Shown piece by piece: positions 1 to 43,755 of a stretch of DNA of 43,755 nucleotides; positions within the stretch are counted from its first letter, which is position 1; the number at the start of each line of letters is the position of its first letter. A program made the translations under genes and the position numbers. Origin of the DNA: Candidatus Competibacterales bacterium. GTDB lineage: Bacteria > Pseudomonadota > Gammaproteobacteria > Competibacterales > JAHEDQ01. The stretch spans positions 1-43,755 of the forward strand of contig JBFGYN010000001.1 in assembly GCA_041587415.1 (NCBI GenBank), read 5' to 3'. The notes under the pieces are model-generated. The model made no database searches and was not told the DNA's origin. It saw only the letters and a program-made list of their open reading frames with translations.

Positions 1-141
1 CCGAAGTGTCCGTATCCGTCAAAGTACATGTACCGGTCACGAAACGCGGTGATGCTCTGCCCCAGCCTCTGACCGCTATCAATGGCCAGGAACTGACCAA
101 AGAGGTTGTCGTACCCGTTGCTCGCGGGAGTGCCGGTCAAG
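1..141. repeat. Terminal direct repeat copy 1, identical to 43615..43755; assembly overlap of a circular or permuted genome
   Basis: Bases 1-141 (ccgaagtgtccgtatccgtc...gtgccggtcaag) are repeated exactly as the last 141 bases. The repeat lies inside a helicase ORF that is complete only when the ends are joined. Confidence 0.95.
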
Positions 142-677
142 CCGACTCGACGGCGAAAGTAGGGCAGCAGCTTACGTAACGCCCGGTGTCGCTTCGTTGT
201 ATGGTGTTTGAGCCGTGACACCTCGTCGTACACTACCATTGACGAGAACGGCATGTACTTGCCCCGCTTCAGGTACAACCCTTGCATTTGCTCAGACAGC
301 CACCGCAAGTTCTCATAGTTGATCAGGTACACGTCCGCCGGCACCCGGAACGCACGGTGCCGTTGAGTAGGCGTGCCGTGGATCAGACTGAACCGAAGAT
401 CTTGCAAGTGCCCCCATCGTTTCGCTTCCTGTCGCCACACTGTTTGACAGACACGCAGCGGTGCGATAACCAGCATTCGACCGACTAGGGCGCGGTCTTG
501 TAGCTCGCGAAACGCGGTCAGCGTGATAACCGTCTTACCGAGCCCCATGTCGAGCCAGAGCGCGGCGTGAGGGTGCTCAATGAGGTGGGCTATGGCCCGC
601 TCTTGATAAGTGTGCAGACAGCTCCTGTCCCGCAGACTTGAGTTCTTCAATGATGTGTTCGGGGTCCAGGAAGGCAT
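1..677 (-). CDS. SNF2-family helicase, N-terminal part (continues into 42756..43754 across the circular junction; about 511 aa in total)
   Basis: Minus-strand translation from ATG 677 reads MPSWTPNTSLKNSSLRDRSCLHTYQERAIAHLIEHPHAALWLDMGLGKT...YDEVS...LTGTPASNGYDNLFGQ. It carries helicase motifs I (GLGKT), II (DEVS) and III (LTGTP). It is in frame with ORF 42756..43754 through the 141-bp overlap: (677-140) is divisible by 3. ATG 716 is an alternative start. The gene overlaps the VRR-NUC 3' end by about 100 nt. Confidence 0.85.
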   Translation of the reverse strand, partial: MPSWTPNTSLKNSSLRDRSCLHTYQERAIAHLIEHPHAALWLDMGLGKTVITLTAFRELQDRALVGRMLVIAPLRVCQTVWRQEAKRWGHLQDLRFSLIHGTPTQRHRAFRVPADVYLINYENLRWLSEQMQGLYLKRGKYMPFSSMVVYDEVSRLKHHTTKRHRALRKLLPYFRRRVGLTGTPASNGYDNLFGQFLAIDSGQRLGQSITAFRDRYMYFDGYGHF

Positions 678-960
678 CGACAACCCGGCGGCCTTGCTCG
701 ATGGTATGGCAGACATAGACGTTACACCCTTGCTCGGCTAGACGATGGCACTCAGCGGCTTGTTGCTTGGTGAGCTGGTTCCCGGGTCGCTTGAACTCGA
801 TGAACAACGTCAAGCCGTCCGGGGTGATGAACAGACGATCGGGCACCGAGCGGCGAGCGGGGCTCGTGAACTTGTAAGTCAAGTAGCCCTGGGTACGTGC
901 GTATAAACACACTGCGCGCTCGATGTCGACCTCGCGAAGTTCAGAGTCTTTCAACTTCAT
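577..960 (-). CDS. VRR-NUC domain nuclease
   Basis: The internal start MKLKDSELREV at 960 overlaps the polymerase stop as ATGA. The signature PDRLFITPDGLTLFIEFKRPGNQLTKQQ matches the D...ExK...Q pattern of PD-(D/E)XK VRR-NUC proteins. Confidence 0.8.
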   Translation of the reverse strand: MKLKDSELREVDIERAVCLYARTQGYLTYKFTSPARRSVPDRLFITPDGLTLFIEFKRPGNQLTKQQAAECHRLAEQGCNVYVCHTIEQGRRVVDAFLDPEHIIEELKSAGQELSAHLSRAGHSPPH

Positions 961-2903
961 TTCCTGTACCTCTTGGTGATGAAGCCCTCGGCCCCGAGAG
1001 TCAAGGTCGGTGCCCACGGTGGGGCGGCGCTCATGCACTTGATCAACCGCTCTAGATCAGCCTCTGCTTGCTCGGCGAGGCTCTCTACAATGATCTCGTC
1101 GTGAACGTGGCCTACAACGTATAGCCCTTTTGTTTCTGCTTGAGCCATACCGTGCATAAGGATGTCACGAGCGATGGCTTGCACAATGTTCTCGGTGATC
1201 TTTCCACCGTGGGTCGAGATCCGCTCCCATCGCCCGGTGTACTGGCTTTTGCCCATGTAGCTGAATGCGAGCCGGTCCCACTGATTCAACGTTACCGCAG
1301 GCTGGTAGTAGCACAAGCGACGACCAGACGGCAGCTCGATGAATAGAAAATTCTCATCCCGAAAGATGCGAACACTGTAGCCTCGAAGTTCGCCGCCGGC
1401 CCGACCGTTCTCGGCGATCGTCATGCAAGCATTTGAGAGCCAGTGCCACATTTCAGGGATCTCGTAATACATTTCTCGAAACAAACTCACCGCGCGCTGG
1501 GCGAACTCTTCGCTCATCTCTACACCCATGCCCGCAGCGTAGTCCACTAGGCCTCGCGCTCCGAGCTGGTAGCCGCAGCCGAGGGTGGGCGGCTTCGCAT
1601 AGGTGCGCTGTTCTTTGGTGATGGCGTTCTCGGGCTGCTCGAACAAGTAACTGGCAAAGTGAATGTACGCATCGCCCCCGGTGCGAAATATCGCGTTTAA
1701 ACGTTCACAGTTCGAAACGTAGCCAAGCAGAACGGACTCGATCGACTTGAGATCGGCCACGCATAAAAGGCTTCCTGAGGGCGCGGTCACCGCGTTGCGG
1801 ATACCAGACACCAGGGCTTCCATCACGTCTTCATAGAAGGCTGTCACCAGCTCCAGGCTGCCAGTGCTCAAGATCTCGGGGAGCCCCGCTAACGGAACGC
1901 TTGGCCAGGGCAGATTCTGAGGCTGAAAGATCCGACCCGCCCACCGTCCGGTACGGCTTGCGCCCCACAACTGCAACGTGCCGCGAAGTCTGTCATCTTC
2001 ATTAACTGCCCGTTGAATCGCGGCCCACTTGGCCGGTGAAGTCTTCGAAGCTTGTTGTTGAAGCTGCAACACCGTGTGCGCTAGGTCATCTGGGGCACGT
2101 TCGAGTGCAGCAGCGATGGTCGCCTTCTGTAGGTTCGGCAGCTCGGGCATTCCGTTGGTGTGCAGCCAGCCCAACATCTGTGGCTGACTGTTCGGGTTGT
2201 CGAGCCCGGTTAGCTGTTGCATGACGCGGTGTAAACGGGCTTGCTCTTCTTTGTGCAGCTTTACGCAGGCGTCGACTAGCACGGTGTCCACGGGCAGCCC
2301 ACGATCGTTGATCATCTGATCGAACGAGTACTCGCCCCAGTGGGTTTTAGTCAGGGGGTACCGTTTCAAGCGATCATGTATCGCGCGCTCAGCGGTTACA
2401 TCGGTGCGGTTGTACTCCAGGAAAAGCTCCCAGTCTTCGGGAGCCATCTCCGGGGTCCACCGTGTGGCAGAATTGTACTTAGTCGGCTTACGGGGGCTGC
2501 AGAACTTATTAACCAGTCGCGTGCCACCTTTGATCTTCTGCTGGTCTTGCGGGAGCTCTAGCTGCTCGCCAACGTCTCGCAGGGTGCCGAAGAACCCGAG
2601 CGCGTAGGCGTGAGACATGACGCAATAGAACCGTGAGATCGGAAGCTGGAGCCCGAGCACGTGCCAGAAGATCAGTCGTTCGAACCGTGCGTTGAACGCG
2701 GCGATCTTGGCTTTCGGGTAGCGCTCTAGAAACGTGAGCAGCCCCGCTGGGTGTCTTTCTTCCTGGGTGACGGGTTCAATGCCTACCGCCCACGCAGTAA
2801 GCAGCAGCTCGCAGCTAGGGTGTCGAGCGTATCGATCCGCTCCGACCTTCTTGATGTTCAGCTTGCAGAACGTTTCGAAGTCGACGTGCACTAGGGGGGT
2901 CAT
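957..2903 (-). CDS. Family A DNA polymerase with N-terminal 3'-5' exonuclease domain
   Basis: 648-aa ORF. The N-terminus VHVDFETF is ExoI-like and the C-terminus VGHVHDEIIVE is Pol A motif C. An AGGAGG Shine-Dalgarno (SD) sequence lies at 2912-2917 on the minus strand. Confidence 0.93.
   Translation of the reverse strand: MTPLVHVDFETFCKLNIKKVGADRYARHPSCELLLTAWAVGIEPVTQEERHPAGLLTFLERYPKAKIAAFNARFERLIFWHVLGLQLPISRFYCVMSHAYALGFFGTLRDVGEQLELPQDQQKIKGGTRLVNKFCSPRKPTKYNSATRWTPEMAPEDWELFLEYNRTDVTAERAIHDRLKRYPLTKTHWGEYSFDQMINDRGLPVDTVLVDACVKLHKEEQARLHRVMQQLTGLDNPNSQPQMLGWLHTNGMPELPNLQKATIAAALERAPDDLAHTVLQLQQQASKTSPAKWAAIQRAVNEDDRLRGTLQLWGASRTGRWAGRIFQPQNLPWPSVPLAGLPEILSTGSLELVTAFYEDVMEALVSGIRNAVTAPSGSLLCVADLKSIESVLLGYVSNCERLNAIFRTGGDAYIHFASYLFEQPENAITKEQRTYAKPPTLGCGYQLGARGLVDYAAGMGVEMSEEFAQRAVSLFREMYYEIPEMWHWLSNACMTIAENGRAGGELRGYSVRIFRDENFLFIELPSGRRLCYYQPAVTLNQWDRLAFSYMGKSQYTGRWERISTHGGKITENIVQAIARDILMHGMAQAETKGLYVVGHVHDEIIVESLAEQAEADLERLIKCMSAAPPWAPTLTLGAEGFITKRYRK
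1695..1702. repeat. GTTTAAAC octamer, copy 1 of 17
   Basis: In the polymerase gene, read on the minus strand as CGT TTA AAC (R-L-N). Confidence 0.95.
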
Positions 2904-2918
2904 GCGTCAAACCTCCTG

Positions 2919-2944
2919 AAAAAAGAGGGGACCGAAGTCCCCTC
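2919..2944 (-). terminator. Rho-independent terminator or attenuator between the SSB-like and polymerase genes
   Basis: On the minus strand, stem GAGGGGAC (2937-2944) pairs with GTCCCCTC (2925-2932) around a 4-nt loop, followed by TTTTTT (2919-2924). Confidence 0.7.
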
Positions 2945-2967
2945 AAGCCCCCAACATTCTGTCGGGC

Positions 2968-3630
2968 TTAGCCCATCCAGTTCATCGGACCGGGGCCGGG
3001 TTTGGCGTCGCCACCGTTGCCCGTCGGTCGCCCCGGCGCAACGGAAGCCGTACCCGGTGCAGGTGTCGGTGAAACCGGTGCCGGCCCGCCTTTGACCTCG
3101 ACAGCCTCGAACACTTGCGCCGCATCTTTTCGCCCGTCCAAACGGGGCAACGTGCGATCGGTGATCTGCACCGCGTTCAGGCCCCAGCTCACGCCGCGAT
3201 TGGTGGTCACGTCGTAAGCGAAAGCGTTCAGGTACGCGCTCACACCCATGCCCGGGTAAACGTCCCCCGGCTGTGCTGGCAGTGTCGGCTTCTCCTGCAC
3301 CACGGTAGGCTTGCTATCAGCCTTCGCTGATGCCGAGATCATGAATCTGCCCTCGAACTGTGGATCCGCGTCAGTTCCGTTCTTCCACGGCATCTGCAGA
3401 TTGGCCGGAGGCTTGCCGCCCCACTTGTTCTCGATCGCAGCGGTCACTGCGCCATTGAGTACGGCCCAATCTGCCTCGGTCAGATCCTCGGGCAAAATGA
3501 ACGCAGCCGAAAACTTCGGGTCTCCGCGTTCCGCAACCCGTCGAGCTTCGAAGAGGTGCGGATAGCTGATGATGCAGTTGCGGATGTACACCGCCGTCTT
3601 GCTGTTTTCCACGAAAGTCACGTAGCTCAT
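2968..3630 (-). CDS. DUF2815-type single-stranded DNA-binding protein
   Basis: 220-aa ORF. The N-terminus MSYVTFVENSKTAVYIRNCIISYPHLFE is typical of DUF2815. It sits between the DUF2800 and Pol A genes, as in the known DUF2800-DUF2815-PolA phage replication module. Confidence 0.75.
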   Translation of the reverse strand: MSYVTFVENSKTAVYIRNCIISYPHLFEARRVAERGDPKFSAAFILPEDLTEADWAVLNGAVTAAIENKWGGKPPANLQMPWKNGTDADPQFEGRFMISASAKADSKPTVVQEKPTLPAQPGDVYPGMGVSAYLNAFAYDVTTNRGVSWGLNAVQITDRTLPRLDGRKDAAQVFEAVEVKGGPAPVSPTPAPGTASVAPGRPTGNGGDAKPGPGPMNWMG

Positions 3631-3642
3631 TTCACTGTCCTC

Positions 3643-3650
3643 GTTTAAAC
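3643..3650. repeat. GTTTAAAC octamer, copy 2
   Basis: Untranslated. On the minus strand it reads GTTTAAACGAGGAcagtgaaATG, leading into gene 2968..3630. Confidence 0.95.
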
Positions 3651-3658
3651 GTGATGCT

Positions 3659-5074
3659 TCAGTCCAAGAAGCTCATGTCCGGCGCTTTCTTCTCTTCGAC
3701 AGGTTCGAAGATCCGCGCCGGGTCGGTCACGACCTCCGGCCGTGAATCGGTTTCCAGTGCGATGACAGGCTTGCCGCCGTCGCGCTGGATCAACTCTTTT
3801 ACCTTGTTCCAGCCCCGGGCGCTGAGTAGCGGCTTCAGTCGCTTTTCGGCCTGAGCGGGACTCAAGATCTTCTCGTCCAAGTAATCGGACTTCTTGAGCT
3901 TGCCGCCCCCGTGATCCTTGGTGCGGACGACCGAGGCAAACACTTTGCGGGCTTCCTCTTCGCTGCTCCAGGAGCGCGACGCCCGGCCCAAGACCAACTT
4001 GAACCCGGGCACCTTGGTGCCGGCTTTCATAAGCTTGTGCGCGTGCTCGTGCACCGCGTTCAGCCAGCCGCGAATCAGCGGCTCGGCTTCCAGTATGGCA
4101 GCGAGCCCCTGTGCGTCCAGCTCGTCCGGAGAGCGCGACAGAAGGCCGAAGTACCCGTCCAGGCTGCCGGGGCTCTCTGGCGTAGCCTCAGTGAGTTCCT
4201 GGGGCGGTTGATTGTGCCCCGGACCGGGTGGCGGTACACGTTCCCAAGCAGGGGTGCTGTCATTGTTAGACATAGGCTTTTCCTCGAAAATGGCTGCAGC
4301 ACCTTCCAGTGCGTGCTTGCGTAGTGCAGGGCAGTTGGCTTTCGCCGGGCACCACCGACACTGTGTTTCACCGGGCACCAGGATCGGCTCAGGTGAATCG
4401 AGCGCACGGGTGGCAATGGCTTGGAGCTTGTCGCGCCAGTCCGCCATCTGCTCCGGGGTCCAAGTCATAGACCGCACGGGGTCGGCCCCTTGGTAGCGCG
4501 GTTGGATTATCTTGGTTCGGATCTCCTGAGCCTGCGCCGGTGTGCATTCTTTCAGAGCCCCGAGTGCATACAAGATTATCTGCGGATCGTCGGGCTCGAC
4601 CAGCTTTCCGCTGCCGTGTTTGTAATCGGCCACCTCCAGCACCCCACCACCGATGAGGATGATGTCTGCGGTTCCGTAGCAGTGTTCTGAACGATCCGGT
4701 TTAAACGAAGCACCAGGGATCACGTCGTGCTCCAACAGCAGCCGTTTCTCACCGTACTCGATAGCGTCCCAGCTTCGAGCGACTTCATTATGGGCGATAC
4801 GCAGCGCTGTCAGATCTTCAGCGTCCAGGGTCACCGGTTGCGTCAACCGGTTCTCTTCGGTGGGCTCCACCGTGAGGCTGGAGACTTTGGCAAAGTCTTT
4901 ACCCCTGCTCAGCCTGTGTAACCAGTGGTTCAGCACTTCCTGGGCGGCCGTGCCCCGCTCAGCTGCGGGGCTAGACCGGTCCTCGACATCCCGTGCTAGG
5001 TGTATGCTGCCCGGGCATAGGGTCCAGCGCGGTGCTGCGCTCGGAGCGAGTAGTGCGCGCTGGCGTTCAGTCAT
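3659..5074 (-). CDS. DUF2800 / Cas4-like PD-(D/E)XK exonuclease
   Basis: 471-aa ORF. It has the nuclease core GTADIILIGGGVLEVADYKHG and the Cys cluster CRWCPAKANC, plus an N-terminal Cys, which suggests an Fe-S cluster. Its ATG overlaps the upstream stop as ATGA. Confidence 0.8.
   Translation of the reverse strand: MTERQRALLAPSAAPRWTLCPGSIHLARDVEDRSSPAAERGTAAQEVLNHWLHRLSRGKDFAKVSSLTVEPTEENRLTQPVTLDAEDLTALRIAHNEVARSWDAIEYGEKRLLLEHDVIPGASFKPDRSEHCYGTADIILIGGGVLEVADYKHGSGKLVEPDDPQIILYALGALKECTPAQAQEIRTKIIQPRYQGADPVRSMTWTPEQMADWRDKLQAIATRALDSPEPILVPGETQCRWCPAKANCPALRKHALEGAAAIFEEKPMSNNDSTPAWERVPPPGPGHNQPPQELTEATPESPGSLDGYFGLLSRSPDELDAQGLAAILEAEPLIRGWLNAVHEHAHKLMKAGTKVPGFKLVLGRASRSWSSEEEARKVFASVVRTKDHGGGKLKKSDYLDEKILSPAQAEKRLKPLLSARGWNKVKELIQRDGGKPVIALETDSRPEVVTDPARIFEPVEEKKAPDMSFLD
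4699..4706. repeat. GTTTAAAC octamer, copy 3
   Basis: In the DUF2800 gene, read on the minus strand as TCG TTT AAA CCG (S-F-K-P). Confidence 0.95.
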
Positions 5075-5445
5075 TGGCTTGCTACCAGTGCCTTGGTGGC
5101 GTCGAGCACACCCTGGTACTGCTCGGGTTGCAGCTCCGAGAGCTTGTTGACGCCGAAGTTGGGGAACACCTCGTTCGGAACACGAGTCGGATCGGTCAGC
5201 TGGGACACCAGTCCCGCCATTGACTCGCGCAGCTGATCGATAGTCAGCTCAGGGGGCGGGGTCGTGACCTCCTGCACCGGAGGTGCGGCCTTCGCCGGCT
5301 TGGCCTTCTGGGGCTTCGCCGGCTTAGTCCCTATGTCGAGCCGCTGCTGTCCCGCATCCTCCAGAGTGGATTGACTCACGATCTCGATAATGGCCTGAGC
5401 CATCTCGCAATCGTGGGGGTTAGAGAGATCGATCGTCAGTTGCAT
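5071..5445 (-). CDS. Hypothetical protein with a Pro/Lys/Ala-rich linker
   Basis: 124-aa ORF, GAGG SD, translationally coupled to the DUF2800 gene. I recognised no motif. Confidence 0.6.
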   Translation of the reverse strand: MQLTIDLSNPHDCEMAQAIIEIVSQSTLEDAGQQRLDIGTKPAKPQKAKPAKAAPPVQEVTTPPPELTIDQLRESMAGLVSQLTDPTRVPNEVFPNFGVNKLSELQPEQYQGVLDATKALVASQ

Positions 5446-5456
5446 GGTGAGCTACC

Positions 5457-5783
5457 TCAAGTTTTGGGGCCGTAGACTCTGACCGACGCGGCCGTGCGGC
5501 GCAACTTGTCGCTAGTGTGCGCGGTGACCAGCTGACGCGACGGGTTCAGCTTTTTCGCCACTGCTTCCCAGTCGGTGACAGCAACCAGCTTTTCGCTCGC
5601 CTCGGTGACCGTCACACGGTAGTCGTCGTCCAGCTCGATAGTGCGCGCGCCACCGGCTTTGAGAGAGTCTTTCAAGAAAGCTTCCTGTCGCTTCAGGTCG
5701 GCCAGCTGAATCTGCACGTCAAGCAGTGCGCGTGCGGTGTCGACATCGGTGGTCGGAACGGGGAAAAAGACGTTCGGTTTCAT
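5457..5783 (-). CDS. Hypothetical coiled-coil protein; occupies the Gp157-like position upstream of DUF2800
   Basis: 108-aa ORF preceded by the conserved early leader gcactGAGGActgagccATG. Confidence 0.6.
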   Translation of the reverse strand: MKPNVFFPVPTTDVDTARALLDVQIQLADLKRQEAFLKDSLKAGGARTIELDDDYRVTVTEASEKLVAVTDWEAVAKKLNPSRQLVTAHTSDKLRRTAASVRVYGPKT

Positions 5784-5855
5784 GGCTCAGTCCTCAGTGC
5801 TCAGTTCACGTTGCGAAGTATGAGGGGCATCCCTGCCCCTGTCAACACCCTTGTA
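5784..5855 (-). promoter_or_regulatory. Early promoter cassette A
   Basis: The minus strand reads TTGACA (5840-5845), a 17-nt spacer, CATACT (5817-5822), then the shared leader gcactgaggactgagccATG. The spacer contains the inverted repeat AGGGGCA/TGCCCCT. Confidence 0.55.
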
Positions 5856-6503
5856 TCACCCTGCGTGCGCGGTCCCGTCGCAGTTCACATCCGGGCAGCG
5901 CAGCTCCGGGGCCTGCTCCAGCCACTTGCCCGTAGTGCGGAACACGAAGCCGCAAGTGTCGCACTCAGCCTTGATCATGCGCGTAGTCTGTTTCTTCTTG
6001 TTGCGAAGGTTGATCTTCGCGTGCGGATACGGGCCGAGCTTCGCGAGAATGGGCTGCACGGTTGCAGCGAAACGCTCGCCAACAGAGGTGTAACCTTTGC
6101 CGTGATACTCGTTGCCGATTGCAATGATCAGCCGTTTAAACGGGGCACGGTGGCCAACGGCGCAGCCGAGATACATGTGGCACATTTCGTGCGCCACGGT
6201 CTCGACAACTCCCATCACGTCGTCCTGCACCGGGCTCACTATCATCTCGGTGGTGCCGTCCGCGCTGGCAACCGGATCCCAGCACTCGCCGATGCGGGCA
6301 CGGGCCGACCCGCCACCCGGGAAGCTGCACGCGATGCGGTGCTTGGGCAGCTTCTCGAAGACGCGCCCGTGATTGTTCTCGGGGTTCGAGAAGATGTGCT
6401 CGTGAAGCTCCCGCACCAGGGCGCTGAGCCAGGACTCGCGCGTGTCGTGCGGGAAGTATGCAAGGCGGGGAAGGTTCGCGTTCTCGTGGGTCAGAAGGTT
6501 CAT
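5856..6503 (-). CDS. SprT-like zinc metallopeptidase with C-terminal zinc ribbon
   Basis: 215-aa ORF with the HExxH motif VAHEMCHMYLG and a C-terminal CDTCG...CPDVNCDG. Confidence 0.7.
   Translation of the reverse strand: MNLLTHENANLPRLAYFPHDTRESWLSALVRELHEHIFSNPENNHGRVFEKLPKHRIACSFPGGGSARARIGECWDPVASADGTTEMIVSPVQDDVMGVVETVAHEMCHMYLGCAVGHRAPFKRLIIAIGNEYHGKGYTSVGERFAATVQPILAKLGPYPHAKINLRNKKKQTTRMIKAECDTCGFVFRTTGKWLEQAPELRCPDVNCDGTAHAG
6134..6141. repeat. GTTTAAAC octamer, copy 4
   Basis: In the SprT-like gene, read on the minus strand as CCG TTT AAA CGG (P-F-K-R). Confidence 0.95.
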
Positions 6504-6570
6504 GGCTCAGTCCTCAGTGCACGTTTAAACAGTGTGGAGAGATCCTACAGGGCTGATACTGTAGTGTCAA
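6504..6570 (-). promoter_or_regulatory. Early promoter cassette B
   Basis: The minus strand reads TTGACA (6565-6570, containing the TGA stop of gene 6567..7010), a 17-nt spacer, TAGGAT (6542-6547), GTTTAAAC, then the shared leader and ATG 6503. Inverted repeat CTACAG/CTGTAG lies at 6545-6564. Confidence 0.6.
6523..6530. repeat. GTTTAAAC octamer, copy 5
   Basis: In the leader of early cassette B, between the -10 element and the SD. Confidence 0.95.
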
Positions 6571-7010
6571 CTCTTTTTGATGCACTCCGGACCGAGCCCG
6601 GACTTGATGCTCTCGGGGTGGGTCAGCTCGCGACCGCACCGGCCGCAGCGGTTCATATGGTGAACTTCGGCTTGCTCGCTAATGTCGCGATTGGCGTCGA
6701 GCATGTGAACCAGCCAGAGGAAGCCGCGCCAGCTGGGCGCGTCGCTGCCCACCTTGGATCCTTTAGTCTGATAGGCCACCAAAGTTCCGTTAGCTTTTCG
6801 CACTAGCATTCCAGCATAGGTGTAGTCGCGAGTGTTATCGGGGCCAGAGAGAACCGACACGAAAAATTTTCCGGAAATGAGACCGTTGGGGCTGGAAGCT
6901 TTGCCCGCTGTCGTCAACCGGTAGGTGTAGTGCCCGCCTGACGCCAAACTCTTCAGAGTGAACGTCGCGTTGCCTGCGGTGATGAAGCTTTTGATCTGCT
7001 CGCTATTCAT
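6567..7010 (-). CDS. Hypothetical protein with a C-terminal DUF6011-like zinc motif
   Basis: 147-aa ORF. The C-terminus CGRCGRELTHPESIKSGLGPEC matches the CxRCGRxLTxPxSxxxGxGPxC pattern. Confidence 0.65.
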   Translation of the reverse strand: MNSEQIKSFITAGNATFTLKSLASGGHYTYRLTTAGKASSPNGLISGKFFVSVLSGPDNTRDYTYAGMLVRKANGTLVAYQTKGSKVGSDAPSWRGFLWLVHMLDANRDISEQAEVHHMNRCGRCGRELTHPESIKSGLGPECIKKS

Positions 7011-7080
7011 GGCTCAGTCCTCGGTGCACGTGTAAACAGTTCAGAGGGGCATTATCGCCCCTCTGATACTGTCGTGTCAA
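7011..7080 (-). promoter_or_regulatory. Early promoter cassette C
   Basis: The minus strand reads TTGACA (7075-7080, containing the TGA stop of the helicase), an 18-nt spacer, GATAAT (7051-7056), GTTTACAC, the leader, then ATG 7010. The -10 hexamer forms the loop of a 9-bp hairpin, CAGAGGGGC/GCCCCTCTG (7042-7065). Confidence 0.7.
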
Positions 7081-8588
7081 CCCCCGTTCGGGAGGGCCAT
7101 GTGCACCTCCCGCTTGGCCCGAGTCGCTGCAACGTAAAGTAGGGCATTGGTCATGCGGCCGGCGGCGAGCTTGGCCGGGGCGAAGTACACCCGGTCAACA
7201 GTCTGCCCCTGGCAGCGGTGCACCGTCATCGCATAGTTGTAGCCAACGGGCAGGAACAAAGACTTGAAAGCGTGGTACGCCTTCCAGTTGCCGATCTCCT
7301 CGCAGTGCTCGGCAATGGCTCGCAGTCGCGCGGTGTAATCGGTGCCACCCAGCTTGGCGGTGTCGGCCTTCGACTCGGTCACCATGAACATGATCGGAAC
7401 CACCAAGCCGTTGTTCAGTTTGACGATGTAGCAGGGAACCCCTTCGACCTCGCCAGTCGTCACAGACTGCACGAGGTAAGACGTGCCGCTGTAGAACCGC
7501 ACGCGGTCCTCCTGAGTCGTACCGATGTCGGTTGTGGCCATCACCATCAAACGTTCATCCTCGATCACCGGCTCATGCTGGGCGCGCTCACTGCCGTAGA
7601 GTCCTGCACGGATCACTGCGTTAGCTTGCACGACATCGGTCCGGCGGAAGAACAGCATGCGCGCGTCCTCGCCCGGGCGGTCCATCAGGTCTTCGACGTA
7701 GCGCTCGATCATGTCGCTCACGCTGGCGTGAATGTGGATCCCCGTGCTGCCGGACCAGTTCTGCTCCGGAACCTGCGCCGGGGTGTTACGGGCCAGCTGC
7801 TCCAGCTGATACAGGTCAGAGTCCGCGCTGTAACGCATGGGCTGCGTTAGCTCGGCACTGACAGAGATCTTGGAAAGCACACTGTCAGTGTGCTGTCCGA
7901 CCGGGGGCAGCTGCTTCAGGTCACCGACGACCAGCAACTTGCCACCATAGCTCTCTGCCGCGCGCAGCAAGCGAGCGCCGATGTCGTCGGATACCATGCT
8001 GTACTCATCCACGATGAGCAGGCGGTGAGGGCTCAATCGGGCTACCAGCATCTCGCCACTGTCCGGCCCCCAAACGTACTCGGCCTTGGAGTCGACAAAC
8101 ACCTTCTCCAATCGCAGAGTGCTGGCGATCGTCTTCGGTTCGATCTTGAACGCGGCCAGCTGCTGCACGAGTACCTGAGTCGCGACATAGCTGGTAGCGC
8201 AAGCGTGCACGTTGTAGCCCAGCTCGATTGCACGACGGGCTACGTCCATGACGGTGTAGGACTTGCCGTAGCCTGCGCCACCTTCGAGCTTCGCGGCTGG
8301 CGCGTCACTCTGGAGCCACTCGGCGAGCAGGTCGGAGGCTGCCTGCTGGCTCGGGTTCAGGGTGTAGTTGACCTCGGTGGCCTGCACCGCGAGCAGCTGC
8401 TGGCTGTCGATAACAGCTCGAATGGCGTCCTGGTATTGATGTACGAAGTTCACCAGCCCGGGCCATGCGTCCGCCTCGCCCGCCTTCCGCAGCATCCAGC
8501 CCAGATAGCCCGGGTCAATGTTGGTGATCGGCGTGTCGCGGTACTTGCCGAAGGGGATGGTGATGATCTCGTGGTCGATGATGCTCAT
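7077..8588 (-). CDS. RecD/Dda-like superfamily 1 DNA helicase
   Basis: 503-aa ORF with Walker A GGAGYGKSYTV, Walker B LLIVDEYSMV and motif VI AMTVHRCQGQTVDRVY. The N-terminal IPFGKYRDTPI module is DUF3820-like. Confidence 0.88.
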   Translation of the reverse strand: MSIIDHEIITIPFGKYRDTPITNIDPGYLGWMLRKAGEADAWPGLVNFVHQYQDAIRAVIDSQQLLAVQATEVNYTLNPSQQAASDLLAEWLQSDAPAAKLEGGAGYGKSYTVMDVARRAIELGYNVHACATSYVATQVLVQQLAAFKIEPKTIASTLRLEKVFVDSKAEYVWGPDSGEMLVARLSPHRLLIVDEYSMVSDDIGARLLRAAESYGGKLLVVGDLKQLPPVGQHTDSVLSKISVSAELTQPMRYSADSDLYQLEQLARNTPAQVPEQNWSGSTGIHIHASVSDMIERYVEDLMDRPGEDARMLFFRRTDVVQANAVIRAGLYGSERAQHEPVIEDERLMVMATTDIGTTQEDRVRFYSGTSYLVQSVTTGEVEGVPCYIVKLNNGLVVPIMFMVTESKADTAKLGGTDYTARLRAIAEHCEEIGNWKAYHAFKSLFLPVGYNYAMTVHRCQGQTVDRVYFAPAKLAAGRMTNALLYVAATRAKREVHMALPNGG

Positions 8589-8656
8589 GGCTCAGTCCTC
8601 AGTGCTCGTGTAAACAGTACGGGGGCATTATCGCCCCCGTGATACTGTCGTGTCAA
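8589..8656 (-). promoter_or_regulatory. Early promoter cassette D
   Basis: The minus strand reads TTGACA (8651-8656), an 18-nt spacer, GATAAT (8627-8632) in the loop of hairpin CGGGGGC/GCCCCCG (8620-8639), GTTTACAC, the leader, then ATG 8588. Confidence 0.7.
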
Positions 8657-8666
8657 GCGGTTTCGG

Positions 8667-9218
8667 TCACTCGCGCATCGGCATGGCGATCAACGTAGCC
8701 CCTTTCAGGTTCATGAAGTTGGCCACGACAGGACCGAGGCCCTTTTTGTCGGCCGTTCGGAGCTTCACCCCCGGGTGCTCCAGGTCTAGCTCTCGCGTCG
8801 TGCGGGCGAGCAGCTCGGGGTTGATGATCAGCTGGTCGAAAGCCGTCTGCAGCGTGCTGGGCTCGGGTACCACTTTCGCCCAGTCCGGGAAGTCTCGGAT
8901 CGGGCTTTGCACGGGAACCTCGATAGAGAACGCGATGTCGTCGTTCCACTTCTGATAGATCAGCGTGGCCGTGGCCCCGCCTTCGTTCCAGCGCACCGTG
9001 ACTGCGCCGTTTTTGTATCCTCGCTTGATCTTGTTCTTCGGGTTGAAGAACAAGGTAAACGGCTCGCCGTCATGCTCGGTCGGAAGGATCAGCATGGCGT
9101 GGCCATCGATTGCAATCAGCTTGTTGTCCTCGACGCGGATGGCGTGCATTCCGCGCGTCTCATCTCCGAGGTTGGCAAGTAGTGCGTTAAAGTGGTCGCT
9201 GGGGATTACGATATACAT
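8667..9218 (-). CDS. Half-size DnaN (beta sliding clamp)-like protein
   Basis: 183-aa ORF with three colinear DnaN-like signatures: LIAIDGHAMLI (compare ATDGHRLA), RDFPDWAKVVP (compare FPDYRRVLP), and the C-terminal LIAMPMRE (compare VVMPMRL). Confidence 0.6.
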   Translation of the reverse strand: MYIVIPSDHFNALLANLGDETRGMHAIRVEDNKLIAIDGHAMLILPTEHDGEPFTLFFNPKNKIKRGYKNGAVTVRWNEGGATATLIYQKWNDDIAFSIEVPVQSPIRDFPDWAKVVPEPSTLQTAFDQLIINPELLARTTRELDLEHPGVKLRTADKKGLGPVVANFMNLKGATLIAMPMRE

Positions 9219-9289
9219 GGCTCAGTCCTCAGTGCTCGGTGTTGTTGAAACGCGAGAAGGATCTTGCCTGAGTGATACCAATGTGTCAA
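9219..9289 (-). promoter_or_regulatory. Early promoter cassette E
   Basis: The minus strand reads TTGACA (9284-9289), a 17-nt spacer, CAAGAT (9261-9266), GTTTCAAC, the shared leader, then ATG 9218. A 44-nt stretch is identical to cassette F except for one mismatch. Confidence 0.5.
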
Positions 9290-9345
9290 GCGGTTTCAGT
9301 CACTCGCGCATGGGGTAGGTAAAGTAGAGGGGCGTCATGCCCTCC

Positions 9346-9594
9346 TTAGTGATCTTGCTCGAAGCGTTCGGCCTCCATCGCAGCGCCGGCAGCCTCTTCT
9401 TTGATCTGCTCTCGCCAGTCGCGAGCCCTGCGCGTGACGTCCTGCATCGGCTCGCTGTTGAAAAGCTGCCGGCAAAGCTCGGCCGCGTCCTCTGGCGAGT
9501 AGATGCGGAGCCAGCGATAGTTCGCATCGAGAGAAAGGCCTTTCGCCTCTGCCCAGCGCTCCACCCGGCTCGGGTTGATTCCGTCGAATCCCAT
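9346..9594 (-). CDS. Hypothetical early protein (82 aa)
   Basis: The internal ATG 9594 (MGFDGINPSRVERW...) follows AGGAGAAGAAAG. The longer track ORF starting at 9699 would run through the promoter cassette. Confidence 0.6.
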   Translation of the reverse strand: MGFDGINPSRVERWAEAKGLSLDANYRWLRIYSPEDAAELCRQLFNSEPMQDVTRRARDWREQIKEEAAGAAMEAERFEQDH

Positions 9595-9665
9595 CTTTCT
9601 TCTCCTGGTGTGGCTGTTCGTTAAAACGCGAGAAGGATCTTGCCTGAGTGATACCAACGTGTCAA
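9595..9665 (-). promoter_or_regulatory. Early promoter cassette F, the first leftward promoter
   Basis: The minus strand reads TTGACA (9660-9665), a 17-nt spacer, CAAGAT (9637-9642), GTTTTAAC, then AGGAGAAGAAAG and ATG 9594. Confidence 0.5.
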
Positions 9666-9682
9666 GCTTTTTCTGCGGGGGC

Positions 9683-9712
9683 GTGACAGGATGGGCCACC
9701 GGGTGCTAGGCT
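9683..9712 (+). promoter_or_regulatory. Possible rightward promoter for the HTH gene
   Basis: GTGACA (9683-9688), an 18-nt spacer, TAGGCT (9707-9712). It is divergent from cassette F. The match to consensus is weak. Confidence 0.25.
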
Positions 9713-9740
9713 GACCCGATTGCATCACCGAGGAACGATC

Positions 9741-9980
9741 ATGCGGAACGGACGAGCGATGGGGCCGATCCTGGCCTACTTGGAGACCGAGCCCGCCGAG
9801 TGGGTGCGCGGTGTGCTGCTGCACAAGGGAATGAGTGCGCCGGAGTTGCACCGCAGGTGCGGGCTGCCGCCGTCGACGTGCCGCAGCTTCCTCAATGGCA
9901 ACCGTCGAAACCCGACAGTTGGACAGTTCCGACTGTTGCTATCCGTGGCGCTCGATGAACTGGGCGTGAAGCGGCCATAA
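9741..9980 (+). CDS. Small helix-turn-helix DNA-binding protein (Cro/XRE-like)
   Basis: ATG 9741 follows a GAGGA SD. The segment MSAPELHRRCGLPPSTCRSFLNG looks like an HTH. The gene lies at the divergent early control region. Confidence 0.65.
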   Translation: MRNGRAMGPILAYLETEPAEWVRGVLLHKGMSAPELHRRCGLPPSTCRSFLNGNRRNPTVGQFRLLLSVALDELGVKRP

Positions 9981-9984
9981 AAAA

Positions 9985-10003
9985 GCCCGCCTGAGCGGCG
10001 GGC
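9985..10003. terminator. GC-rich hairpin flanked by an A-tract; a terminator in the leftward sense
   Basis: GCCCGCC (9985-9991), loop TGAGC, GGCGGGC (9997-10003). AAAAAA precedes it on the plus strand, so the T-tract follows the hairpin only on the minus strand. Confidence 0.5.
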
Positions 10004-10046
10004 AACGGTCCAACAAGGGTCGAAAACTGCGGAGGATAGTCCGCGC

Positions 10047-12530
10047 ATGTCGGAGTATACCGAAAATTTGTGCCAGTGGGCTCTCTGGTACGCGAGGCGC
10101 GGCTACGCCGTGATACCGATCGAGCCCAACCGCAAGACACCTTATAAAGGGTTCCGCTGGCGTGAGCAGGCGACCAGTGACTGGGAGCAGGTGCTGGAGT
10201 GGTGGACCCAGGCACCGGAGTCGAACATCGCCCTAGCCTGCGGCGAGCCTTCGGGCATTCATGTGCTCGACGTTGACCGCAAGGGGGGCGTGGACGGCTG
10301 GACGTGCGCGAGTCGCATCGTGGACCCCGAGACAACACCCTTCGCGCACACGCCCAGCGGCGGGTTCCACTTCTACTACACCTACGATCCCCAGCTCGGG
10401 AATCACAAGCTGCGCGACTTAGGGCTCGACATTCAGGGTACTGGGAGCTACGTCCTCGCGCCACCGTCGGTGGTGGACGGGAAGCCGTATGTCTGGGGCC
10501 GGGAGCTGGACTGTTTAAACGGCGCACCCGTGGCGCTCCGCGAGCTGGTGTTGCAGCGCAACAGTGGGTCTGTGTCAACTGGCGTACAGGGCTGTCCGCC
10601 AGTCCCCGAGGAGTGGGTCGAGATCGAAGAGATCCCCGAGCCCTGGATGTTGGGTATCAAGCTGGACAAGGTGCGCGAGGCCCAGGGCGAGGGCGACCGC
10701 AGTGCCGCGCTCTACAGCATCGCGCTGAGCTTGTTCAACCGGATCGACAACCCAGCCAGAGTGCTGGCCTCCCTGATGACCTGGGCACCGGAGGCAGCCG
10801 TGGACCGGCGAGGCTCGGACGCGGCCACTTGGATGTGGAAGTACGCGGTATGGCCGGCGAAGCAGCAGCACGACGCGCGGCAGGGGATGCTGCGACAGAT
10901 CGTGTATGAGGGGGAGGGGGGTAATAAGCCGCCGGGTTCTTCCCCCCTTCACACCATCACGCCCGAGACTACCTGGGCTGGCCTGGGATACGACCCAGAC
11001 ACCTTCGAGATAATCGACGGGGAGGACAAGCTGGGGGGTAATAAGCCGCCGGGTTCTTCCCCCTCCCCTGTCCATGACCTGCGCGCTCAGCTGACGCAGC
11101 TGCAGCCTGGGGATAACGAGGAGGCTCGGGCCTTCCTGGGGCAGCTGGTGGGGCTCTCGGAGCTTGACCGCGAGGAGATGCTGCAGGGGCTGTCGTCGCA
11201 GCTGGGGCTCACGCTGCGAGTGCTCAGGAGCGAATACAAGGCGATCGAGAAGGCGCTCCGTGACGCCGAGCGCGCCACCTTCGGCGATGAGCCCGGGCGA
11301 CCCTTCGACTGGGGCGAGTACATCTACCTGCAGCGGCCCGACGCGGTGTGGAGCCGCGCGGAGGGCGGGTCGATGCGCCGTGAAGCGTTCCGAGCGAGCT
11401 ACGGGTCCGAGCGGTTCGATAAGGCATTCCCGGAGGACGGCAACGGGTGCATCCCGAGGCTGTTCGACATCACCTACTGGCCCGGGCAGGGCGAGCGGGT
11501 GTGGGTGGACAAGCGGGAGCGTTTAAACATCTGGACACCGGGGGAGCTGCAGCCTGCACCGGGTGACCCAGAGCCCTGGCTCGACATATTCAGGCACTCG
11601 GAGTACCCGGCCGAGGAGGTCGAGCATATGCTCGACTGGTTCGCCTACCTGCTGCAGCACCCTGACAAGAAGATCAACCACGGGCTGGTGCTCGGCGGCG
11701 CACCGGGGGTTGGCAAAGACACCTTGTTGAAGCCGATACGCGCCGCGCTCGGGGCACACAACTGCTCGAACCCGTCGGCCGACCTGTTGCTGACATCGTT
11801 CTCGGACTGGGCCATCAACAAGAAGCTGGTGATTGTTCAGGAGGTCGGTTGGGGCGGGTCGAAGGCGGCACGCGAGATTGAGCACAAGCTCAAGCCGCTA
11901 CTGGCCTCGGGCGCGGGGTATCTGTCAGTGCACCCGAAGGGGCGACCGGCTTATGAGGTGCCTGACGTGGTGCAGGTAGTGATGGTGACCAACGAACGCC
12001 ACCCGCTGCATATCTCACTCGGCGACAGGCGGTACTTCCTGAGCTGGGCCGAGCGGCAGCCGTACATGCAGGACCGCGTGGCGTGGGCTCGCTACTGGGA
12101 GGACATGCACCGCTGGCTCGACACCGGGGGCAACGCCATCGTGTACCACTACCTGCTGCACCGTGACGTGAGCGGGTTCCAGCCCGGAGCGCCGGCACCG
12201 GACACCGAGTGGAAGCGCGAGGTGGTGGAGGCTGGACGGCATGAGCTGACACCTATCCTCGCCGAGCGAATCGAACACCGTCAGGGGCTGTTCAGTCAAG
12301 ACGTGCTGAGCTTGGAGGAAGTTCAAGCGGCGCTGCTGGGGGTGACGGTGTACTCGCGGTCAGTGAATCAACGGGACTGCGTGAGAGCGTTGCGAGAGCT
12401 GGAGGACATGGGAATCGTGGTGAAAAAGACGTTTAAGACTGAACGTACCACGAAACGCAGGTTCGTAATTCGGAACTTCGAAGAGTGGAAGAATGCCAGT
12501 CTGGAAGACTTGGAGAAATATTGCAGTTAG
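10047..12530 (+). CDS. Bifunctional primase-polymerase (prim-pol) fused to a D5/VirE-type P-loop helicase
   Basis: 827-aa ORF. The N-terminus YARRGYAVIPIEP...IHVLDVDRKGG...TPSGGFHFYY is prim-pol-like. The central LVLGGAPGVGKDTL is a Walker A and LVIVQEV a Walker B. A GGAGGA SD precedes it. Confidence 0.88.
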   Translation: MSEYTENLCQWALWYARRGYAVIPIEPNRKTPYKGFRWREQATSDWEQVLEWWTQAPESNIALACGEPSGIHVLDVDRKGGVDGWTCASRIVDPETTPFAHTPSGGFHFYYTYDPQLGNHKLRDLGLDIQGTGSYVLAPPSVVDGKPYVWGRELDCLNGAPVALRELVLQRNSGSVSTGVQGCPPVPEEWVEIEEIPEPWMLGIKLDKVREAQGEGDRSAALYSIALSLFNRIDNPARVLASLMTWAPEAAVDRRGSDAATWMWKYAVWPAKQQHDARQGMLRQIVYEGEGGNKPPGSSPLHTITPETTWAGLGYDPDTFEIIDGEDKLGGNKPPGSSPSPVHDLRAQLTQLQPGDNEEARAFLGQLVGLSELDREEMLQGLSSQLGLTLRVLRSEYKAIEKALRDAERATFGDEPGRPFDWGEYIYLQRPDAVWSRAEGGSMRREAFRASYGSERFDKAFPEDGNGCIPRLFDITYWPGQGERVWVDKRERLNIWTPGELQPAPGDPEPWLDIFRHSEYPAEEVEHMLDWFAYLLQHPDKKINHGLVLGGAPGVGKDTLLKPIRAALGAHNCSNPSADLLLTSFSDWAINKKLVIVQEVGWGGSKAAREIEHKLKPLLASGAGYLSVHPKGRPAYEVPDVVQVVMVTNERHPLHISLGDRRYFLSWAERQPYMQDRVAWARYWEDMHRWLDTGGNAIVYHYLLHRDVSGFQPGAPAPDTEWKREVVEAGRHELTPILAERIEHRQGLFSQDVLSLEEVQAALLGVTVYSRSVNQRDCVRALRELEDMGIVVKKTFKTERTTKRRFVIRNFEEWKNASLEDLEKYCS
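10513..10520. repeat. GTTTAAAC octamer, copy 6
   Basis: In the primase gene as TGT TTA AAC (C-L-N). Confidence 0.95.
10916..11063 (+). repeat. Exact 31-nt direct repeat with a 117-nt period inside the primase linker
   Basis: ggggggtaataagccgccgggttcttccccc occurs at 10916-10946 and again at 11033-11063. It is in frame and encodes GGNKPPGSSP twice. Confidence 0.9.
11521..11528. repeat. GTTTAAAC octamer, copy 7
   Basis: In the primase gene as CGT TTA AAC (R-L-N). Confidence 0.95.
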
Positions 12531-12836
12531 CTGGTCACCCCTGGTCACCTCCTGGCCACCATAGGTGACCAGGAAAATGGGGAAAAGATCAACGAGTTAA
12601 CTATCCTGGCCAGGCTGGTCACCTTTTTTAGGGGTTTTCGTAAGGAGGAGATCACTTAATGTAATGTATCACTTTAATAGGTGTTTTCCAGGAGGGCTAA
12701 ATAGGGAAACACCTGACCAGCCTGACCAGGATGCTGGTAAGGAGGTGAAATTCCACGGTGTATCAGCAGGTTACGAGCAAACTGCAATAATTTAGACGTG
12801 ACCAGGATTACCTGACCAGGGTTCAACACGAGGTGT
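12531..12836. promoter_or_regulatory. Iteron-rich non-coding hub: candidate replication origin or early/late switch
   Basis: CTGGTCACC-type copies lie at 12531, 12541, 12552 (one mismatch) and 12615, with the reverse copy GGTGACCAG at 12564. TGACCAG(G) copies lie at 12714, 12724, 12799 and 12814. The two oppositely oriented arrays flank an AT-rich core (12624-12710). Confidence 0.6.
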
Positions 12837-13235
12837 ATGAAAATGTCAACTGGAATTGAAGAGAAGTCGGAAGATCTTATCGAGGGTACAGAGGAGTGCG
12901 TTCGCCGACTTAGAGTGTGGCGGATGCCGGGAGATCTGGCAGCCGAGCCGATTCTGCTGTGGATGCAGATCAAGGAAAACGCCGAACGTGCGATTCATGA
13001 CCTTCGGCATCGAGGGCAGGATGAGACTGAGCAGGAGCAGGAGCGGGAACGTTGGGCGAGCACAACTCTCGGCGCTCCGATTGTCCACGTTCCGGCCACC
13101 GAAGATCCCCGGGTGGTGGCTGCGAGGGTCGAAGCTCTTCGAACCTTGGTGGAGTTTCGAGGGAGGCTGATGCCCGCTAGCCCGATATGGGTCGAGGTGG
13201 AAAAGGCTCTAATTCGGATTATCGAGGAGCTGTGA
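12837..13235 (+). CDS. Hypothetical acidic protein
   Basis: 132-aa ORF with a GAGGTG SD. It is the first gene after the non-coding hub. Confidence 0.6.
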   Translation: MKMSTGIEEKSEDLIEGTEECVRRLRVWRMPGDLAAEPILLWMQIKENAERAIHDLRHRGQDETEQEQERERWASTTLGAPIVHVPATEDPRVVAARVEALRTLVEFRGRLMPASPIWVEVEKALIRIIEEL

Positions 13236-13237
13236 AC

Positions 13238-13666
13238 GTGCCAGAGCTTAAGCGGTTCATTGCCGACCCCGTTGCTGCGCGCAGGGAAGCGCGTAAGCAG
13301 CTGCGCGAGTCGATCCAGGGGCGGCATCTGCTGCTCAGCATTGAAGACATCGTGAAGCGGCTCACGAGCGGTGTAGAGCTAACCGTGGACCCGCCCCCCG
13401 GTGTTGACCCCGACACTGTGCCGCTGAGCAACGATCGCATTTCGGCGCTCAGGGCGGCGTTGGACGCGCACTTCAAGCTGCTGAACAAGGTGCTGCCAGA
13501 TCTCAAGGCTGTGGAGCTGACGGGGGCCGATGGCGGGCCGTTGCAGGTCGAAGAGCAGGAACGTTCGGCCACCGAGGTGGCGGCTCGCTTGGTGTGGCTG
13601 CTTCGCACTCAAGGCGAGACGATCGATGTCGATACCGAAGAGTCAGAACACGACTTTTTAGATTGA
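13238..13666 (+). CDS. Hypothetical protein; weak resemblance to small terminase subunits
   Basis: GTG 13238 lies 8 nt after GAGGAG. It has a helical core (ALRAALDAHFKLLNKVLPDLKAVEL) and an acidic tail. The functional guess is weak. Confidence 0.45.
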   Translation: MPELKRFIADPVAARREARKQLRESIQGRHLLLSIEDIVKRLTSGVELTVDPPPGVDPDTVPLSNDRISALRAALDAHFKLLNKVLPDLKAVELTGADGGPLQVEEQERSATEVAARLVWLLRTQGETIDVDTEESEHDFLD

Positions 13667-13691
13667 CACTTGCGTGTCGAAGGGGGATGAT
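13663..13691 (+). promoter_or_regulatory. Possible rightward sigma70-like promoter
   Basis: TTGACA (13663-13668, containing the TGA stop of the upstream gene), a 17-nt spacer, GATGAT (13686-13691). The predicted transcript start falls close to ATG 13698. Confidence 0.35.
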
Positions 13692-13697
13692 GCCGTC

Positions 13698-13826
13698 ATG
13701 GAGAAGCTGTTCAAAAAATTTGATGACTATCTGGACTGGATCCTGATAGCGGGTTGCGTGGTTATGACGTTCACTCAGCTGTATCTGGTCGGTTATGCGA
13801 TGGCGCTGCTGCTGGGGGTGCGATGA
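13698..13826 (+). CDS. Small membrane protein (42 aa)
   Basis: MEKLFKKFDDYLDWILIAGCVVMTFTQLYLVGYAMALLLGVR. It has a hydrophobic C-terminal half, and its stop overlaps the next ATG as ATGA. It is too short to appear in the ORF track. Confidence 0.5.
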   Translation: MEKLFKKFDDYLDWILIAGCVVMTFTQLYLVGYAMALLLGVR

Positions 13827-14044
13827 GTGACGATGACGACGTGCCAGTAGATCATGCGGTTGTGATGGTGCCCGTGTTGGTGCCGTTGCGCCCGAAAGGT
13901 GATCGCTCCCCGTTTAAACTGCGGTTAGAGCGTGACGCCTTCGAGGTGTGCGAGAAGCTCGGCGTACCAGTAGCCATCTCATACCCCCCGGTGCTGCTTG
14001 AGACGCGGCGTATGCGGGCGACCCTGAAACGAGGAGGACGGTGA
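13823..14044 (+). CDS. Hypothetical protein (73 aa)
   Basis: The internal ATG 13823 (MSDDDDVPVDH...) is coupled by ATGA to the upstream small ORF. Confidence 0.55.
   Translation: MSDDDDVPVDHAVVMVPVLVPLRPKGDRSPFKLRLERDAFEVCEKLGVPVAISYPPVLLETRRMRATLKRGGR
13912..13919. repeat. GTTTAAAC octamer, copy 8
   Basis: In CDS 13823..14044 as CCG TTT AAA CTG (P-F-K-L). Confidence 0.95.
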
Positions 14045-14367
14045 TAATGGACGCGCAAAGACTTAGACAGTTGACCAGCGGCGTGCTTCACACAGACATG
14101 AGGCATGTGCTGCAGGATCTCGCATGGTTCACGAATCTCGGGGAGCCGATGACGCACCAGCTGCCGAATGTGCTTGATGCAGTGAAGCCATACTTGTTGC
14201 AGCAGTTAGAAGAGCTGGGAGAGAAGAGGGACTTTGTGACGCCGGACTATCGCCCGGACATCGTGGGCGAGGTGAACATTCGACCGTTGAAGACAGGCGA
14301 GGCAGCGGCGGTGCTTATGCGTTTCGGGGAGATGGAAAGCCCATTACAGAAGCATTTTACCAAGTGA
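14041..14367 (+). CDS. Hypothetical protein
   Basis: 108-aa ORF overlapping the upstream stop as GTGA. ATG 14047 is an alternative start. Confidence 0.55.
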   Translation: MIMDAQRLRQLTSGVLHTDMRHVLQDLAWFTNLGEPMTHQLPNVLDAVKPYLLQQLEELGEKRDFVTPDYRPDIVGEVNIRPLKTGEAAAVLMRFGEMESPLQKHFTK

Positions 14368-14450
14368 CCGAGCCCGGCTTGTTCGAGTGGCTGCTAGCTG
14401 CGTGGCTGTACGCCATGCTGGTCTACCTGATACTGGGAGGAGGTGAATAG
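14364..14450 (+). CDS. Possible 28-aa hydrophobic peptide
   Basis: GTG 14364 overlaps the upstream stop as GTGA. The peptide reads TEPGLFEWLLAAWLYAMLVYLILGGGE, and its TAG overlaps the methyltransferase GTG. Confidence 0.3.
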   Translation: MTEPGLFEWLLAAWLYAMLVYLILGGGE

Positions 14451-15001
14451 TGAACGCTCGATATGATGAAGTGGGGCTAGTGCACAGTCCTAAGCGAATG
14501 GACTGGCAGACACCACCCGAGCTGTTTCATGTTTTGGACGGCGAGTTCAACTTTGGCTGGGATGCGGCAGCGACTGCAGATAGCAACGTGCTGTTGCTTC
14601 GAAAGCGGACGTGCGTGTTGGACTATCACCGCTACTTTGGCCCCGATCATTTGCTGGACCCAAAGTGTCGGGATGCTTTGACTGCTAATTGGATCTCTGG
14701 ACAAGGCCCGTACTTCTTGAACCCCCCGTACGGCCGTGAGCAAATTGCGTTTATACGCAAAGCCGAAGAGGAGTCTAGATTCTGGGGTTCGACTGTCGTT
14801 TGCTTGCTTCCGGCGCGACCTGATACTATCGTATTCCACGAGGTGATCATGCCGGCTGCCGCCGAGGTGCGGTTTTTAAAAGGACGGCTCACGTTTGTCG
14901 GTGCTGACGCACCGGCCCGGTTTCCGAGCATGATTGTGGTATTCGATATAGCTCGGCGGACGGGCGGCGCTCGTGTGCGTTGCTGGGATTGGAGGAGGTA
15001 G
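14450..15001 (+). CDS. Phage Dam-family DNA N6-adenine methyltransferase
   Basis: 183-aa ORF with WQTPPELFHVLDGEFNFGWDAAA and the catalytic NPPY (FLNPPYGRE). A GGGAGGAGGTGA SD precedes it. Confidence 0.88.
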   Translation: MNARYDEVGLVHSPKRMDWQTPPELFHVLDGEFNFGWDAAATADSNVLLLRKRTCVLDYHRYFGPDHLLDPKCRDALTANWISGQGPYFLNPPYGREQIAFIRKAEEESRFWGSTVVCLLPARPDTIVFHEVIMPAAAEVRFLKGRLTFVGADAPARFPSMIVVFDIARRTGGARVRCWDWRR

Positions 15002-15006
15002 GACTA

Positions 15007-15198
15007 ATGGACGTAATAGAGCAATTGTGCATCAAATCCCACACCGTTTGCGACGCCGAGGGCACGACATTCAGCATTAAGCAGGGCAACCAGTACACGA
15101 CCACCAAGCCCAAACGGGGCCAGAAAACCGTCACGGTATTTTCGCGCTACTGGGCACCAATGCCGAAAACCTGCTTTGTGCCCATGGAGCAAGACTAA
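15007..15198 (+). CDS. Hypothetical protein (63 aa), first gene ending in the conserved EQD junction
   Basis: ATG 15007 follows GGAGGAGG. The protein ends ...PMEQD, and the junction is TAATG. Confidence 0.55.
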   Translation: MDVIEQLCIKSHTVCDAEGTTFSIKQGNQYTTTKPKRGQKTVTVFSRYWAPMPKTCFVPMEQD

Positions 15199-15509
15199 TG
15201 CCAGCACCCGGACCTGACCCGCATGCAGCAGCCCGCAAACTCAGCAAGCAACTTAGCGCGGCAATGGGCATGATTGAAAGTCTTGATGAAGACTTGCAAG
15301 CCGAGCGCAGAGCACGAGAGGCTTTAGCAGAACGGATTCAGACAAGCATTATCGACCCGATGCGTAAGCGCATCGTGGAGCTAGAGCGCGAGCGCGACGA
15401 GGCGCGAAAGATTGCTGTGCAATGGCGAGACGCATTTCGCGATGAAACACAAAGGACCAGGGGCGGACCCGGCGATTGCTATGCATCATTACCCTGGGAG
15501 CAAGACTGA
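15198..15509 (+). CDS. Coiled-coil paralogue 1 (MPAP...LPWEQD)
   Basis: 103-aa ORF containing VELERERDEARKIA. It starts and ends in the conserved junction GGAGCAAGACTRATGCCAG. Confidence 0.65.
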   Translation: MPAPGPDPHAAARKLSKQLSAAMGMIESLDEDLQAERRAREALAERIQTSIIDPMRKRIVELERERDEARKIAVQWRDAFRDETQRTRGGPGDCYASLPWEQD

Positions 15510-15757
15510 TGCCAGCCCCCGAATATGATCCAATGGCGCTTGCAATGGTAATCAAAAACCAAAGCAAGCGAATCAACGAACTAAATAGCGAAATTGAGCA
15601 CCTTCGAAAATCTCTATTACGTCGCGAAGGCGAAATCGTAGATTTAGAAAAGCGCATCGCCGAGCTAGAAGCAGAGAACGCAGAACTCAGGAAGCGAACA
15701 ACCTGCACCTTTACGGTGAGCGTACGCGAACCGTTTTCGTTACCGGAGGAAGACTGA
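15509..15757 (+). CDS. Coiled-coil paralogue 2 (MPAP...LPEED)
   Basis: ATG 15509 lies in a TGATG junction. The protein contains IAELEAENAELRKR. Confidence 0.65.
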   Translation: MPAPEYDPMALAMVIKNQSKRINELNSEIEHLRKSLLRREGEIVDLEKRIAELEAENAELRKRTTCTFTVSVREPFSLPEED

Positions 15758-16227
15758 TGCCAGTTAAACGCATCGACTGTGACCACGGCCAATTGCGCCG
15801 GCAGTGCCCCATCTGCGAGCGCGACGACCGCATCGCCGAGCTAGAGGCAAGCGTTGCTGTCCAAGACACAATCATCGCCGGCCTGAAGCGAGAGCGCGAC
15901 GAGCTAAAAGCGCTGGCGATGCATGAAACGGATGTTGCTCGTGCAGAAGTACAAGCACGCGCAGCGCAATTCGCACAACACAAACTAATGCGACAAACGC
16001 TACAAGCCATTGGCGAAACTGTGCTTTGCCCTGGAAATTGGCATCCGACAGAACCAGTGGCCTGTCGCGGAATGGTTGCAGCGGTGCGTGAGTTGGAACG
16101 CGAGCGCGACCAGGAGCGAGCTTGGCGCGAGGAGTTATTGAGTACAACGGTGCCGTCGCTTGAACGGCGAGTTCGTGAGCGTGACCAACGCATCACCGAG
16201 CTAGTGCGCGAACGCGACGAGGCGTGA
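15757..16227 (+). CDS. Coiled-coil paralogue 3 with an N-terminal CxxxxxxxxCxxC motif
   Basis: 156-aa ORF reading MPVKRIDCDHGQLRRQCPICE...IAELEA...RELERERDQ...LVRERDEA, then TGA. Confidence 0.65.
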   Translation: MPVKRIDCDHGQLRRQCPICERDDRIAELEASVAVQDTIIAGLKRERDELKALAMHETDVARAEVQARAAQFAQHKLMRQTLQAIGETVLCPGNWHPTEPVACRGMVAAVRELERERDQERAWREELLSTTVPSLERRVRERDQRITELVRERDEA

Positions 16228-16350
16228 ACGATTGCAGAAGGCTTACACCGGCAATGTCACGAATGGGTACAAGCCCATTGGCTTAGAAACGGACTACGTG
16301 CGCCTAAAGAAGACGCAGTGTTACCAAAGCTGCCGTGGGAGCAAGGCTGA
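16228..16350 (+). other. 40-codon stop-free in-frame extension after the TGA of 15757..16227
   Basis: The extension reads TIAEGLHRQCHEWVQAHWLRNGLRAPKEDAVLPKLPWEQG and then TGA. It ends in the conserved junction. The stop context gacgaggcgTGAACGATTGC aligns with gacgaggcgCGAAAGATTGC in paralogue 1. Confidence 0.6.
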
Positions 16351-16484
16351 TGTTTGACTTCTGCTACATCCTCGCAGTCGCTGCTTTTTTTCTAGGCTAC
16401 CTTGCTGCGCGGCTGCTAGACTGGTGGGCGGGGGTCGATCTGCCCCCGCAGGTCATCGTTTACACGGTGGAGCACGATGAGTAA
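16350..16484 (+). CDS. Small membrane protein (44 aa)
   Basis: MFDFCYILAVAAFFLGYLAARLLDWWAGV... begins at a TGATG junction. It is too short to appear in the ORF track. Confidence 0.5.
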   Translation: MFDFCYILAVAAFFLGYLAARLLDWWAGVDLPPQVIVYTVEHDE

Positions 16485-16668
16485 GAGCATAGTGGTGGAG
16501 AGAAGGCTGACGTTGAACGTGGACGAGCTGGTGGACGCGGTGCGGGATACCATCAACCTGCCCCTGGAGCACCAGTTCGAGCTGAGGGCTTGCGATGGGC
16601 AACAGGGGTACATGCGAGAAGTGGACACCGTTACCTTCGTGTGGCGAGAGCTGGAGGATTCGAGATGA
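16477..16668 (+). CDS. Hypothetical protein (63 aa)
   Basis: Track ORF that overlaps the upstream gene by 8 nt. Confidence 0.55.
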   Translation: MSKSIVVERRLTLNVDELVDAVRDTINLPLEHQFELRACDGQQGYMREVDTVTFVWRELEDSR

Positions 16669-16847
16669 ATCAAAAGCAGTGGTGGGAGCATGGGCAGCTT
16701 GTGACGTCTATCGACCGGATGCGCGAGGAGGCCGCCGAGGTCAAGCGTAACGAGATGGAGGCGATCTGGGAAAGACTGCGGGAGTTCGAGAAGAGGCTGC
16801 TGACGCTGGAGGGGGGCGAGCCCTTCAGTGATTTAGAGGAAGATTGA
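16665..16847 (+). CDS. Hypothetical coiled-coil protein (60 aa) ending ...DLEED
   Basis: The internal ATG 16665 lies in an ATGA junction. The protein reads MNQKQWWEHGQLVTSIDRMREEAAEVKRNEMEA... Confidence 0.55.
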   Translation: MNQKQWWEHGQLVTSIDRMREEAAEVKRNEMEAIWERLREFEKRLLTLEGGEPFSDLEED

Positions 16848-16853
16848 GCTTCT

Positions 16854-18485
16854 GTGAACCCGGCTCTCGAACGTGCGGAGACGCTGGCTCGCTCTCTACA
16901 AGCGAGTGACATCGCGTCGATTCTCGATGCCACGGGACCGTGGGTGCCGTTGCCCGGTCCGCAGACTGAAGCGTTCGAGTCGAAGGCCGACATCCTCTTC
17001 TACGGTGGTGCTGCAGGCGGGGGTAAAACTGACCTGCTCCTTGGGGTCGCCCTGACTCAGCACTTGCGATCCTGTATCTGGCGGCGAGAAGCCCCGCAGC
17101 TGCAGGCCATCGTGGACCGCATGAATGATTTGACCTCGCGGGACTACTACAACGGCTCCGAGAAGATCTACAGGTTGCCCGACGGCAGGCAGATTGAGTT
17201 GGGCTCGTGTCCGCACATCGGCGACGAGAGCCGGTATCAAGGCCGGCCACACGATCTCAAGGGCTTCGATGAGATCTGCCATTTCGCGGAGTCGCAATTC
17301 CGGTTCCTGATCGGTTGGCTGCGCTCGGTGAAGCCGGGCCAGCGCAAGCGGGTGATCTGCACAGGCAACCCGCCGACCAAGCCCGAAGAGCGGTGGGTTA
17401 TCAAGTTCTGGGGACCGTGGCTCGATAAAGACCACCCGAGGCCCGCGAAGTCGGGTGAGCTGCGCTGGTTCTACACTGACCCGGAGACTGGCGAGGACAA
17501 AGAGCACGAGGACGGGGTGCCGTTTAAACACTCGGCGACGGGTGAAGTTGTTATTCCCATGTCCCGGACCTTCATCCCGTCTCAGGTGGCCGACAATCCG
17601 TTTCTGGAGCGCACCGGATACAAGTCTGTCTTGCAGGGCTTACCCGAGCCCCTGCGCTCGCAGATGCTGCGAGGCGACTTCACTGCGGGGAAAGACGACC
17701 ACGAGTTCCAGGTCATCCCGACGCGCTGGGTCGAGGAGGCGCAGAAACGGTGGAAGCCGCGCGAGGACAAGGGGGCCATGACGGCGGTCGGGGTCGACCC
17801 GAACCGGGGCGGGCGGGACAAGATGGTGATAGCTCGCCGGCACGGCAACTGGTTCGATGAGCTGCTGACCTTCGGCGGTGAGATGGTGCCTGACGGTCCT
17901 GCTGCCGCCGCGCTGGTCGTTCAGCACCTTCGGGGCGGGTGTCCGGTCAATGTGGACATCATCGGATACGGGTCGAGCTGCGTAGACTTTCTGTCGGGGC
18001 TGGGAATCAATGTTGTCGCTATGAATGGCGCAGCATCGACCCAGCTGACTGATAAGACAGGCCGGTTGCGGTTTTACAACCACCGGGCCATGTGGTATTG
18101 GGGGCTGCGGGAGATGCTGGATCCGGCCAACACCGAGCCTATCGCGTTGCCGCCGGACCAGGATCTGCTCATGGACTTGTGCGCGCCCCGGTACCATGTG
18201 CGGACCTCGGGGTCAGGCAACCGGCTGTCGGCGACGATACTGGTCGAGAGCAAAGAAGAGCTGCTCAAGCCGCAACGGTTAGGCCGCAGTCCGGACAGAG
18301 GAGACGCAGTTGTCTACGCATCGGCTGGAATGGAAAACTGGGGAACGTATCCCGCAGGGCAACGGGGTGCCGGCGACCCAGTGGGAGACCCGGGCCGTAC
18401 CGCAGCGCAAAAACACTCGCGCGGCGGCTCCACGCGGTGGAACCAGCCGATCGACTACTCCGACATGGATAAAGGGATCATTTGA
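16854..18485 (+). CDS. terL: Terminase large subunit
   Basis: 543-aa ORF with a GTG start, Walker A FYGGAAGGGKTDLL and Walker B GFDEICHF. The C-terminal VGVDPNRGGRDKMV is an RNase H-like nuclease region. Confidence 0.88.
   Translation: MNPALERAETLARSLQASDIASILDATGPWVPLPGPQTEAFESKADILFYGGAAGGGKTDLLLGVALTQHLRSCIWRREAPQLQAIVDRMNDLTSRDYYNGSEKIYRLPDGRQIELGSCPHIGDESRYQGRPHDLKGFDEICHFAESQFRFLIGWLRSVKPGQRKRVICTGNPPTKPEERWVIKFWGPWLDKDHPRPAKSGELRWFYTDPETGEDKEHEDGVPFKHSATGEVVIPMSRTFIPSQVADNPFLERTGYKSVLQGLPEPLRSQMLRGDFTAGKDDHEFQVIPTRWVEEAQKRWKPREDKGAMTAVGVDPNRGGRDKMVIARRHGNWFDELLTFGGEMVPDGPAAAALVVQHLRGGCPVNVDIIGYGSSCVDFLSGLGINVVAMNGAASTQLTDKTGRLRFYNHRAMWYWGLREMLDPANTEPIALPPDQDLLMDLCAPRYHVRTSGSGNRLSATILVESKEELLKPQRLGRSPDRGDAVVYASAGMENWGTYPAGQRGAGDPVGDPGRTAAQKHSRGGSTRWNQPIDYSDMDKGII
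17522..17529. repeat. GTTTAAAC octamer, copy 9
   Basis: In terL as CCG TTT AAA CAC (P-F-K-H). Confidence 0.95.
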
Positions 18486-20590
18486 TGGCAGTCACTGAGC
18501 AGGATCTGGAAGCCTTGATCGATGACGAGGAAGGCGAAGAGGAGCCGCAGCGAGGGGGACTGACCGACGACGAGATTGCTTCAATTCTGAAGCATGACAT
18601 CGACACCGCGCAGAGCTATCTAGCGCAAGAATCCGCAGACGATCGAGCCGAGGCGCTCGATTACTACATGCAGCGTCCCCGTGGGGATGAGCTGGAAGGC
18701 CGCAGTCAGGTTATCAGCGCCGACGTGGCCGATGTTATCGAGTGGGTGCTCCCCGAGGTGCTGAAAGCGTTCAATGCGCCAGAGTCCACGGTGCAGTTCG
18801 ACCCGGTGGATGACGGAGACGAGGAGCAGGCGAACCTCGAAACAGAAGCAGTCCATCACGTCTTTTATACGAAGAACAACGGCTTTCTGACGCTGTACAC
18901 CTTTGTGAAGGACGCGCTGTTGCTTCGAAACTCGGTCGTTAAGATTTATCAGGATGAAAGCGTCAGAGTTTCACGTGAAACGCACGAGGGTTTAAACGAC
19001 ATCGAATTCGCGATGTTGATGGACCCGGAGGACGGGTCCACGGTGTTGCCTGTTGACTATGAGACTGAGCAGGTGATGGCCCCGGCACCGCCCGAGCTGC
19101 AGATGCAGGGTGTGCGTGAGATTCCGGCCCAGTTGCATAACGTCACCATCAAGCGGGTTAGCTCGAAAGGCCGAGCGCGTACTGAGAATCTCGCGCCGGA
19201 GAACTTTCTGTATGACCCGGGCCATAACAGTCTCAATCTGGACGATGTTCGGTTCTGCGCTCACGAGCGAACGGCGACCGAGGCCGAGCTGATCGCTGAA
19301 GGGTGGCCGCAGAAGGTAGTCAAGGATCTACCGACCTACGTGGATACCGACTGGACTGGCGAAGAGTCGGCTCGCCGACCGTCAGGCACCGATACCACGG
19401 ATTACGACTTGAGCGACTTGGACAAGGCTAATCGTCCGATCCGAGTGTTTGAGTGCTACAAGAAACTGGACGTAGCTGGTGATGGATTCCCCGAGCTGTA
19501 CATGGTGCATGTGGCGGGTGATGGCTCTAACTACAAGATCATTGACAAAGAGCCGGTAGACGAGCATCCGTTCGTAGCGACAACGTGCATCATCATGACG
19601 CACACCTTCGAGGGGGTGTCGTTGTATGACCGGATGAAGCAGATTCAGGACATCAAGACGTCCCTGGTTCGAAACATCCTCGACAACCTGTATTTCCAGA
19701 ATAATCAACGCCACGAAGTCGTGGAAAAGATGGTCAACTTGGACGACATGTTGACCAATCGACCGGGCGGCATCGTCAGGACCAAAGCTCCGGGCATGAT
19801 CAATCCGATCGTGGTCAACCCGACCGGGGCGCAGATCTACCAGTTCCTCGAATACCTGGATGTGGACCGGGGGCGCAAGACGGGGATCTCGCCTGACGAC
19901 ATGAGGCAGAATAATCGGCTGCCCAGTGACACAGCGCATGGCATCGAGCGGTTGATGTCGGCGAAGGAAGAGCTGGTCGGGCTGATTATCCGCGTGATTG
20001 CGGAGACGGGCATCGCGCCCCTGATGATCAAGATCCGCAACCTGCTGGTGCGTTACCAGGATTCCGAGATGCCGCTCAAGATCTCGGGCAAGTGGACGAC
20101 AGTTTCACCGAGAGATTGGCAGGACTCGCGCACGACCACGGTCACTGTGGGGTTGGGCACGGGTGACCGGGCTCGGCAACTGCAGTCCGTGCGCGAGGTG
20201 ATCGCTTTCCAGGCTCAAGTGGCCGCTGGTGGAGGCAAGGGCATCCTGGTCACCGACAAGAACATGTATCGAGCCTTCTGTGACCTTGTTCGGTTCAGTC
20301 AGCTGGGGCAGCCAGAGGACTATTGGCAGGATCCGGACAGTGAAGAGGCGCAGTCGTTCGTGCAGCAACAGCAACAGCTCGCACAAGGTCAGGAGGCACA
20401 AGAGACTCAGTTCGAGCAGATGATCGTGCAGATACAGGCACAGCTAGAGCGTCAGGAACAGATGCTCAGATACAATACGGATATGGCAGAGCTGGCGTTC
20501 AAGTACCGCCAGCTGGCCGAGGATACGGCTAACAAGATGACAGAGCTGGAGGTTGAAAGTCAGCAGGATGTTCCGGAGAGCCGGGTATAA
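18485..20590 (+). CDS. Portal protein
   Basis: An approximately 701-aa ORF lying directly after terL with a TGATG junction. It has an acidic N-terminus and a coiled-coil C-terminus. Size and position are typical of portal proteins. Confidence 0.8.
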   Translation: MAVTEQDLEALIDDEEGEEEPQRGGLTDDEIASILKHDIDTAQSYLAQESADDRAEALDYYMQRPRGDELEGRSQVISADVADVIEWVLPEVLKAFNAPESTVQFDPVDDGDEEQANLETEAVHHVFYTKNNGFLTLYTFVKDALLLRNSVVKIYQDESVRVSRETHEGLNDIEFAMLMDPEDGSTVLPVDYETEQVMAPAPPELQMQGVREIPAQLHNVTIKRVSSKGRARTENLAPENFLYDPGHNSLNLDDVRFCAHERTATEAELIAEGWPQKVVKDLPTYVDTDWTGEESARRPSGTDTTDYDLSDLDKANRPIRVFECYKKLDVAGDGFPELYMVHVAGDGSNYKIIDKEPVDEHPFVATTCIIMTHTFEGVSLYDRMKQIQDIKTSLVRNILDNLYFQNNQRHEVVEKMVNLDDMLTNRPGGIVRTKAPGMINPIVVNPTGAQIYQFLEYLDVDRGRKTGISPDDMRQNNRLPSDTAHGIERLMSAKEELVGLIIRVIAETGIAPLMIKIRNLLVRYQDSEMPLKISGKWTTVSPRDWQDSRTTTVTVGLGTGDRARQLQSVREVIAFQAQVAAGGGKGILVTDKNMYRAFCDLVRFSQLGQPEDYWQDPDSEEAQSFVQQQQQLAQGQEAQETQFEQMIVQIQAQLERQEQMLRYNTDMAELAFKYRQLAEDTANKMTELEVESQQDVPESRV
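18990..18997. repeat. GTTTAAAC octamer, copy 10
   Basis: In the portal gene as GGT TTA AAC (G-L-N). Confidence 0.95.
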
Positions 20591-20615
20591 ACGCTTACAA
20601 CACGGGGAATAACTC

Positions 20616-20828
20616 ATGGCGAAAGATACTGATCGGTTTGATGTGCGAGTTTCGGTGGAAATTACGAAGCTCGCAGTGCGTGACGGGGTGGCAGAGTCGG
20701 TGAAGTTTGTACGCCCTACGGTAGAGTGGAACGGAATGACGCTGGAGCAGGTGGAGCTGCTTGAGGATCTTCTCGGGGAAGGCATGATGCGCCTTCGACA
20801 GAAGACCGGGGGCATGGTCGGCAAGTAG
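20616..20828 (+). CDS. Hypothetical protein (70 aa)
   Basis: Track ORF lying between the portal gene and the large virion-type genes. Confidence 0.5.
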   Translation: MAKDTDRFDVRVSVEITKLAVRDGVAESVKFVRPTVEWNGMTLEQVELLEDLLGEGMMRLRQKTGGMVGK

Positions 20829-20838
20829 TAAGTAGCTC

Positions 20839-22275
20839 GTGCCGCGAGAGTACACATTCAAGGAAGACCCGGGGCCGCTGGTCATAGGCCAGCGGCTCTA
20901 CGGGGCTACTATGGCCGCGCTCAAGGAAGCGGCGGCTCGGGGACAGAAAGCCCCTCTGTGGCCTGATGACGCATCGTCGGAGTCGATGGCCGATTATCAG
21001 GCCCGCCTGCAAGCACAGCGTTTAAACGAAGCCGACGAGTACATGCCGTCGAGCATCTACGCCACCATTCCTACTAATCCGCAGGAGATCTTCTCGACCT
21101 TGGTGCAGACGCTCGGCACCGGGGGCATGGCGAGCACGATTGGTGCAGGAGCCCGGGGGCTGGCTCGCAGTGGCACGATGCGGACGTTTCTGGGGCCGGA
21201 GAGCCAGCTTGCGAATGAGTCTGCACTTTCAGCTGCTAAGCAGTTTGAAGCGGTTGGGGTAGAGCCTCGAAAGATCTGGCAGCAAACGGGCTGGGGACGA
21301 GGACCGGACGGGAATTGGATCAACGAGATTCCGGACACCGGGTTTCGGCTGAAGCCGGAGATTCAGTCTTATCTGGATCAACTACAAGAGGTCGCAGACA
21401 TTCGGCCTTCGCGAGATCGATTCTTGAATCCGCAGGGCGAGCTAAAAGCCCGAGAGTATCTAGATGCGGCCAAAGACTGGCGGCTGACTATGAATGAGGT
21501 TCAAGCAGCACCGCCGGCCGGCTTTCGGTGGGGCATGGATCGAGACGTAGAAGGCGAAGCGCTCAAGGGTGTTGTGCGCGATGCGTTTGAGCATCCGACG
21601 TTGTTCAAGGCGATGCCTGATTTACAGAATGTAAATATCGGGTTTGGGTTCCCTGAATCAACTGCCGAGATGCTGAAAGACAAGGCAACCCGATCTTATG
21701 GGTTCTATAACATGGGTGAAGACAAGATCGGGTTGCTGCGGAAAGTGCTGGATTCAGATCAGCAGTTTAGTTACCTCCCTAGTGCGATTCATGAGTTACA
21801 GCACGCCGCGCAGGCCCGAGGGGGGCGACAGGGGGGAGCAAACTACTCCGCCATGTCGGACGACATGACGCGCCAGCAAGCGATCGACAAGCTTAAAGCT
21901 GCACAGACTATGGGCGGCATCTCACCGCTTCAGGCGAAAGAGTTCAAGCGGCGACTCGATGAGCCAAAGGCCATGTGGAACCTGATACACAAGTTGCCGT
22001 ATTCCGCGCTCAAGGCTGAGCCGGAGGCCATTATGCGGGCTCTGTTCTTGCGCCCGAGGACGGCATACGAGAAGTATCGAGGGGCCAAGGGAGAGCTGGA
22101 AGCCTTTAGCACGGAGCAGCGGCTCCCTATGGGTCCGGATGCCCGAGCCATGTTGCCCCCGTGGGAGATGTCGCTCTACAAGAGATATAACACTACAGAC
22201 GAGTACGGCACGACGCCGCTGAAAGACATCATTTACGGCACACCTTTCGGGGATCCGTTCAAAGGACAAAAATGA
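20839..22275 (+). CDS. Large virion-type protein with a zincin-like HExxH motif; resembles domains of polyvalent proteins
   Basis: 478-aa ORF with a GTG start. It contains SAIHELQHAAQARGGRQGG and a downstream YRGAKGELEAF. It lies between portal and scaffold, where ejected or head-associated proteins are usually encoded. Confidence 0.45.
   Translation: MPREYTFKEDPGPLVIGQRLYGATMAALKEAAARGQKAPLWPDDASSESMADYQARLQAQRLNEADEYMPSSIYATIPTNPQEIFSTLVQTLGTGGMASTIGAGARGLARSGTMRTFLGPESQLANESALSAAKQFEAVGVEPRKIWQQTGWGRGPDGNWINEIPDTGFRLKPEIQSYLDQLQEVADIRPSRDRFLNPQGELKAREYLDAAKDWRLTMNEVQAAPPAGFRWGMDRDVEGEALKGVVRDAFEHPTLFKAMPDLQNVNIGFGFPESTAEMLKDKATRSYGFYNMGEDKIGLLRKVLDSDQQFSYLPSAIHELQHAAQARGGRQGGANYSAMSDDMTRQQAIDKLKAAQTMGGISPLQAKEFKRRLDEPKAMWNLIHKLPYSALKAEPEAIMRALFLRPRTAYEKYRGAKGELEAFSTEQRLPMGPDARAMLPPWEMSLYKRYNTTDEYGTTPLKDIIYGTPFGDPFKGQK
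21020..21027. repeat. GTTTAAAC octamer, copy 11
   Basis: In CDS 20839..22275 as CGT TTA AAC (R-L-N). Confidence 0.95.
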
Positions 22276-23873
22276 TGCCAGCTCGGGATTCTTTACGGTT
22301 CACGCTTACTTTAGCTGATCTTGAGCGGCACGCCGAAGAACAAAAGAAGTTGCAACAGCTGCGAGAGTCTAAGGAAGGGTACTTTGGACCGCAGGCTCTA
22401 CAGTACCCGAACAGTGCCAAGCCCATTGAAAAAGGGGCCATGTATGACGTGGGTCGGGCTCTAGAACGGTTCGATGTGCCTATTGCTAGTGGAGTGGGCC
22501 GGTATCTCCGAGGCATGGCTACCGGCGAGCAGATGGGGCCGGCAGAGTACATTGGGGCAAGCCTCGATCTTCCTGTACCTATAGCCGGTGCGGTTAAGCC
22601 CGTCAGAAAAGCCGCGAGTCGGATAGCAAAGAAGGGTTTGCCCGAGTGGATGAAGACCAAGCCTTTATCCGTAGTACGGGCTACTAATCGGGCAGGGGGA
22701 CATACGGTACATGCGAAGACTGGGAAGAGCCCAGCCGAGGGGTACATGGTGGGCATGTTCCCCGAAAAGTCTGAGGTGGTCGACGCTCCCCTAAAGGCGT
22801 CGCAAGTCGAGTCATTTTTGAGCCGGCATAAAGGGGTGCTGAAAACGGATAAGAACTTCCTCGGTACTTGGAAGGACATGGATACCGGGAAAGTCCACCT
22901 AGATATAGCGAGACGGTACGAAGGGGTACGCCCGGCTTTTTACGCGGCAGATGAGAAAGAGCAGCTAGCGATCTTCGACATCGGTGCGCTAGAAGAGCTG
23001 CGAAGTCCTGAACGGTGGAGAGATTGGGTGCGGGGGGAAGACTTTTCTCGTCGGTTGGAAGAGATGCTGGACCTGGGAGAAAGACACATCAAAGCGACGG
23101 GACACGAGGACGACTGGTGGAATATCTTCGGTAAAGATAACCCGTGGGAGCGAATTTACGGAACGGATACAAGAAAACAACAAGCCGGGTTTCTAGCTGC
23201 CACTGCCCCTAATTCACATTTGAAGCAGAACGTGCAAGCGGCCACCGAGTATTTGCGTCGAGCGATAAAGGGAGAGTCTATCGTTCAACCCGAGTACAGA
23301 TCCCCGATTCGCGGAAACCAGATGCCTATGGAGACTAACCGGGTAGCAAATCTCGGAAAGGTCATGGCGGGTGATCTCGGATCTATGCGGGGTCGAAAAG
23401 TGATGAATGAGGCCGCTGCGATTATGGGAGACCCCAACGCTACGGTTTTCGATACACACTGGTCGAAGCTAGCTGAAAAACCCAGGCAGAATATCTATGT
23501 CGGGCCGGAGGCGAACAAGATCCCAGACCCCCGATACGAGGTGTTGGAGGATGTAGTCAAGCCTTTTGCTCGGGCTAAGGGATACACTCCGAACGAGTTC
23601 GCGGCCAAAGTTTGGACCGGAATCCGGGAGCAGCTCCGAACGGGTGAGTTGTATGGGGAGACCTACAAGAAGACCCGGGGCAGCTCCCTGGGGTACGCGC
23701 ATATTCTCAAGGGGTTGATCACGCGGGAAGCTAAAGAGCGCGGAGTGACGCCGGCAGAGATCGAGAAGATGCTGTCTAAGGGGGACATTAGCTTGTTTCC
23801 AGCGATCATCACGCCGCTGCTTACAGCGGACTTGGGAGGGGCACTGACTGATGACCAAAGCACGGCACCCTAG
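22272..23873 (+). CDS. Large hypothetical virion-type protein
   Basis: 533-aa ORF with an ATGA junction to the upstream gene. I recognised no catalytic motif. Confidence 0.5.
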   Translation: MMPARDSLRFTLTLADLERHAEEQKKLQQLRESKEGYFGPQALQYPNSAKPIEKGAMYDVGRALERFDVPIASGVGRYLRGMATGEQMGPAEYIGASLDLPVPIAGAVKPVRKAASRIAKKGLPEWMKTKPLSVVRATNRAGGHTVHAKTGKSPAEGYMVGMFPEKSEVVDAPLKASQVESFLSRHKGVLKTDKNFLGTWKDMDTGKVHLDIARRYEGVRPAFYAADEKEQLAIFDIGALEELRSPERWRDWVRGEDFSRRLEEMLDLGERHIKATGHEDDWWNIFGKDNPWERIYGTDTRKQQAGFLAATAPNSHLKQNVQAATEYLRRAIKGESIVQPEYRSPIRGNQMPMETNRVANLGKVMAGDLGSMRGRKVMNEAAAIMGDPNATVFDTHWSKLAEKPRQNIYVGPEANKIPDPRYEVLEDVVKPFARAKGYTPNEFAAKVWTGIREQLRTGELYGETYKKTRGSSLGYAHILKGLITREAKERGVTPAEIEKMLSKGDISLFPAIITPLLTADLGGALTDDQSTAP

Positions 23874-24165
23874 CCTTCTGAGCGAGACTGAGATCAACCT
23901 CCGGCGCGAGGAGATCCGCATTGGGAAAGCTGCCGAGCAGCTGCTGGAGAGTGAGATCTTCAAGAAGGTGGCCGGCGAGATTAAAGAAGAAATAGTGTCG
24001 GAATTCTGGGATGCCCCCTTGCGTGATGACGATGGATTGGTGAAACTCCGACTAATGGCCAAAGCGGTTCAAGGGTTTACGGACCGATTGGCGGACAAAG
24101 CGGCGACCGGAAAGCTAGCCGAGAAGCAGCTGGACGACCACCGCGAAGCAGGGGGCTCGGTGTAG
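23851..24165 (+). CDS. Hypothetical helical protein
   Basis: 104-aa ORF that overlaps the upstream gene by 23 nt. Confidence 0.5.
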   Translation: MTKARHPSLLSETEINLRREEIRIGKAAEQLLESEIFKKVAGEIKEEIVSEFWDAPLRDDDGLVKLRLMAKAVQGFTDRLADKAATGKLAEKQLDDHREAGGSV

Positions 24166-25298
24166 TGGCGACGCCTAAGACAGGCATGCAAGACATTGAT
24201 TCGATGGTGTCCTTCTTGGATTCCATCGAAGGCGACGTGTCCAAGCTTGACGACACTGAGGCCCCCGAAGCTGAGAGCAAATCCAAAGATTCCCCGTCTT
24301 CCGAGAAGCTTCCAACCCGCAGTGAGGACTTGACCCCTCCTCCCGAGTCCACGGAGCACGACGGCGAGGATACGGAAGACGGGGATACTGAAGAGGAGGA
24401 GGAGACGACTGAAGCCAGCGCTGAGGACGCTGGCGCTGATGCTGAAACCGAGGAACTGGACGCCGCCGAATTCGCTTCATATTTCGGTCTTGGCGAAGAG
24501 GATGTCGTCGTGCAAGACGACGGCACCGTTGCTTTTCGCTACAAGGTCGGGGACGAGACCGGTGCGGCTACCCTGAAGGACTTGGTTCGAGGCTACCAGC
24601 TTGAACGCAACCTCAACCGAAAGAGCGAACAGCTCAGCGAGGAAGTGAAGCAGACTCAAACTGCTCGCACCCAATTGCTAGAGGCCATAGACGCTCAGAA
24701 TGACTTATTGGAGAGCCTGAAAGAACAGGTCACCCAGAAGTATTCCGACACCGACTGGAAAGAGCTGGAATCGGAAGACCCTGGACGTGCGGCGCTGATG
24801 CGCCAGCACATGGCCGAAGAGTATCAGGGCTTGGAGTCTCGACTGGCTAAGAACCAGGAGAAGCGACAGGCGGCGATACAGCATGCGCTCCAGGAACAAG
24901 AGAAGCAGCTTGCGACTTTCTTCGAACAGGAGGAAGAGCGATTCGTGGCGAAGGTTCCCGAATGGAACGATCCCACGAAGCGCGAGGAGCTGACTCGCGA
25001 GTTCCGAGGTTATCTGACCGGGCTTGGTTTCAATGACAACGAGATGTCCGCTCTACGGGATCACCGAATCATGCTGATGGTTAGAGACGCGGTGAACTAC
25101 CGCAAACTCAAGACTACGAAGTTGCCAGCAGCGGAGAAGAAGGTGGTCAGGGTGCCAAGAAGGCTGAAAGCTGGATCCAAGCCCGAACCCGAAAGAGCGA
25201 AAGTGTCCAAGCGTCGGAAAGACGCATTCACCCGCCTTCGAAAATCTGGCTCTGATAAGGATGCAGCTGCAGCGTTCCTGGCAATTGATGCCGTTTAA
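24165..25298 (+). CDS. Putative scaffolding protein
   Basis: 377-aa ORF with a strongly acidic N-terminus (DTEDGDTEEEEETTEASAED), a long coiled-coil segment and a basic tail. It lies immediately upstream of the capsid gene. Confidence 0.6.
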   Translation: MATPKTGMQDIDSMVSFLDSIEGDVSKLDDTEAPEAESKSKDSPSSEKLPTRSEDLTPPPESTEHDGEDTEDGDTEEEEETTEASAEDAGADAETEELDAAEFASYFGLGEEDVVVQDDGTVAFRYKVGDETGAATLKDLVRGYQLERNLNRKSEQLSEEVKQTQTARTQLLEAIDAQNDLLESLKEQVTQKYSDTDWKELESEDPGRAALMRQHMAEEYQGLESRLAKNQEKRQAAIQHALQEQEKQLATFFEQEEERFVAKVPEWNDPTKREELTREFRGYLTGLGFNDNEMSALRDHRIMLMVRDAVNYRKLKTTKLPAAEKKVVRVPRRLKAGSKPEPERAKVSKRRKDAFTRLRKSGSDKDAAAAFLAIDAV

Positions 25299-25300
25299 AC
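25293..25300. repeat. GTTTAAAC octamer, copy 12
   Basis: Read as GTT TAA; it supplies the stop codon of the scaffold gene. Confidence 0.95.
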
Positions 25301-25313
25301 TGGAACCTGCAAA

Positions 25314-26357
25314 ATGTCTACAGCGAACTTTGATCGGTACGATCTTGCGACCGATGGCGACTCGGTGCGTGAAGATCTTCTCGACGTAATCTACAACATC
25401 GCTCCTACCCGGACCCCATTCATGACGGGCATCGGGGTCGGTTCGGCTCGGAGCGATTTTCACGAGTGGCAGACTGACGATCTGCATGCTGTCAATCCAA
25501 ACAACAAGGCGATCGACGGCGCGGATGCTGGGTCTGATCAGTCTGAGAACTCGGTCCGAGTCGGCAACTACTGTCAGATCTCGACCAAGGTGATCAAGGT
25601 CTCGGGCCGTGCGGATGCCGTCAACAAGGCGGGCCGTCGGACGGAGCTTGCTTACCAGCTCACCAAAGCCACGAAGTCCATCAAGCGCGACATGGAAGCC
25701 ATTCTCACGGCTAACAATGCCGCTGTGGCGGGTGGCGAGTCCACTGCTCCGGAGACCGCAGGCGCGCTTGCCTGGGTTCGGACTAACTGGGGCACGATGG
25801 CCGCTACGGGCTCGTCTGCGCCCACCATGTCCGGCGGCGCTGGGGGCTCGGGCTACCCGGACGCTGCGGCGACGGTGGCCGGCACTGATGCGGCACTGAC
25901 CGAGACCAAGCTTCGCAGTCAGATTCAGGCTCAGTACACCACGGGCGGCGAGGCGGACACCATCCTGGTGGCCCCGAAGCTCAAGCAGGTGATCTCTGAG
26001 TACCTGTTCAATACCAGTGCGCGAGTGGCGACGCTCTACCGTGACGAGGCCGGAAACAGTGGGCAAGCCACTGCGACGGCGGCTGTCGACGTGTTCGTGT
26101 CGGACTTCGGAGCGTTCAAGATCGTGCCGGACCTGTTCATCGCTCATGATGGCACCAATCCGGACGACTCGATGCTGCTTCTGTTGCAGATGAACATGTG
26201 GGCCGTTTGCTACCTGCGAACGTTCCGCACGATTCAGCTGGCAACCACGGGTGATGCTCAGAACCGGGAGCTGCTCGTGGACTACTGCTTGCGGTGCAAC
26301 AACGAAGCGGCCAACGCTTCGATTACGGACATCGACGCCGATAGCGCGATGGCGTAA
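25314..26357 (+). CDS. Major capsid protein (HK97 fold)
   Basis: 347-aa ORF. VREDLLDVIYNIAPTRTPFMTGIG...HEWQTDDL is a typical N-terminal signature of this capsid family. Position also supports the call. Confidence 0.88.
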   Translation: MSTANFDRYDLATDGDSVREDLLDVIYNIAPTRTPFMTGIGVGSARSDFHEWQTDDLHAVNPNNKAIDGADAGSDQSENSVRVGNYCQISTKVIKVSGRADAVNKAGRRTELAYQLTKATKSIKRDMEAILTANNAAVAGGESTAPETAGALAWVRTNWGTMAATGSSAPTMSGGAGGSGYPDAAATVAGTDAALTETKLRSQIQAQYTTGGEADTILVAPKLKQVISEYLFNTSARVATLYRDEAGNSGQATATAAVDVFVSDFGAFKIVPDLFIAHDGTNPDDSMLLLLQMNMWAVCYLRTFRTIQLATTGDAQNRELLVDYCLRCNNEAANASITDIDADSAMA

Positions 26358-26370
26358 AGCCCTGAGGCGG

Positions 26371-26403
26371 CGCGGGGCTCTACACTGGGTCCCGCGTTTA
26401 AAC
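26371..26403 (+). terminator. Possible post-capsid hairpin
   Basis: CGCGGG (26371-26376) and CCCGCG (26391-26396) flank a 14-nt loop and are followed by TTTAAAC. The stem is weak and the loop long. Confidence 0.3.
26396..26403. repeat. GTTTAAAC octamer, copy 13
   Basis: Untranslated. It reads GTTTAAACGAGGAAgagcaATG, leading into gene 26415. Confidence 0.95.
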
Positions 26404-26414
26404 GAGGAAGAGCA

Positions 26415-26753
26415 ATGGGGCGCAAGTTTGTCATCGACAGCCACGCCGACGGGGCTCTCCAGGACATCGCACACGTTGACGAGGACGGGTTCTACTATGA
26501 AACCGTCCAACACAACGAACAGCAGATCCTGTCTGAGAACGATCAGATCCGGAATGCCCGAGGCGGGTCCATCACCCGGGCGGATGGTGGGTTCCATCAT
26601 GTGGCTCGCATTCCCATCGAGCTGTGGAACACGTGGTGCCGGAAGTATCCGGAGCTGATCCACGGTCCGAAAAAGGAGATGCAGAAACGGTTGATAGCTC
26701 TGATCAACGATCGGGACTACCACCGCGTGCGGACCTCGGAGCGAGCCTCATGA
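26415..26753 (+). CDS. Hypothetical protein
   Basis: 112-aa ORF. A GAGGAA SD directly follows a GTTTAAAC copy. Confidence 0.55.
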   Translation: MGRKFVIDSHADGALQDIAHVDEDGFYYETVQHNEQQILSENDQIRNARGGSITRADGGFHHVARIPIELWNTWCRKYPELIHGPKKEMQKRLIALINDRDYHRVRTSERAS

Positions 26754-26872
26754 AGAAGCGACAGAAGCGCAAGGCCAAGTACCGGCAGCCGCTGCTTCCG
26801 ACGAAGACGACAGCCCTAGTGGTCGTGCCGCGTCGGGGCTCGGTGCTGGTCAACACGGGGAGACGGATCTGA
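26750..26872 (+). CDS. Small, highly basic protein (40 aa)
   Basis: MKKRQKRKAKYRQPLLPTKTTALVVVPRRGSVLVNTGRRI, with ATGA and TGATG junctions on either side. Confidence 0.45.
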   Translation: MKKRQKRKAKYRQPLLPTKTTALVVVPRRGSVLVNTGRRI

Positions 26873-27057
26873 TGCAGAGATACAACAAGCTGTGGGCGGC
26901 GATCGTCGTCGGCATCATAGGTGTGCTGGTCGAGGCTCAGCTGGTCACCCCGGAGGCGGGGCAACAGGTGTCCGAAGCGCTCATGCAGCTCTGGGAAGCT
27001 ATTCGAGTTACCGCTGTCGCGGTTGCTGTGTGGGCCGTGCCCAACAAGACGACGTGA
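26872..27057 (+). CDS. Holin-like protein with two transmembrane segments
   Basis: 61 aa with two hydrophobic segments, LWAAIVVGIIGVLV and VTAVAVAVWAV. Confidence 0.45.
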   Translation: MQRYNKLWAAIVVGIIGVLVEAQLVTPEAGQQVSEALMQLWEAIRVTAVAVAVWAVPNKTT

Positions 27058-27308
27058 GAGCCCTGCTCATAGCTGCCGTGCTGGCTTTATTCGGGTGCAC
27101 TGCAGTCCCGATGTACGTTGACCGTGCAGCAGCAGGTTACGATGCGGCGGAAGATGCGGCGCTACTTTGGCAATGCCAGGGAGGTTCCCGAGGTAGTTTA
27201 ATTCGGAATTACGCATATTCTGAAGAACGGTGGGCTGCGTGGTTGGAGCTTTGTGGCTATGCAAACAGAAGAACGCTACCCAGACCCGTTGACCCAGAAT
27301 TTAAATAA
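27054..27308 (+). CDS. Putative lipoprotein (o-spanin-like or exclusion protein)
   Basis: GTG 27054 overlaps the upstream stop as GTGA. VRALLIAAVLALFGCTAV looks like a signal peptide with a lipobox-like LFGC. Confidence 0.45.
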   Translation: MRALLIAAVLALFGCTAVPMYVDRAAAGYDAAEDAALLWQCQGGSRGSLIRNYAYSEERWAAWLELCGYANRRTLPRPVDPEFK

Positions 27309-27311
27309 TGT

Positions 27312-27680
27312 ATGGAAGACAAAAAACTGGTGAACGGAAAAGCTCCGATCATCTCGATCACGTCGATTGCGGCTGCGGTGCTGATTGCGTTCGGGAGCTT
27401 GCTTTGGACGCATGTCGGGACGGTAGGAGAAAACGCAAAAATCGCGATCGATGTCGCGAGACAGCATGGACGTGAGATTCAAGCGTTGCGGGAAGCGATA
27501 GCGCAATTGCACAGAGAGATCGCGGGGCTACAAGCGCAAATCGCTTTAGGTGGTCGCTTTACGCGCGAAGACGGCGATCGTTTGGAGAACAGGATGGACC
27601 GACTCCAAAACGACGTAGATCGAGTAGAGCGGGAGTCGAGGCCAGGAACAAGATGGAAAAGCGATGCCTTCATCGAGTGA
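27312..27680 (+). CDS. Coiled-coil protein with an N-terminal transmembrane anchor (i-spanin-like)
   Basis: 122 aa with the TM segment IISITSIAAAVLIAFGSLLW followed by the coiled coil LREAIAQLHREIAGLQAQI. Confidence 0.45.
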   Translation: MEDKKLVNGKAPIISITSIAAAVLIAFGSLLWTHVGTVGENAKIAIDVARQHGREIQALREAIAQLHREIAGLQAQIALGGRFTREDGDRLENRMDRLQNDVDRVERESRPGTRWKSDAFIE

Positions 27681-27698
27681 AGAAGAGGAAGTGTACGC

Positions 27699-29531
27699 AT
27701 GGCTGATTTAGCTCCAACCATTGACCATTCATCGGTCGATGGGAACAAGACAGGCACTCTCCAGCACGACGTTAATAAGCTGGTCAGTCGTGCGGTCTTC
27801 GGTCAAATCAACGACGGTGCTTCGCGGCCAAACATCACGCGGATCATTCATGTCAGCCCGGACGATGCCGCAGGTGTTGACGGGGCTTACGCCCAGATCG
27901 ATGCCGCGACTATCCCAGCTGGAGAGTGGGTGCTTGTTCAGCTAGGCCCAGGGCATTACGACGCTTCGAAGTTTGCCTTTGTAGGGCAGACCCGGGTCAT
28001 TACCCGAGGCGCTGGCGAGGCAACAGTGATCGATGTTGCTGCGAACACGACAGCTGGTAGCCCTCCCAGCGATACCGGGTATCCGAACAGCCTTCGGTTC
28101 AGCGGGAACACGAAGTGTGGGTTGGAGGATATGCGAGTCGAGTTCACTGACTCGGCAGCCGGAGCTACTATCACGCAAGGGGCTATCGCTCGGCGCAACA
28201 ATACCAACAGCACGGATTGTTGGTTCAAGAATGTCACGATCGTCGTGAATGAGATTGACGCAGCTCGCACGGGCGCGGGCTCGCAAGTGTATGGCATCGA
28301 TCTCGTGTCCAGCACTAACGGCGACGCTTGGGGCATGCGTTTTATCAACGTCAACATCATCTCCAGCAACTCGGGGATCGTTCTGGGTGCTGGAGAGATC
28401 CATTTCGAAGGTTGCAACATCTGGGTTGGCAACACCGCGAGAACTGGCGGACCTCACATCTACGGTATCAACTGGAAGTTCAACTGTCGCTGGTATTACT
28501 GGGGCGGCAAACTGGGCACGGGTTACGGAACGCTTGATCCGAACAGCACTCGGGATGTGTACATTGTTCGGTTCGAGCCGGACGGTGCTGATGGGGTTGG
28601 CTGGATCTACAACTCGGTGTCTTTCGGCCGGAACACGGGTGCCGGAAACAAGCGAATTGTGTATGCCGTAGGGGCTACGGGTTCTACCTCTCCGTGGCTC
28701 CGCATCACCGGCAGCTATATGCAGGCTGAAGATGCGATCACTGATGTCGAGGCCATAGAGACCGATTGGGTGCCGTCCGAGGGGTCGACCGACGGCAACA
28801 TTGTTCAGCTGGACAACAATATTCGGATCTCGGGTATCTTGGGCAACGCCATCGGCAATGATGGCCGAGTGGAGTTCTCCGGGGACATTTCGATCCCCAG
28901 CAGCTTCAAAGCGAACTGGTTCGCGTCAGGCTTGAGCGCGGACGCCACAGTAACGCTGCACAGTAACGAGCCGATCAGCAATGACGAGTTCGTGATCAAG
29001 AATTCGGACTCCACGTATAACGTGATTGTCCAGACTGAGCCCGCCGCGTCTGATCAGCTCGACGGCGTGGTGGACGGCAGCGTTACGATACCGCCGGGCG
29101 GCATGATCAAGATCGTGGGGCGGAAGCTCTCGGGCTCGGACATCTTGTACGAGACGATGGAGAAGAACTTCTATCGCTGGTACGAGAACATGCGAATGGG
29201 CATCGGTGGGGAAGTGATCAACGGTCAAGTGATGCCCCGTTGGCTGTTCAAGAAGCACGCAAACACCACGTCCAAGATTATCGGCATCTCTCGGCGGATC
29301 GAGTCCGGCACCAGTTTCACCTTCGACGTTCAACACGAAGGCGTGGACATTACAGGGCTTGCCGGAATCACCTGCACTACGACTGAGCAGTACACCGCTG
29401 CGACGACCCCGGTGACGGTGGCGGATGCAGAGGACGCCCAGATTGTAGACATTAGCTCGGCTACAGGAACACCAGCGGTCGCGAGCTTCGACTTGGTGGT
29501 TGAGCACACCGTGATTACCAAGGGGGCGTAA
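27699..29531 (+). CDS. Putative tailspike or tail fibre protein
   Basis: 610-aa ORF. Its Gly/Asn/Thr-rich repetitive strands are compatible with a beta-helix. Position in the tail module supports the call. Confidence 0.5.
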   Translation: MADLAPTIDHSSVDGNKTGTLQHDVNKLVSRAVFGQINDGASRPNITRIIHVSPDDAAGVDGAYAQIDAATIPAGEWVLVQLGPGHYDASKFAFVGQTRVITRGAGEATVIDVAANTTAGSPPSDTGYPNSLRFSGNTKCGLEDMRVEFTDSAAGATITQGAIARRNNTNSTDCWFKNVTIVVNEIDAARTGAGSQVYGIDLVSSTNGDAWGMRFINVNIISSNSGIVLGAGEIHFEGCNIWVGNTARTGGPHIYGINWKFNCRWYYWGGKLGTGYGTLDPNSTRDVYIVRFEPDGADGVGWIYNSVSFGRNTGAGNKRIVYAVGATGSTSPWLRITGSYMQAEDAITDVEAIETDWVPSEGSTDGNIVQLDNNIRISGILGNAIGNDGRVEFSGDISIPSSFKANWFASGLSADATVTLHSNEPISNDEFVIKNSDSTYNVIVQTEPAASDQLDGVVDGSVTIPPGGMIKIVGRKLSGSDILYETMEKNFYRWYENMRMGIGGEVINGQVMPRWLFKKHANTTSKIIGISRRIESGTSFTFDVQHEGVDITGLAGITCTTTEQYTAATTPVTVADAEDAQIVDISSATGTPAVASFDLVVEHTVITKGA

Positions 29532-29534
29532 GCG

Positions 29535-29936
29535 ATGGCAGCGAAAAACGGATTCATCGCGCGGATCGTTGGGTGGAACGACGACGGTACGGACGTTGAT
29601 ACTCGCCAGCTTCCGGCGTTGCACACTTTTGCTCTTTTACGCGAGTGGGAAATTGGCGCTGTTAATCAAGGGGCGGTGATTTCTGCGGTTCGTGCGGCGA
29701 TGCGAAAACAGCCGTTTGATGAGGAAGGAAATCCCATTCCGGCGCCGCCGTTCGATGGGGCGATGCAAACCGAGTTTAACGCGTTTCGTCAGCTTTATCA
29801 GAACGCGACAGACAAGGAGCGATTCTTGGATCTTGCGGAACGCGTTATTTTGCTGGCGCAGCGGAAGCTTATTTACGACACGACAGCCAAGGTCGAAGCG
29901 CGGTTCACTGACATCTCGAACGGAGTCAACATCTGA
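29535..29936 (+). CDS. Hypothetical protein
   Basis: 133-aa ORF between two fibre-like genes. Confidence 0.5.
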   Translation: MAAKNGFIARIVGWNDDGTDVDTRQLPALHTFALLREWEIGAVNQGAVISAVRAAMRKQPFDEEGNPIPAPPFDGAMQTEFNAFRQLYQNATDKERFLDLAERVILLAQRKLIYDTTAKVEARFTDISNGVNI

Positions 29937-31246
29937 TGGCTGATCGGGATGTTCTACTTCGCGTTGGCACTGGCGTCTTGCCGGCAACGACCAGTACGAC
30001 GCAGACGACGCTATCTATCTCAGGCTATGGGGCGACGCCCGATGGTTTGCTGTGGATCGGCACCAACGCGACGGCAGATGACACTCAGACCGAGGGCGGC
30101 TTCTGGATCAATCACGTCGATGCAGTCTATAACCAGACTTGCGGAATCTGGTCCGCTGATAACCAGGCTGCAATCTCTGACGAATGGTCGAATATCCGTA
30201 AAAGTACCGCAGCAGTATACGGCCAAGACGGTGCAACTTCGTCATGGGTTGCTAGAACGCAAACGGACACGACTGGGCCAAGTCTGGCAGATCCAGTCGC
30301 TGATGGTTGGAACTACGATCTGTATTCAGGCTCTGGTAGCTCACGATTAACGTCGTTCCTGCTATCGGGCGGGGCAGATGTTACTTCTAAGGTCACGGTT
30401 GCGCCTGTAGCTAATGCGGTCGATGGCGGGACGGCAAATCTCGCTACGACAGTAACGGACCCGGAAAATGTGCTCGGGATCATGACCTATCAGCACACAA
30501 CCGCGAACGGTTATCTGCAAGACGCGATTCTCTCTATCGGAGTCATCTCATATCGAAAGACAGACAGCCGCATTCAGCAAGCGTGTATCGGCTATTACGC
30601 GGACGATAGCGTCGCGACGTCGGACGTGCGGGGTATTTGTTACTCAGGGAGGTGCGCGGTCGGGCTTGAAGGCGGTGTGATTGATCACTCGCTTGAGATC
30701 ACAAGCGTTAGTGGGTCGAACATGGTATGCACGACTCGCGGCACGCCCACGACTCCCGCAAACATAAACGTGACGTGGATCTCGTTTCCCGATGACGTGC
30801 AAGTGTGGGCGGGCGTAGTGGACTCGCCCATAAGCACGGCGGCAGATTGGGAAGTCACGAGCGTAGGCTTCCGGCCCGGATTCGCGATTGTCGGTTCTTC
30901 GCTAGTTGAGTCGACCAATTCGCTTATCGCGGGCGAAGGTCACATCGGATTCGGAATGATTGACGACACAAATGTGGCGCGGTGCATCAGCATCTCAAAT
31001 AAAGACGCAGAATCGACAACCAATGCGGCGGTCATTACAGATTCTGCGCTGGTGCATCAATATGAGGCGGGCGCATCTTCGTTCACCGAGCGCTATCACC
31101 TAGACGCGCCATCTACGTCTCCGTTCACGGCGACCGGCATCAAGTTCCCGAACGCGGACATCTTGGCGGCTGATGGCACGGCGCGGAAGTGGCTGCTGGC
31201 GTGCGTGCAGAAACCGAACACTTACAACTACGTCTTTGGGATGTAA
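29936..31246 (+). CDS. Putative tail fibre or structural protein
   Basis: 436-aa ORF, Thr/Ser/Gly-rich, with an ATGA-type junction. Confidence 0.45.
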   Translation: MADRDVLLRVGTGVLPATTSTTQTTLSISGYGATPDGLLWIGTNATADDTQTEGGFWINHVDAVYNQTCGIWSADNQAAISDEWSNIRKSTAAVYGQDGATSSWVARTQTDTTGPSLADPVADGWNYDLYSGSGSSRLTSFLLSGGADVTSKVTVAPVANAVDGGTANLATTVTDPENVLGIMTYQHTTANGYLQDAILSIGVISYRKTDSRIQQACIGYYADDSVATSDVRGICYSGRCAVGLEGGVIDHSLEITSVSGSNMVCTTRGTPTTPANINVTWISFPDDVQVWAGVVDSPISTAADWEVTSVGFRPGFAIVGSSLVESTNSLIAGEGHIGFGMIDDTNVARCISISNKDAESTTNAAVITDSALVHQYEAGASSFTERYHLDAPSTSPFTATGIKFPNADILAADGTARKWLLACVQKPNTYNYVFGM

Positions 31247-31249
31247 GCG

Positions 31250-33790
31250 ATGGCGTTTAAGGGGACACGAGCACAAGCGCTGCACGGTTGGACGACAGCC
31301 GATAATGCTGCGTTTGACTTCCCCAACGCTGATTGGGTGTTGAGTTTTTGGGCCAAGATAGAGTCCGGTGAGAACACGGGGGGCGATCAGCAAGCGCAAT
31401 ACGTCCTGTCGCTAGGAGACTATTCGGGCTCCGCCAACGCTATGAATGTGTTGGTGTACCCCACCGATCATGCGAACGCGGATGCTCGGGACCGGTGGGA
31501 GGTGACTTGGGACGGCTCGGCGGGATTCATCTATCCGACGGCACAAACAGGTCAGGATGACGGCATTTGGCGTTTATACGTCCTTCAGTACAACAGTACC
31601 GCGCAAGAAATGACGTTTAGGGTGTGCCCCCTGAACGGTTCCGCGACTACGCTACAAACAAAGTCTTCGGTCAGTGATGGATCGCTCTCACCTACCGTCT
31701 CCCCCGCTATTGCCAAACGGTGGGACGATAACATTCGAAACTGCGGCTTTTCGCTTGCCGAGTTCTCGCTTGCGCTGGGCACGTTATCTGATGTCCAGGT
31801 TGAAGACTTGGCCTCGGGCAAGGCCATCACTGAATACTTCACCGGGGCGAATCTCAGCTGGTACTCCGAGTTCCGGACTGTAGGGGCTTCAGGAGACTAC
31901 ACCGACGACGAAGCCGGCTTCACCTGGACTCGCAACGGCACGATCACCGAGATTACTCACCCGTGGACAGTGGGCACGGTGGTACAGGCCAAGACCGCAA
32001 CGGTTTCGGTCGCCGCCCAGAAAGCGACGGTGCAGTATGTCGAAGGGGTTCTTTGGTACGCGAACGACACACTGACCTACGCCAACGATCTCGGGTTCTA
32101 CGCTAACGATCTCTATCTGCCCGGGACCACGGTTCTAGCTAAGACCGCATCGATCTCGATTGCGGCTCAGCAAGCGAACGTTGTTGCAGGTGCCAGTCTC
32201 GCGTTTACCGCCGATGAGCGGGAAGGCGAGAATATCAACGTCGCTGCTAGCACGATTACAGCTCCCAGCACCACGACGCCCACGGTGCGAATGGTTCCGT
32301 ACTTAACCAGTACCAGCGGTGGCGCGGGGAACCGGTTCTGGTTCTTCATGAAGAGCTATACCGGGGCCGCTGGCAAGACTCCGACATTCGAGGTTAGCAA
32401 TAAGCAGGGTGGGGTTACTGCGTTCTATGACGGGACGTGGGGCAGCCTCAACATGGTTTACAGCCAAGACGGCAAAGCCCTGAGTGACCCGACCAAGACG
32501 TGGGAGTATTTCGATAACCGGTCCGAAGTTCCGGAATCCGGAGCAGAAGTTCTCACGTGTTCCAATAACACCGCGTTCACTGGCGACGAGGTGTACGTTG
32601 CCTATGCTCGCCCGGTGCAGTGGAGCTTGCTGGACTCTCACCTGAGCGGCGCGTGGACGGCTTCCGGGTATGTCCAGGAACTGGCCAGCTCAATTGCCCA
32701 CGGTGGTGAAACCCACCAGATCGGAACGGTAGCATCGGTTGCGGATATAAACGGGCGAACGCTGCCGGAGCAGAAGCAGCGCGCTTTCGAGTTCAGTGAC
32801 TGGGCGAACAATCCGGACAGTGGGCAGCCTAAGCTCAAGATGCTGTTCATCTCGGGCATGCACTCGCCCGAAGACATGGGCACTGAGACCTGGGCCAAAG
32901 CGCTCACGTTGCTCACGACGGCGGACTCCGGAGGAACTGCTGACCAGCAAGCCTATGCCCGGGTGCTGAAGAACTACCGTCTCTGGTGCTCGGCCTGGGT
33001 GACTCCGGGCCGATACTATCACCACGATCGAGGCTTGGTGCTGGTAGGTGGAGATCCCGACCCGAATCGTGCGTGGGACGACACGGGGTTGTCGTTCGTA
33101 AACACGATCCGAACAGCCTTCGAATCGGACTACGGCAGCGCGGTAGACGTAGGAGTCGACTGCCACACCCAGGGTACGCCGGACAACGCGGTTTATATTC
33201 AGGACGCCGCTTTTACGCAGACCGCCGAATCGGTTCAGTATCGCACATACGTTCTCAACCGCATCACCGGAAGTGCAGCAACCAGTAACTGGATCGGCTC
33301 CACTCAGGAGCATTCGGCCACGGCTTACGGGGCACGAGTGTCGGTCACCTTCGAGCAGGGTGAGCAGGTCGGGGAACAGGCTGAGTCGGTTGTCGAGGCT
33401 GACGCTCGGGCGTTGCTGCTGGCTCTGGATGACATCTACGCACTGCTGGCCGGAACCACGGTGCAGGCCAAGACGGCCACCATTGCGATTGCGGCGCAGA
33501 AGGCTAACGTCTTAGCTCCGGGATCGGCGGTCGCGGCCAAGACTGCCAGCATTCAGATCGCGGCGCAGAAGGCGACCGTGGTCTCGGGCACCTTGGTGCA
33601 GGCGAAGACCGCAGCGGTCACCTTGGCCGCGCAGAAGACGACCGTAACGGGTGCCGCTGCCACGCAAGTCTTCGCCAAAACCGCTGTGATTCAGATATTC
33701 GGACGGAAGGCGACGGTGAATTACAATGTCACGGTCTGGACTGAGCGGGATCCGGTGACAGGGGATTGGACAGAGATAGAGGCAGCTTAG
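31250..33790 (+). CDS. Large tail protein with an N-terminal LamG-like domain, a possible M14-like peptidase region and a repeated AKTA...AAQKA motif
   Basis: 846-aa ORF. FPNADWVLSFWAKIE...WRLYVLQYNSTAQEMTFRV is LamG-like. LKMLFISGMHSPEDMG resembles M14 only weakly. There are six copies of a 17-aa repeat. Confidence 0.5.
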   Translation: MAFKGTRAQALHGWTTADNAAFDFPNADWVLSFWAKIESGENTGGDQQAQYVLSLGDYSGSANAMNVLVYPTDHANADARDRWEVTWDGSAGFIYPTAQTGQDDGIWRLYVLQYNSTAQEMTFRVCPLNGSATTLQTKSSVSDGSLSPTVSPAIAKRWDDNIRNCGFSLAEFSLALGTLSDVQVEDLASGKAITEYFTGANLSWYSEFRTVGASGDYTDDEAGFTWTRNGTITEITHPWTVGTVVQAKTATVSVAAQKATVQYVEGVLWYANDTLTYANDLGFYANDLYLPGTTVLAKTASISIAAQQANVVAGASLAFTADEREGENINVAASTITAPSTTTPTVRMVPYLTSTSGGAGNRFWFFMKSYTGAAGKTPTFEVSNKQGGVTAFYDGTWGSLNMVYSQDGKALSDPTKTWEYFDNRSEVPESGAEVLTCSNNTAFTGDEVYVAYARPVQWSLLDSHLSGAWTASGYVQELASSIAHGGETHQIGTVASVADINGRTLPEQKQRAFEFSDWANNPDSGQPKLKMLFISGMHSPEDMGTETWAKALTLLTTADSGGTADQQAYARVLKNYRLWCSAWVTPGRYYHHDRGLVLVGGDPDPNRAWDDTGLSFVNTIRTAFESDYGSAVDVGVDCHTQGTPDNAVYIQDAAFTQTAESVQYRTYVLNRITGSAATSNWIGSTQEHSATAYGARVSVTFEQGEQVGEQAESVVEADARALLLALDDIYALLAGTTVQAKTATIAIAAQKANVLAPGSAVAAKTASIQIAAQKATVVSGTLVQAKTAAVTLAAQKTTVTGAAATQVFAKTAVIQIFGRKATVNYNVTVWTERDPVTGDWTEIEAA
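33461..33718 (+). repeat. Four near-tandem copies of a 17-codon repeat; two further copies lie at 31982..32032 and 32132..32182
   Basis: The copies read VQAKTATIAIAAQKANV, VAAKTASIQIAAQKATV, VQAKTAAVTLAAQKTTV and VFAKTAVIQIFGRKATV. The upstream copies read VQAKTATVSVAAQKATV and VLAKTASISIAAQQANV. Confidence 0.85.
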
Positions 33791-33800
33791 GAGCAGACTC

Positions 33801-34286
33801 ATGGCAAAGGGCGATCTGGTAGTTTTTGAGCAGTTCCTGGAGGACGAGGCCCGCAAGGTGCATAACCTCCAGACTGACGTGATCAAGGTGGCGCTTATCA
33901 AGAGCGCAGCCAACGGGGGCTACGATCCCGTGGGCAACGAGGCCGATCCTCGATGGGCTGCGGGCGGCACACCGAACCTCGCGGCTTCGGAGGTGACGCC
34001 GGCCGGTGGGAACTACACCGCTGGAGGTGTCGACATCGCGGCGACGGCAGTCGAAACCGGGGGCACTATGACCTTTGATGGAGTCACCGAACCGAGCTGG
34101 GCTGCAAACGCGAGTAACCCGAGCGATTTGGCTCGCTGGGCTATCGGGTACAACGACACCGCTGCTAATAAAAACGCCGTCTTTTGGGTGGACCTCGGTG
34201 GCGACGTGGACATGCGCGCAGGCCCGCTCGACATTCAGTGGGGCGCGGGCGGCATCTTTCAGAAGACCGAGACGCCGGGGGTGTAA
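33801..34286 (+). CDS. Hypothetical structural protein
   Basis: 161-aa ORF in the tail module. Confidence 0.5.
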   Translation: MAKGDLVVFEQFLEDEARKVHNLQTDVIKVALIKSAANGGYDPVGNEADPRWAAGGTPNLAASEVTPAGGNYTAGGVDIAATAVETGGTMTFDGVTEPSWAANASNPSDLARWAIGYNDTAANKNAVFWVDLGGDVDMRAGPLDIQWGAGGIFQKTETPGV

Positions 34287-34706
34287 GTGGTCGAGCTTAC
34301 TTGGTCGGATCTCATGGCCATGACGCAAACCGTCTTCGGCGAGGCTCGGGGAGAGTCTCCGAAGGGCAAGGTTGCGGTGGCCTGCGTGATCTTGAACCGG
34401 GCGCGTAAAGGCGGCTGGTGGGGATCCACTCCGGCCGATGTTTGCTACAAGCGGTATCAGTTCAGTTGTTGGAACCTGGGCGACCCGAACCGAGAACGGA
34501 TCCAGGTGGAAGCGGCCAACTCCGAGAAAATGCTGTCCTGCATGAACGCGGTGCTAGCGGCTTCTAAGGTGTCGGGGACTGAGAACGATCCGTCCAAAGG
34601 GGCGTGTCACTACCACGCGGCGAGCATTCCCCCTCCGCGTTGGGCTAAGGGGAAAAAGCCGGACGTGGTGATCGGCGGTCACCTGTTCTATCGAGGGCTG
34701 TCATGA
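34287..34706 (+). CDS. SleB/CwlJ-type cell wall hydrolase
   Basis: The protein contains MTQTVFGEARGESPKGKVAVACVILNRARKGGWWGSTPADVCYKRYQFSCWN, the typical Hydrolase_2 signature. It has a GTG start, with ATG 34314 or 34320 as alternatives. Confidence 0.8.
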   Translation: MVELTWSDLMAMTQTVFGEARGESPKGKVAVACVILNRARKGGWWGSTPADVCYKRYQFSCWNLGDPNRERIQVEAANSEKMLSCMNAVLAASKVSGTENDPSKGACHYHAASIPPPRWAKGKKPDVVIGGHLFYRGLS

Positions 34707-35326
34707 GTAACCCGATCACCACTTACACCGAGCTGAAGGCTGCAGTCAAAGACTGGATCAACCGGGAGGATCAGGATTCGGTCATTCCGCAGTACATTTT
34801 CATGGCCGAAGTCAGACTGAATCGGAAGCTTCGCATCTTTGCAATGGAAACGGTTCAGTTCATTACCGCCACCGCTGGCGACAAGTGGCTGCCCTACCCG
34901 TCCGGGTACAAGGGCTTTCGGTGGCTGCGTCGGGATAACAGCACCGAGGCCGGAGGGCTGACCTTCGTTACTCCCGACAAACTCAACAGGAACTCCCGGT
35001 ACTTCGCCCAGGGCGACCCCGAGGTGTATTGCTTGCACGGTAACCGGATCCAGCTAGGGCCGATTCCGAACGCAGACATGACAATGGAAGCCGGAGTGTT
35101 CGAAAACGTTCCGTACCTGAGCGACGAGAACCCTACTAACTGGTGGCTTGAGAATGCGCCGGATGCTCTGTTGTACGGGGCGCTACGGCACTCGTCCCCG
35201 TACCTGAAGAACGATGCCCGGGCGGCCACGTGGGATGCGGGCTACGAGATTGCGCTCTCGGACATCGAGGACGCGGATCAACACTATCGCTATCCGGCGG
35301 GTGCGCTGGCGATGCGGAGAGTTTAA
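34703..35326 (+). CDS. Putative head-tail adaptor or tail tubular A-like protein
   Basis: 207-aa ORF. The call rests on size and position only. Its stop codon lies inside a GTTTAAAC copy. Confidence 0.35.
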   Translation: MSNPITTYTELKAAVKDWINREDQDSVIPQYIFMAEVRLNRKLRIFAMETVQFITATAGDKWLPYPSGYKGFRWLRRDNSTEAGGLTFVTPDKLNRNSRYFAQGDPEVYCLHGNRIQLGPIPNADMTMEAGVFENVPYLSDENPTNWWLENAPDALLYGALRHSSPYLKNDARAATWDAGYEIALSDIEDADQHYRYPAGALAMRRV

Positions 35327-35328
35327 AC
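35321..35328. repeat. GTTTAAAC octamer, copy 14
   Basis: Read as GTT TAA ac ATG. It supplies the stop of 34703..35326 and abuts the start at 35329. Confidence 0.95.
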
Positions 35329-35949
35329 ATGACCATTGAATCGCCAGTCAACTACATCACTGACCTGGATCAGACGTATCCGGCGGATGGTGATTTTATT
35401 CCGGAGGGCGATAACCATATTCGGAACGTCAAGAAAGCTGTCAAGCAGACTTTGCCGAACGCTAACGCCCCGATCAATGCCACTCCAACCGAACTGAATA
35501 GCTTGGTGGGTCGGCAGAGCTTTATGCACGACTTCTTGCAGGCTGCCACGAAGTCGATAGCCCGAACAGCACTGAACATCGAAACCACGATCCGAGGCTC
35601 GGTGTCGCGACTGTTCACCGCGACTCAGATCCCGAGCTATAGAACTCACCTTGTCAGTACGCAAACGGTGGCAGTGTCCTGGGATGCCTCGCTGTATCAG
35701 ACCATCTTTCTGACCATTGATACCGCCGCAGATCCAGTTATTACTTGGAGCGGTGTGCAAAAGGGGGCCTTCTACACGTTGCACATTGTCAACACGGTGA
35801 TTGGCCGAACAGTGTCACATACCGGGGTCACCGTGGTCGACGGGGATAATGCGATTGCGCTCGATAACACCGCTGCTCGAAACGTCATGAGTTTCTTTGC
35901 AGAGAGTGCCACGGTGCTGAGGAAGCTGGGGCAAGAGAACTACTCGTAA
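35329..35949 (+). CDS. Hypothetical structural protein
   Basis: ATG 35329 (MTIESPVNYITDLDQ) lies 2 nt after the upstream stop. The longer track start at 35230 would overlap the upstream gene by about 100 nt. Confidence 0.5.
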   Translation: MTIESPVNYITDLDQTYPADGDFIPEGDNHIRNVKKAVKQTLPNANAPINATPTELNSLVGRQSFMHDFLQAATKSIARTALNIETTIRGSVSRLFTATQIPSYRTHLVSTQTVAVSWDASLYQTIFLTIDTAADPVITWSGVQKGAFYTLHIVNTVIGRTVSHTGVTVVDGDNAIALDNTAARNVMSFFAESATVLRKLGQENYS

Positions 35950-36704
35950 TGTTCACGGCACCCATCTATCCGCTGGTCGGAGTGTTCACGCTCAAGCTGC
36001 TCAATGACGAGCAGGATGCGAACATGAAGACGCTGATGGACAACGCGGGGATCGACACCTCGCGCAAAGCGGTGTTTGTGCTTGACGGCAACGGGTTTCG
36101 GTTCCTCGCGACTGACGTAGCGAACTATGCCATTCGCACTGGCACCGGGTGGCACCCTGACGCGACCTTGCGGTGGAAGAACATCGCAGCGTATGGGGAC
36201 GGCGGCGCTGGTGGGCGAGGAGCAAACAGTCAAGACGCTTTTTCCCAGGAACCCGCGACTGCGGGCTCCCCAGGCGGTCCGGCAGGACTGCTTGAACGGG
36301 GCACTGTCTTCGAGTCCGGGGTCGCGTTCTACGGTGGAGGTGGCGGCGGGGGCGGTGGCGCGGAAAAGGCCGACGCTTCTGGGAGTCCGGGCGGGGGTGG
36401 TGGAGGTGGCCGGACTGCGATTACCCCTTCTGCAGGAGGGGCCGACGGAGTAGGCCCCCCGGGCAATGCTGGTAACGGTCAGGCCGGATCATTCAGTGGC
36501 CCGGGAGCGGGAGGGACTATATCCGCTGGTGACGGAGGCCCCGGTGGCGCTGGTGGCGACTGGGGGCAGCAAGGCATTCAGGGTGGCGCTAGCCCGGTGA
36601 GCGGCCCCCTGGGGGCACTAGGTGGGGCTCCGGGCAATTCTCTGGTGGGGACTTCGTTCATCGTTTCCGGCACTGCGTCATACTCGGGGCCGACTTCACC
36701 GTAG
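35949..36704 (+). CDS. Glycine-rich structural protein
   Basis: 251 aa. The C-terminal half is mostly Gly runs, for example YGGGGGGGGGAEKADASGSPGGGGGGGRT and GGPGGAGGDWG. Confidence 0.55.
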   Translation: MFTAPIYPLVGVFTLKLLNDEQDANMKTLMDNAGIDTSRKAVFVLDGNGFRFLATDVANYAIRTGTGWHPDATLRWKNIAAYGDGGAGGRGANSQDAFSQEPATAGSPGGPAGLLERGTVFESGVAFYGGGGGGGGGAEKADASGSPGGGGGGGRTAITPSAGGADGVGPPGNAGNGQAGSFSGPGAGGTISAGDGGPGGAGGDWGQQGIQGGASPVSGPLGALGGAPGNSLVGTSFIVSGTASYSGPTSP

Positions 36705-36713
36705 GGGGCTGAC

Positions 36714-37007
36714 ATGGCAAAGACTCGGGAACAGTTGATCGAGAAGGCGGCGACTAAGCTGATGCAGCGACAGAGTTCGCAGATCCGGACCGATCAGATC
36801 CTGGCTGCGTTCAATGCGTTGAGTCGGGGAGAACAGCAGCAGTTCATAACTGCCGTCGCCACCGGGGATCCGACTGAAGTGGGCTCGAAGTTCATGCAGA
36901 TGCTGCTTCGATACCTGAAAGAAGACGCGAAAAGACGAGCAGAAGACTTTTTTAATCGTGAGACGATCAAGATCGATGATCTGATTGCGTTAGGTGTGCT
37001 GGACTGA
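36714..37007 (+). CDS. Hypothetical protein
   Basis: 97-aa ORF. Confidence 0.5.
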   Translation: MAKTREQLIEKAATKLMQRQSSQIRTDQILAAFNALSRGEQQQFITAVATGDPTEVGSKFMQMLLRYLKEDAKRRAEDFFNRETIKIDDLIALGVLD

Positions 37008-38572
37008 TGCCGAGAGAGCCCTACAACCCGCCGCTGTACCCCGTCCTGAACCTGGGCGAAGTGGGGCTCGTAAAGGATCTGATCCCGTTCGAGCTTCCCG
37101 CTAATGCGTGGAACGATCTAAAGAACATCCGGATGACCAATGACGGGGTGGAGAGCTTCCTCGGTGAAGAGCTTGCCATCACTCCAGCCATCGTGCCGCG
37201 TGGGTTCTTCCCGGTCACCTTGGGGCTGACGCATTACTGGGTTTATGTGGGGAACACCGCCGCGCGGGTGTACGACGGTGGCTCTAACACGGACATCTCG
37301 CCAACACCGGCCTTCACCGGGACCGATAGCGATCTGTGGGTCGGCACGGTGTTGAATGACAATCTGGTGATCACCAACGGGGTCGACGAGCCCCATTACT
37401 GGAACATGTCACCTGCGAGCCCCCTAGCCAAGCTGCCCGGCTGGCCGGCAGGAGGGATCTGTCAATTCATCGTCGCGTTTAAACACTTCTTGATCGCGCT
37501 GAATGTTCAGCTGGCAGGCTCGAACAACTTCAACATGGTGAAGTGGAGTCACGAAGCGGTGTCGGGAATGCCGACCAGCTGGGACGAAACAGATCCAACC
37601 CTCGATGCGGGCGAAAACCTCATCGGCGAGGAGACGGCACGATTGATCGGTGCCCAAGATCTTCGAGATACGCTGTACGTTTTTTCTGAGGGCAGCATGT
37701 ACGGTATGTCCTTAGTCGCAGGGTCGGACATCTTTCGGTTCTTTGAGGTTTCACAGAACACCGGGCTGGTGGCGCGGCGAGCGGTGACCACGTTCGAGGG
37801 GCAGCAAGGCCCGGTGATGGCTTTCCTGTCCAACGGTGATCTGGTCTACAGCGACGGGCAGCAGCTGGTAAGCATGGTGCACCATCGGATCCGAGATTGG
37901 CTGTTCAAGAACATCGATCAGGACAACTATGTGTCTTCGGTGTTGCTGAACAATCGGCCGAAGAAAGAACTGTGGCTCGGGTTCCCGATCAATGGCGAGA
38001 GCACGTTGACTCACGCACTTGTGTGCGACTACGACAGTCCGACGCTCCCGTGGTCGGTTCGAGAGCTGCCAGCGAACACTCGGGATCTGGCTCGGGGAGT
38101 AGACCTCGATACGTCACCTTTGACCTGGGCGAACCTCAACATTCCGTGGAGTTCAGCTTCCGATCGAAAGTGGGGAGATTCGAGCTTCAACGCGACCCAG
38201 GACTCGGTGTTGATTGCCACCGACACCGCTGTTTACAAGGCCGACGTGGGGAACCTCTTCGAAGGTGCGACTAAAGAAGCCGTAGCCGAGCGTACCTCGA
38301 TGAACCTGAGCCCCGACAATCAGGTGGTCGAGGTAACGGGGGTCCGGCTCTCGGCCAACGGGCAGCCGTTCGAGGTGACCGTGGGCACGCACATGGAACC
38401 TGGAGCCCCGGTGCAGTGGGGCACGACGCGCACGTTTACACCGGGGCAGGACTACCGGATCGATGCTCGGTCTACAGGGCGACTCGCGGCGCTACGACTG
38501 CGTAGCCTGGACGACAGCTACTGGCGGGTGAAGTCAGTGGCCTTCGAGTATTGGCCGCTGGGGGACCGATGA
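37007..38572 (+). CDS. Putative tail tubular B or nozzle-like protein
   Basis: 521-aa ORF. It lies upstream of the internal-virion-type genes, as in T7-like gene order. I recognised no motif. Confidence 0.35.
   Translation: MPREPYNPPLYPVLNLGEVGLVKDLIPFELPANAWNDLKNIRMTNDGVESFLGEELAITPAIVPRGFFPVTLGLTHYWVYVGNTAARVYDGGSNTDISPTPAFTGTDSDLWVGTVLNDNLVITNGVDEPHYWNMSPASPLAKLPGWPAGGICQFIVAFKHFLIALNVQLAGSNNFNMVKWSHEAVSGMPTSWDETDPTLDAGENLIGEETARLIGAQDLRDTLYVFSEGSMYGMSLVAGSDIFRFFEVSQNTGLVARRAVTTFEGQQGPVMAFLSNGDLVYSDGQQLVSMVHHRIRDWLFKNIDQDNYVSSVLLNNRPKKELWLGFPINGESTLTHALVCDYDSPTLPWSVRELPANTRDLARGVDLDTSPLTWANLNIPWSSASDRKWGDSSFNATQDSVLIATDTAVYKADVGNLFEGATKEAVAERTSMNLSPDNQVVEVTGVRLSANGQPFEVTVGTHMEPGAPVQWGTTRTFTPGQDYRIDARSTGRLAALRLRSLDDSYWRVKSVAFEYWPLGDR
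37477..37484. repeat. GTTTAAAC octamer, copy 15
   Basis: In CDS 37007..38572 as GCG TTT AAA CAC (A-F-K-H). Confidence 0.95.
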
Positions 38573-38805
38573 GCCACGACTACAAGCCGGAGACGGTGCC
38601 TTTCGAGTACAGCCCGGAGTTCTTCGCCCGGGAGCTGGAGCGCATATCGCAAGCGCTGGCGCTAGTTCATAATCTGGACAACGCGACTCTTCCAGCGCGT
38701 CCCAGGCTCGGCATGGTGCGGTACTTTGACGGGGCCAGAGGCGATCCTGGAGCGGGAGAAGGGTTGTACGTTTACAAGTCCACCGGGTGGGCTAAGGCGG
38801 TATAG
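38569..38805 (+). CDS. Hypothetical protein (78 aa)
   Basis: The internal ATG 38569 lies in an ATGA junction. The protein contains GMVRYFDGARGDPGAGEGLYVYKSTGW. Confidence 0.5.
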   Translation: MSHDYKPETVPFEYSPEFFARELERISQALALVHNLDNATLPARPRLGMVRYFDGARGDPGAGEGLYVYKSTGWAKAV

Positions 38806-38807
38806 AG

Positions 38808-39770
38808 ATGGGCTTTCTGAGCGGATTACTGGGCGGGGGCAAGACCTCGACATCCTTCTCCAACAAGCAGGTTTCGACCCCCTACGGGCCGGCGCTTCCT
38901 GCTCTACAGCAGGTGGGCAACCTCGCTACCCAGGTGGCTCAGTCTCCGCTTCAGTTCCACGGGGGCTACACCCCGATGGATCCCCGGTCCCGGGAGGCGC
39001 TCGCGGCTCAGGAGACCTATGCCGGGCAGCTTGGGGATCAAGCGATCAACCCAGCGTTTAATTCCTGGATGCAAACGCTTAATCCCCAGGGGGTCGCAGA
39101 CAATCCGTACATGCGGGCCGCGATGGGGGCGCTGACGGATCAGTTCACGCAAGACATGAACCTGGGCGTCTTGCCTGGGCTACGCTCGCGGGCCAGAGCC
39201 GGTGGCAACACCCGATCCACGAGGTCAGACATCTCTGAAGGCGTAGCGACCGGCCTGGGGCTTCAGGGGCTGTCTCGGGCACAGGCCGGGCTTGCGTATC
39301 AGGGGTTCGGGGATGCGCTAGGGCAGCAGCGTTTCGGGCTCGGGATGCTGCCTCAGATGCTCCAGGCTGGCCAGATGCCCCACGAGATGCTCTACGGGGT
39401 CGGGCAGGCGTATCAGGCCGAGGACGAGCGAGCCAGAGCGCTGGAGCAGGCCCGTCGCGAGTTCGCGCAGGACGAGCCGCTGACGCGCGGCACCCGGGCT
39501 CTCGGGCTCGCTGGCACCCTGGGGCAGCTTGGCGGCAAGGTGAAGGGCTCGGGCACGCAGACCACGCAGCAACCCGGTGGTGGACTCGGCAGCCTGCTGG
39601 GGCTCGGTCTCACAGCCGCGAGCTTCTTTGGCGGCGGTCCGGCGGCTCTTGGTGGGCTCTCCGGGGGGCTGGGACCGATGACTCAGGGGATCGGATACTC
39701 CCCGGTGCTCGGAGCTTACGCTCGGCCTGATCTGATGGGTGGGCCGTTCCCGGGGCAGTATACGAGGTAG
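38808..39770 (+). CDS. Putative internal virion or ejection protein (Gly/Gln-rich)
   Basis: 320-aa ORF of low complexity, rich in Gly, Gln and Leu. Position supports the call. Confidence 0.4.
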   Translation: MGFLSGLLGGGKTSTSFSNKQVSTPYGPALPALQQVGNLATQVAQSPLQFHGGYTPMDPRSREALAAQETYAGQLGDQAINPAFNSWMQTLNPQGVADNPYMRAAMGALTDQFTQDMNLGVLPGLRSRARAGGNTRSTRSDISEGVATGLGLQGLSRAQAGLAYQGFGDALGQQRFGLGMLPQMLQAGQMPHEMLYGVGQAYQAEDERARALEQARREFAQDEPLTRGTRALGLAGTLGQLGGKVKGSGTQTTQQPGGGLGSLLGLGLTAASFFGGGPAALGGLSGGLGPMTQGIGYSPVLGAYARPDLMGGPFPGQYTR

Positions 39771-39776
39771 GCCGGC

Positions 39777-40868
39777 ATGGCGTTTCAAGACAGGCTTCAG
39801 GGCGCGTTCAGGAACCCGCTGTTCCATCTCGGGCTCGGGCTCATGGCTGAGCCGAATATCGGCCGGGGGGCGCAGTCCGGGGTGCAGAACTACCAGCAGT
39901 TCCTAGCCAATGATCTGAACTACCAAGCGGCTGAGTCGCAGCTGCAGCGAGCCGAGGAGGCGCGACGCCGGCTCGGGTTCTTCTCGACCCCGGAAGGTCG
40001 GCAGCAGCTGCAGCAGATGGGAGTGCCGGGCTTCTTGGCGCAGCACCTACCCGAGCAGGCTGTCGGCTTCGCGAGTCAGGCGGCAATGGAACACATGAAA
40101 GCTTCGATGGACCCGTACCAGCAGGCTGGGGATTACGGCATCCTGAACAAGATGACCGGCGAGATCCGACCGTTCGAAGGTGGGGGAATGAGTGGCAGCC
40201 TCATCGGTGCCAAGCGGTTGAAGGCTGAAGGCTACGATGCGAGCGATTACACCGGGGAGAGCTGGAACCAAGCAGCCGAGGCAATGGGGGCTGGAAATGC
40301 CGAAGCCGCGCGCACTGCCTTGATGCGGCGTCCTCCGCAGCGCGCACCGAGGCAGCCCCCGTCAGTCATGGACTCTTTTGCGTTTCAGAAAGAGGTTCGC
40401 AAGTCAATCGCCTCCAATGACGCGGTTCGCACAGCAGGAACACAAGTCTTTTCACTTATAAATGATCCTAGTGCTAGTGGTTCGGAGCAGCTCGCGGGGC
40501 TGGTGACCTTTGTCAAAGTCTTGGATCCGGATTCAGTGGCGAGAGAGGGCGAAGTTAACCTTGCTGAACAGATGGGCAGTCTTGCCGATAGGATTCAAGT
40601 TCAAATTGACCGAGTTAAGAAGGGGGCTTTGTTAGGGCCTACACATAGAAGCGGGATTTTGCAAGCCACGCAAAAGATTATGAACATCGCGGAGAGCGAG
40701 CGGGCAGCAAAGCTTAAAGATTTTGAGCGTACCGCAAAAGCAGGCGGCTTTAATCTAGGTGTAGCCCTGCCACAAGTTGCCCCTTTCCCGAAACTCAAAA
40801 TTCATGGATCGGGAGAAGTTTCTGGAGGAGAAGAACTTGATTCGCTGATGAAGAAATACGGGCAATGA
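39777..40868 (+). CDS. Putative internal virion or ejection protein
   Basis: 363-aa ORF. Its C-terminal third is noticeably more AT-rich than the rest of the genome. Confidence 0.4.
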   Translation: MAFQDRLQGAFRNPLFHLGLGLMAEPNIGRGAQSGVQNYQQFLANDLNYQAAESQLQRAEEARRRLGFFSTPEGRQQLQQMGVPGFLAQHLPEQAVGFASQAAMEHMKASMDPYQQAGDYGILNKMTGEIRPFEGGGMSGSLIGAKRLKAEGYDASDYTGESWNQAAEAMGAGNAEAARTALMRRPPQRAPRQPPSVMDSFAFQKEVRKSIASNDAVRTAGTQVFSLINDPSASGSEQLAGLVTFVKVLDPDSVAREGEVNLAEQMGSLADRIQVQIDRVKKGALLGPTHRSGILQATQKIMNIAESERAAKLKDFERTAKAGGFNLGVALPQVAPFPKLKIHGSGEVSGGEELDSLMKKYGQ

Positions 40869-42844
40869 AATACACCGCAGATCAACTAAAAGCAGCGATC
40901 GTTAATGCGAGAGACGCCAAAGACTTTGATGCTGTAGAAAAGTTCAACAGCATTCTTTCAGTGCTCCGAGACGAACAGCAGAAACCTTCCTACGCTCAGG
41001 GTCTCGCGCAGCAAGCCGGACAAGGCATGTCGATGGGCTTCATGGATGAGGCCATTGCGAAACTGATCCCGTTTGTCTATCACACGCTGAACCCGGACGC
41101 GCCCGAAGTACCTGAAGGCGAGAAATGGCTTCTGCAGCAGCAACGTCAGCAGGCTGAGCAGTTCGCCGGAGATCATCCTTTCGCTTCGGGAGCGGCGCGC
41201 ATGGGCGGTGCAGCCCTCGGCGGCGGTGCCGCAATAGGTGCGGCTGCTCGGATGGCACCGGGGGCGGCTGCGGCCGTCGGGCAGAACGTTCCTGCGTGGA
41301 TGCAGAGTACCGGGGCCGGCGCTATGGGCGGCGGGCTCACGGCTGTCGGAGAGGCCGAGGACGCGAGCCTCGGAGACTTTGTTGGCGGTGCCGGGGTCGG
41401 AGCTGCCGGCGGTGCGTTTGCACATGCGTTGATCAAGCGAATCGGGCCAGCTGCTACCCGCTGGGTGTACTCCAAATTGGCTACCGCACCTCGGGATCAA
41501 ACGAAGCGAGTGTTGAGCGGTGCGTTGCAAGATGCTGGAGTGACGCCGCGAGAGATTGACGACTTCGTTAGACTCTTGGGTCCGGATGGGGTGGCAGCTG
41601 ATGCGCCGGCACTTCGAGGGGTAGCTCTTGCGAGTTCCGCGCTTCCAGGTGCACCACGGGATCTGATCCAGAACACTCTGAAAGAACGAGACCTACTACA
41701 GCAACAGCGAGTATGGGACACGATTCGACGGCAATTGAGAGTTTCAGGAAAGATACAGCCATCATTGCGGGCTCTCGAAGCCGCGCAAAAAGCAGCAGCT
41801 AAAGAAAACTACGATGAGGCATACCGGCACAGTATCCCACGAACTGAAGAATTGCTCGATATTCTGAAAGATAAGAAGATTGCTAAAGCTGTGCGACACG
41901 CGGAAGATCTATCTGAGCGGGGCAAAGGTTTGCAATCACTGAAGCTTGTTGCTGGAAAGACTGGGGAAGAGCAGCTAGTCGATTTTCCAGATATGGAAGG
42001 CTGGGATCTTATTCAGCGCGGCCTTCGATCTAAAGCAGAAGCAGCTTTCAAAAACGGTAGCCCTCTTAGTAATTCCCAGGCACGCGCTTACGTTAAGTTG
42101 CGGCATGAGCTGCTGACAGAACTGGATCGAGAAAACCCTGCATTCCGCATCGCGCGTCAGACTTACGCGAAAGACGAAGCCCTTAAACGGGCAATGAAAG
42201 ATGGGCAAAACGTGTTGAAGGCGGACACTGAACTGCTGGAAGAATTGTGGGGGGATTACACGGCATCGGAAAGACAGGCTTTTATGCTCGGAGTAGGCAA
42301 AGAGCTGTACAGCCAGATCTTTGAGCGGCCCGAGACCTGGGACGTAACAAAGAATCGGATGTTTACTGTCCCTGAAGTCAAGAAGCGACTGGAGAAAGTT
42401 CTCGGATCATCTGCAACAAAGAGCATCATGGACGAGGCGAAACGATTAGCACACATGCGGTCCACCAAACAGCTGATCGGTTCTCGATCTCCTACGGGGG
42501 ATATTGAATCAATGATGAAACGCATGGCCCGACAAGAGGACGCTTCTGTAGGTCAAGCTTTCATGGAAGGAGAACTGTCCCCTATGGGGCTTATGCGTCG
42601 AGGTGTTCGAGCGCTAAGCGAAGGACCGGATCCACGAACGGTGGAGGGTGTTGGGACGGCGCTATTCACTCAGGGCATGAGTCTAGATCGCACGCTACAG
42701 CCGGGAGCGTTAGCCAAAACCAGCAGCTTCCTCGGGGCACCGTTTATCGCTGCAGCTAACCAGAGCCCGGTAGCGGTGGGGGCGCAGACTGGCGGCTTCT
42801 TGGGGCCAGCACTTTATGATGCGCTGGGGCCGTACTTCGAGTAA
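40865..42844 (+). CDS. Putative internal virion or ejection protein
   Basis: 659-aa ORF with an ATGA junction and a Gly/Ala-rich hydrophobic segment (GGAALGGGAAIGAAA...). It is the last gene of the rightward arm. Confidence 0.4.
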   Translation: MKYTADQLKAAIVNARDAKDFDAVEKFNSILSVLRDEQQKPSYAQGLAQQAGQGMSMGFMDEAIAKLIPFVYHTLNPDAPEVPEGEKWLLQQQRQQAEQFAGDHPFASGAARMGGAALGGGAAIGAAARMAPGAAAAVGQNVPAWMQSTGAGAMGGGLTAVGEAEDASLGDFVGGAGVGAAGGAFAHALIKRIGPAATRWVYSKLATAPRDQTKRVLSGALQDAGVTPREIDDFVRLLGPDGVAADAPALRGVALASSALPGAPRDLIQNTLKERDLLQQQRVWDTIRRQLRVSGKIQPSLRALEAAQKAAAKENYDEAYRHSIPRTEELLDILKDKKIAKAVRHAEDLSERGKGLQSLKLVAGKTGEEQLVDFPDMEGWDLIQRGLRSKAEAAFKNGSPLSNSQARAYVKLRHELLTELDRENPAFRIARQTYAKDEALKRAMKDGQNVLKADTELLEELWGDYTASERQAFMLGVGKELYSQIFERPETWDVTKNRMFTVPEVKKRLEKVLGSSATKSIMDEAKRLAHMRSTKQLIGSRSPTGDIESMMKRMARQEDASVGQAFMEGELSPMGLMRRGVRALSEGPDPRTVEGVGTALFTQGMSLDRTLQPGALAKTSSFLGAPFIAAANQSPVAVGAQTGGFLGPALYDALGPYFE

Positions 42845-43754
42845 CACCCTTCTGCCGGCGGTACTCGTTCATCGCGGCCTTGAGCCCGTCTTGAGTCTGG
42901 CCCTTGTCGTTTAAACTCATAGCGACCAGCCGGTCCACGGTGTCTTCGGATAGCAACCGGTGCACGCGGATATTGTTGCGCTGGCCTTGTCGCACGAGTC
43001 GAGCGATCACTTGCTCATAATTCTCAAGCGACCAGTCGAGTCCGAAGAACACGAGATCGGTGCACGGCCCCTGCTGCAGATTCAAGCCATGCCCCATGCT
43101 TTGGGGGTGGCCTAGCAACAGGGGCACTTCGCCCAGGTTCCACCGCTGCTCTAAGTCGATAGTCTTAGCAGTGCTCAGGTGTGAGCCTAGTATCTCGGCC
43201 TCGGGGAACCGTTTCTGAATGCGCTCGGCATCGTGTTTAAACAGATACGCCACCAGCACCGGCTTACCGGCAGCCTCTTCGATGACCTCGGCCAGCGCGT
43301 CCAACTTCAGATCGTGAACGTGCACCCACTCCGGCGAGTCGGACTGCAGATACATCGCACCGTTGGTGAACTGGCGGCACTTCATTGACAACGCGGCAGC
43401 GTAGAAGACCTCGATATTCACGGTGTCCAGCTCCAGGAACATTTCGCGCTCTAACTGTTCGTACTTGGTCCGCAGCTCTCCGACGATGGGCACATCCACG
43501 TCATTGATCAAGATCTCCGGCAGCTCCAGGTAATCGGCACTGTCCATCTGCAGGGTGATATCTTCAATCTGATCGTGGATCTGCTGCTCGGCTCCAGGTC
43601 GGCAACGGTGACGGCCGAAGTGTCCGTATCCGTCAAAGTACATGTACCGGTCACGAAACGCGGTGATGCTCTGCCCCAGCCTCTGACCGCTATCAATGGC
43701 CAGGAACTGACCAAAGAGGTTGTCGTACCCGTTGCTCGCGGGAGTGCCGGTCAA
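42756..43754 (-). CDS. SNF2-family helicase, C-terminal part (continuation of 1..677)
   Basis: The track ORF begins TGTPASNGYDNLFGQ, the same sequence encoded at 1-141. The helicase C-domain is visible as LLGHPQSMGHGLNLQ and QVIARLVRQGQ (motif VI). Confidence 0.88.
   Translation of the reverse strand: MTGTPASNGYDNLFGQFLAIDSGQRLGQSITAFRDRYMYFDGYGHFGRHRCRPGAEQQIHDQIEDITLQMDSADYLELPEILINDVDVPIVGELRTKYEQLEREMFLELDTVNIEVFYAAALSMKCRQFTNGAMYLQSDSPEWVHVHDLKLDALAEVIEEAAGKPVLVAYLFKHDAERIQKRFPEAEILGSHLSTAKTIDLEQRWNLGEVPLLLGHPQSMGHGLNLQQGPCTDLVFFGLDWSLENYEQVIARLVRQGQRNNIRVHRLLSEDTVDRLVAMSLNDKGQTQDGLKAAMNEYRRQKGVTRSTAPAHHKVLAPRSRQSAPPPLPGSG
42909..42916. repeat. GTTTAAAC octamer, copy 16
   Basis: In the SNF2 gene, read on the minus strand as AGT TTA AAC (S-L-N). 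Confidence 0.95.
43235..43242. repeat. GTTTAAAC octamer, copy 17
   Basis: In the SNF2 gene, read on the minus strand as CTG TTT AAA CAC (L-F-K-H). Confidence 0.95.
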
Positions 43755-43755
43755 G
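43615..43755. repeat. Terminal direct repeat copy 2, identical to 1..141
   Basis: Exact 141-nt identity with the start of the window. Confidence 0.95.

Follow-up and report, generated by a model that had tools for sequence, protein, structure and literature searches.

Occurrence of the octamer in the phage genome

The window, the entire 43,755-nucleotide stretch of phage DNA analysed here, contains 17 exact copies of the octamer GTTTAAAC, one at each of the coordinates listed in the original prediction. Its description as a 43.6-kb GC-rich genome (58.7% GC) stands, with the correction that the window is a circular assembly whose 141-bp terminal overlap leaves 43,614 bp of unique genome. The sites, for which no strand is assigned, and three genes discussed below are the following (L numbers denote relatives):

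1695 to 1702: family-A DNA polymerase gene, aa 401, read nGT-TTA-AAC; position shared with L201 (aa 402) and with L203, where the word is GTTTAAAT
3643 to 3650: intergenic, just ahead of the Shine-Dalgarno sequence of the ssDNA-binding protein gene, 13 nt upstream of its start; equivalent intergenic site in L201 at 3285
4699 to 4706: DUF2800 PD-(D/E)XK nuclease gene, read nnG-TTT-AAA-Cnn; no conservation in the relatives compared
5856 to 6503, minus strand: SprT-like protein, a weak candidate reader by distribution only
6134 to 6141: SprT-like gene, aa 122; position shared with L201
6523 to 6530: 5' leader of an early sigma70-type promoter cassette; comparable leader context in L204 at 2144
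10047 to 12530, plus strand: prim-pol fused to an SF3-type helicase (NrS-1/pRN1 type), a candidate reader
10513 to 10520: prim-pol/helicase gene, aa 156
11521 to 11528: prim-pol/helicase gene, aa 492; position shared with L002/L204, L205 and L008 despite 39-46% protein identity
13912 to 13919: small hypothetical gene
14450 to 15001, plus strand: Dam-family N6-adenine methyltransferase (NPPY motif, PF05869), outside the conserved system
17522 to 17529: terminase large subunit gene, aa 224; relatives have sites at other positions of this gene
18990 to 18997: portal gene, aa 170, in a conserved Gly-Leu-Asn; position shared with L002
21020 to 21027: LPD23-domain virion gene
25293 to 25300: TAA stop of the scaffold gene, 14 nt ahead of the major capsid gene start; arrangement repeated in L002 at 15215
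26396 to 26403: intergenic, directly behind the major capsid gene; TTTAAA-core site behind this gene also in L002, L008 and L009 (by inspection)
35321 to 35328: TAA stop of the adaptor gene, touching the next ATG; site beside the adaptor stop codon of L201 at 14644
37477 to 37484: virion structural gene, aa 158; position shared with L201 (aa 159)
42909 to 42916: SNF2 helicase gene, aa 472; L201 site at aa 475
43235 to 43242: SNF2 helicase gene, aa 364; position shared with L203

By count, GTTTAAAC is the top-ranked 8-mer of the window genome. The claim that fewer than one copy should be expected holds under each null model: dinucleotide shuffles yield 0.24 copies on average (maximum 2), a zero-order model yields 0.29, and the higher-order Markov counts suggested as a check (order 1-3) give only 0.18-0.48. 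The chance frequency of the octamer lies about 60-70 times below that in the window (~0.4 sites per kb), and the word would consequently distinguish phage DNA from that of a host with similar composition. G..C flanks are present on 17 of the 19 TTTAAA hexamers, the exceptions being TTTTAAAA at 14875 and ATTTAAAT at 27300; the octamer rather than TTTAAA is therefore the unit, as had been proposed, and its boundaries at 8 bp are sharp, with no sequence information outside the 8-mer. The one-mismatch variants noted previously are present at 7030, 8608, 9244, 9620 and 20585, the first four within paralogous early promoter-leader cassettes.

Selection on a DNA-level word

The distribution over reading frames is exactly as claimed: six copies are read nGT-TTA-AAC, six nnG-TTT-AAA-Cnn, two supply GTT-TAA stop codons (scaffold protein, 25293; adaptor protein, 35321), and three are intergenic (3643, 6523 and 26396). 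In the codon usage of the window, TTA makes up 4% of the Leu, TTT 31% of the Phe and AAA 32% of the Lys codons. The codon-preserving shuffle proposed earlier, carried out as 2000 within-gene synonymous codon shuffles, yields a mean of 0.48 copies (maximum 4) against the 12 observed in coding sequence, and the probability that at least 12 of the 19 synonymous opportunities in the window are realised is ~3e-15. Synonymous opportunities for a genome's own octamer are taken in 46 of 78 cases (40-70% per genome), whereas none of the 64 opportunities for the octamer with the other flanks, a zero-hit control, is used. Conservation at orthologous positions, likewise suggested as a check, is found for 11 of the 16 comparable window sites, whose position is kept in a relative. 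With the codon-aware null failing, orthologous positions conserved and the enrichment recurring in relatives, the view that selection acts on the DNA rather than on the protein is strongly supported: GTTTAAAC is a selected DNA-level word, indifferent to reading frame and gene orientation.

A signal acting in RNA or translation (a processing site, pausing at rare codons or the slippery heptamer U_UUA_AAC), or an artefact arising from assembly or from codon usage, would accommodate the six sites in the X_XXY_YYZ frame and the five at gene boundaries, but we regard it as most improbable. The sites occur in every frame and in genes of either orientation, the word is strictly palindromic and exchanges its flanks symmetrically in relatives, the codon-preserving null falls short by 25-fold, and the enrichment is reproduced in independent assemblies (JGI, ENA, Tara, Logan). 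This explanation thus conflicts with the distribution over frames and with the codon-aware null; nothing supports the RNA processing signal, one of the functions originally considered, or a frameshift site.

Relatives and the cyanobacterial HIP1 palindrome

Enrichment of the octamer spans uncultured, high-GC podophages of three deeply separated sublineages with portal identities of about 44-68%, at 0.4-0.8 sites per kb (0.6-0.8 in the relatives). The genomes L001-3, L201 and L204 (portal 65-68% identical) have 24 sites in ~42 kb, L205/L206 have 3 sites in 4.7 kb, and L008 and L203 (portal 45%) have 22 sites in 44 kb. In L009, L123 and L124 (portal 44%), CTTTAAAG stands in place of GTTTAAAC: the core is identical, and both flanks are swapped symmetrically from G..C to C..G. 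Half-changed words on the same core, GTTTAAAT and CTTTAAAC, are found occasionally, and about 190 further relatives show no comparable octamer enrichment. Spacing is significantly even in L002 (CV 0.30, P ~1e-4), L009 (CV 0.43, P 0.002), L008 (CV 0.58, P 0.02) and L201 (CV 0.47, P 0.03); that of the window is not (CV 0.82), with site-free stretches of 8.9 kb and 5.4 kb.

GTTTAAAC also has a cellular counterpart, the HIP1 palindrome of cyanobacteria. HIP1, GCGATCGC, is a perfect 8-bp palindrome in 15-300-fold excess (0.3-2.7 sites per kb) that is conserved among genomes and depends on neither frame nor codon usage; its variants GGGATCCC and TCGATCGA keep the core with both flanks altered, its one-off variants are also somewhat enriched, and its function is debated (PMC5861425, PMC4390886). 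Both words are thus frame-independent, conserved 8-bp palindromes with flank variants on a fixed core. They differ in that HIP1 is cellular and phylum-wide and is accompanied by two orphan methyltransferases (GATC, CGATCG), whereas the phage octamer, AT-rich in its core within a GC-rich genome, is a trait of 42-44-kb viruses in three sublineages without a conserved methyltransferase. HIP1 has a periodicity of 10-90 kb; the phage octamer is spaced at 1-2.5 kb.

This close resemblance (PMC5861425, PMC4390886) also brings in the mutational ratchet that Elhai proposed for HIP1 (PMC4390886), by which the phage sites would be a by-product of methylation and biased repair; amelioration toward a word-rich host genome is a related possibility. 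We consider such an origin unlikely. Even spacing, significant in four relatives, is not predicted by a pure mutational ratchet, one-mismatch neighbours are not depleted, near-cognate words are left unconverted in four paralogous leaders, and the relatives have no phage methyltransferase. The site-free 8.9 kb of the window offers just one synonymous opportunity, so that no recent acquisition has to be assumed. HIP1 itself is maintained by selection according to Xu et al. (PMC5861425).

Methylation was moreover proposed in a more direct form, with the octamer as the target of the Dam-family enzyme. The window does encode an N6-adenine methyltransferase (PF05869) that bears an NPPY motif, restriction-modification enzymes typically read strict 8-bp palindromes, and GTTTAAAC is the PmeI recognition site, which would bring in a host restriction-modification system of that type. 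We nevertheless rate either reading as very unlikely. The methyltransferase is absent from L002, L201, L204, L008, L203 and L009, and hence from every enriched relative, including the fully covered L002-type genome, which largely refutes the octamer as its target; methylation by itself gives no reason for sites to accumulate; and real restriction-type sites have been purged from this phage (CTCGAG, 0 vs ~20 expected; CCGCGG, 0 vs ~25 expected).

A putative co-evolving phage reader

Sites spaced about 1-2.5 kb apart in this phage and its relatives suggest marks on the DNA that are read by a phage protein. Judging from these sequence patterns, the GTTTAAAC copies are probably (at a likelihood of roughly 0.65) under selection as recognition sites for a phage reader that co-evolves with them. 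Such a reader would be a phage-encoded, sequence-specific and two-fold-symmetric protein acting on duplex DNA, and its specificity would co-evolve with its sites.

As a counterpart of GTTTAAAC we propose the 9-mers that accompany nicks in tf, the LUZ24-like phages and Rembedalsseter, all of them Pseudomonas podophages. By virion genes, tf and the LUZ24-like phages are the nearest cultured relatives of the window phage (portal 31%, capsid 35-39%; the adaptor and one further virion protein are also common). Phage tf carries 14 mapped single-strand nicks at TACT/RTGMC, and within its group the nick-site positions are alike while the main motif is lineage-specific (PMC3517423); Rembedalsseter has 13 nicks at WACTRTGAC, a motif enriched in 60 relatives (PMC11780129). 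From similar positions combined with a lineage-specific word, the authors infer co-evolution of nickase and sites (PMC3517423, PMC11780129). Like GTTTAAAC, the tf-type motif is a strict short word, present in 13-14 copies in ~45 kb at tens of times chance, in genic as well as intergenic positions, and both systems include sites that overlap a start or stop codon. Their layout is nearly identical: a mean gap of 2693 bp in tf and 2565 bp in the window, CVs of 0.83 and 0.82, a gap of 9.1 kb and 8.9 kb, respectively, in the structural half, and a denser early half (0.56 vs 0.27 sites per kb in the window).

The two systems differ in that the tf-type motif is an asymmetric 9-mer on one strand only (12:0 in tf), whereas the octamer is a perfect 8-bp palindrome present on both strands, and in that the tf-type nicks were mapped by experiment, whereas the window phage is uncultured and known from its sequence alone. 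All nick motifs known to us (T5, phiKMV-like, tf/LUZ24-like) lack symmetry and occur on a single strand, and we know of no nickase gene in the phages that carry them. As nicking of both strands would break the genome, the choice of strand would need another cue. What the window phage has in common with tf is confined to virion genes, the replication genes being unrelated, and homology of both systems can consequently not be shown. The suggestion of T5-type nicks thus gains from the equally enriched nick motif of the nearest cultured relatives and loses by the palindrome, which breaks the one-strand rule. On this analogy we tentatively propose that the reader may be a DNA-processing enzyme that, late in infection, would mark or interrupt one strand at GTTTAAAC; no candidate for it was found among the genes scanned. 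A strand-processing role is the most likely reading, with re-priming by the prim-pol and pure binding as close rivals.

In the first of these rivals, the prim-pol/SF3 helicase would start lagging-strand or restart synthesis at GTTTAAAC as a priming or helicase-loading site. Template recognition by primases is exemplified by the T7 enzyme, which uses GTC. The window protein (827 aa) joins a prim-pol domain like that of pRN1 ORF904 to an NrS-1-like helicase domain, and both of these enzymes have known template recognition (GTG for both, and the 8-nt TTTGGTTA for NrS-1; PMC8718748). A palindrome would give the prim-pol a site on each strand, and the spacing of 1-2.5 kb, even at 1-2 kb, approximates the scale of Okazaki fragments. 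Each of the three sublineages with the motif has the gene, the most divergent version (28%) being that of the CTTTAAAG lineage, and two motif-free relatives have other primase architectures (L202, VapE; L207, AAA_25). What makes this function, possible for an NrS-1/pRN1-type enzyme as originally suggested, doubtful in our view is that the motif-free Thiohalocapsa phage LS06-2018-MD04 combines a full-length prim-pol homologue (30%) with the same virion module, yet has only 3 TTTAAA. Recognition by prim-pols is, moreover, effectively 3-4 nt and relaxed, and the 8-nt word reported for NrS-1 proved dispensable, GTG being preferred (PMC8718748). Unlike GTTTAAAC, the primase words are read on single-stranded template, are non-palindromic and have no reported genome-wide enrichment; a monomer on single-stranded DNA explains neither the palindrome nor the symmetric flank switch. 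The 8.9-kb and 5.4-kb site-free stretches speak against priming as well, and the spacing statistics are the same in tf-type phages, whose primase is of the DnaB type.

The second rival holds that the copies are non-catalytic sites for a dimeric phage DNA-binding protein, a self-mark serving genome organisation or condensation, nuclease protection or global silencing. A dimeric binder would fit the perfect palindrome and its symmetric flank switch, the constant core with occasional half-changed sites, the genome-wide coverage (evenly spaced in relatives) and the rarity of the word by chance in GC-rich DNA. Dispersed binding has analogues in RK2 KorB operators, mycobacteriophage L5 stoperators and Noc/SlmA sites. 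Operator sets such as the L5 stoperators, the phiC31 conserved inverted repeats and the RK2 KorB/KorA operators comprise tens of copies over a 40-60-kb element with one element-encoded reader, and are found on plasmids or temperate phages whose repressor or ParB-type protein has been identified. They are, however, longer (12-17 bp), variation-tolerant and mostly intergenic, whereas GTTTAAAC is a strict 8-mer with 12 of 17 copies inside genes; nor was a helix-turn-helix, ParB, integrase or repressor-like protein detected among the genes scanned. The DNA-binding protein put forward originally is thus left without a candidate gene, and we judge this reading rather unlikely.

With regard to the co-evolving reader that we prefer, the distribution of the SprT-like gene deserves mention: it is absent from all three motif-free relatives examined and present in L002-type and L008-type genomes.

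Excess of the octamer and selection on the DNA word

The podophage-type genome in the window carries terminase, portal, capsid and tail genes. Its assembly is circular with a terminal overlap of 141 bp, leaving a unique genome of 43,614 bp with 58.7% GC; the identity of bases 1-141 with bases 43615-43755 points to a circular assembly of a permuted or terminally repeated genome, and not to real ends. A leftward early/replication block starts near 10 kb, crosses the assembly junction and reaches 42.7 kb; its products are an SNF2 helicase, a family-A DNA polymerase, an Enc34-type ssDNA-binding protein, a DUF2800 PD-(D/E)XK nuclease, an SprT-like protein, a DUF6011 protein, an SF1 helicase and a RusA-like resolvase. 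The rightward block comprises a prim-pol fused to an SF3-type helicase, a Dam-family methyltransferase, the terminase, an SU10-type portal, a scaffold protein, the major capsid protein, an adaptor, a cell-wall hydrolase and tail proteins. A DNA-level comparison with INPHARED gave no close or near match to the window. The following features are referred to in the text:

5856-6503, gene for the SprT-like protein
6503-9700, minus strand, five paralogous early promoter-leader cassettes
9776-10048, gene for a 90-aa protein
10047-12530, plus strand, prim-pol fused to an SF3-type helicase
13187-13666, gene for a 159-aa protein directly downstream of the prim-pol
14450-15001, gene for a Dam-family methyltransferase (NPPY), within the clade present in the window phage only
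26404-35320, longest stretch free of GTTTAAAC (8.9 kb), covering tail and internal-protein genes

The original prediction had drawn attention to 17 copies of the palindrome GTTTAAAC, a TTTAAA core flanked by G and C, and had assigned them to different reading frames. Upon re-counting, each of these 17 positions holds an exact GTTTAAAC, which is the commonest 8-mer of the entire window genome. Dinucleotide-preserving shuffles of the window contain on average 0.24 copies and never more than two, the zero-order expectation is 0.29, and Markov models of orders 1-3 predict 0.18-0.48; the resulting excess is 59-71-fold, at a density of 0.39 per kb. Models of orders 4-6 (2.8 to 15 copies expected) absorb the signal trivially and were discarded as not meaningful. 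Our curated gene list reproduces the predicted distribution over frames: six sites are read nGT-TTA-AAC, six nnG-TTT-AAA-Cnn, two provide the TAA stop codon of the scaffold gene (25293) and the adaptor gene (35321), and three are intergenic (3643, 6523 and 26396).

When synonymous codons were shuffled within genes (2000 times), a mean of 0.48 and a maximum of 4 copies were obtained, compared with 12 in the actual coding sequence; TTA accounts for just 4% of the leucine codons. We also counted the places at which the protein permits an octamer through synonymous choice. For GTTTAAAC, 12 of 19 such opportunities are realised in the window (probability about 3e-15), while none of 23 is realised for the control octamer CTTTAAAG, in which the flanks are C and G. 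The pressure is thus exerted on the word in the DNA: it suffices to fill the majority of free opportunities and discriminates between flanks. In the window, 17 of the 19 TTTAAA hexamers have the G and C flanks. Chance, codon usage and peptide content are excluded as causes of the enrichment.

Outside of the 8-mer no position is informative, save for a weak C at -1 and a weak G at +1 in two lineages, and the word is bounded as sharply as a restriction site. Its one-mismatch neighbours are not depleted in the window (11 found, about 6.4 expected for zero- and one-mismatch words jointly), and the transition variant GTTTAAAT is enriched when the clade is pooled (7 versus 0.3). Near-cognate words also occur among the five early cassettes, each of which consists of TTGACA, 17-18 nt, GATAAT, a conserved leader with GTTTAAAC or a one-mismatch version of it, and then gaggactgagccATG. 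The cassettes lie upstream of the genes starting at 6503, 7010, 8588 and 9218, and of a fifth gene whose ATG follows the variant at 9620 by about 29 nt. One cassette carries the perfect site at 6523, the other four one-mismatch copies.

The octamer among related phages

Relatives were reached via portal and polymerase homologues, with contigs from JGI, ENA/Tara, IMG/VR and Logan (loci are given L-numbers here). The window phage itself is contained in the sequencing runs SRR29257408, SRR29257491, SRR29257480 and SRR29257497. The GTTTAAAC observation is real, very strong and conserved in the clade, in which portal identities separate three deep sublineages. In the first, which unites the window with the L002 type (portal 65-68% identical), the loci L002, L201 and L204 jointly span one genome of about 42 kb with 24 copies of GTTTAAAC, and all TTTAAA of the L002-type genome fall within the octamer. 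The second (L008 and L203 type; portal 45%) has 22 copies in 44 kb and a few GTTTAAAT. The third (L009, L123 and L124 type; portal 44%, with L009 and L123 being 60% identical) is devoid of GTTTAAAC and instead carries 12 copies of CTTTAAAG in 17.8 kb, versus 0.08 expected; it includes a cluster found on 41 contigs, some of them from Tara Oceans. A further lineage (L205/L206), of which the prim-pol region alone is known, has three sites in 4.7 kb. The excess in relatives reaches about 300-fold, at 0.6-0.8 copies per kb. Nothing comparable was found in about 190 other loci with related portals, including prophages of Alphaproteobacteria and all lower-GC relatives. Since the same signal is present in independent projects, an assembly artefact is excluded as its cause.

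Table. Synonymous opportunities realised for the lineage's own octamer and for the other octamer
Locus; own octamer; other octamer
L002; 9/13; 0/9
L201; 4/10; 0/8
L008; 7/11; 0/11
L203; 5/12; 0/6
L009 (own CTTTAAAG, other GTTTAAAC); 9/13; 0/7
Pooled, including the window; 46/78; 0/64

An RNA processing signal, one of the functions originally suggested, or a frameshift signal is not compatible with these data: the sites fall in all three frames and in genes of both orientations, the octamer is a palindrome, and the flanks switch symmetrically between lineages.

The conservation of sites at orthologous positions that the original prediction had proposed to test is evident, as 11 of 16 comparable window sites have a counterpart at the same position in the L002-type genome, where the proteins are 46-70% identical; for this comparison, intergenic and stop-codon sites were placed from the site listings of the relatives. 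A site at codon 492 of the prim-pol is common to four lineages and, by inspection, one directly follows the major capsid gene in all three sublineages. Sites not conserved in position turn over. Close genome pairs are either 97-99.9% or about 70% identical, which deprived a substitution-rate test of power.

When compared with random placement, the gaps between sites are even in L002 (CV 0.30, P about 1e-4), L009 (0.43, P 0.002), L008 (0.58, P 0.02) and L201 (0.47, P 0.03); in the window itself even spacing is not significant (CV 0.82). There, the site density is twofold higher in the early/replication block (0.56 per kb) than in the structural block (0.27 per kb). The longest site-free stretch offers just one synonymous opportunity for the octamer, and the genes that it covers at 26892-34706 have no detectable homologue in any relative. 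A pure mutational ratchet would predict neither even spacing nor leaders left unconverted at a near-cognate word, which speaks against it. Contig ends and sites do not coincide consistently, as judged by inspection. One contig of the L002 type (L201, Ga0074475_10704608, position 1-13) ends 5 nt from a GTTTAAAC site, which is probably a coincidence, as other contig ends are not near sites.

Candidate readers and comparison with phage nick motifs and HIP1

A symmetric dimer reading duplex DNA would be the simplest account of the perfect two-fold symmetry of the word, and likewise of the complementary change of both flanks in the sister lineage, where a single change of monomer specificity would alter both flanks together. 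Half-changed sites, GTTTAAAT and CTTTAAAC, occur occasionally and fit this picture. So strict a word is more suggestive of an enzyme than of a regulator, and the even spacing is suggestive of a function that depends on the distance to the nearest site. On the grounds of symmetry, strictness and even spacing we therefore hold, with a probability of roughly two in three, that selection maintains the GTTTAAAC sites for recognition by a reader which the phage encodes and which co-evolves with its site.

Which protein might be the reader? The original prediction named several candidates. The Dam-family methyltransferase drops out as a conserved factor: JGI Pfam tables, tblastn and a motif-IV scan detected no such enzyme in the relatives, including the fully covered L002-type genome, and it is consequently not conserved along with the sites. 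The idea of a genome-wide DNA-binding protein survives in the form of a non-catalytic dimeric binder, which would share the symmetry argument, but searches of all early and small proteins against Pfam, PHROGs, NCBIfam and PDB sequences yielded no DNA-binding candidate, and we regard such a binder as unlikely. Screening gene presence and absence revealed no gene both confined to motif-bearing genomes and of informative function. The genes for the SprT-like and the 90-aa protein are present in L002- and L008-type genomes and missing from three motif-free relatives; by this distribution alone they are leads, not evidence.

The prim-pol (PF09250 plus DUF5906, with PDB matches to pRN1 ORF904 at aa 3-141 and to NrS-1 at aa 476-665) was also put forward, as a protein that recognizes GTTTAAAC on its template. 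It is present in all motif-bearing sublineages, template recognition words exist for both NrS-1 and pRN1 (PMC8718748), and the spacing of the sites is on the scale of Okazaki fragments. These points stand, but a 30%-identical full-length homologue is encoded by the motif-free Thiohalocapsa phage LS06-2018-MD04, which has the same virion module and only three TTTAAA, and a reader of single strands gives no reason for the symmetry. The search for homologues found two full-length relatives, which limits the independent co-occurrence test to this one outgroup. A winged-helix match in the C-terminus of the prim-pol was sub-threshold (E 0.15) and is not counted as evidence, and an AlphaFold model of this region made with no alignment was unusable (pLDDT 43). 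We consider it improbable that the prim-pol is the reader.

Searches with the portal and capsid identified LUZ24-like Pseudomonas phages, tf and Rembedalsseter as the nearest named cultured relatives (portal 31%, capsid 35-39% identical). Homologues also exist for the adaptor and one virion protein, with 27-39% identity over the virion genes overall, and neither replication genes nor the terminase are detectably shared with the tf/LUZ24 group. In tf, 14 nicks have been found, all within TACT/RTGMC and all on one strand; putative sites of this type lie at similar positions in PaP3, LUZ24 and phiMR299-2, the main word differs by lineage, and co-evolution of a nickase with its sites was proposed (PMC3517423). 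Rembedalsseter has 13 nicks at WACTRTGAC, a word enriched in 60 related phages (PMC11780129); these nicks came to light through mapped reads, by way of read-start pile-ups or coverage drops on one strand. As a control, our enrichment statistic recovers the tf motif (ACTGTGAC, 12 copies versus 1.2 expected, strands 12:0).

Table. Distribution of the tf nick word and of GTTTAAAC
Property; tf; window
Copies of word; 14; 17
Mean gap (bp); 2693; 2565
CV of gaps; 0.83; 0.82
Longest gap, in the structural half; 9.1 kb, nick-free; 8.9 kb
Density; first ten nick sites about 1.5 kb apart, early half; 0.56 (early) and 0.27 (structural) per kb

Like the nick motifs, GTTTAAAC is a strict short word with dispersed copies (about 10-15 per 45 kb in the nicked phages; 17 versus 0.24-0.29 expected in the window), its positions are shared among relatives, and the word varies by lineage, here between GTTTAAAC and CTTTAAAG. 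Several sites overlap start or stop codons in both tf and the window. The parallel with T5-type nicks, as originally suggested, extends to copy number, spacing, shared positions and turnover, but not to confinement to one strand: the nick motifs are asymmetric, whereas GTTTAAAC is its own reverse complement, and its flanks display no strand asymmetry (CGTTTAAA has strand counts of 12:8 for the window and 6:6 for L201). The tf/LUZ24 nicks were mapped experimentally; for the window phage, the comparison uses assembled sequence. By analogy, site-specific strand processing as mapped in the tf/LUZ24 group is our preferred, though tentative, suggestion for the role of the reader. The chief obstacle is the presence of a palindrome on both strands: another cue would have to choose the strand if the genome is to stay intact. 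Such a cue might come from the direction in which an enzyme translocates, or from a first nick that blocks the second.

The second point of reference is HIP1 (GCGATCGC), an 8-bp palindrome of cyanobacteria with a 15-300-fold excess that is frame-independent and conserved, whose flank variants GGGATCCC and TCGATCGA retain the core, and whose function is still open (PMC5861425, PMC4390886). GTTTAAAC resembles it as a perfect 8-bp palindrome whose excess and density in the window fall within the range of HIP1 (15-300-fold, 0.3-2.7 per kb), which is not accounted for by codon usage or peptide content, and which is conserved across genomes, its lineage variants differing in the flanks but not in the core. 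HIP1, by contrast, is a trait of the cyanobacterial chromosome and co-occurs with orphan methyltransferases acting on sub-words, whereas GTTTAAAC resides in a 43.6-kb phage genome and the relatives lack the methyltransferase of the window phage. As an explanation of the sites, a repair process like that envisaged for HIP1, or one driven by the host, is rated as very doubtful.

GTTTAAAC is best filed as a symmetric variant of two unexplained kinds of sequence, the nick-associated motifs and the highly iterated palindromes. Since the one-strand confinement of the former and the associated methyltransferase and cellular chromosome of the latter are not found here, we claim resemblance and not membership. 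Two puzzles meet in this clade, the thousands of HIP1 palindromes in cyanobacteria (open for about 30 years) and the site-specific nicks of T5, phiKMV-like and LUZ24/tf-like phages (open for about 50 years): its palindrome is of the HIP kind, yet in copy number, spacing and pattern of turnover it behaves like a nick motif of phages. Full-text searches for GTTTAAAC led only to cloning primers and to work on other subjects; to our knowledge, the enrichment is undescribed, and the literature searched links neither GTTTAAAC nor TTTAAA-core palindromes to phage genomes. It is conceivable, albeit speculative, that this marine-type podophage clade tags itself with an evenly spaced, two-fold-symmetric 8-bp mark nearly absent from GC-rich host DNA, and that a co-evolving phage protein reads the mark for strand processing, re-priming or protection. 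If true, no highly iterated palindrome of a virus would have preceded it, the mark would be related, in symmetric form, to the phage nick motifs that still lack an explanation, and a genome of about 50 genes could reveal what iterated words do. The natural specificity switch from GTTTAAAC to CTTTAAAG offers a handle for finding the reader by covariation or gene swaps between lineages, with GTTCAAAC named beside these two as a further oligonucleotide. An enriched strict word is also a simple sequence-only flag for phages likely to have structured DNA marks, which bear on sequencing, cloning and restriction analysis.

Other palindromes, repeats and genes

CTCGAG and CCGCGG are both missing from the window (0 versus 19.7 +/- 4.1 and 0 versus 25.4 +/- 5.0 expected), a classic avoidance of XhoI- and SacII-type restriction sites. 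CCGCGG is not avoided in the relatives L201 and L204, so its avoidance is specific to the lineage of the window or to its host. A host restriction site would be purged, as these two are (about 20 and 25 expected), and GTTTAAAC was rejected as a PmeI-type site of this kind. Phages consequently do not only purge palindromes: the window loses every CTCGAG and CCGCGG, yet accumulates GTTTAAAC. GATC is present at the expected frequency (313 versus 305).

The 159-aa protein encoded downstream of the prim-pol is conserved throughout the three sublineages as well as in the Thiohalocapsa phage and gave no family or structure match. Its C-terminus is an acidic tail with an aromatic residue (EESEHDFLD), which we take to be reminiscent of the polymerase-binding tails of T7 gp2.5 and gp4.

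Palindromes that contrast with genome composition were not upheld as a general trait of the relatives. L018 (IMGVR_UViG_3300014206_002454, 113-11093; 42% GC, portal 35% identical) has ten dispersed CGGCCG in 11.5 kb, where 0.65-3.7 are expected depending on Markov order; borderline after correction for multiple testing, this could be a comparable case, with a GC-rich palindrome set in a genome rich in AT, and the nearest relatives are without it. An enrichment of TGGCCA in L067 and L072 vanished under an order-2 model. GGCC is nearly missing from the low-GC relatives L040, L056, L071 and L080 (0-3 versus 10-30 expected), as though a HaeIII-type restriction site were being avoided. Other strongly enriched 8-mers in relatives turned out to be local iteron clusters or tandem repeats, and not dispersed marks. 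The iterons are dense, short and in both orientations within 250-400 bp (GGGTCACC, seven copies at 7026-7433 of L079; ACCTAACC, eleven at 8000-8228 of L068; TAGTTACA, nine at 5582-5955 of L019) and look like replication origins or regulatory regions. In the Thiohalocapsa phage (L210), a 15-bp tandem repeat resembling GGCTAACCTTCRGRG, with about 12 or more units, is found at 35240-35600, inside a gene annotated as 'RNA-binding protein'.

What the first reader, a model, noticed from the sequence alone, without database searches (positions are those of the whole stretch)
5784..9665. Six repeated early promoter / stem-loop / leader cassettes, one per early gene, with upstream stop codons embedded in the -35 box
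Every intergenic gap of the leftward early block carries the same architecture on the minus strand: TTGACAC-N5-TATCA..., a -10-like hexamer 17-18 nt after the -35 box, a GTTTAAAC-like octamer, then the near-identical leader gcactGAGGActgagccATG.
- In cassettes C and D the -10 hexamer GATAAT forms the loop of a perfect 7-9 bp GC hairpin. Cassettes A and B have a different hairpin in the spacer.
- The TGA stops of genes 6567..7010 and 7077..8588 lie inside the TTGACA of the next promoter. The same design appears at 13663 on the other strand.
- Cassettes E and F share 44 nt with one mismatch.

This resembles the mobile promoter-early stem-loop cassettes described in T4-type phages, which drive modular gene shuffling. 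A hairpin that presents the -10 element could also couple termination of one gene to initiation of the next, or could be recognised in extruded form.
Basis: partly seen in the sequence, partly recalled or inferred. Interest (0 to 1): 0.62.

Follow-up and report, generated by a model that had tools for sequence, protein, structure and literature searches.

The report
Repeated early promoter cassettes in phage
Six near-identical control modules (a host-type promoter fused to a probable repressor site, in three cases a GC-rich hairpin, and a shared ribosome-binding leader) each sit in front of one early gene of an uncultured marine phage; they closely resemble the mobile promoter/stem-loop cassettes known from T4-type phages, and one of their parts belongs to an unexplained genome-wide palindrome.

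Summary
Six minus-strand cassettes (ATGs at 9593, 9218, 8588, 7010, 6503, 5783) carry an exact TTGACA, a -10-like hexamer 17-18 nt later and a Shine-Dalgarno leader. Five share TTGACAC-N4-GTATCA and five share the 20-nt leader GCACTGAGGACTGAGCCATG.

Corrections to the finding:
- Only C and D (z -7.4, -5.7), and more weakly A, have real hairpins. B, E and F do not.
- The cassettes cover only the first six early genes.
- "TTGACAC-N5-TATCA" is an imperfect dyad, TGACAC-N4-GTATCA. It is conserved in 22 promoters of four related metagenomic phages, so it is probably an operator for the divergent 79-aa HTH gene (9741-9980).
- GTTTAAAC is not cassette-specific. It is the commonest 8-mer of the genome (17 copies, 0.24 expected), and some relatives use CTTTAAAG instead.

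The anatomy matches published PeSLs: upstream stop codon, sigma70 promoter, G-run/C-run stem-loop in the spacer or over the -10, SD and ATG. Hairpin-bearing promoters recur in relatives with unrelated stem sequences, and C and D differ by compensatory changes. Cassette E is a D/F chimera, and gene content between cassettes turns over among relatives.

Verdict: a PeSL-like composite promoter/operator/attenuator cassette in a non-T4 phage. It is a new variant of a known kind. No transcript or binding data exist.

The parts
9594..9665 (-). Cassette F. -35 at 9660-9665, dyad TGACACGTTGGTATCA at 9649-9664, -10 CAAGAT at 9637-9642, GTTTTAAC at 9620-9627, SD AGGAG at 9602-9606. ATG at 9593 (82-aa gene of unknown function).
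   Evidence: no hairpin (z +0.5)
9219..9289 (-). Cassette E. -35 at 9284-9289, dyad at 9273-9288, -10 CAAGAT at 9261-9266, GTTTCAAC at 9244-9251, SD GAGGA at 9226-9230. ATG at 9218 (183-aa gene, PHROG 3007 'RusA-like'). It is a chimera: the left flank matches D, the core matches F, the leader matches D.
8589..8656 (-). Cassette D. -35 at 8651-8656, dyad at 8640-8655, -10 GATAAT at 8627-8632 in the loop of an 8-bp hairpin at 8619-8640, GTTTACAC at 8608-8615, SD at 8596-8600. ATG at 8588 (Dda/RecD-like SF1 helicase).
   Evidence: -23.1 kcal/mol, z -5.7
7011..7080 (-). Cassette C. -35 at 7075-7080 contains the helicase TGA stop. Dyad at 7064-7079, -10 GATAAT at 7051-7056 in the loop of a 10-bp hairpin at 7041-7066, GTTTACAC at 7030-7037, SD at 7018-7022. 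ATG at 7010 (DUF6011 protein).
   Evidence: -27.6 kcal/mol, z -7.4
6504..6570 (-). Cassette B. -35 at 6565-6570 contains the TGA stop of 6567..7010. Dyad at 6554-6569, -10 TAGGAT at 6542-6547, exact GTTTAAAC at 6523-6530, SD at 6511-6515. ATG at 6503 (SprT-like protein). The 6-bp CTACAG/CTGTAG stem is not above chance.
   Evidence: z -0.6
5784..5858 (-). Cassette A. Degenerate upstream dyad TGATACAAGGGTGTTGA at 5842-5858, -35 at 5840-5845, 6-bp hairpin GGGGCA/TGCCCC at 5824-5839 filling the spacer, -10 CATACT at 5817-5822, SD at 5791-5795. ATG at 5783 (108-aa gene). No GTATCA and no octamer.
   Evidence: z -2.2; a hairpin promoter sits at the equivalent position in five relatives
9741..9980 (+). 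Divergent 79-aa helix-turn-helix gene, the candidate reader of the TGACAC-N4-GTATCA dyads.
   Evidence: Sub-threshold HTH_3/HTH_26 hits on residues 25-68. AF2 five-helix model, pLDDT 81. Foldseek top hits are XRE-family controller C proteins, SinR and HipB, with weak E-values. Orthologues at the same position in L012, L014, L016.
13663..13697 (+). Seventh promoter of the same design on the other strand. TTGACA contains the TGA stop of 13187..13666. Dyad TGACACTTGCGTGTCG, -10 GATGAT after 17 nt, and an ATG at 13698 only 6 nt after the -10.
9300..9338 (-). 12-codon mini-ORF (MTPLYFTYPMRE) with its own AAGGAGG. Its last codons, stop and following bases repeat the 3' end of the 183-aa gene upstream of cassette D. 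Read as a remnant of a deleted or recombined gene.
   Evidence: direct reading; repeat family D3
9985..10003 (-). Canonical intrinsic terminator (7-bp GC stem followed by TTTTTT) upstream of cassette F. A second one at 2925-2944 lies between the SSB and PolA genes. They show what U-tract terminators look like in this genome; the cassette hairpins lack the U-tract.

Best explanation
The six elements are composite regulatory cassettes of the PeSL type in a ~44-kb circularly assembled genome of an uncultured marine tailed phage. No integrase or prophage form was found for it. Each cassette has up to four parts.

(a) Promoter. A host sigma70-type early promoter (TTGACA, 17-18 nt, xAxxxT) starts transcription about 30 nt upstream of the ATG.

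(b) Operator. The -35 box doubles as the left half of a 16-bp dyad, TGACAC-N4-GYATCA. This is most likely bound by a dimer of the divergently encoded 79-aa HTH protein. One protein could then shut off, or otherwise co-regulate, all early promoters and the 13663 promoter together.

(c) Hairpin. In cassettes A, C and D a G-run/C-run hairpin lies in the spacer or around the -10. It cannot form in a transcript started at its own promoter. It does form in RNA read through from the promoter upstream. There it most likely attenuates transcription and/or protects the 3' end of the upstream message, so each gene's expression depends mainly on its own promoter.

(d) Leader. A near-identical 5' UTR (ACTGTTTAMAC ... 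GAGGA-N7-ATG) gives uniform translation initiation.

The copies are kept alike within a genome by duplication or gene conversion. They also offer 30-50-bp homology patches at which early genes are gained, lost and reordered.

Shown here: the sequence anatomy, its statistical excess, its conservation and covariation in relatives, the chimeric structure of E, and the gene turnover.

Inferred: promoter activity, repressor binding, attenuation and recombination.
For: Promoters:
- The only five matches of at least 10/12 to the sigma70 consensus in the whole genome are cassettes A-D and 13663.
- All lie at gene boundaries in the sense orientation.
- 32 promoters of the same build sit upstream of early genes in six related contigs whose helicases are 51-68% identical.

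Operator:
- In 22 promoters of four genomes, spacer positions 7 and 12-17 are nearly invariant (C; G, Y, A, T, C, A). The four bases between them vary freely.
- Free-standing near-perfect dyads occur in the regulatory regions of L011, L014 and L016, for example TTGATACAAGCGTATCAA.
- L012 has a diverged HTH (recognition helix STIRSVMNG instead of STCRSFLNG). It uses TTGACGCA-GT-TGCGTCAA instead.
- L017 has no HTH orthologue in the 19 kb held and lacks the element.
- The HTH model is a five-helix XRE-like fold.

Hairpins:
- C and D fold far better than shuffles (z -7.4, -5.7).
- C and D differ by two both-sided compensatory changes (G-C to A-T, C-G to G-C) plus a 2-nt insertion that lengthens the stem.
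- Perfect stems of 6-10 bp occur in 11 of 32 family promoters, including W-B's 6-bp stem that is not above chance; the other 21 have at most 5 bp. Six have the -10 in the loop and three lie within the spacer.
- Stem sequences are unrelated, but most keep a G-rich 5' arm and a C-rich 3' arm.
- The promoter ahead of the DUF2800-exonuclease block carries a hairpin in all six genomes that include it.

Literature:
- PeSLs have exactly this layout. Their stem-loop terminated transcription in a lacZ reporter (PMC2839356).

Shuffling:
- E is a D/F/D mosaic with a 12-codon gene remnant beside it.
- L012 has three 84-nt cassette copies at 94-96% identity.
- The order of the core genes differs between genomes.
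- The genes between DUF6011 and SprT-like number none in the window and L011, two in L014 and five in L016. L014 and L016 share none of these, although their core proteins are about 70% identical.
Against: - No RNA data exist for this phage and its host is unknown. Promoter use, start sites and timing are therefore untested.
- The hairpins lack the U-tract that canonical terminators in the same genome have. Termination would have to be non-canonical or partial.
- B, E and F have no significant hairpin.
- The HTH assignment rests on sub-threshold Pfam hits and weak Foldseek E-values of 0.085 or more. The link to the dyad rests on position and a correlation over about five lineages.
- Copies within one genome are not independent samples, so part of the conservation reflects recent duplication.
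- The one contig that appears to lack the gene between F and E (L005) cannot be told apart from an assembler choice. The shared repeat is 34 nt, longer than k = 31.
Confidence: 0.6

Rival explanations
1. Immunity-type silencing. The dyad-bearing promoters are operator/promoter pairs of a CI-like repressor, the 79-aa HTH. This repressor would keep the whole genome silent in a carrier or episomal state, while the HTH gene, the prim-pol/helicase gene and the iteron region (12530-12830) act as a plasmid-like replicon. The cassettes would then be immunity determinants first, not PeSL-like shuffling modules.
For: - All seven strong promoters of the genome carry the dyad or a degenerate form of it.
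- The HTH gene and the prim-pol/DUF5906 gene are rightward neighbours, followed by a 300-bp non-coding region with about 10 CTGGTCACC/GGTGACCAG repeats.
- Genome-wide repressor sites are known from Cluster A stoperators (PMC9283540).
Against: - No integrase, partition or telomere-resolvase gene was found among the proteins scanned.
- No prophage-like relatives were found in 185,579 species genomes.
- The HTH protein is only Cro-sized.
Confidence: 0.15
2. The hairpins act in DNA, not RNA. As extruded cruciforms they would either present the -10 bases single-stranded to RNA polymerase, or serve as targets for the phage's structure-specific nucleases or recombination proteins.
For: - The -10 hexamer is in the loop in six family promoters.
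- The genome encodes a 'RusA-like' protein and a VRR-NUC protein.
- The PeSL authors speculated that a protein might bind the stem-loop (PMC2839356).
- N4 virion RNA polymerase uses hairpin promoters (my own knowledge).
Against: - Extrusion would destroy the 17-18-bp -35/-10 geometry, which is itself strictly kept.
- Three hairpins lie wholly in the spacer with the -10 outside.
- There is no ORF of N4 virion-RNAP size; the largest ORFs are 846 and 827 aa, and no RNA-polymerase family hit was found among the proteins scanned.
- The consistent G-run-first polarity on the sense strand points to a strand-specific, RNA-level role.
Confidence: 0.07
3. The promoters are read by a phage-directed or alternative form of RNA polymerase, making them middle promoters. 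GYATCA would be part of that promoter specificity rather than an operator.
For: The spacer element is as conserved as the -35 itself. Related SU10/phiEco32-type podoviruses encode their own sigma factor (my own knowledge; an SU10 adaptor domain is present).
Against: - No sigma-like gene was detected.
- The element is a dyad with the -35 box.
- It also occurs as free-standing perfect palindromes without a -10.
- It is missing from the hairpin-type promoters, which keep TTGACA and the -10.
Confidence: 0.1
4. Neutral recent duplication. The cassettes are alike only because one promoter-leader segment was copied several times recently, and their shared sub-elements have no separate functions.
For: Within-genome copies are far more alike than orthologous cassettes between genomes. 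Examples are 5 identical leaders in the window and three 84-nt copies in L012.
Against: - The same module order persists in genomes with only about 50% protein identity.
- The variable positions are exactly those not expected to be read: the N4 of the dyad and the stem sequences with compensatory changes.
Confidence: 0.05

Closest known systems
PeSLs (promoter-early stem-loops) of T4-type myoviruses RB49, phi1, PST, nt-1 (Arbiol et al. 2010, PMC2839356; Comeau et al. 2014, PMC4122927)
   Same: - The layout is the same: stop codon of the upstream gene, sigma70 -35/-10, a polyG/polyC stem-loop most often between the boxes or over the -10, then SD and ATG.
- Many copies sit in a variable early region, upstream of small genes of unknown function.
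- Chimeric copies occur, and gene content turns over between copies.
   Different: - The phage is a ~44-kb non-T4 phage with an SU10-type adaptor, family A polymerase and prim-pol, and a 59% GC genome.
- Only 3 of the 6 copies have a credible stem-loop.
- The AT-rich upstream tract is weak.
- There is an extra conserved dyad (operator) in the spacer, and a nearly invariant 20-nt leader.
- Promoter, terminator and mini-circle activities were shown for PeSLs and are untested here.
Cro/CI-type operators overlapping early promoters, with a divergent small XRE-family HTH gene (lambdoid phages; R-M controller C proteins)
   Same: A 16-18-bp dyad overlaps the -35 and spacer. A small HTH gene is transcribed divergently from the first regulated promoter. 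The predicted five-helix fold resembles C.Esp1396I, SinR and HipB.
   Different: - One operator sits on each of six to seven promoters spread over 4 kb and both arms, instead of a clustered OR/OL.
- No lysogeny module was found.
- Binding is not shown.
Start-associated sequences (SAS/ESAS) of Cluster K mycobacteriophages (Pope et al. 2011, PMC3203893)
   Same: A conserved asymmetric sequence containing the SD core lies a few bases upstream of ATG starts. It is confined to the non-structural half of the genome, is present in front of unrelated genes, and sometimes contains the upstream stop codon.
   Different: The sequence, the host phylum and the length differ (13 bp against 20 nt). SAS are not tied to a promoter. 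ESAS inverted repeats are 17 bp with no support for an RNA hairpin, whereas the stems here covary.
Genome-wide iterated palindromes: the 17-bp TGTTCGGNNNCCGAACA repeat of Cluster O mycobacteriophages (more than 30 copies, about one third in coding regions, function unknown; PMC4351075) and cyanobacterial HIP1 GCGATCGC (my own knowledge)
   Same: GTTTAAAC is an exact palindrome about 70-fold over-represented. It lies in both coding and non-coding DNA and is denser in the early arm. It is invariant within a genome and specific to a lineage.
   Different: It is only 8 bp with an AT-rich core in a GC-rich genome. The outer base pair switches (G..C to C..G) between sister lineages. It is enriched 0-24 nt upstream of start codons.
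Cluster A mycobacteriophage stoperators (PMC9283540)
   Same: Many copies of one repressor site are distributed over a phage genome in short intergenic gaps.
   Different: Stoperators are asymmetric, are oriented with transcription and block elongation. Here the dyad coincides with the promoters themselves.
8-nt template recognition sequence of the NrS-1 phage prim-pol (PMC7102993)
   Same: It gives a precedent for a phage prim-pol that needs a specific 8-nt sequence. The window encodes a Prim-Pol/DUF5906 protein.
   Different: NrS-1 has two copies near the genome centre, against 17 dispersed copies here. Nothing links the octamer to priming except co-occurrence.

Membership tests
PeSL (promoter-early stem-loop) cassettes | Sigma70-consensus -35 and -10 boxes at 16-18-bp spacing | tested here: met
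   Exact TTGACA in 6/6 cassettes. The -10 hexamers have A2 and T6 at 17-18 nt. A-D score 10-11/12.
PeSL (promoter-early stem-loop) cassettes | Stable stem-loop, typically polyG then polyC, within or beside the promoter (between the boxes, or over the -10 or -35) | tested here: inconclusive
   Met for C and D (z -7.4, -5.7) and A (z -2.2, conserved in relatives). Not met for B, E and F. Of 32 family promoters, 11 have perfect stems of 6 bp or more, one of them (W-B) not above chance.
PeSL (promoter-early stem-loop) cassettes | Intergenic unit running from the upstream stop codon to the SD and start codon of the next gene | tested here: met
   Stops lie inside or 11-20 nt before the -35. SD GAGGA lies 7 nt before the ATG.
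PeSL (promoter-early stem-loop) cassettes | AT-rich tract upstream of the -35 | tested here: inconclusive
   Short A-runs occur in F, B, D and E (gaaaaagc, aaaaagag, gaaaccgc) but not in C or A. About half of the family promoters have one.
PeSL (promoter-early stem-loop) cassettes | Many copies concentrated in hyperplastic regions, upstream of ORFans, with indels, replacements and chimeric copies between relatives | tested here: met
   Six copies lie in 4 kb. ORFans turn over and core genes are reordered among seven genomes. E is chimeric with a gene remnant beside it. No strain pair is close enough to map a crossover.
PeSL (promoter-early stem-loop) cassettes | Demonstrated promoter and terminator activity; mini-circle formation | not testable with these tools
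   No RNA runs hold the sequence. Only assembled contigs are available.
PeSL (promoter-early stem-loop) cassettes | Carried by a T4-type myovirus | tested here: not met
   The genome is 43.7 kb, with SU10-type adaptor, family A polymerase, prim-pol, DUF2800 exonuclease and gp2.5-like SSB. The closest GenBank phage has a PolA only 41% identical.
Cro/CI-type repressor-operator pair | Dyad-symmetric operator of 14-18 bp overlapping a promoter | tested here: met
   TGACAC-N4-GTATCA is symmetric at 5 of 6 positions and spans the -35 and spacer. It is conserved in 22 promoters. Perfect free-standing dyads occur in relatives.
Cro/CI-type repressor-operator pair | Adjacent small HTH (XRE-family) protein gene | tested here: inconclusive
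   The gene 9741-9980 lies divergent from cassette F. Its HTH hits are below Pfam cut-offs. The AF2 five-helix model matches XRE proteins with TM about 0.55 but E of 0.085 or more.
Cro/CI-type repressor-operator pair | Specific binding of the protein to the operator | not testable with these tools
   Only a lineage correlation exists. Orthologues with STCRSFLNG go with GYATCA dyads. L012 with STIRSVMNG goes with TGCGTCAA dyads.
Canonical intrinsic (Rho-independent) terminator | GC-rich hairpin followed directly by a U-tract | tested here: not met
   The cassette hairpins are followed by ACUGUUUAC or UCAUACUUC. The scan lists only 9985-10003 and 2925-2944 as hairpin plus T-run on this strand.
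Cluster K start-associated sequence (SAS) | The 13-bp motif GGGATAGGAGCCC, 3-7 bp upstream of starts | tested here: not met
   The sequence is different (GCACTGAGGACTGAGCC). Only the position and the SD content are analogous (PMC3203893).
N4-type hairpin promoter | Virion RNA polymerase gene and a 5-7-bp stem with a 3-nt loop | tested here: not met
   There is no ORF of N4 virion-RNAP size (largest 846 and 827 aa) and no polymerase-family hit among the proteins scanned. Loops are 4-11 nt.

The most novel reading that the evidence does not exclude
The cassettes may be the visible part of a two-layer cis-code shared by an uncultured marine phage family.

Layer 1 is a dyad operator fused to every sigma70 -35 box. 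It would be read by one small HTH protein.

Layer 2 is an 8-bp iterated palindrome:
- It is GTTTAAAC in the window, L011, L014 and L016, and CTTTAAAG in L012 and L015.
- It is enriched just upstream of start codons.
- At one site it occupies the same PolA codon position in two lineages, with the outer base pair swapped.

This palindrome would be read by an unidentified phage factor. One candidate role is a dispersed priming or initiation signal for the Prim-Pol/helicase, analogous to the 8-nt recognition sequence of NrS-1. Another is a site for a symmetric DNA-binding protein that organises or gates the whole genome.
Probability: 0.25. Interest if true: 0.78.

Novelty: new variant of a known kind. 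Interest (0 to 1): 0.58.

Why it matters
- PeSLs have so far been described in T4-type myoviruses. Finding the same design in an unrelated GC-rich marine phage lineage suggests it is a convergent or widespread solution. That design is the promoter, a G/C stem-loop inside it, the upstream stop codon and the SD.
- It would give each early gene its own insulated expression unit and supply homology for gene shuffling.
- The added operator would let one small protein switch a whole set of dispersed promoters. The system is compact and easy to test with synthetic fragments.
- The iterated palindrome with a lineage-specific flank switch is an unexplained genome-wide signal. It could reveal a new DNA-recognition system, whether for priming, regulation or genome organisation, in uncultured phages.

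Tried and rejected
- **Megablast** of 5400-10000 against 50,697 GenBank phages gave no match. By tblastn the helicase and PolA are below 60% identical to every record, with the listed best matches at 24-27% and 39-41%.
- **Exact-pattern scans with the 20-nt leader.** Viral contigs gave 0 matches. Species genomes gave 2 and JGI metagenomes gave 5. All are single bacterial stop/start junctions without promoter or octamer, so chance matches.
- **The search for related loci** with the helicase gave no relatives in viral contigs. In species genomes only distant ones appeared, at most 40% identity over short segments. There is therefore no prophage form and no host.
- **RNA runs:** none. **Rfam:** no family. 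**tRNAs:** none.
- **Contig L005**, which joins the F flank directly to the E leader without the 82-aa gene, was considered as a natural deletion. It was set aside: the shared repeat is 34 nt, longer than k = 31, the other runs break there with doubled depth, and only contigs are available.
- **Run X5** holds the same strain at low depth, so it gives no variant information.
- **Homologue search for the 79-aa HTH protein** found only itself.
- **The Dam-like methyltransferase (14450-15001)** was considered as reader of GTTTAAAC. This is unlikely, because no homologue is found in the held parts of L012, L014 or L016, which all carry the motif.
- **The palindrome ACATTAC-N7-GTAATGT** of the relatives is absent from the window.
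- **The Thiohalocapsa phage** has neither the dyad promoters nor the octamer.

Full report
**1. What is there**

On the minus strand, six intergenic elements precede the ATGs at 9593 (F), 9218 (E), 8588 (D), 7010 (C), 6503 (B) and 5783 (A).
- All six have an exact TTGACA. All have a hexamer with A at position 2 and T at position 6, placed 17 or 18 nt downstream: CAAGAT, CAAGAT, GATAAT, GATAAT, TAGGAT, CATACT.
- Five (B-F) have TTGACAC-N4-GTATCA exactly. With up to 2 mismatches allowed there are 8 matches in the window against 0.58 expected.
- Five (A-E) end in GCACTGAGGACTGAGCCATG with at most one mismatch, against 0 expected.
- F has another leader (AGGAG-N7-ATG).
- E and F share 44 nt with one mismatch, or 54 nt at 93%.
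- The TGA stops of 6567..7010, 7077..8588 and, on the other strand, 13187..13666 are bases 2-4 of a TTGACA.
- A scan of the whole 43.7-kb window for matches of at least 10/12 to the sigma70 consensus returns five sites only: A, B, C, D and 13663. The simulated mean is 1.1.

Three corrections apply:
- The cassettes serve only the first six genes of a longer leftward block.
- The architecture is not uniform. A lacks GTATCA and the octamer, and F lacks the common leader.
- The stem-loops are real only in C (-27.6 kcal/mol, z -7.36), D (-23.1, z -5.70) and, modestly, A (-13.2, z -2.22). B (z -0.58), E and F are indistinguishable from shuffles.

**2. Context**

The window is a whole contig and is circular. 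An SNF2-helicase ORF runs off the right end and continues to coordinate 737.

The leftward block encodes, in order:
- an 82-aa protein of unknown function
- a 183-aa protein (PHROG 'RusA-like')
- a Dda/RecD-like helicase
- a DUF6011 protein
- a SprT-like protein
- two small proteins
- a DUF2800 PD-(D/E)XK exonuclease
- a gp2.5/Enc34-like SSB
- a canonical terminator
- family A DNA polymerase, VRR-NUC and SNF2 helicase

The rightward genes are a 79-aa HTH protein, a Prim-Pol/DUF5906 primase-helicase, a Dam-like methyltransferase, terminase, portal, scaffold, capsid and an SU10-type adaptor.

No integrase was found among the proteins scanned and no tRNA gene is present. The phage occurs in marine metagenomes. 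It has no close relative among GenBank phages. The best match is Thiohalocapsa phage LS06-2018-MD04, with PolA 41% identical.

**3. Relatives**

Helicase homologues at 51-68% identity led to six metagenomic contigs with the same replication module: L011, L012/L013, L014, L015, L016 and L017. Their early intergenic gaps contain 32 promoters of the same build.

Each genome has its own 'flavour' of cassette, repeated several times. L012, for example, has three 84-nt copies at 94-96% identity. Cassettes within a genome are thus kept alike, while the module order is kept across the family.

**4. The spacer element is a dyad, probably an operator**

In 22 promoters of the window, L011, L014 and L016, position 7 after the start of TTGACA is C in 22/22. 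Positions 12-17 read G (22), Y, A (20), T (21), C (22), A (21). Positions 8-11 and 18-22 vary.
- GYATCA is the reverse complement of TGATRC, so the element TGACAC-N4-GYATCA is a 16-bp dyad whose left half is the -35 box.
- Free-standing, more perfect dyads without a -10 occur in the main regulatory regions of relatives. An example is TTGATACAAGCGTATCAA in L016. This fits a preferred half-site TTGATAC that is bent to TTGACAC where it must also serve as a -35 box.
- The 13663 promoter has TGACACTTGCGTGTCG.

Directly divergent from cassette F lies a 79-aa gene (9741-9980).
- Its residues 25-68 give sub-threshold hits to several HTH families.
- Its AlphaFold model (pLDDT 81, five helices) is most like XRE-family dimers such as R-M controller C proteins, SinR and HipB. 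TM is about 0.55 and the E-values are weak.
- Orthologues sit at the same place in L014 and L016. They are 47-53% identical, have the recognition helix STCR(S/A)FLNG and go with the same dyad.
- L012 has a diverged copy (STIRSVMNG) and uses TTGACGCA-GT-TGCGTCAA.
- L017 has no orthologue in the 19 kb held and lacks the element.

I infer that this protein binds the dyads and co-regulates all these promoters. Binding has not been shown.

**5. The hairpins**

C and D are otherwise almost identical, but their stems differ. Two positions are changed on both sides (G-C to A-T, C-G to G-C), and a 2-nt insertion in C extends the stem into the dyad.

Across the family, perfect stems of 6-10 bp occur in 11 of 32 promoters, counting W-B, whose 6-bp stem is not above chance. 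The remaining 21 have 5 bp or fewer.
- Six have the -10 in the loop and three lie within the spacer.
- Stem sequences are unrelated, but most keep a G-rich 5' arm and a C-rich 3' arm on the sense strand.
- The promoter that opens the exonuclease-SSB-polymerase block carries such a hairpin in all six genomes that include it (W-A, L011-3777, L014-11072, L015-5071, L016-14336, L017-16578).

This is covariation for a nucleic-acid structure.

The hairpin lies upstream of the predicted start of its own promoter. It can therefore exist only in RNA read through from upstream, or as a cruciform in DNA. It lacks the U-tract seen in the genome's two canonical terminators. The most likely role is attenuation or 3'-end protection of the upstream message.

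In PeSLs the equivalent stem-loop cut lacZ expression as strongly as rrnB T1 (PMC2839356).

**6. Comparison with PeSLs**

The published description reads as follows. [quoted passage not shown] The elements are preferentially upstream of ORFans in hyperplastic regions, and recombination between them produces indels, chimeric PeSLs and mini-circles.

Cassettes A, C and D fit this point for point.

Signs of recombination here:
- E is a mosaic. Its left 31 nt, including the last codons and stop of a gene, match the flank of D. Its 44-nt core matches F. Its 22-nt leader matches D.
- Beside E lies a 12-codon ORF with its own SD (9300-9338). This ORF ends like the 183-aa gene.
- Among relatives the core genes helicase, DUF6011 and SprT-like occur in three different orders.
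- The genes between DUF6011 and SprT-like number none in the window and L011, two in L014 and five in L016. L014 and L016 share none of these, although their core proteins are about 70% identical.

A contig that seems to lack the gene between F and E (L005) cannot be trusted, because the shared repeat exceeds the assembler's word length.

Membership in the PeSL family as defined fails on the host-phage criterion, since this is not a T4-type phage. Three of the six copies also lack the stem-loop. The working resemblance is strong.

**7. The octamer is something else**

Exact GTTTAAAC occurs 17 times in the window against 0.24 expected. It is the commonest palindromic 8-mer; among all 8-mers only its overlapping neighbour CGTTTAAA counts more. 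The genome is 58.7% GC.
- 17 of the 19 TTTAAA in the genome carry the G..C flanks.
- One-mismatch variants are rare: 11 in all, 5 of them the copies in cassettes C-F.
- Twelve sites lie inside genes, in both frames that avoid the stop codon.
- Five lie 0-19 nt upstream of start codons, and two of those supply the upstream TAA stop.

Counts in the relatives:

| Locus | Motif | Count |
|---|---|---|
| L011 | GTTTAAAC | 5 of 5 TTTAAA |
| L014 | GTTTAAAC | 10 of 13 TTTAAA |
| L016 | GTTTAAAC | 8 of 11 TTTAAA |
| L012 | CTTTAAAG | 18 of 18 TTTAAA |
| L015 | CTTTAAAG | 8 of 9 TTTAAA |
| L017 | none | 0 TTTAAA in 19 kb |

One PolA codon position carries GTTTAAAC in L014 and CTTTAAAG in L012. Flanks add little beyond Y/R at positions -1/+1.

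The methyltransferase has no homologue in the held parts of the motif-bearing relatives, so it is an unlikely reader.

The symmetric flank switch favours a symmetric double-strand reader. A priming signal for the prim-pol is an alternative, with a precedent in NrS-1, whose prim-pol needs an 8-nt template sequence (PMC7102993).

The nearest described parallel is the 17-bp palindrome of Cluster O mycobacteriophages. It has more than 30 copies, about one third in coding regions, and its function is unknown (PMC4351075).

**8. Verdict**

The finding is a real, non-chance feature. The best explanation (confidence 0.6) is a PeSL-like composite cassette: a host-type early promoter fused to an operator, an RNA-level attenuator hairpin in half of the copies, and a homogenised translation leader. 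The copies also serve as recombination patches.

It is a new variant of a known kind. All functional steps are inferred from sequence, comparison and the PeSL literature. No transcript, binding or recombination data exist for this phage.

Noticed in passing
window 1695, 3643, 4699, 6134, 6523, 10513, 11521, 13912, 17522, 18990, 21020, 25293, 26396, 35321, 37477, 42909, 43235: The exact palindrome GTTTAAAC occurs 17 times against 0.24 expected. Relatives use GTTTAAAC or, in L012 and L015, CTTTAAAG. Its reader is unknown.
   Followed up: partly
window 12530-12830: A 300-bp non-coding, lower-GC region lies between the prim-pol/helicase gene and the next genes. It holds about 10 copies of CTGGTCACC / GGTGACCAG in both orientations. 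This looks like an iteron-type origin or a packaging site. The conserved 159-aa gene 13187-13666 follows it.
   Followed up: partly
window 42756-43755 joined to 1-737: An SNF2-family helicase ORF runs across the contig ends, so the contig is a circular or permuted complete genome. No integrase and no tRNA gene were detected.
   Followed up: yes
window 9300-9338 (-): A 12-codon ORF with a strong SD. Its end repeats the 3' end of the 183-aa gene, so it looks like the scar of a deletion or recombination next to cassette E.
   Followed up: partly
window 13663-13700 (+): The rightward promoter's -10 (GATGAT) ends 6 nt before an ATG (13698), which suggests a leaderless or near-leaderless transcript. 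It is the only strong sigma70-like promoter facing the 29-kb late gene block.
   Followed up: no
L011 60-80; L014 6600-6625; L016 9330-9355; L017 about 6290, 8390 and 15110: A conserved palindrome ACATTAC-N7-GTAATGT lies upstream of a main early promoter in four relatives. It is absent from the window.
   Followed up: partly
L017 7107-7157, 8009-8068, 8663-8715, 15521-15576, 15883-15943; L012 5821-5885, 6768-6845, 8195-8279: Other family members repeat a promoter-less module: a GC hairpin (for example CCGGGGCCTCCGGGCCCCGG) directly followed by an SD and ATG. The hairpin and leader modules therefore also occur on their own.
   Followed up: no
L012 7892, 8513 (also L013): The called start codons overlap the -10 box (TATAATG or TACAATG) of repeated 84-nt cassettes. 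These gene starts are probably mis-called.
   Followed up: no
L028 (Thiohalocapsa phage LS06-2018-MD04) 38670-43401: The closest GenBank phage has its own repeated early leaders (GACAACCC 18 times, CCTAACCC runs, AAGGTTAGCC 12 times) but no TTTAAA palindrome and no dyad promoters.
   Followed up: partly
window 14450-15001 (+): A Dam-family N6-adenine methyltransferase gene with no homologue in the parts of L012, L014 and L016 that were fetched.
   Followed up: partly
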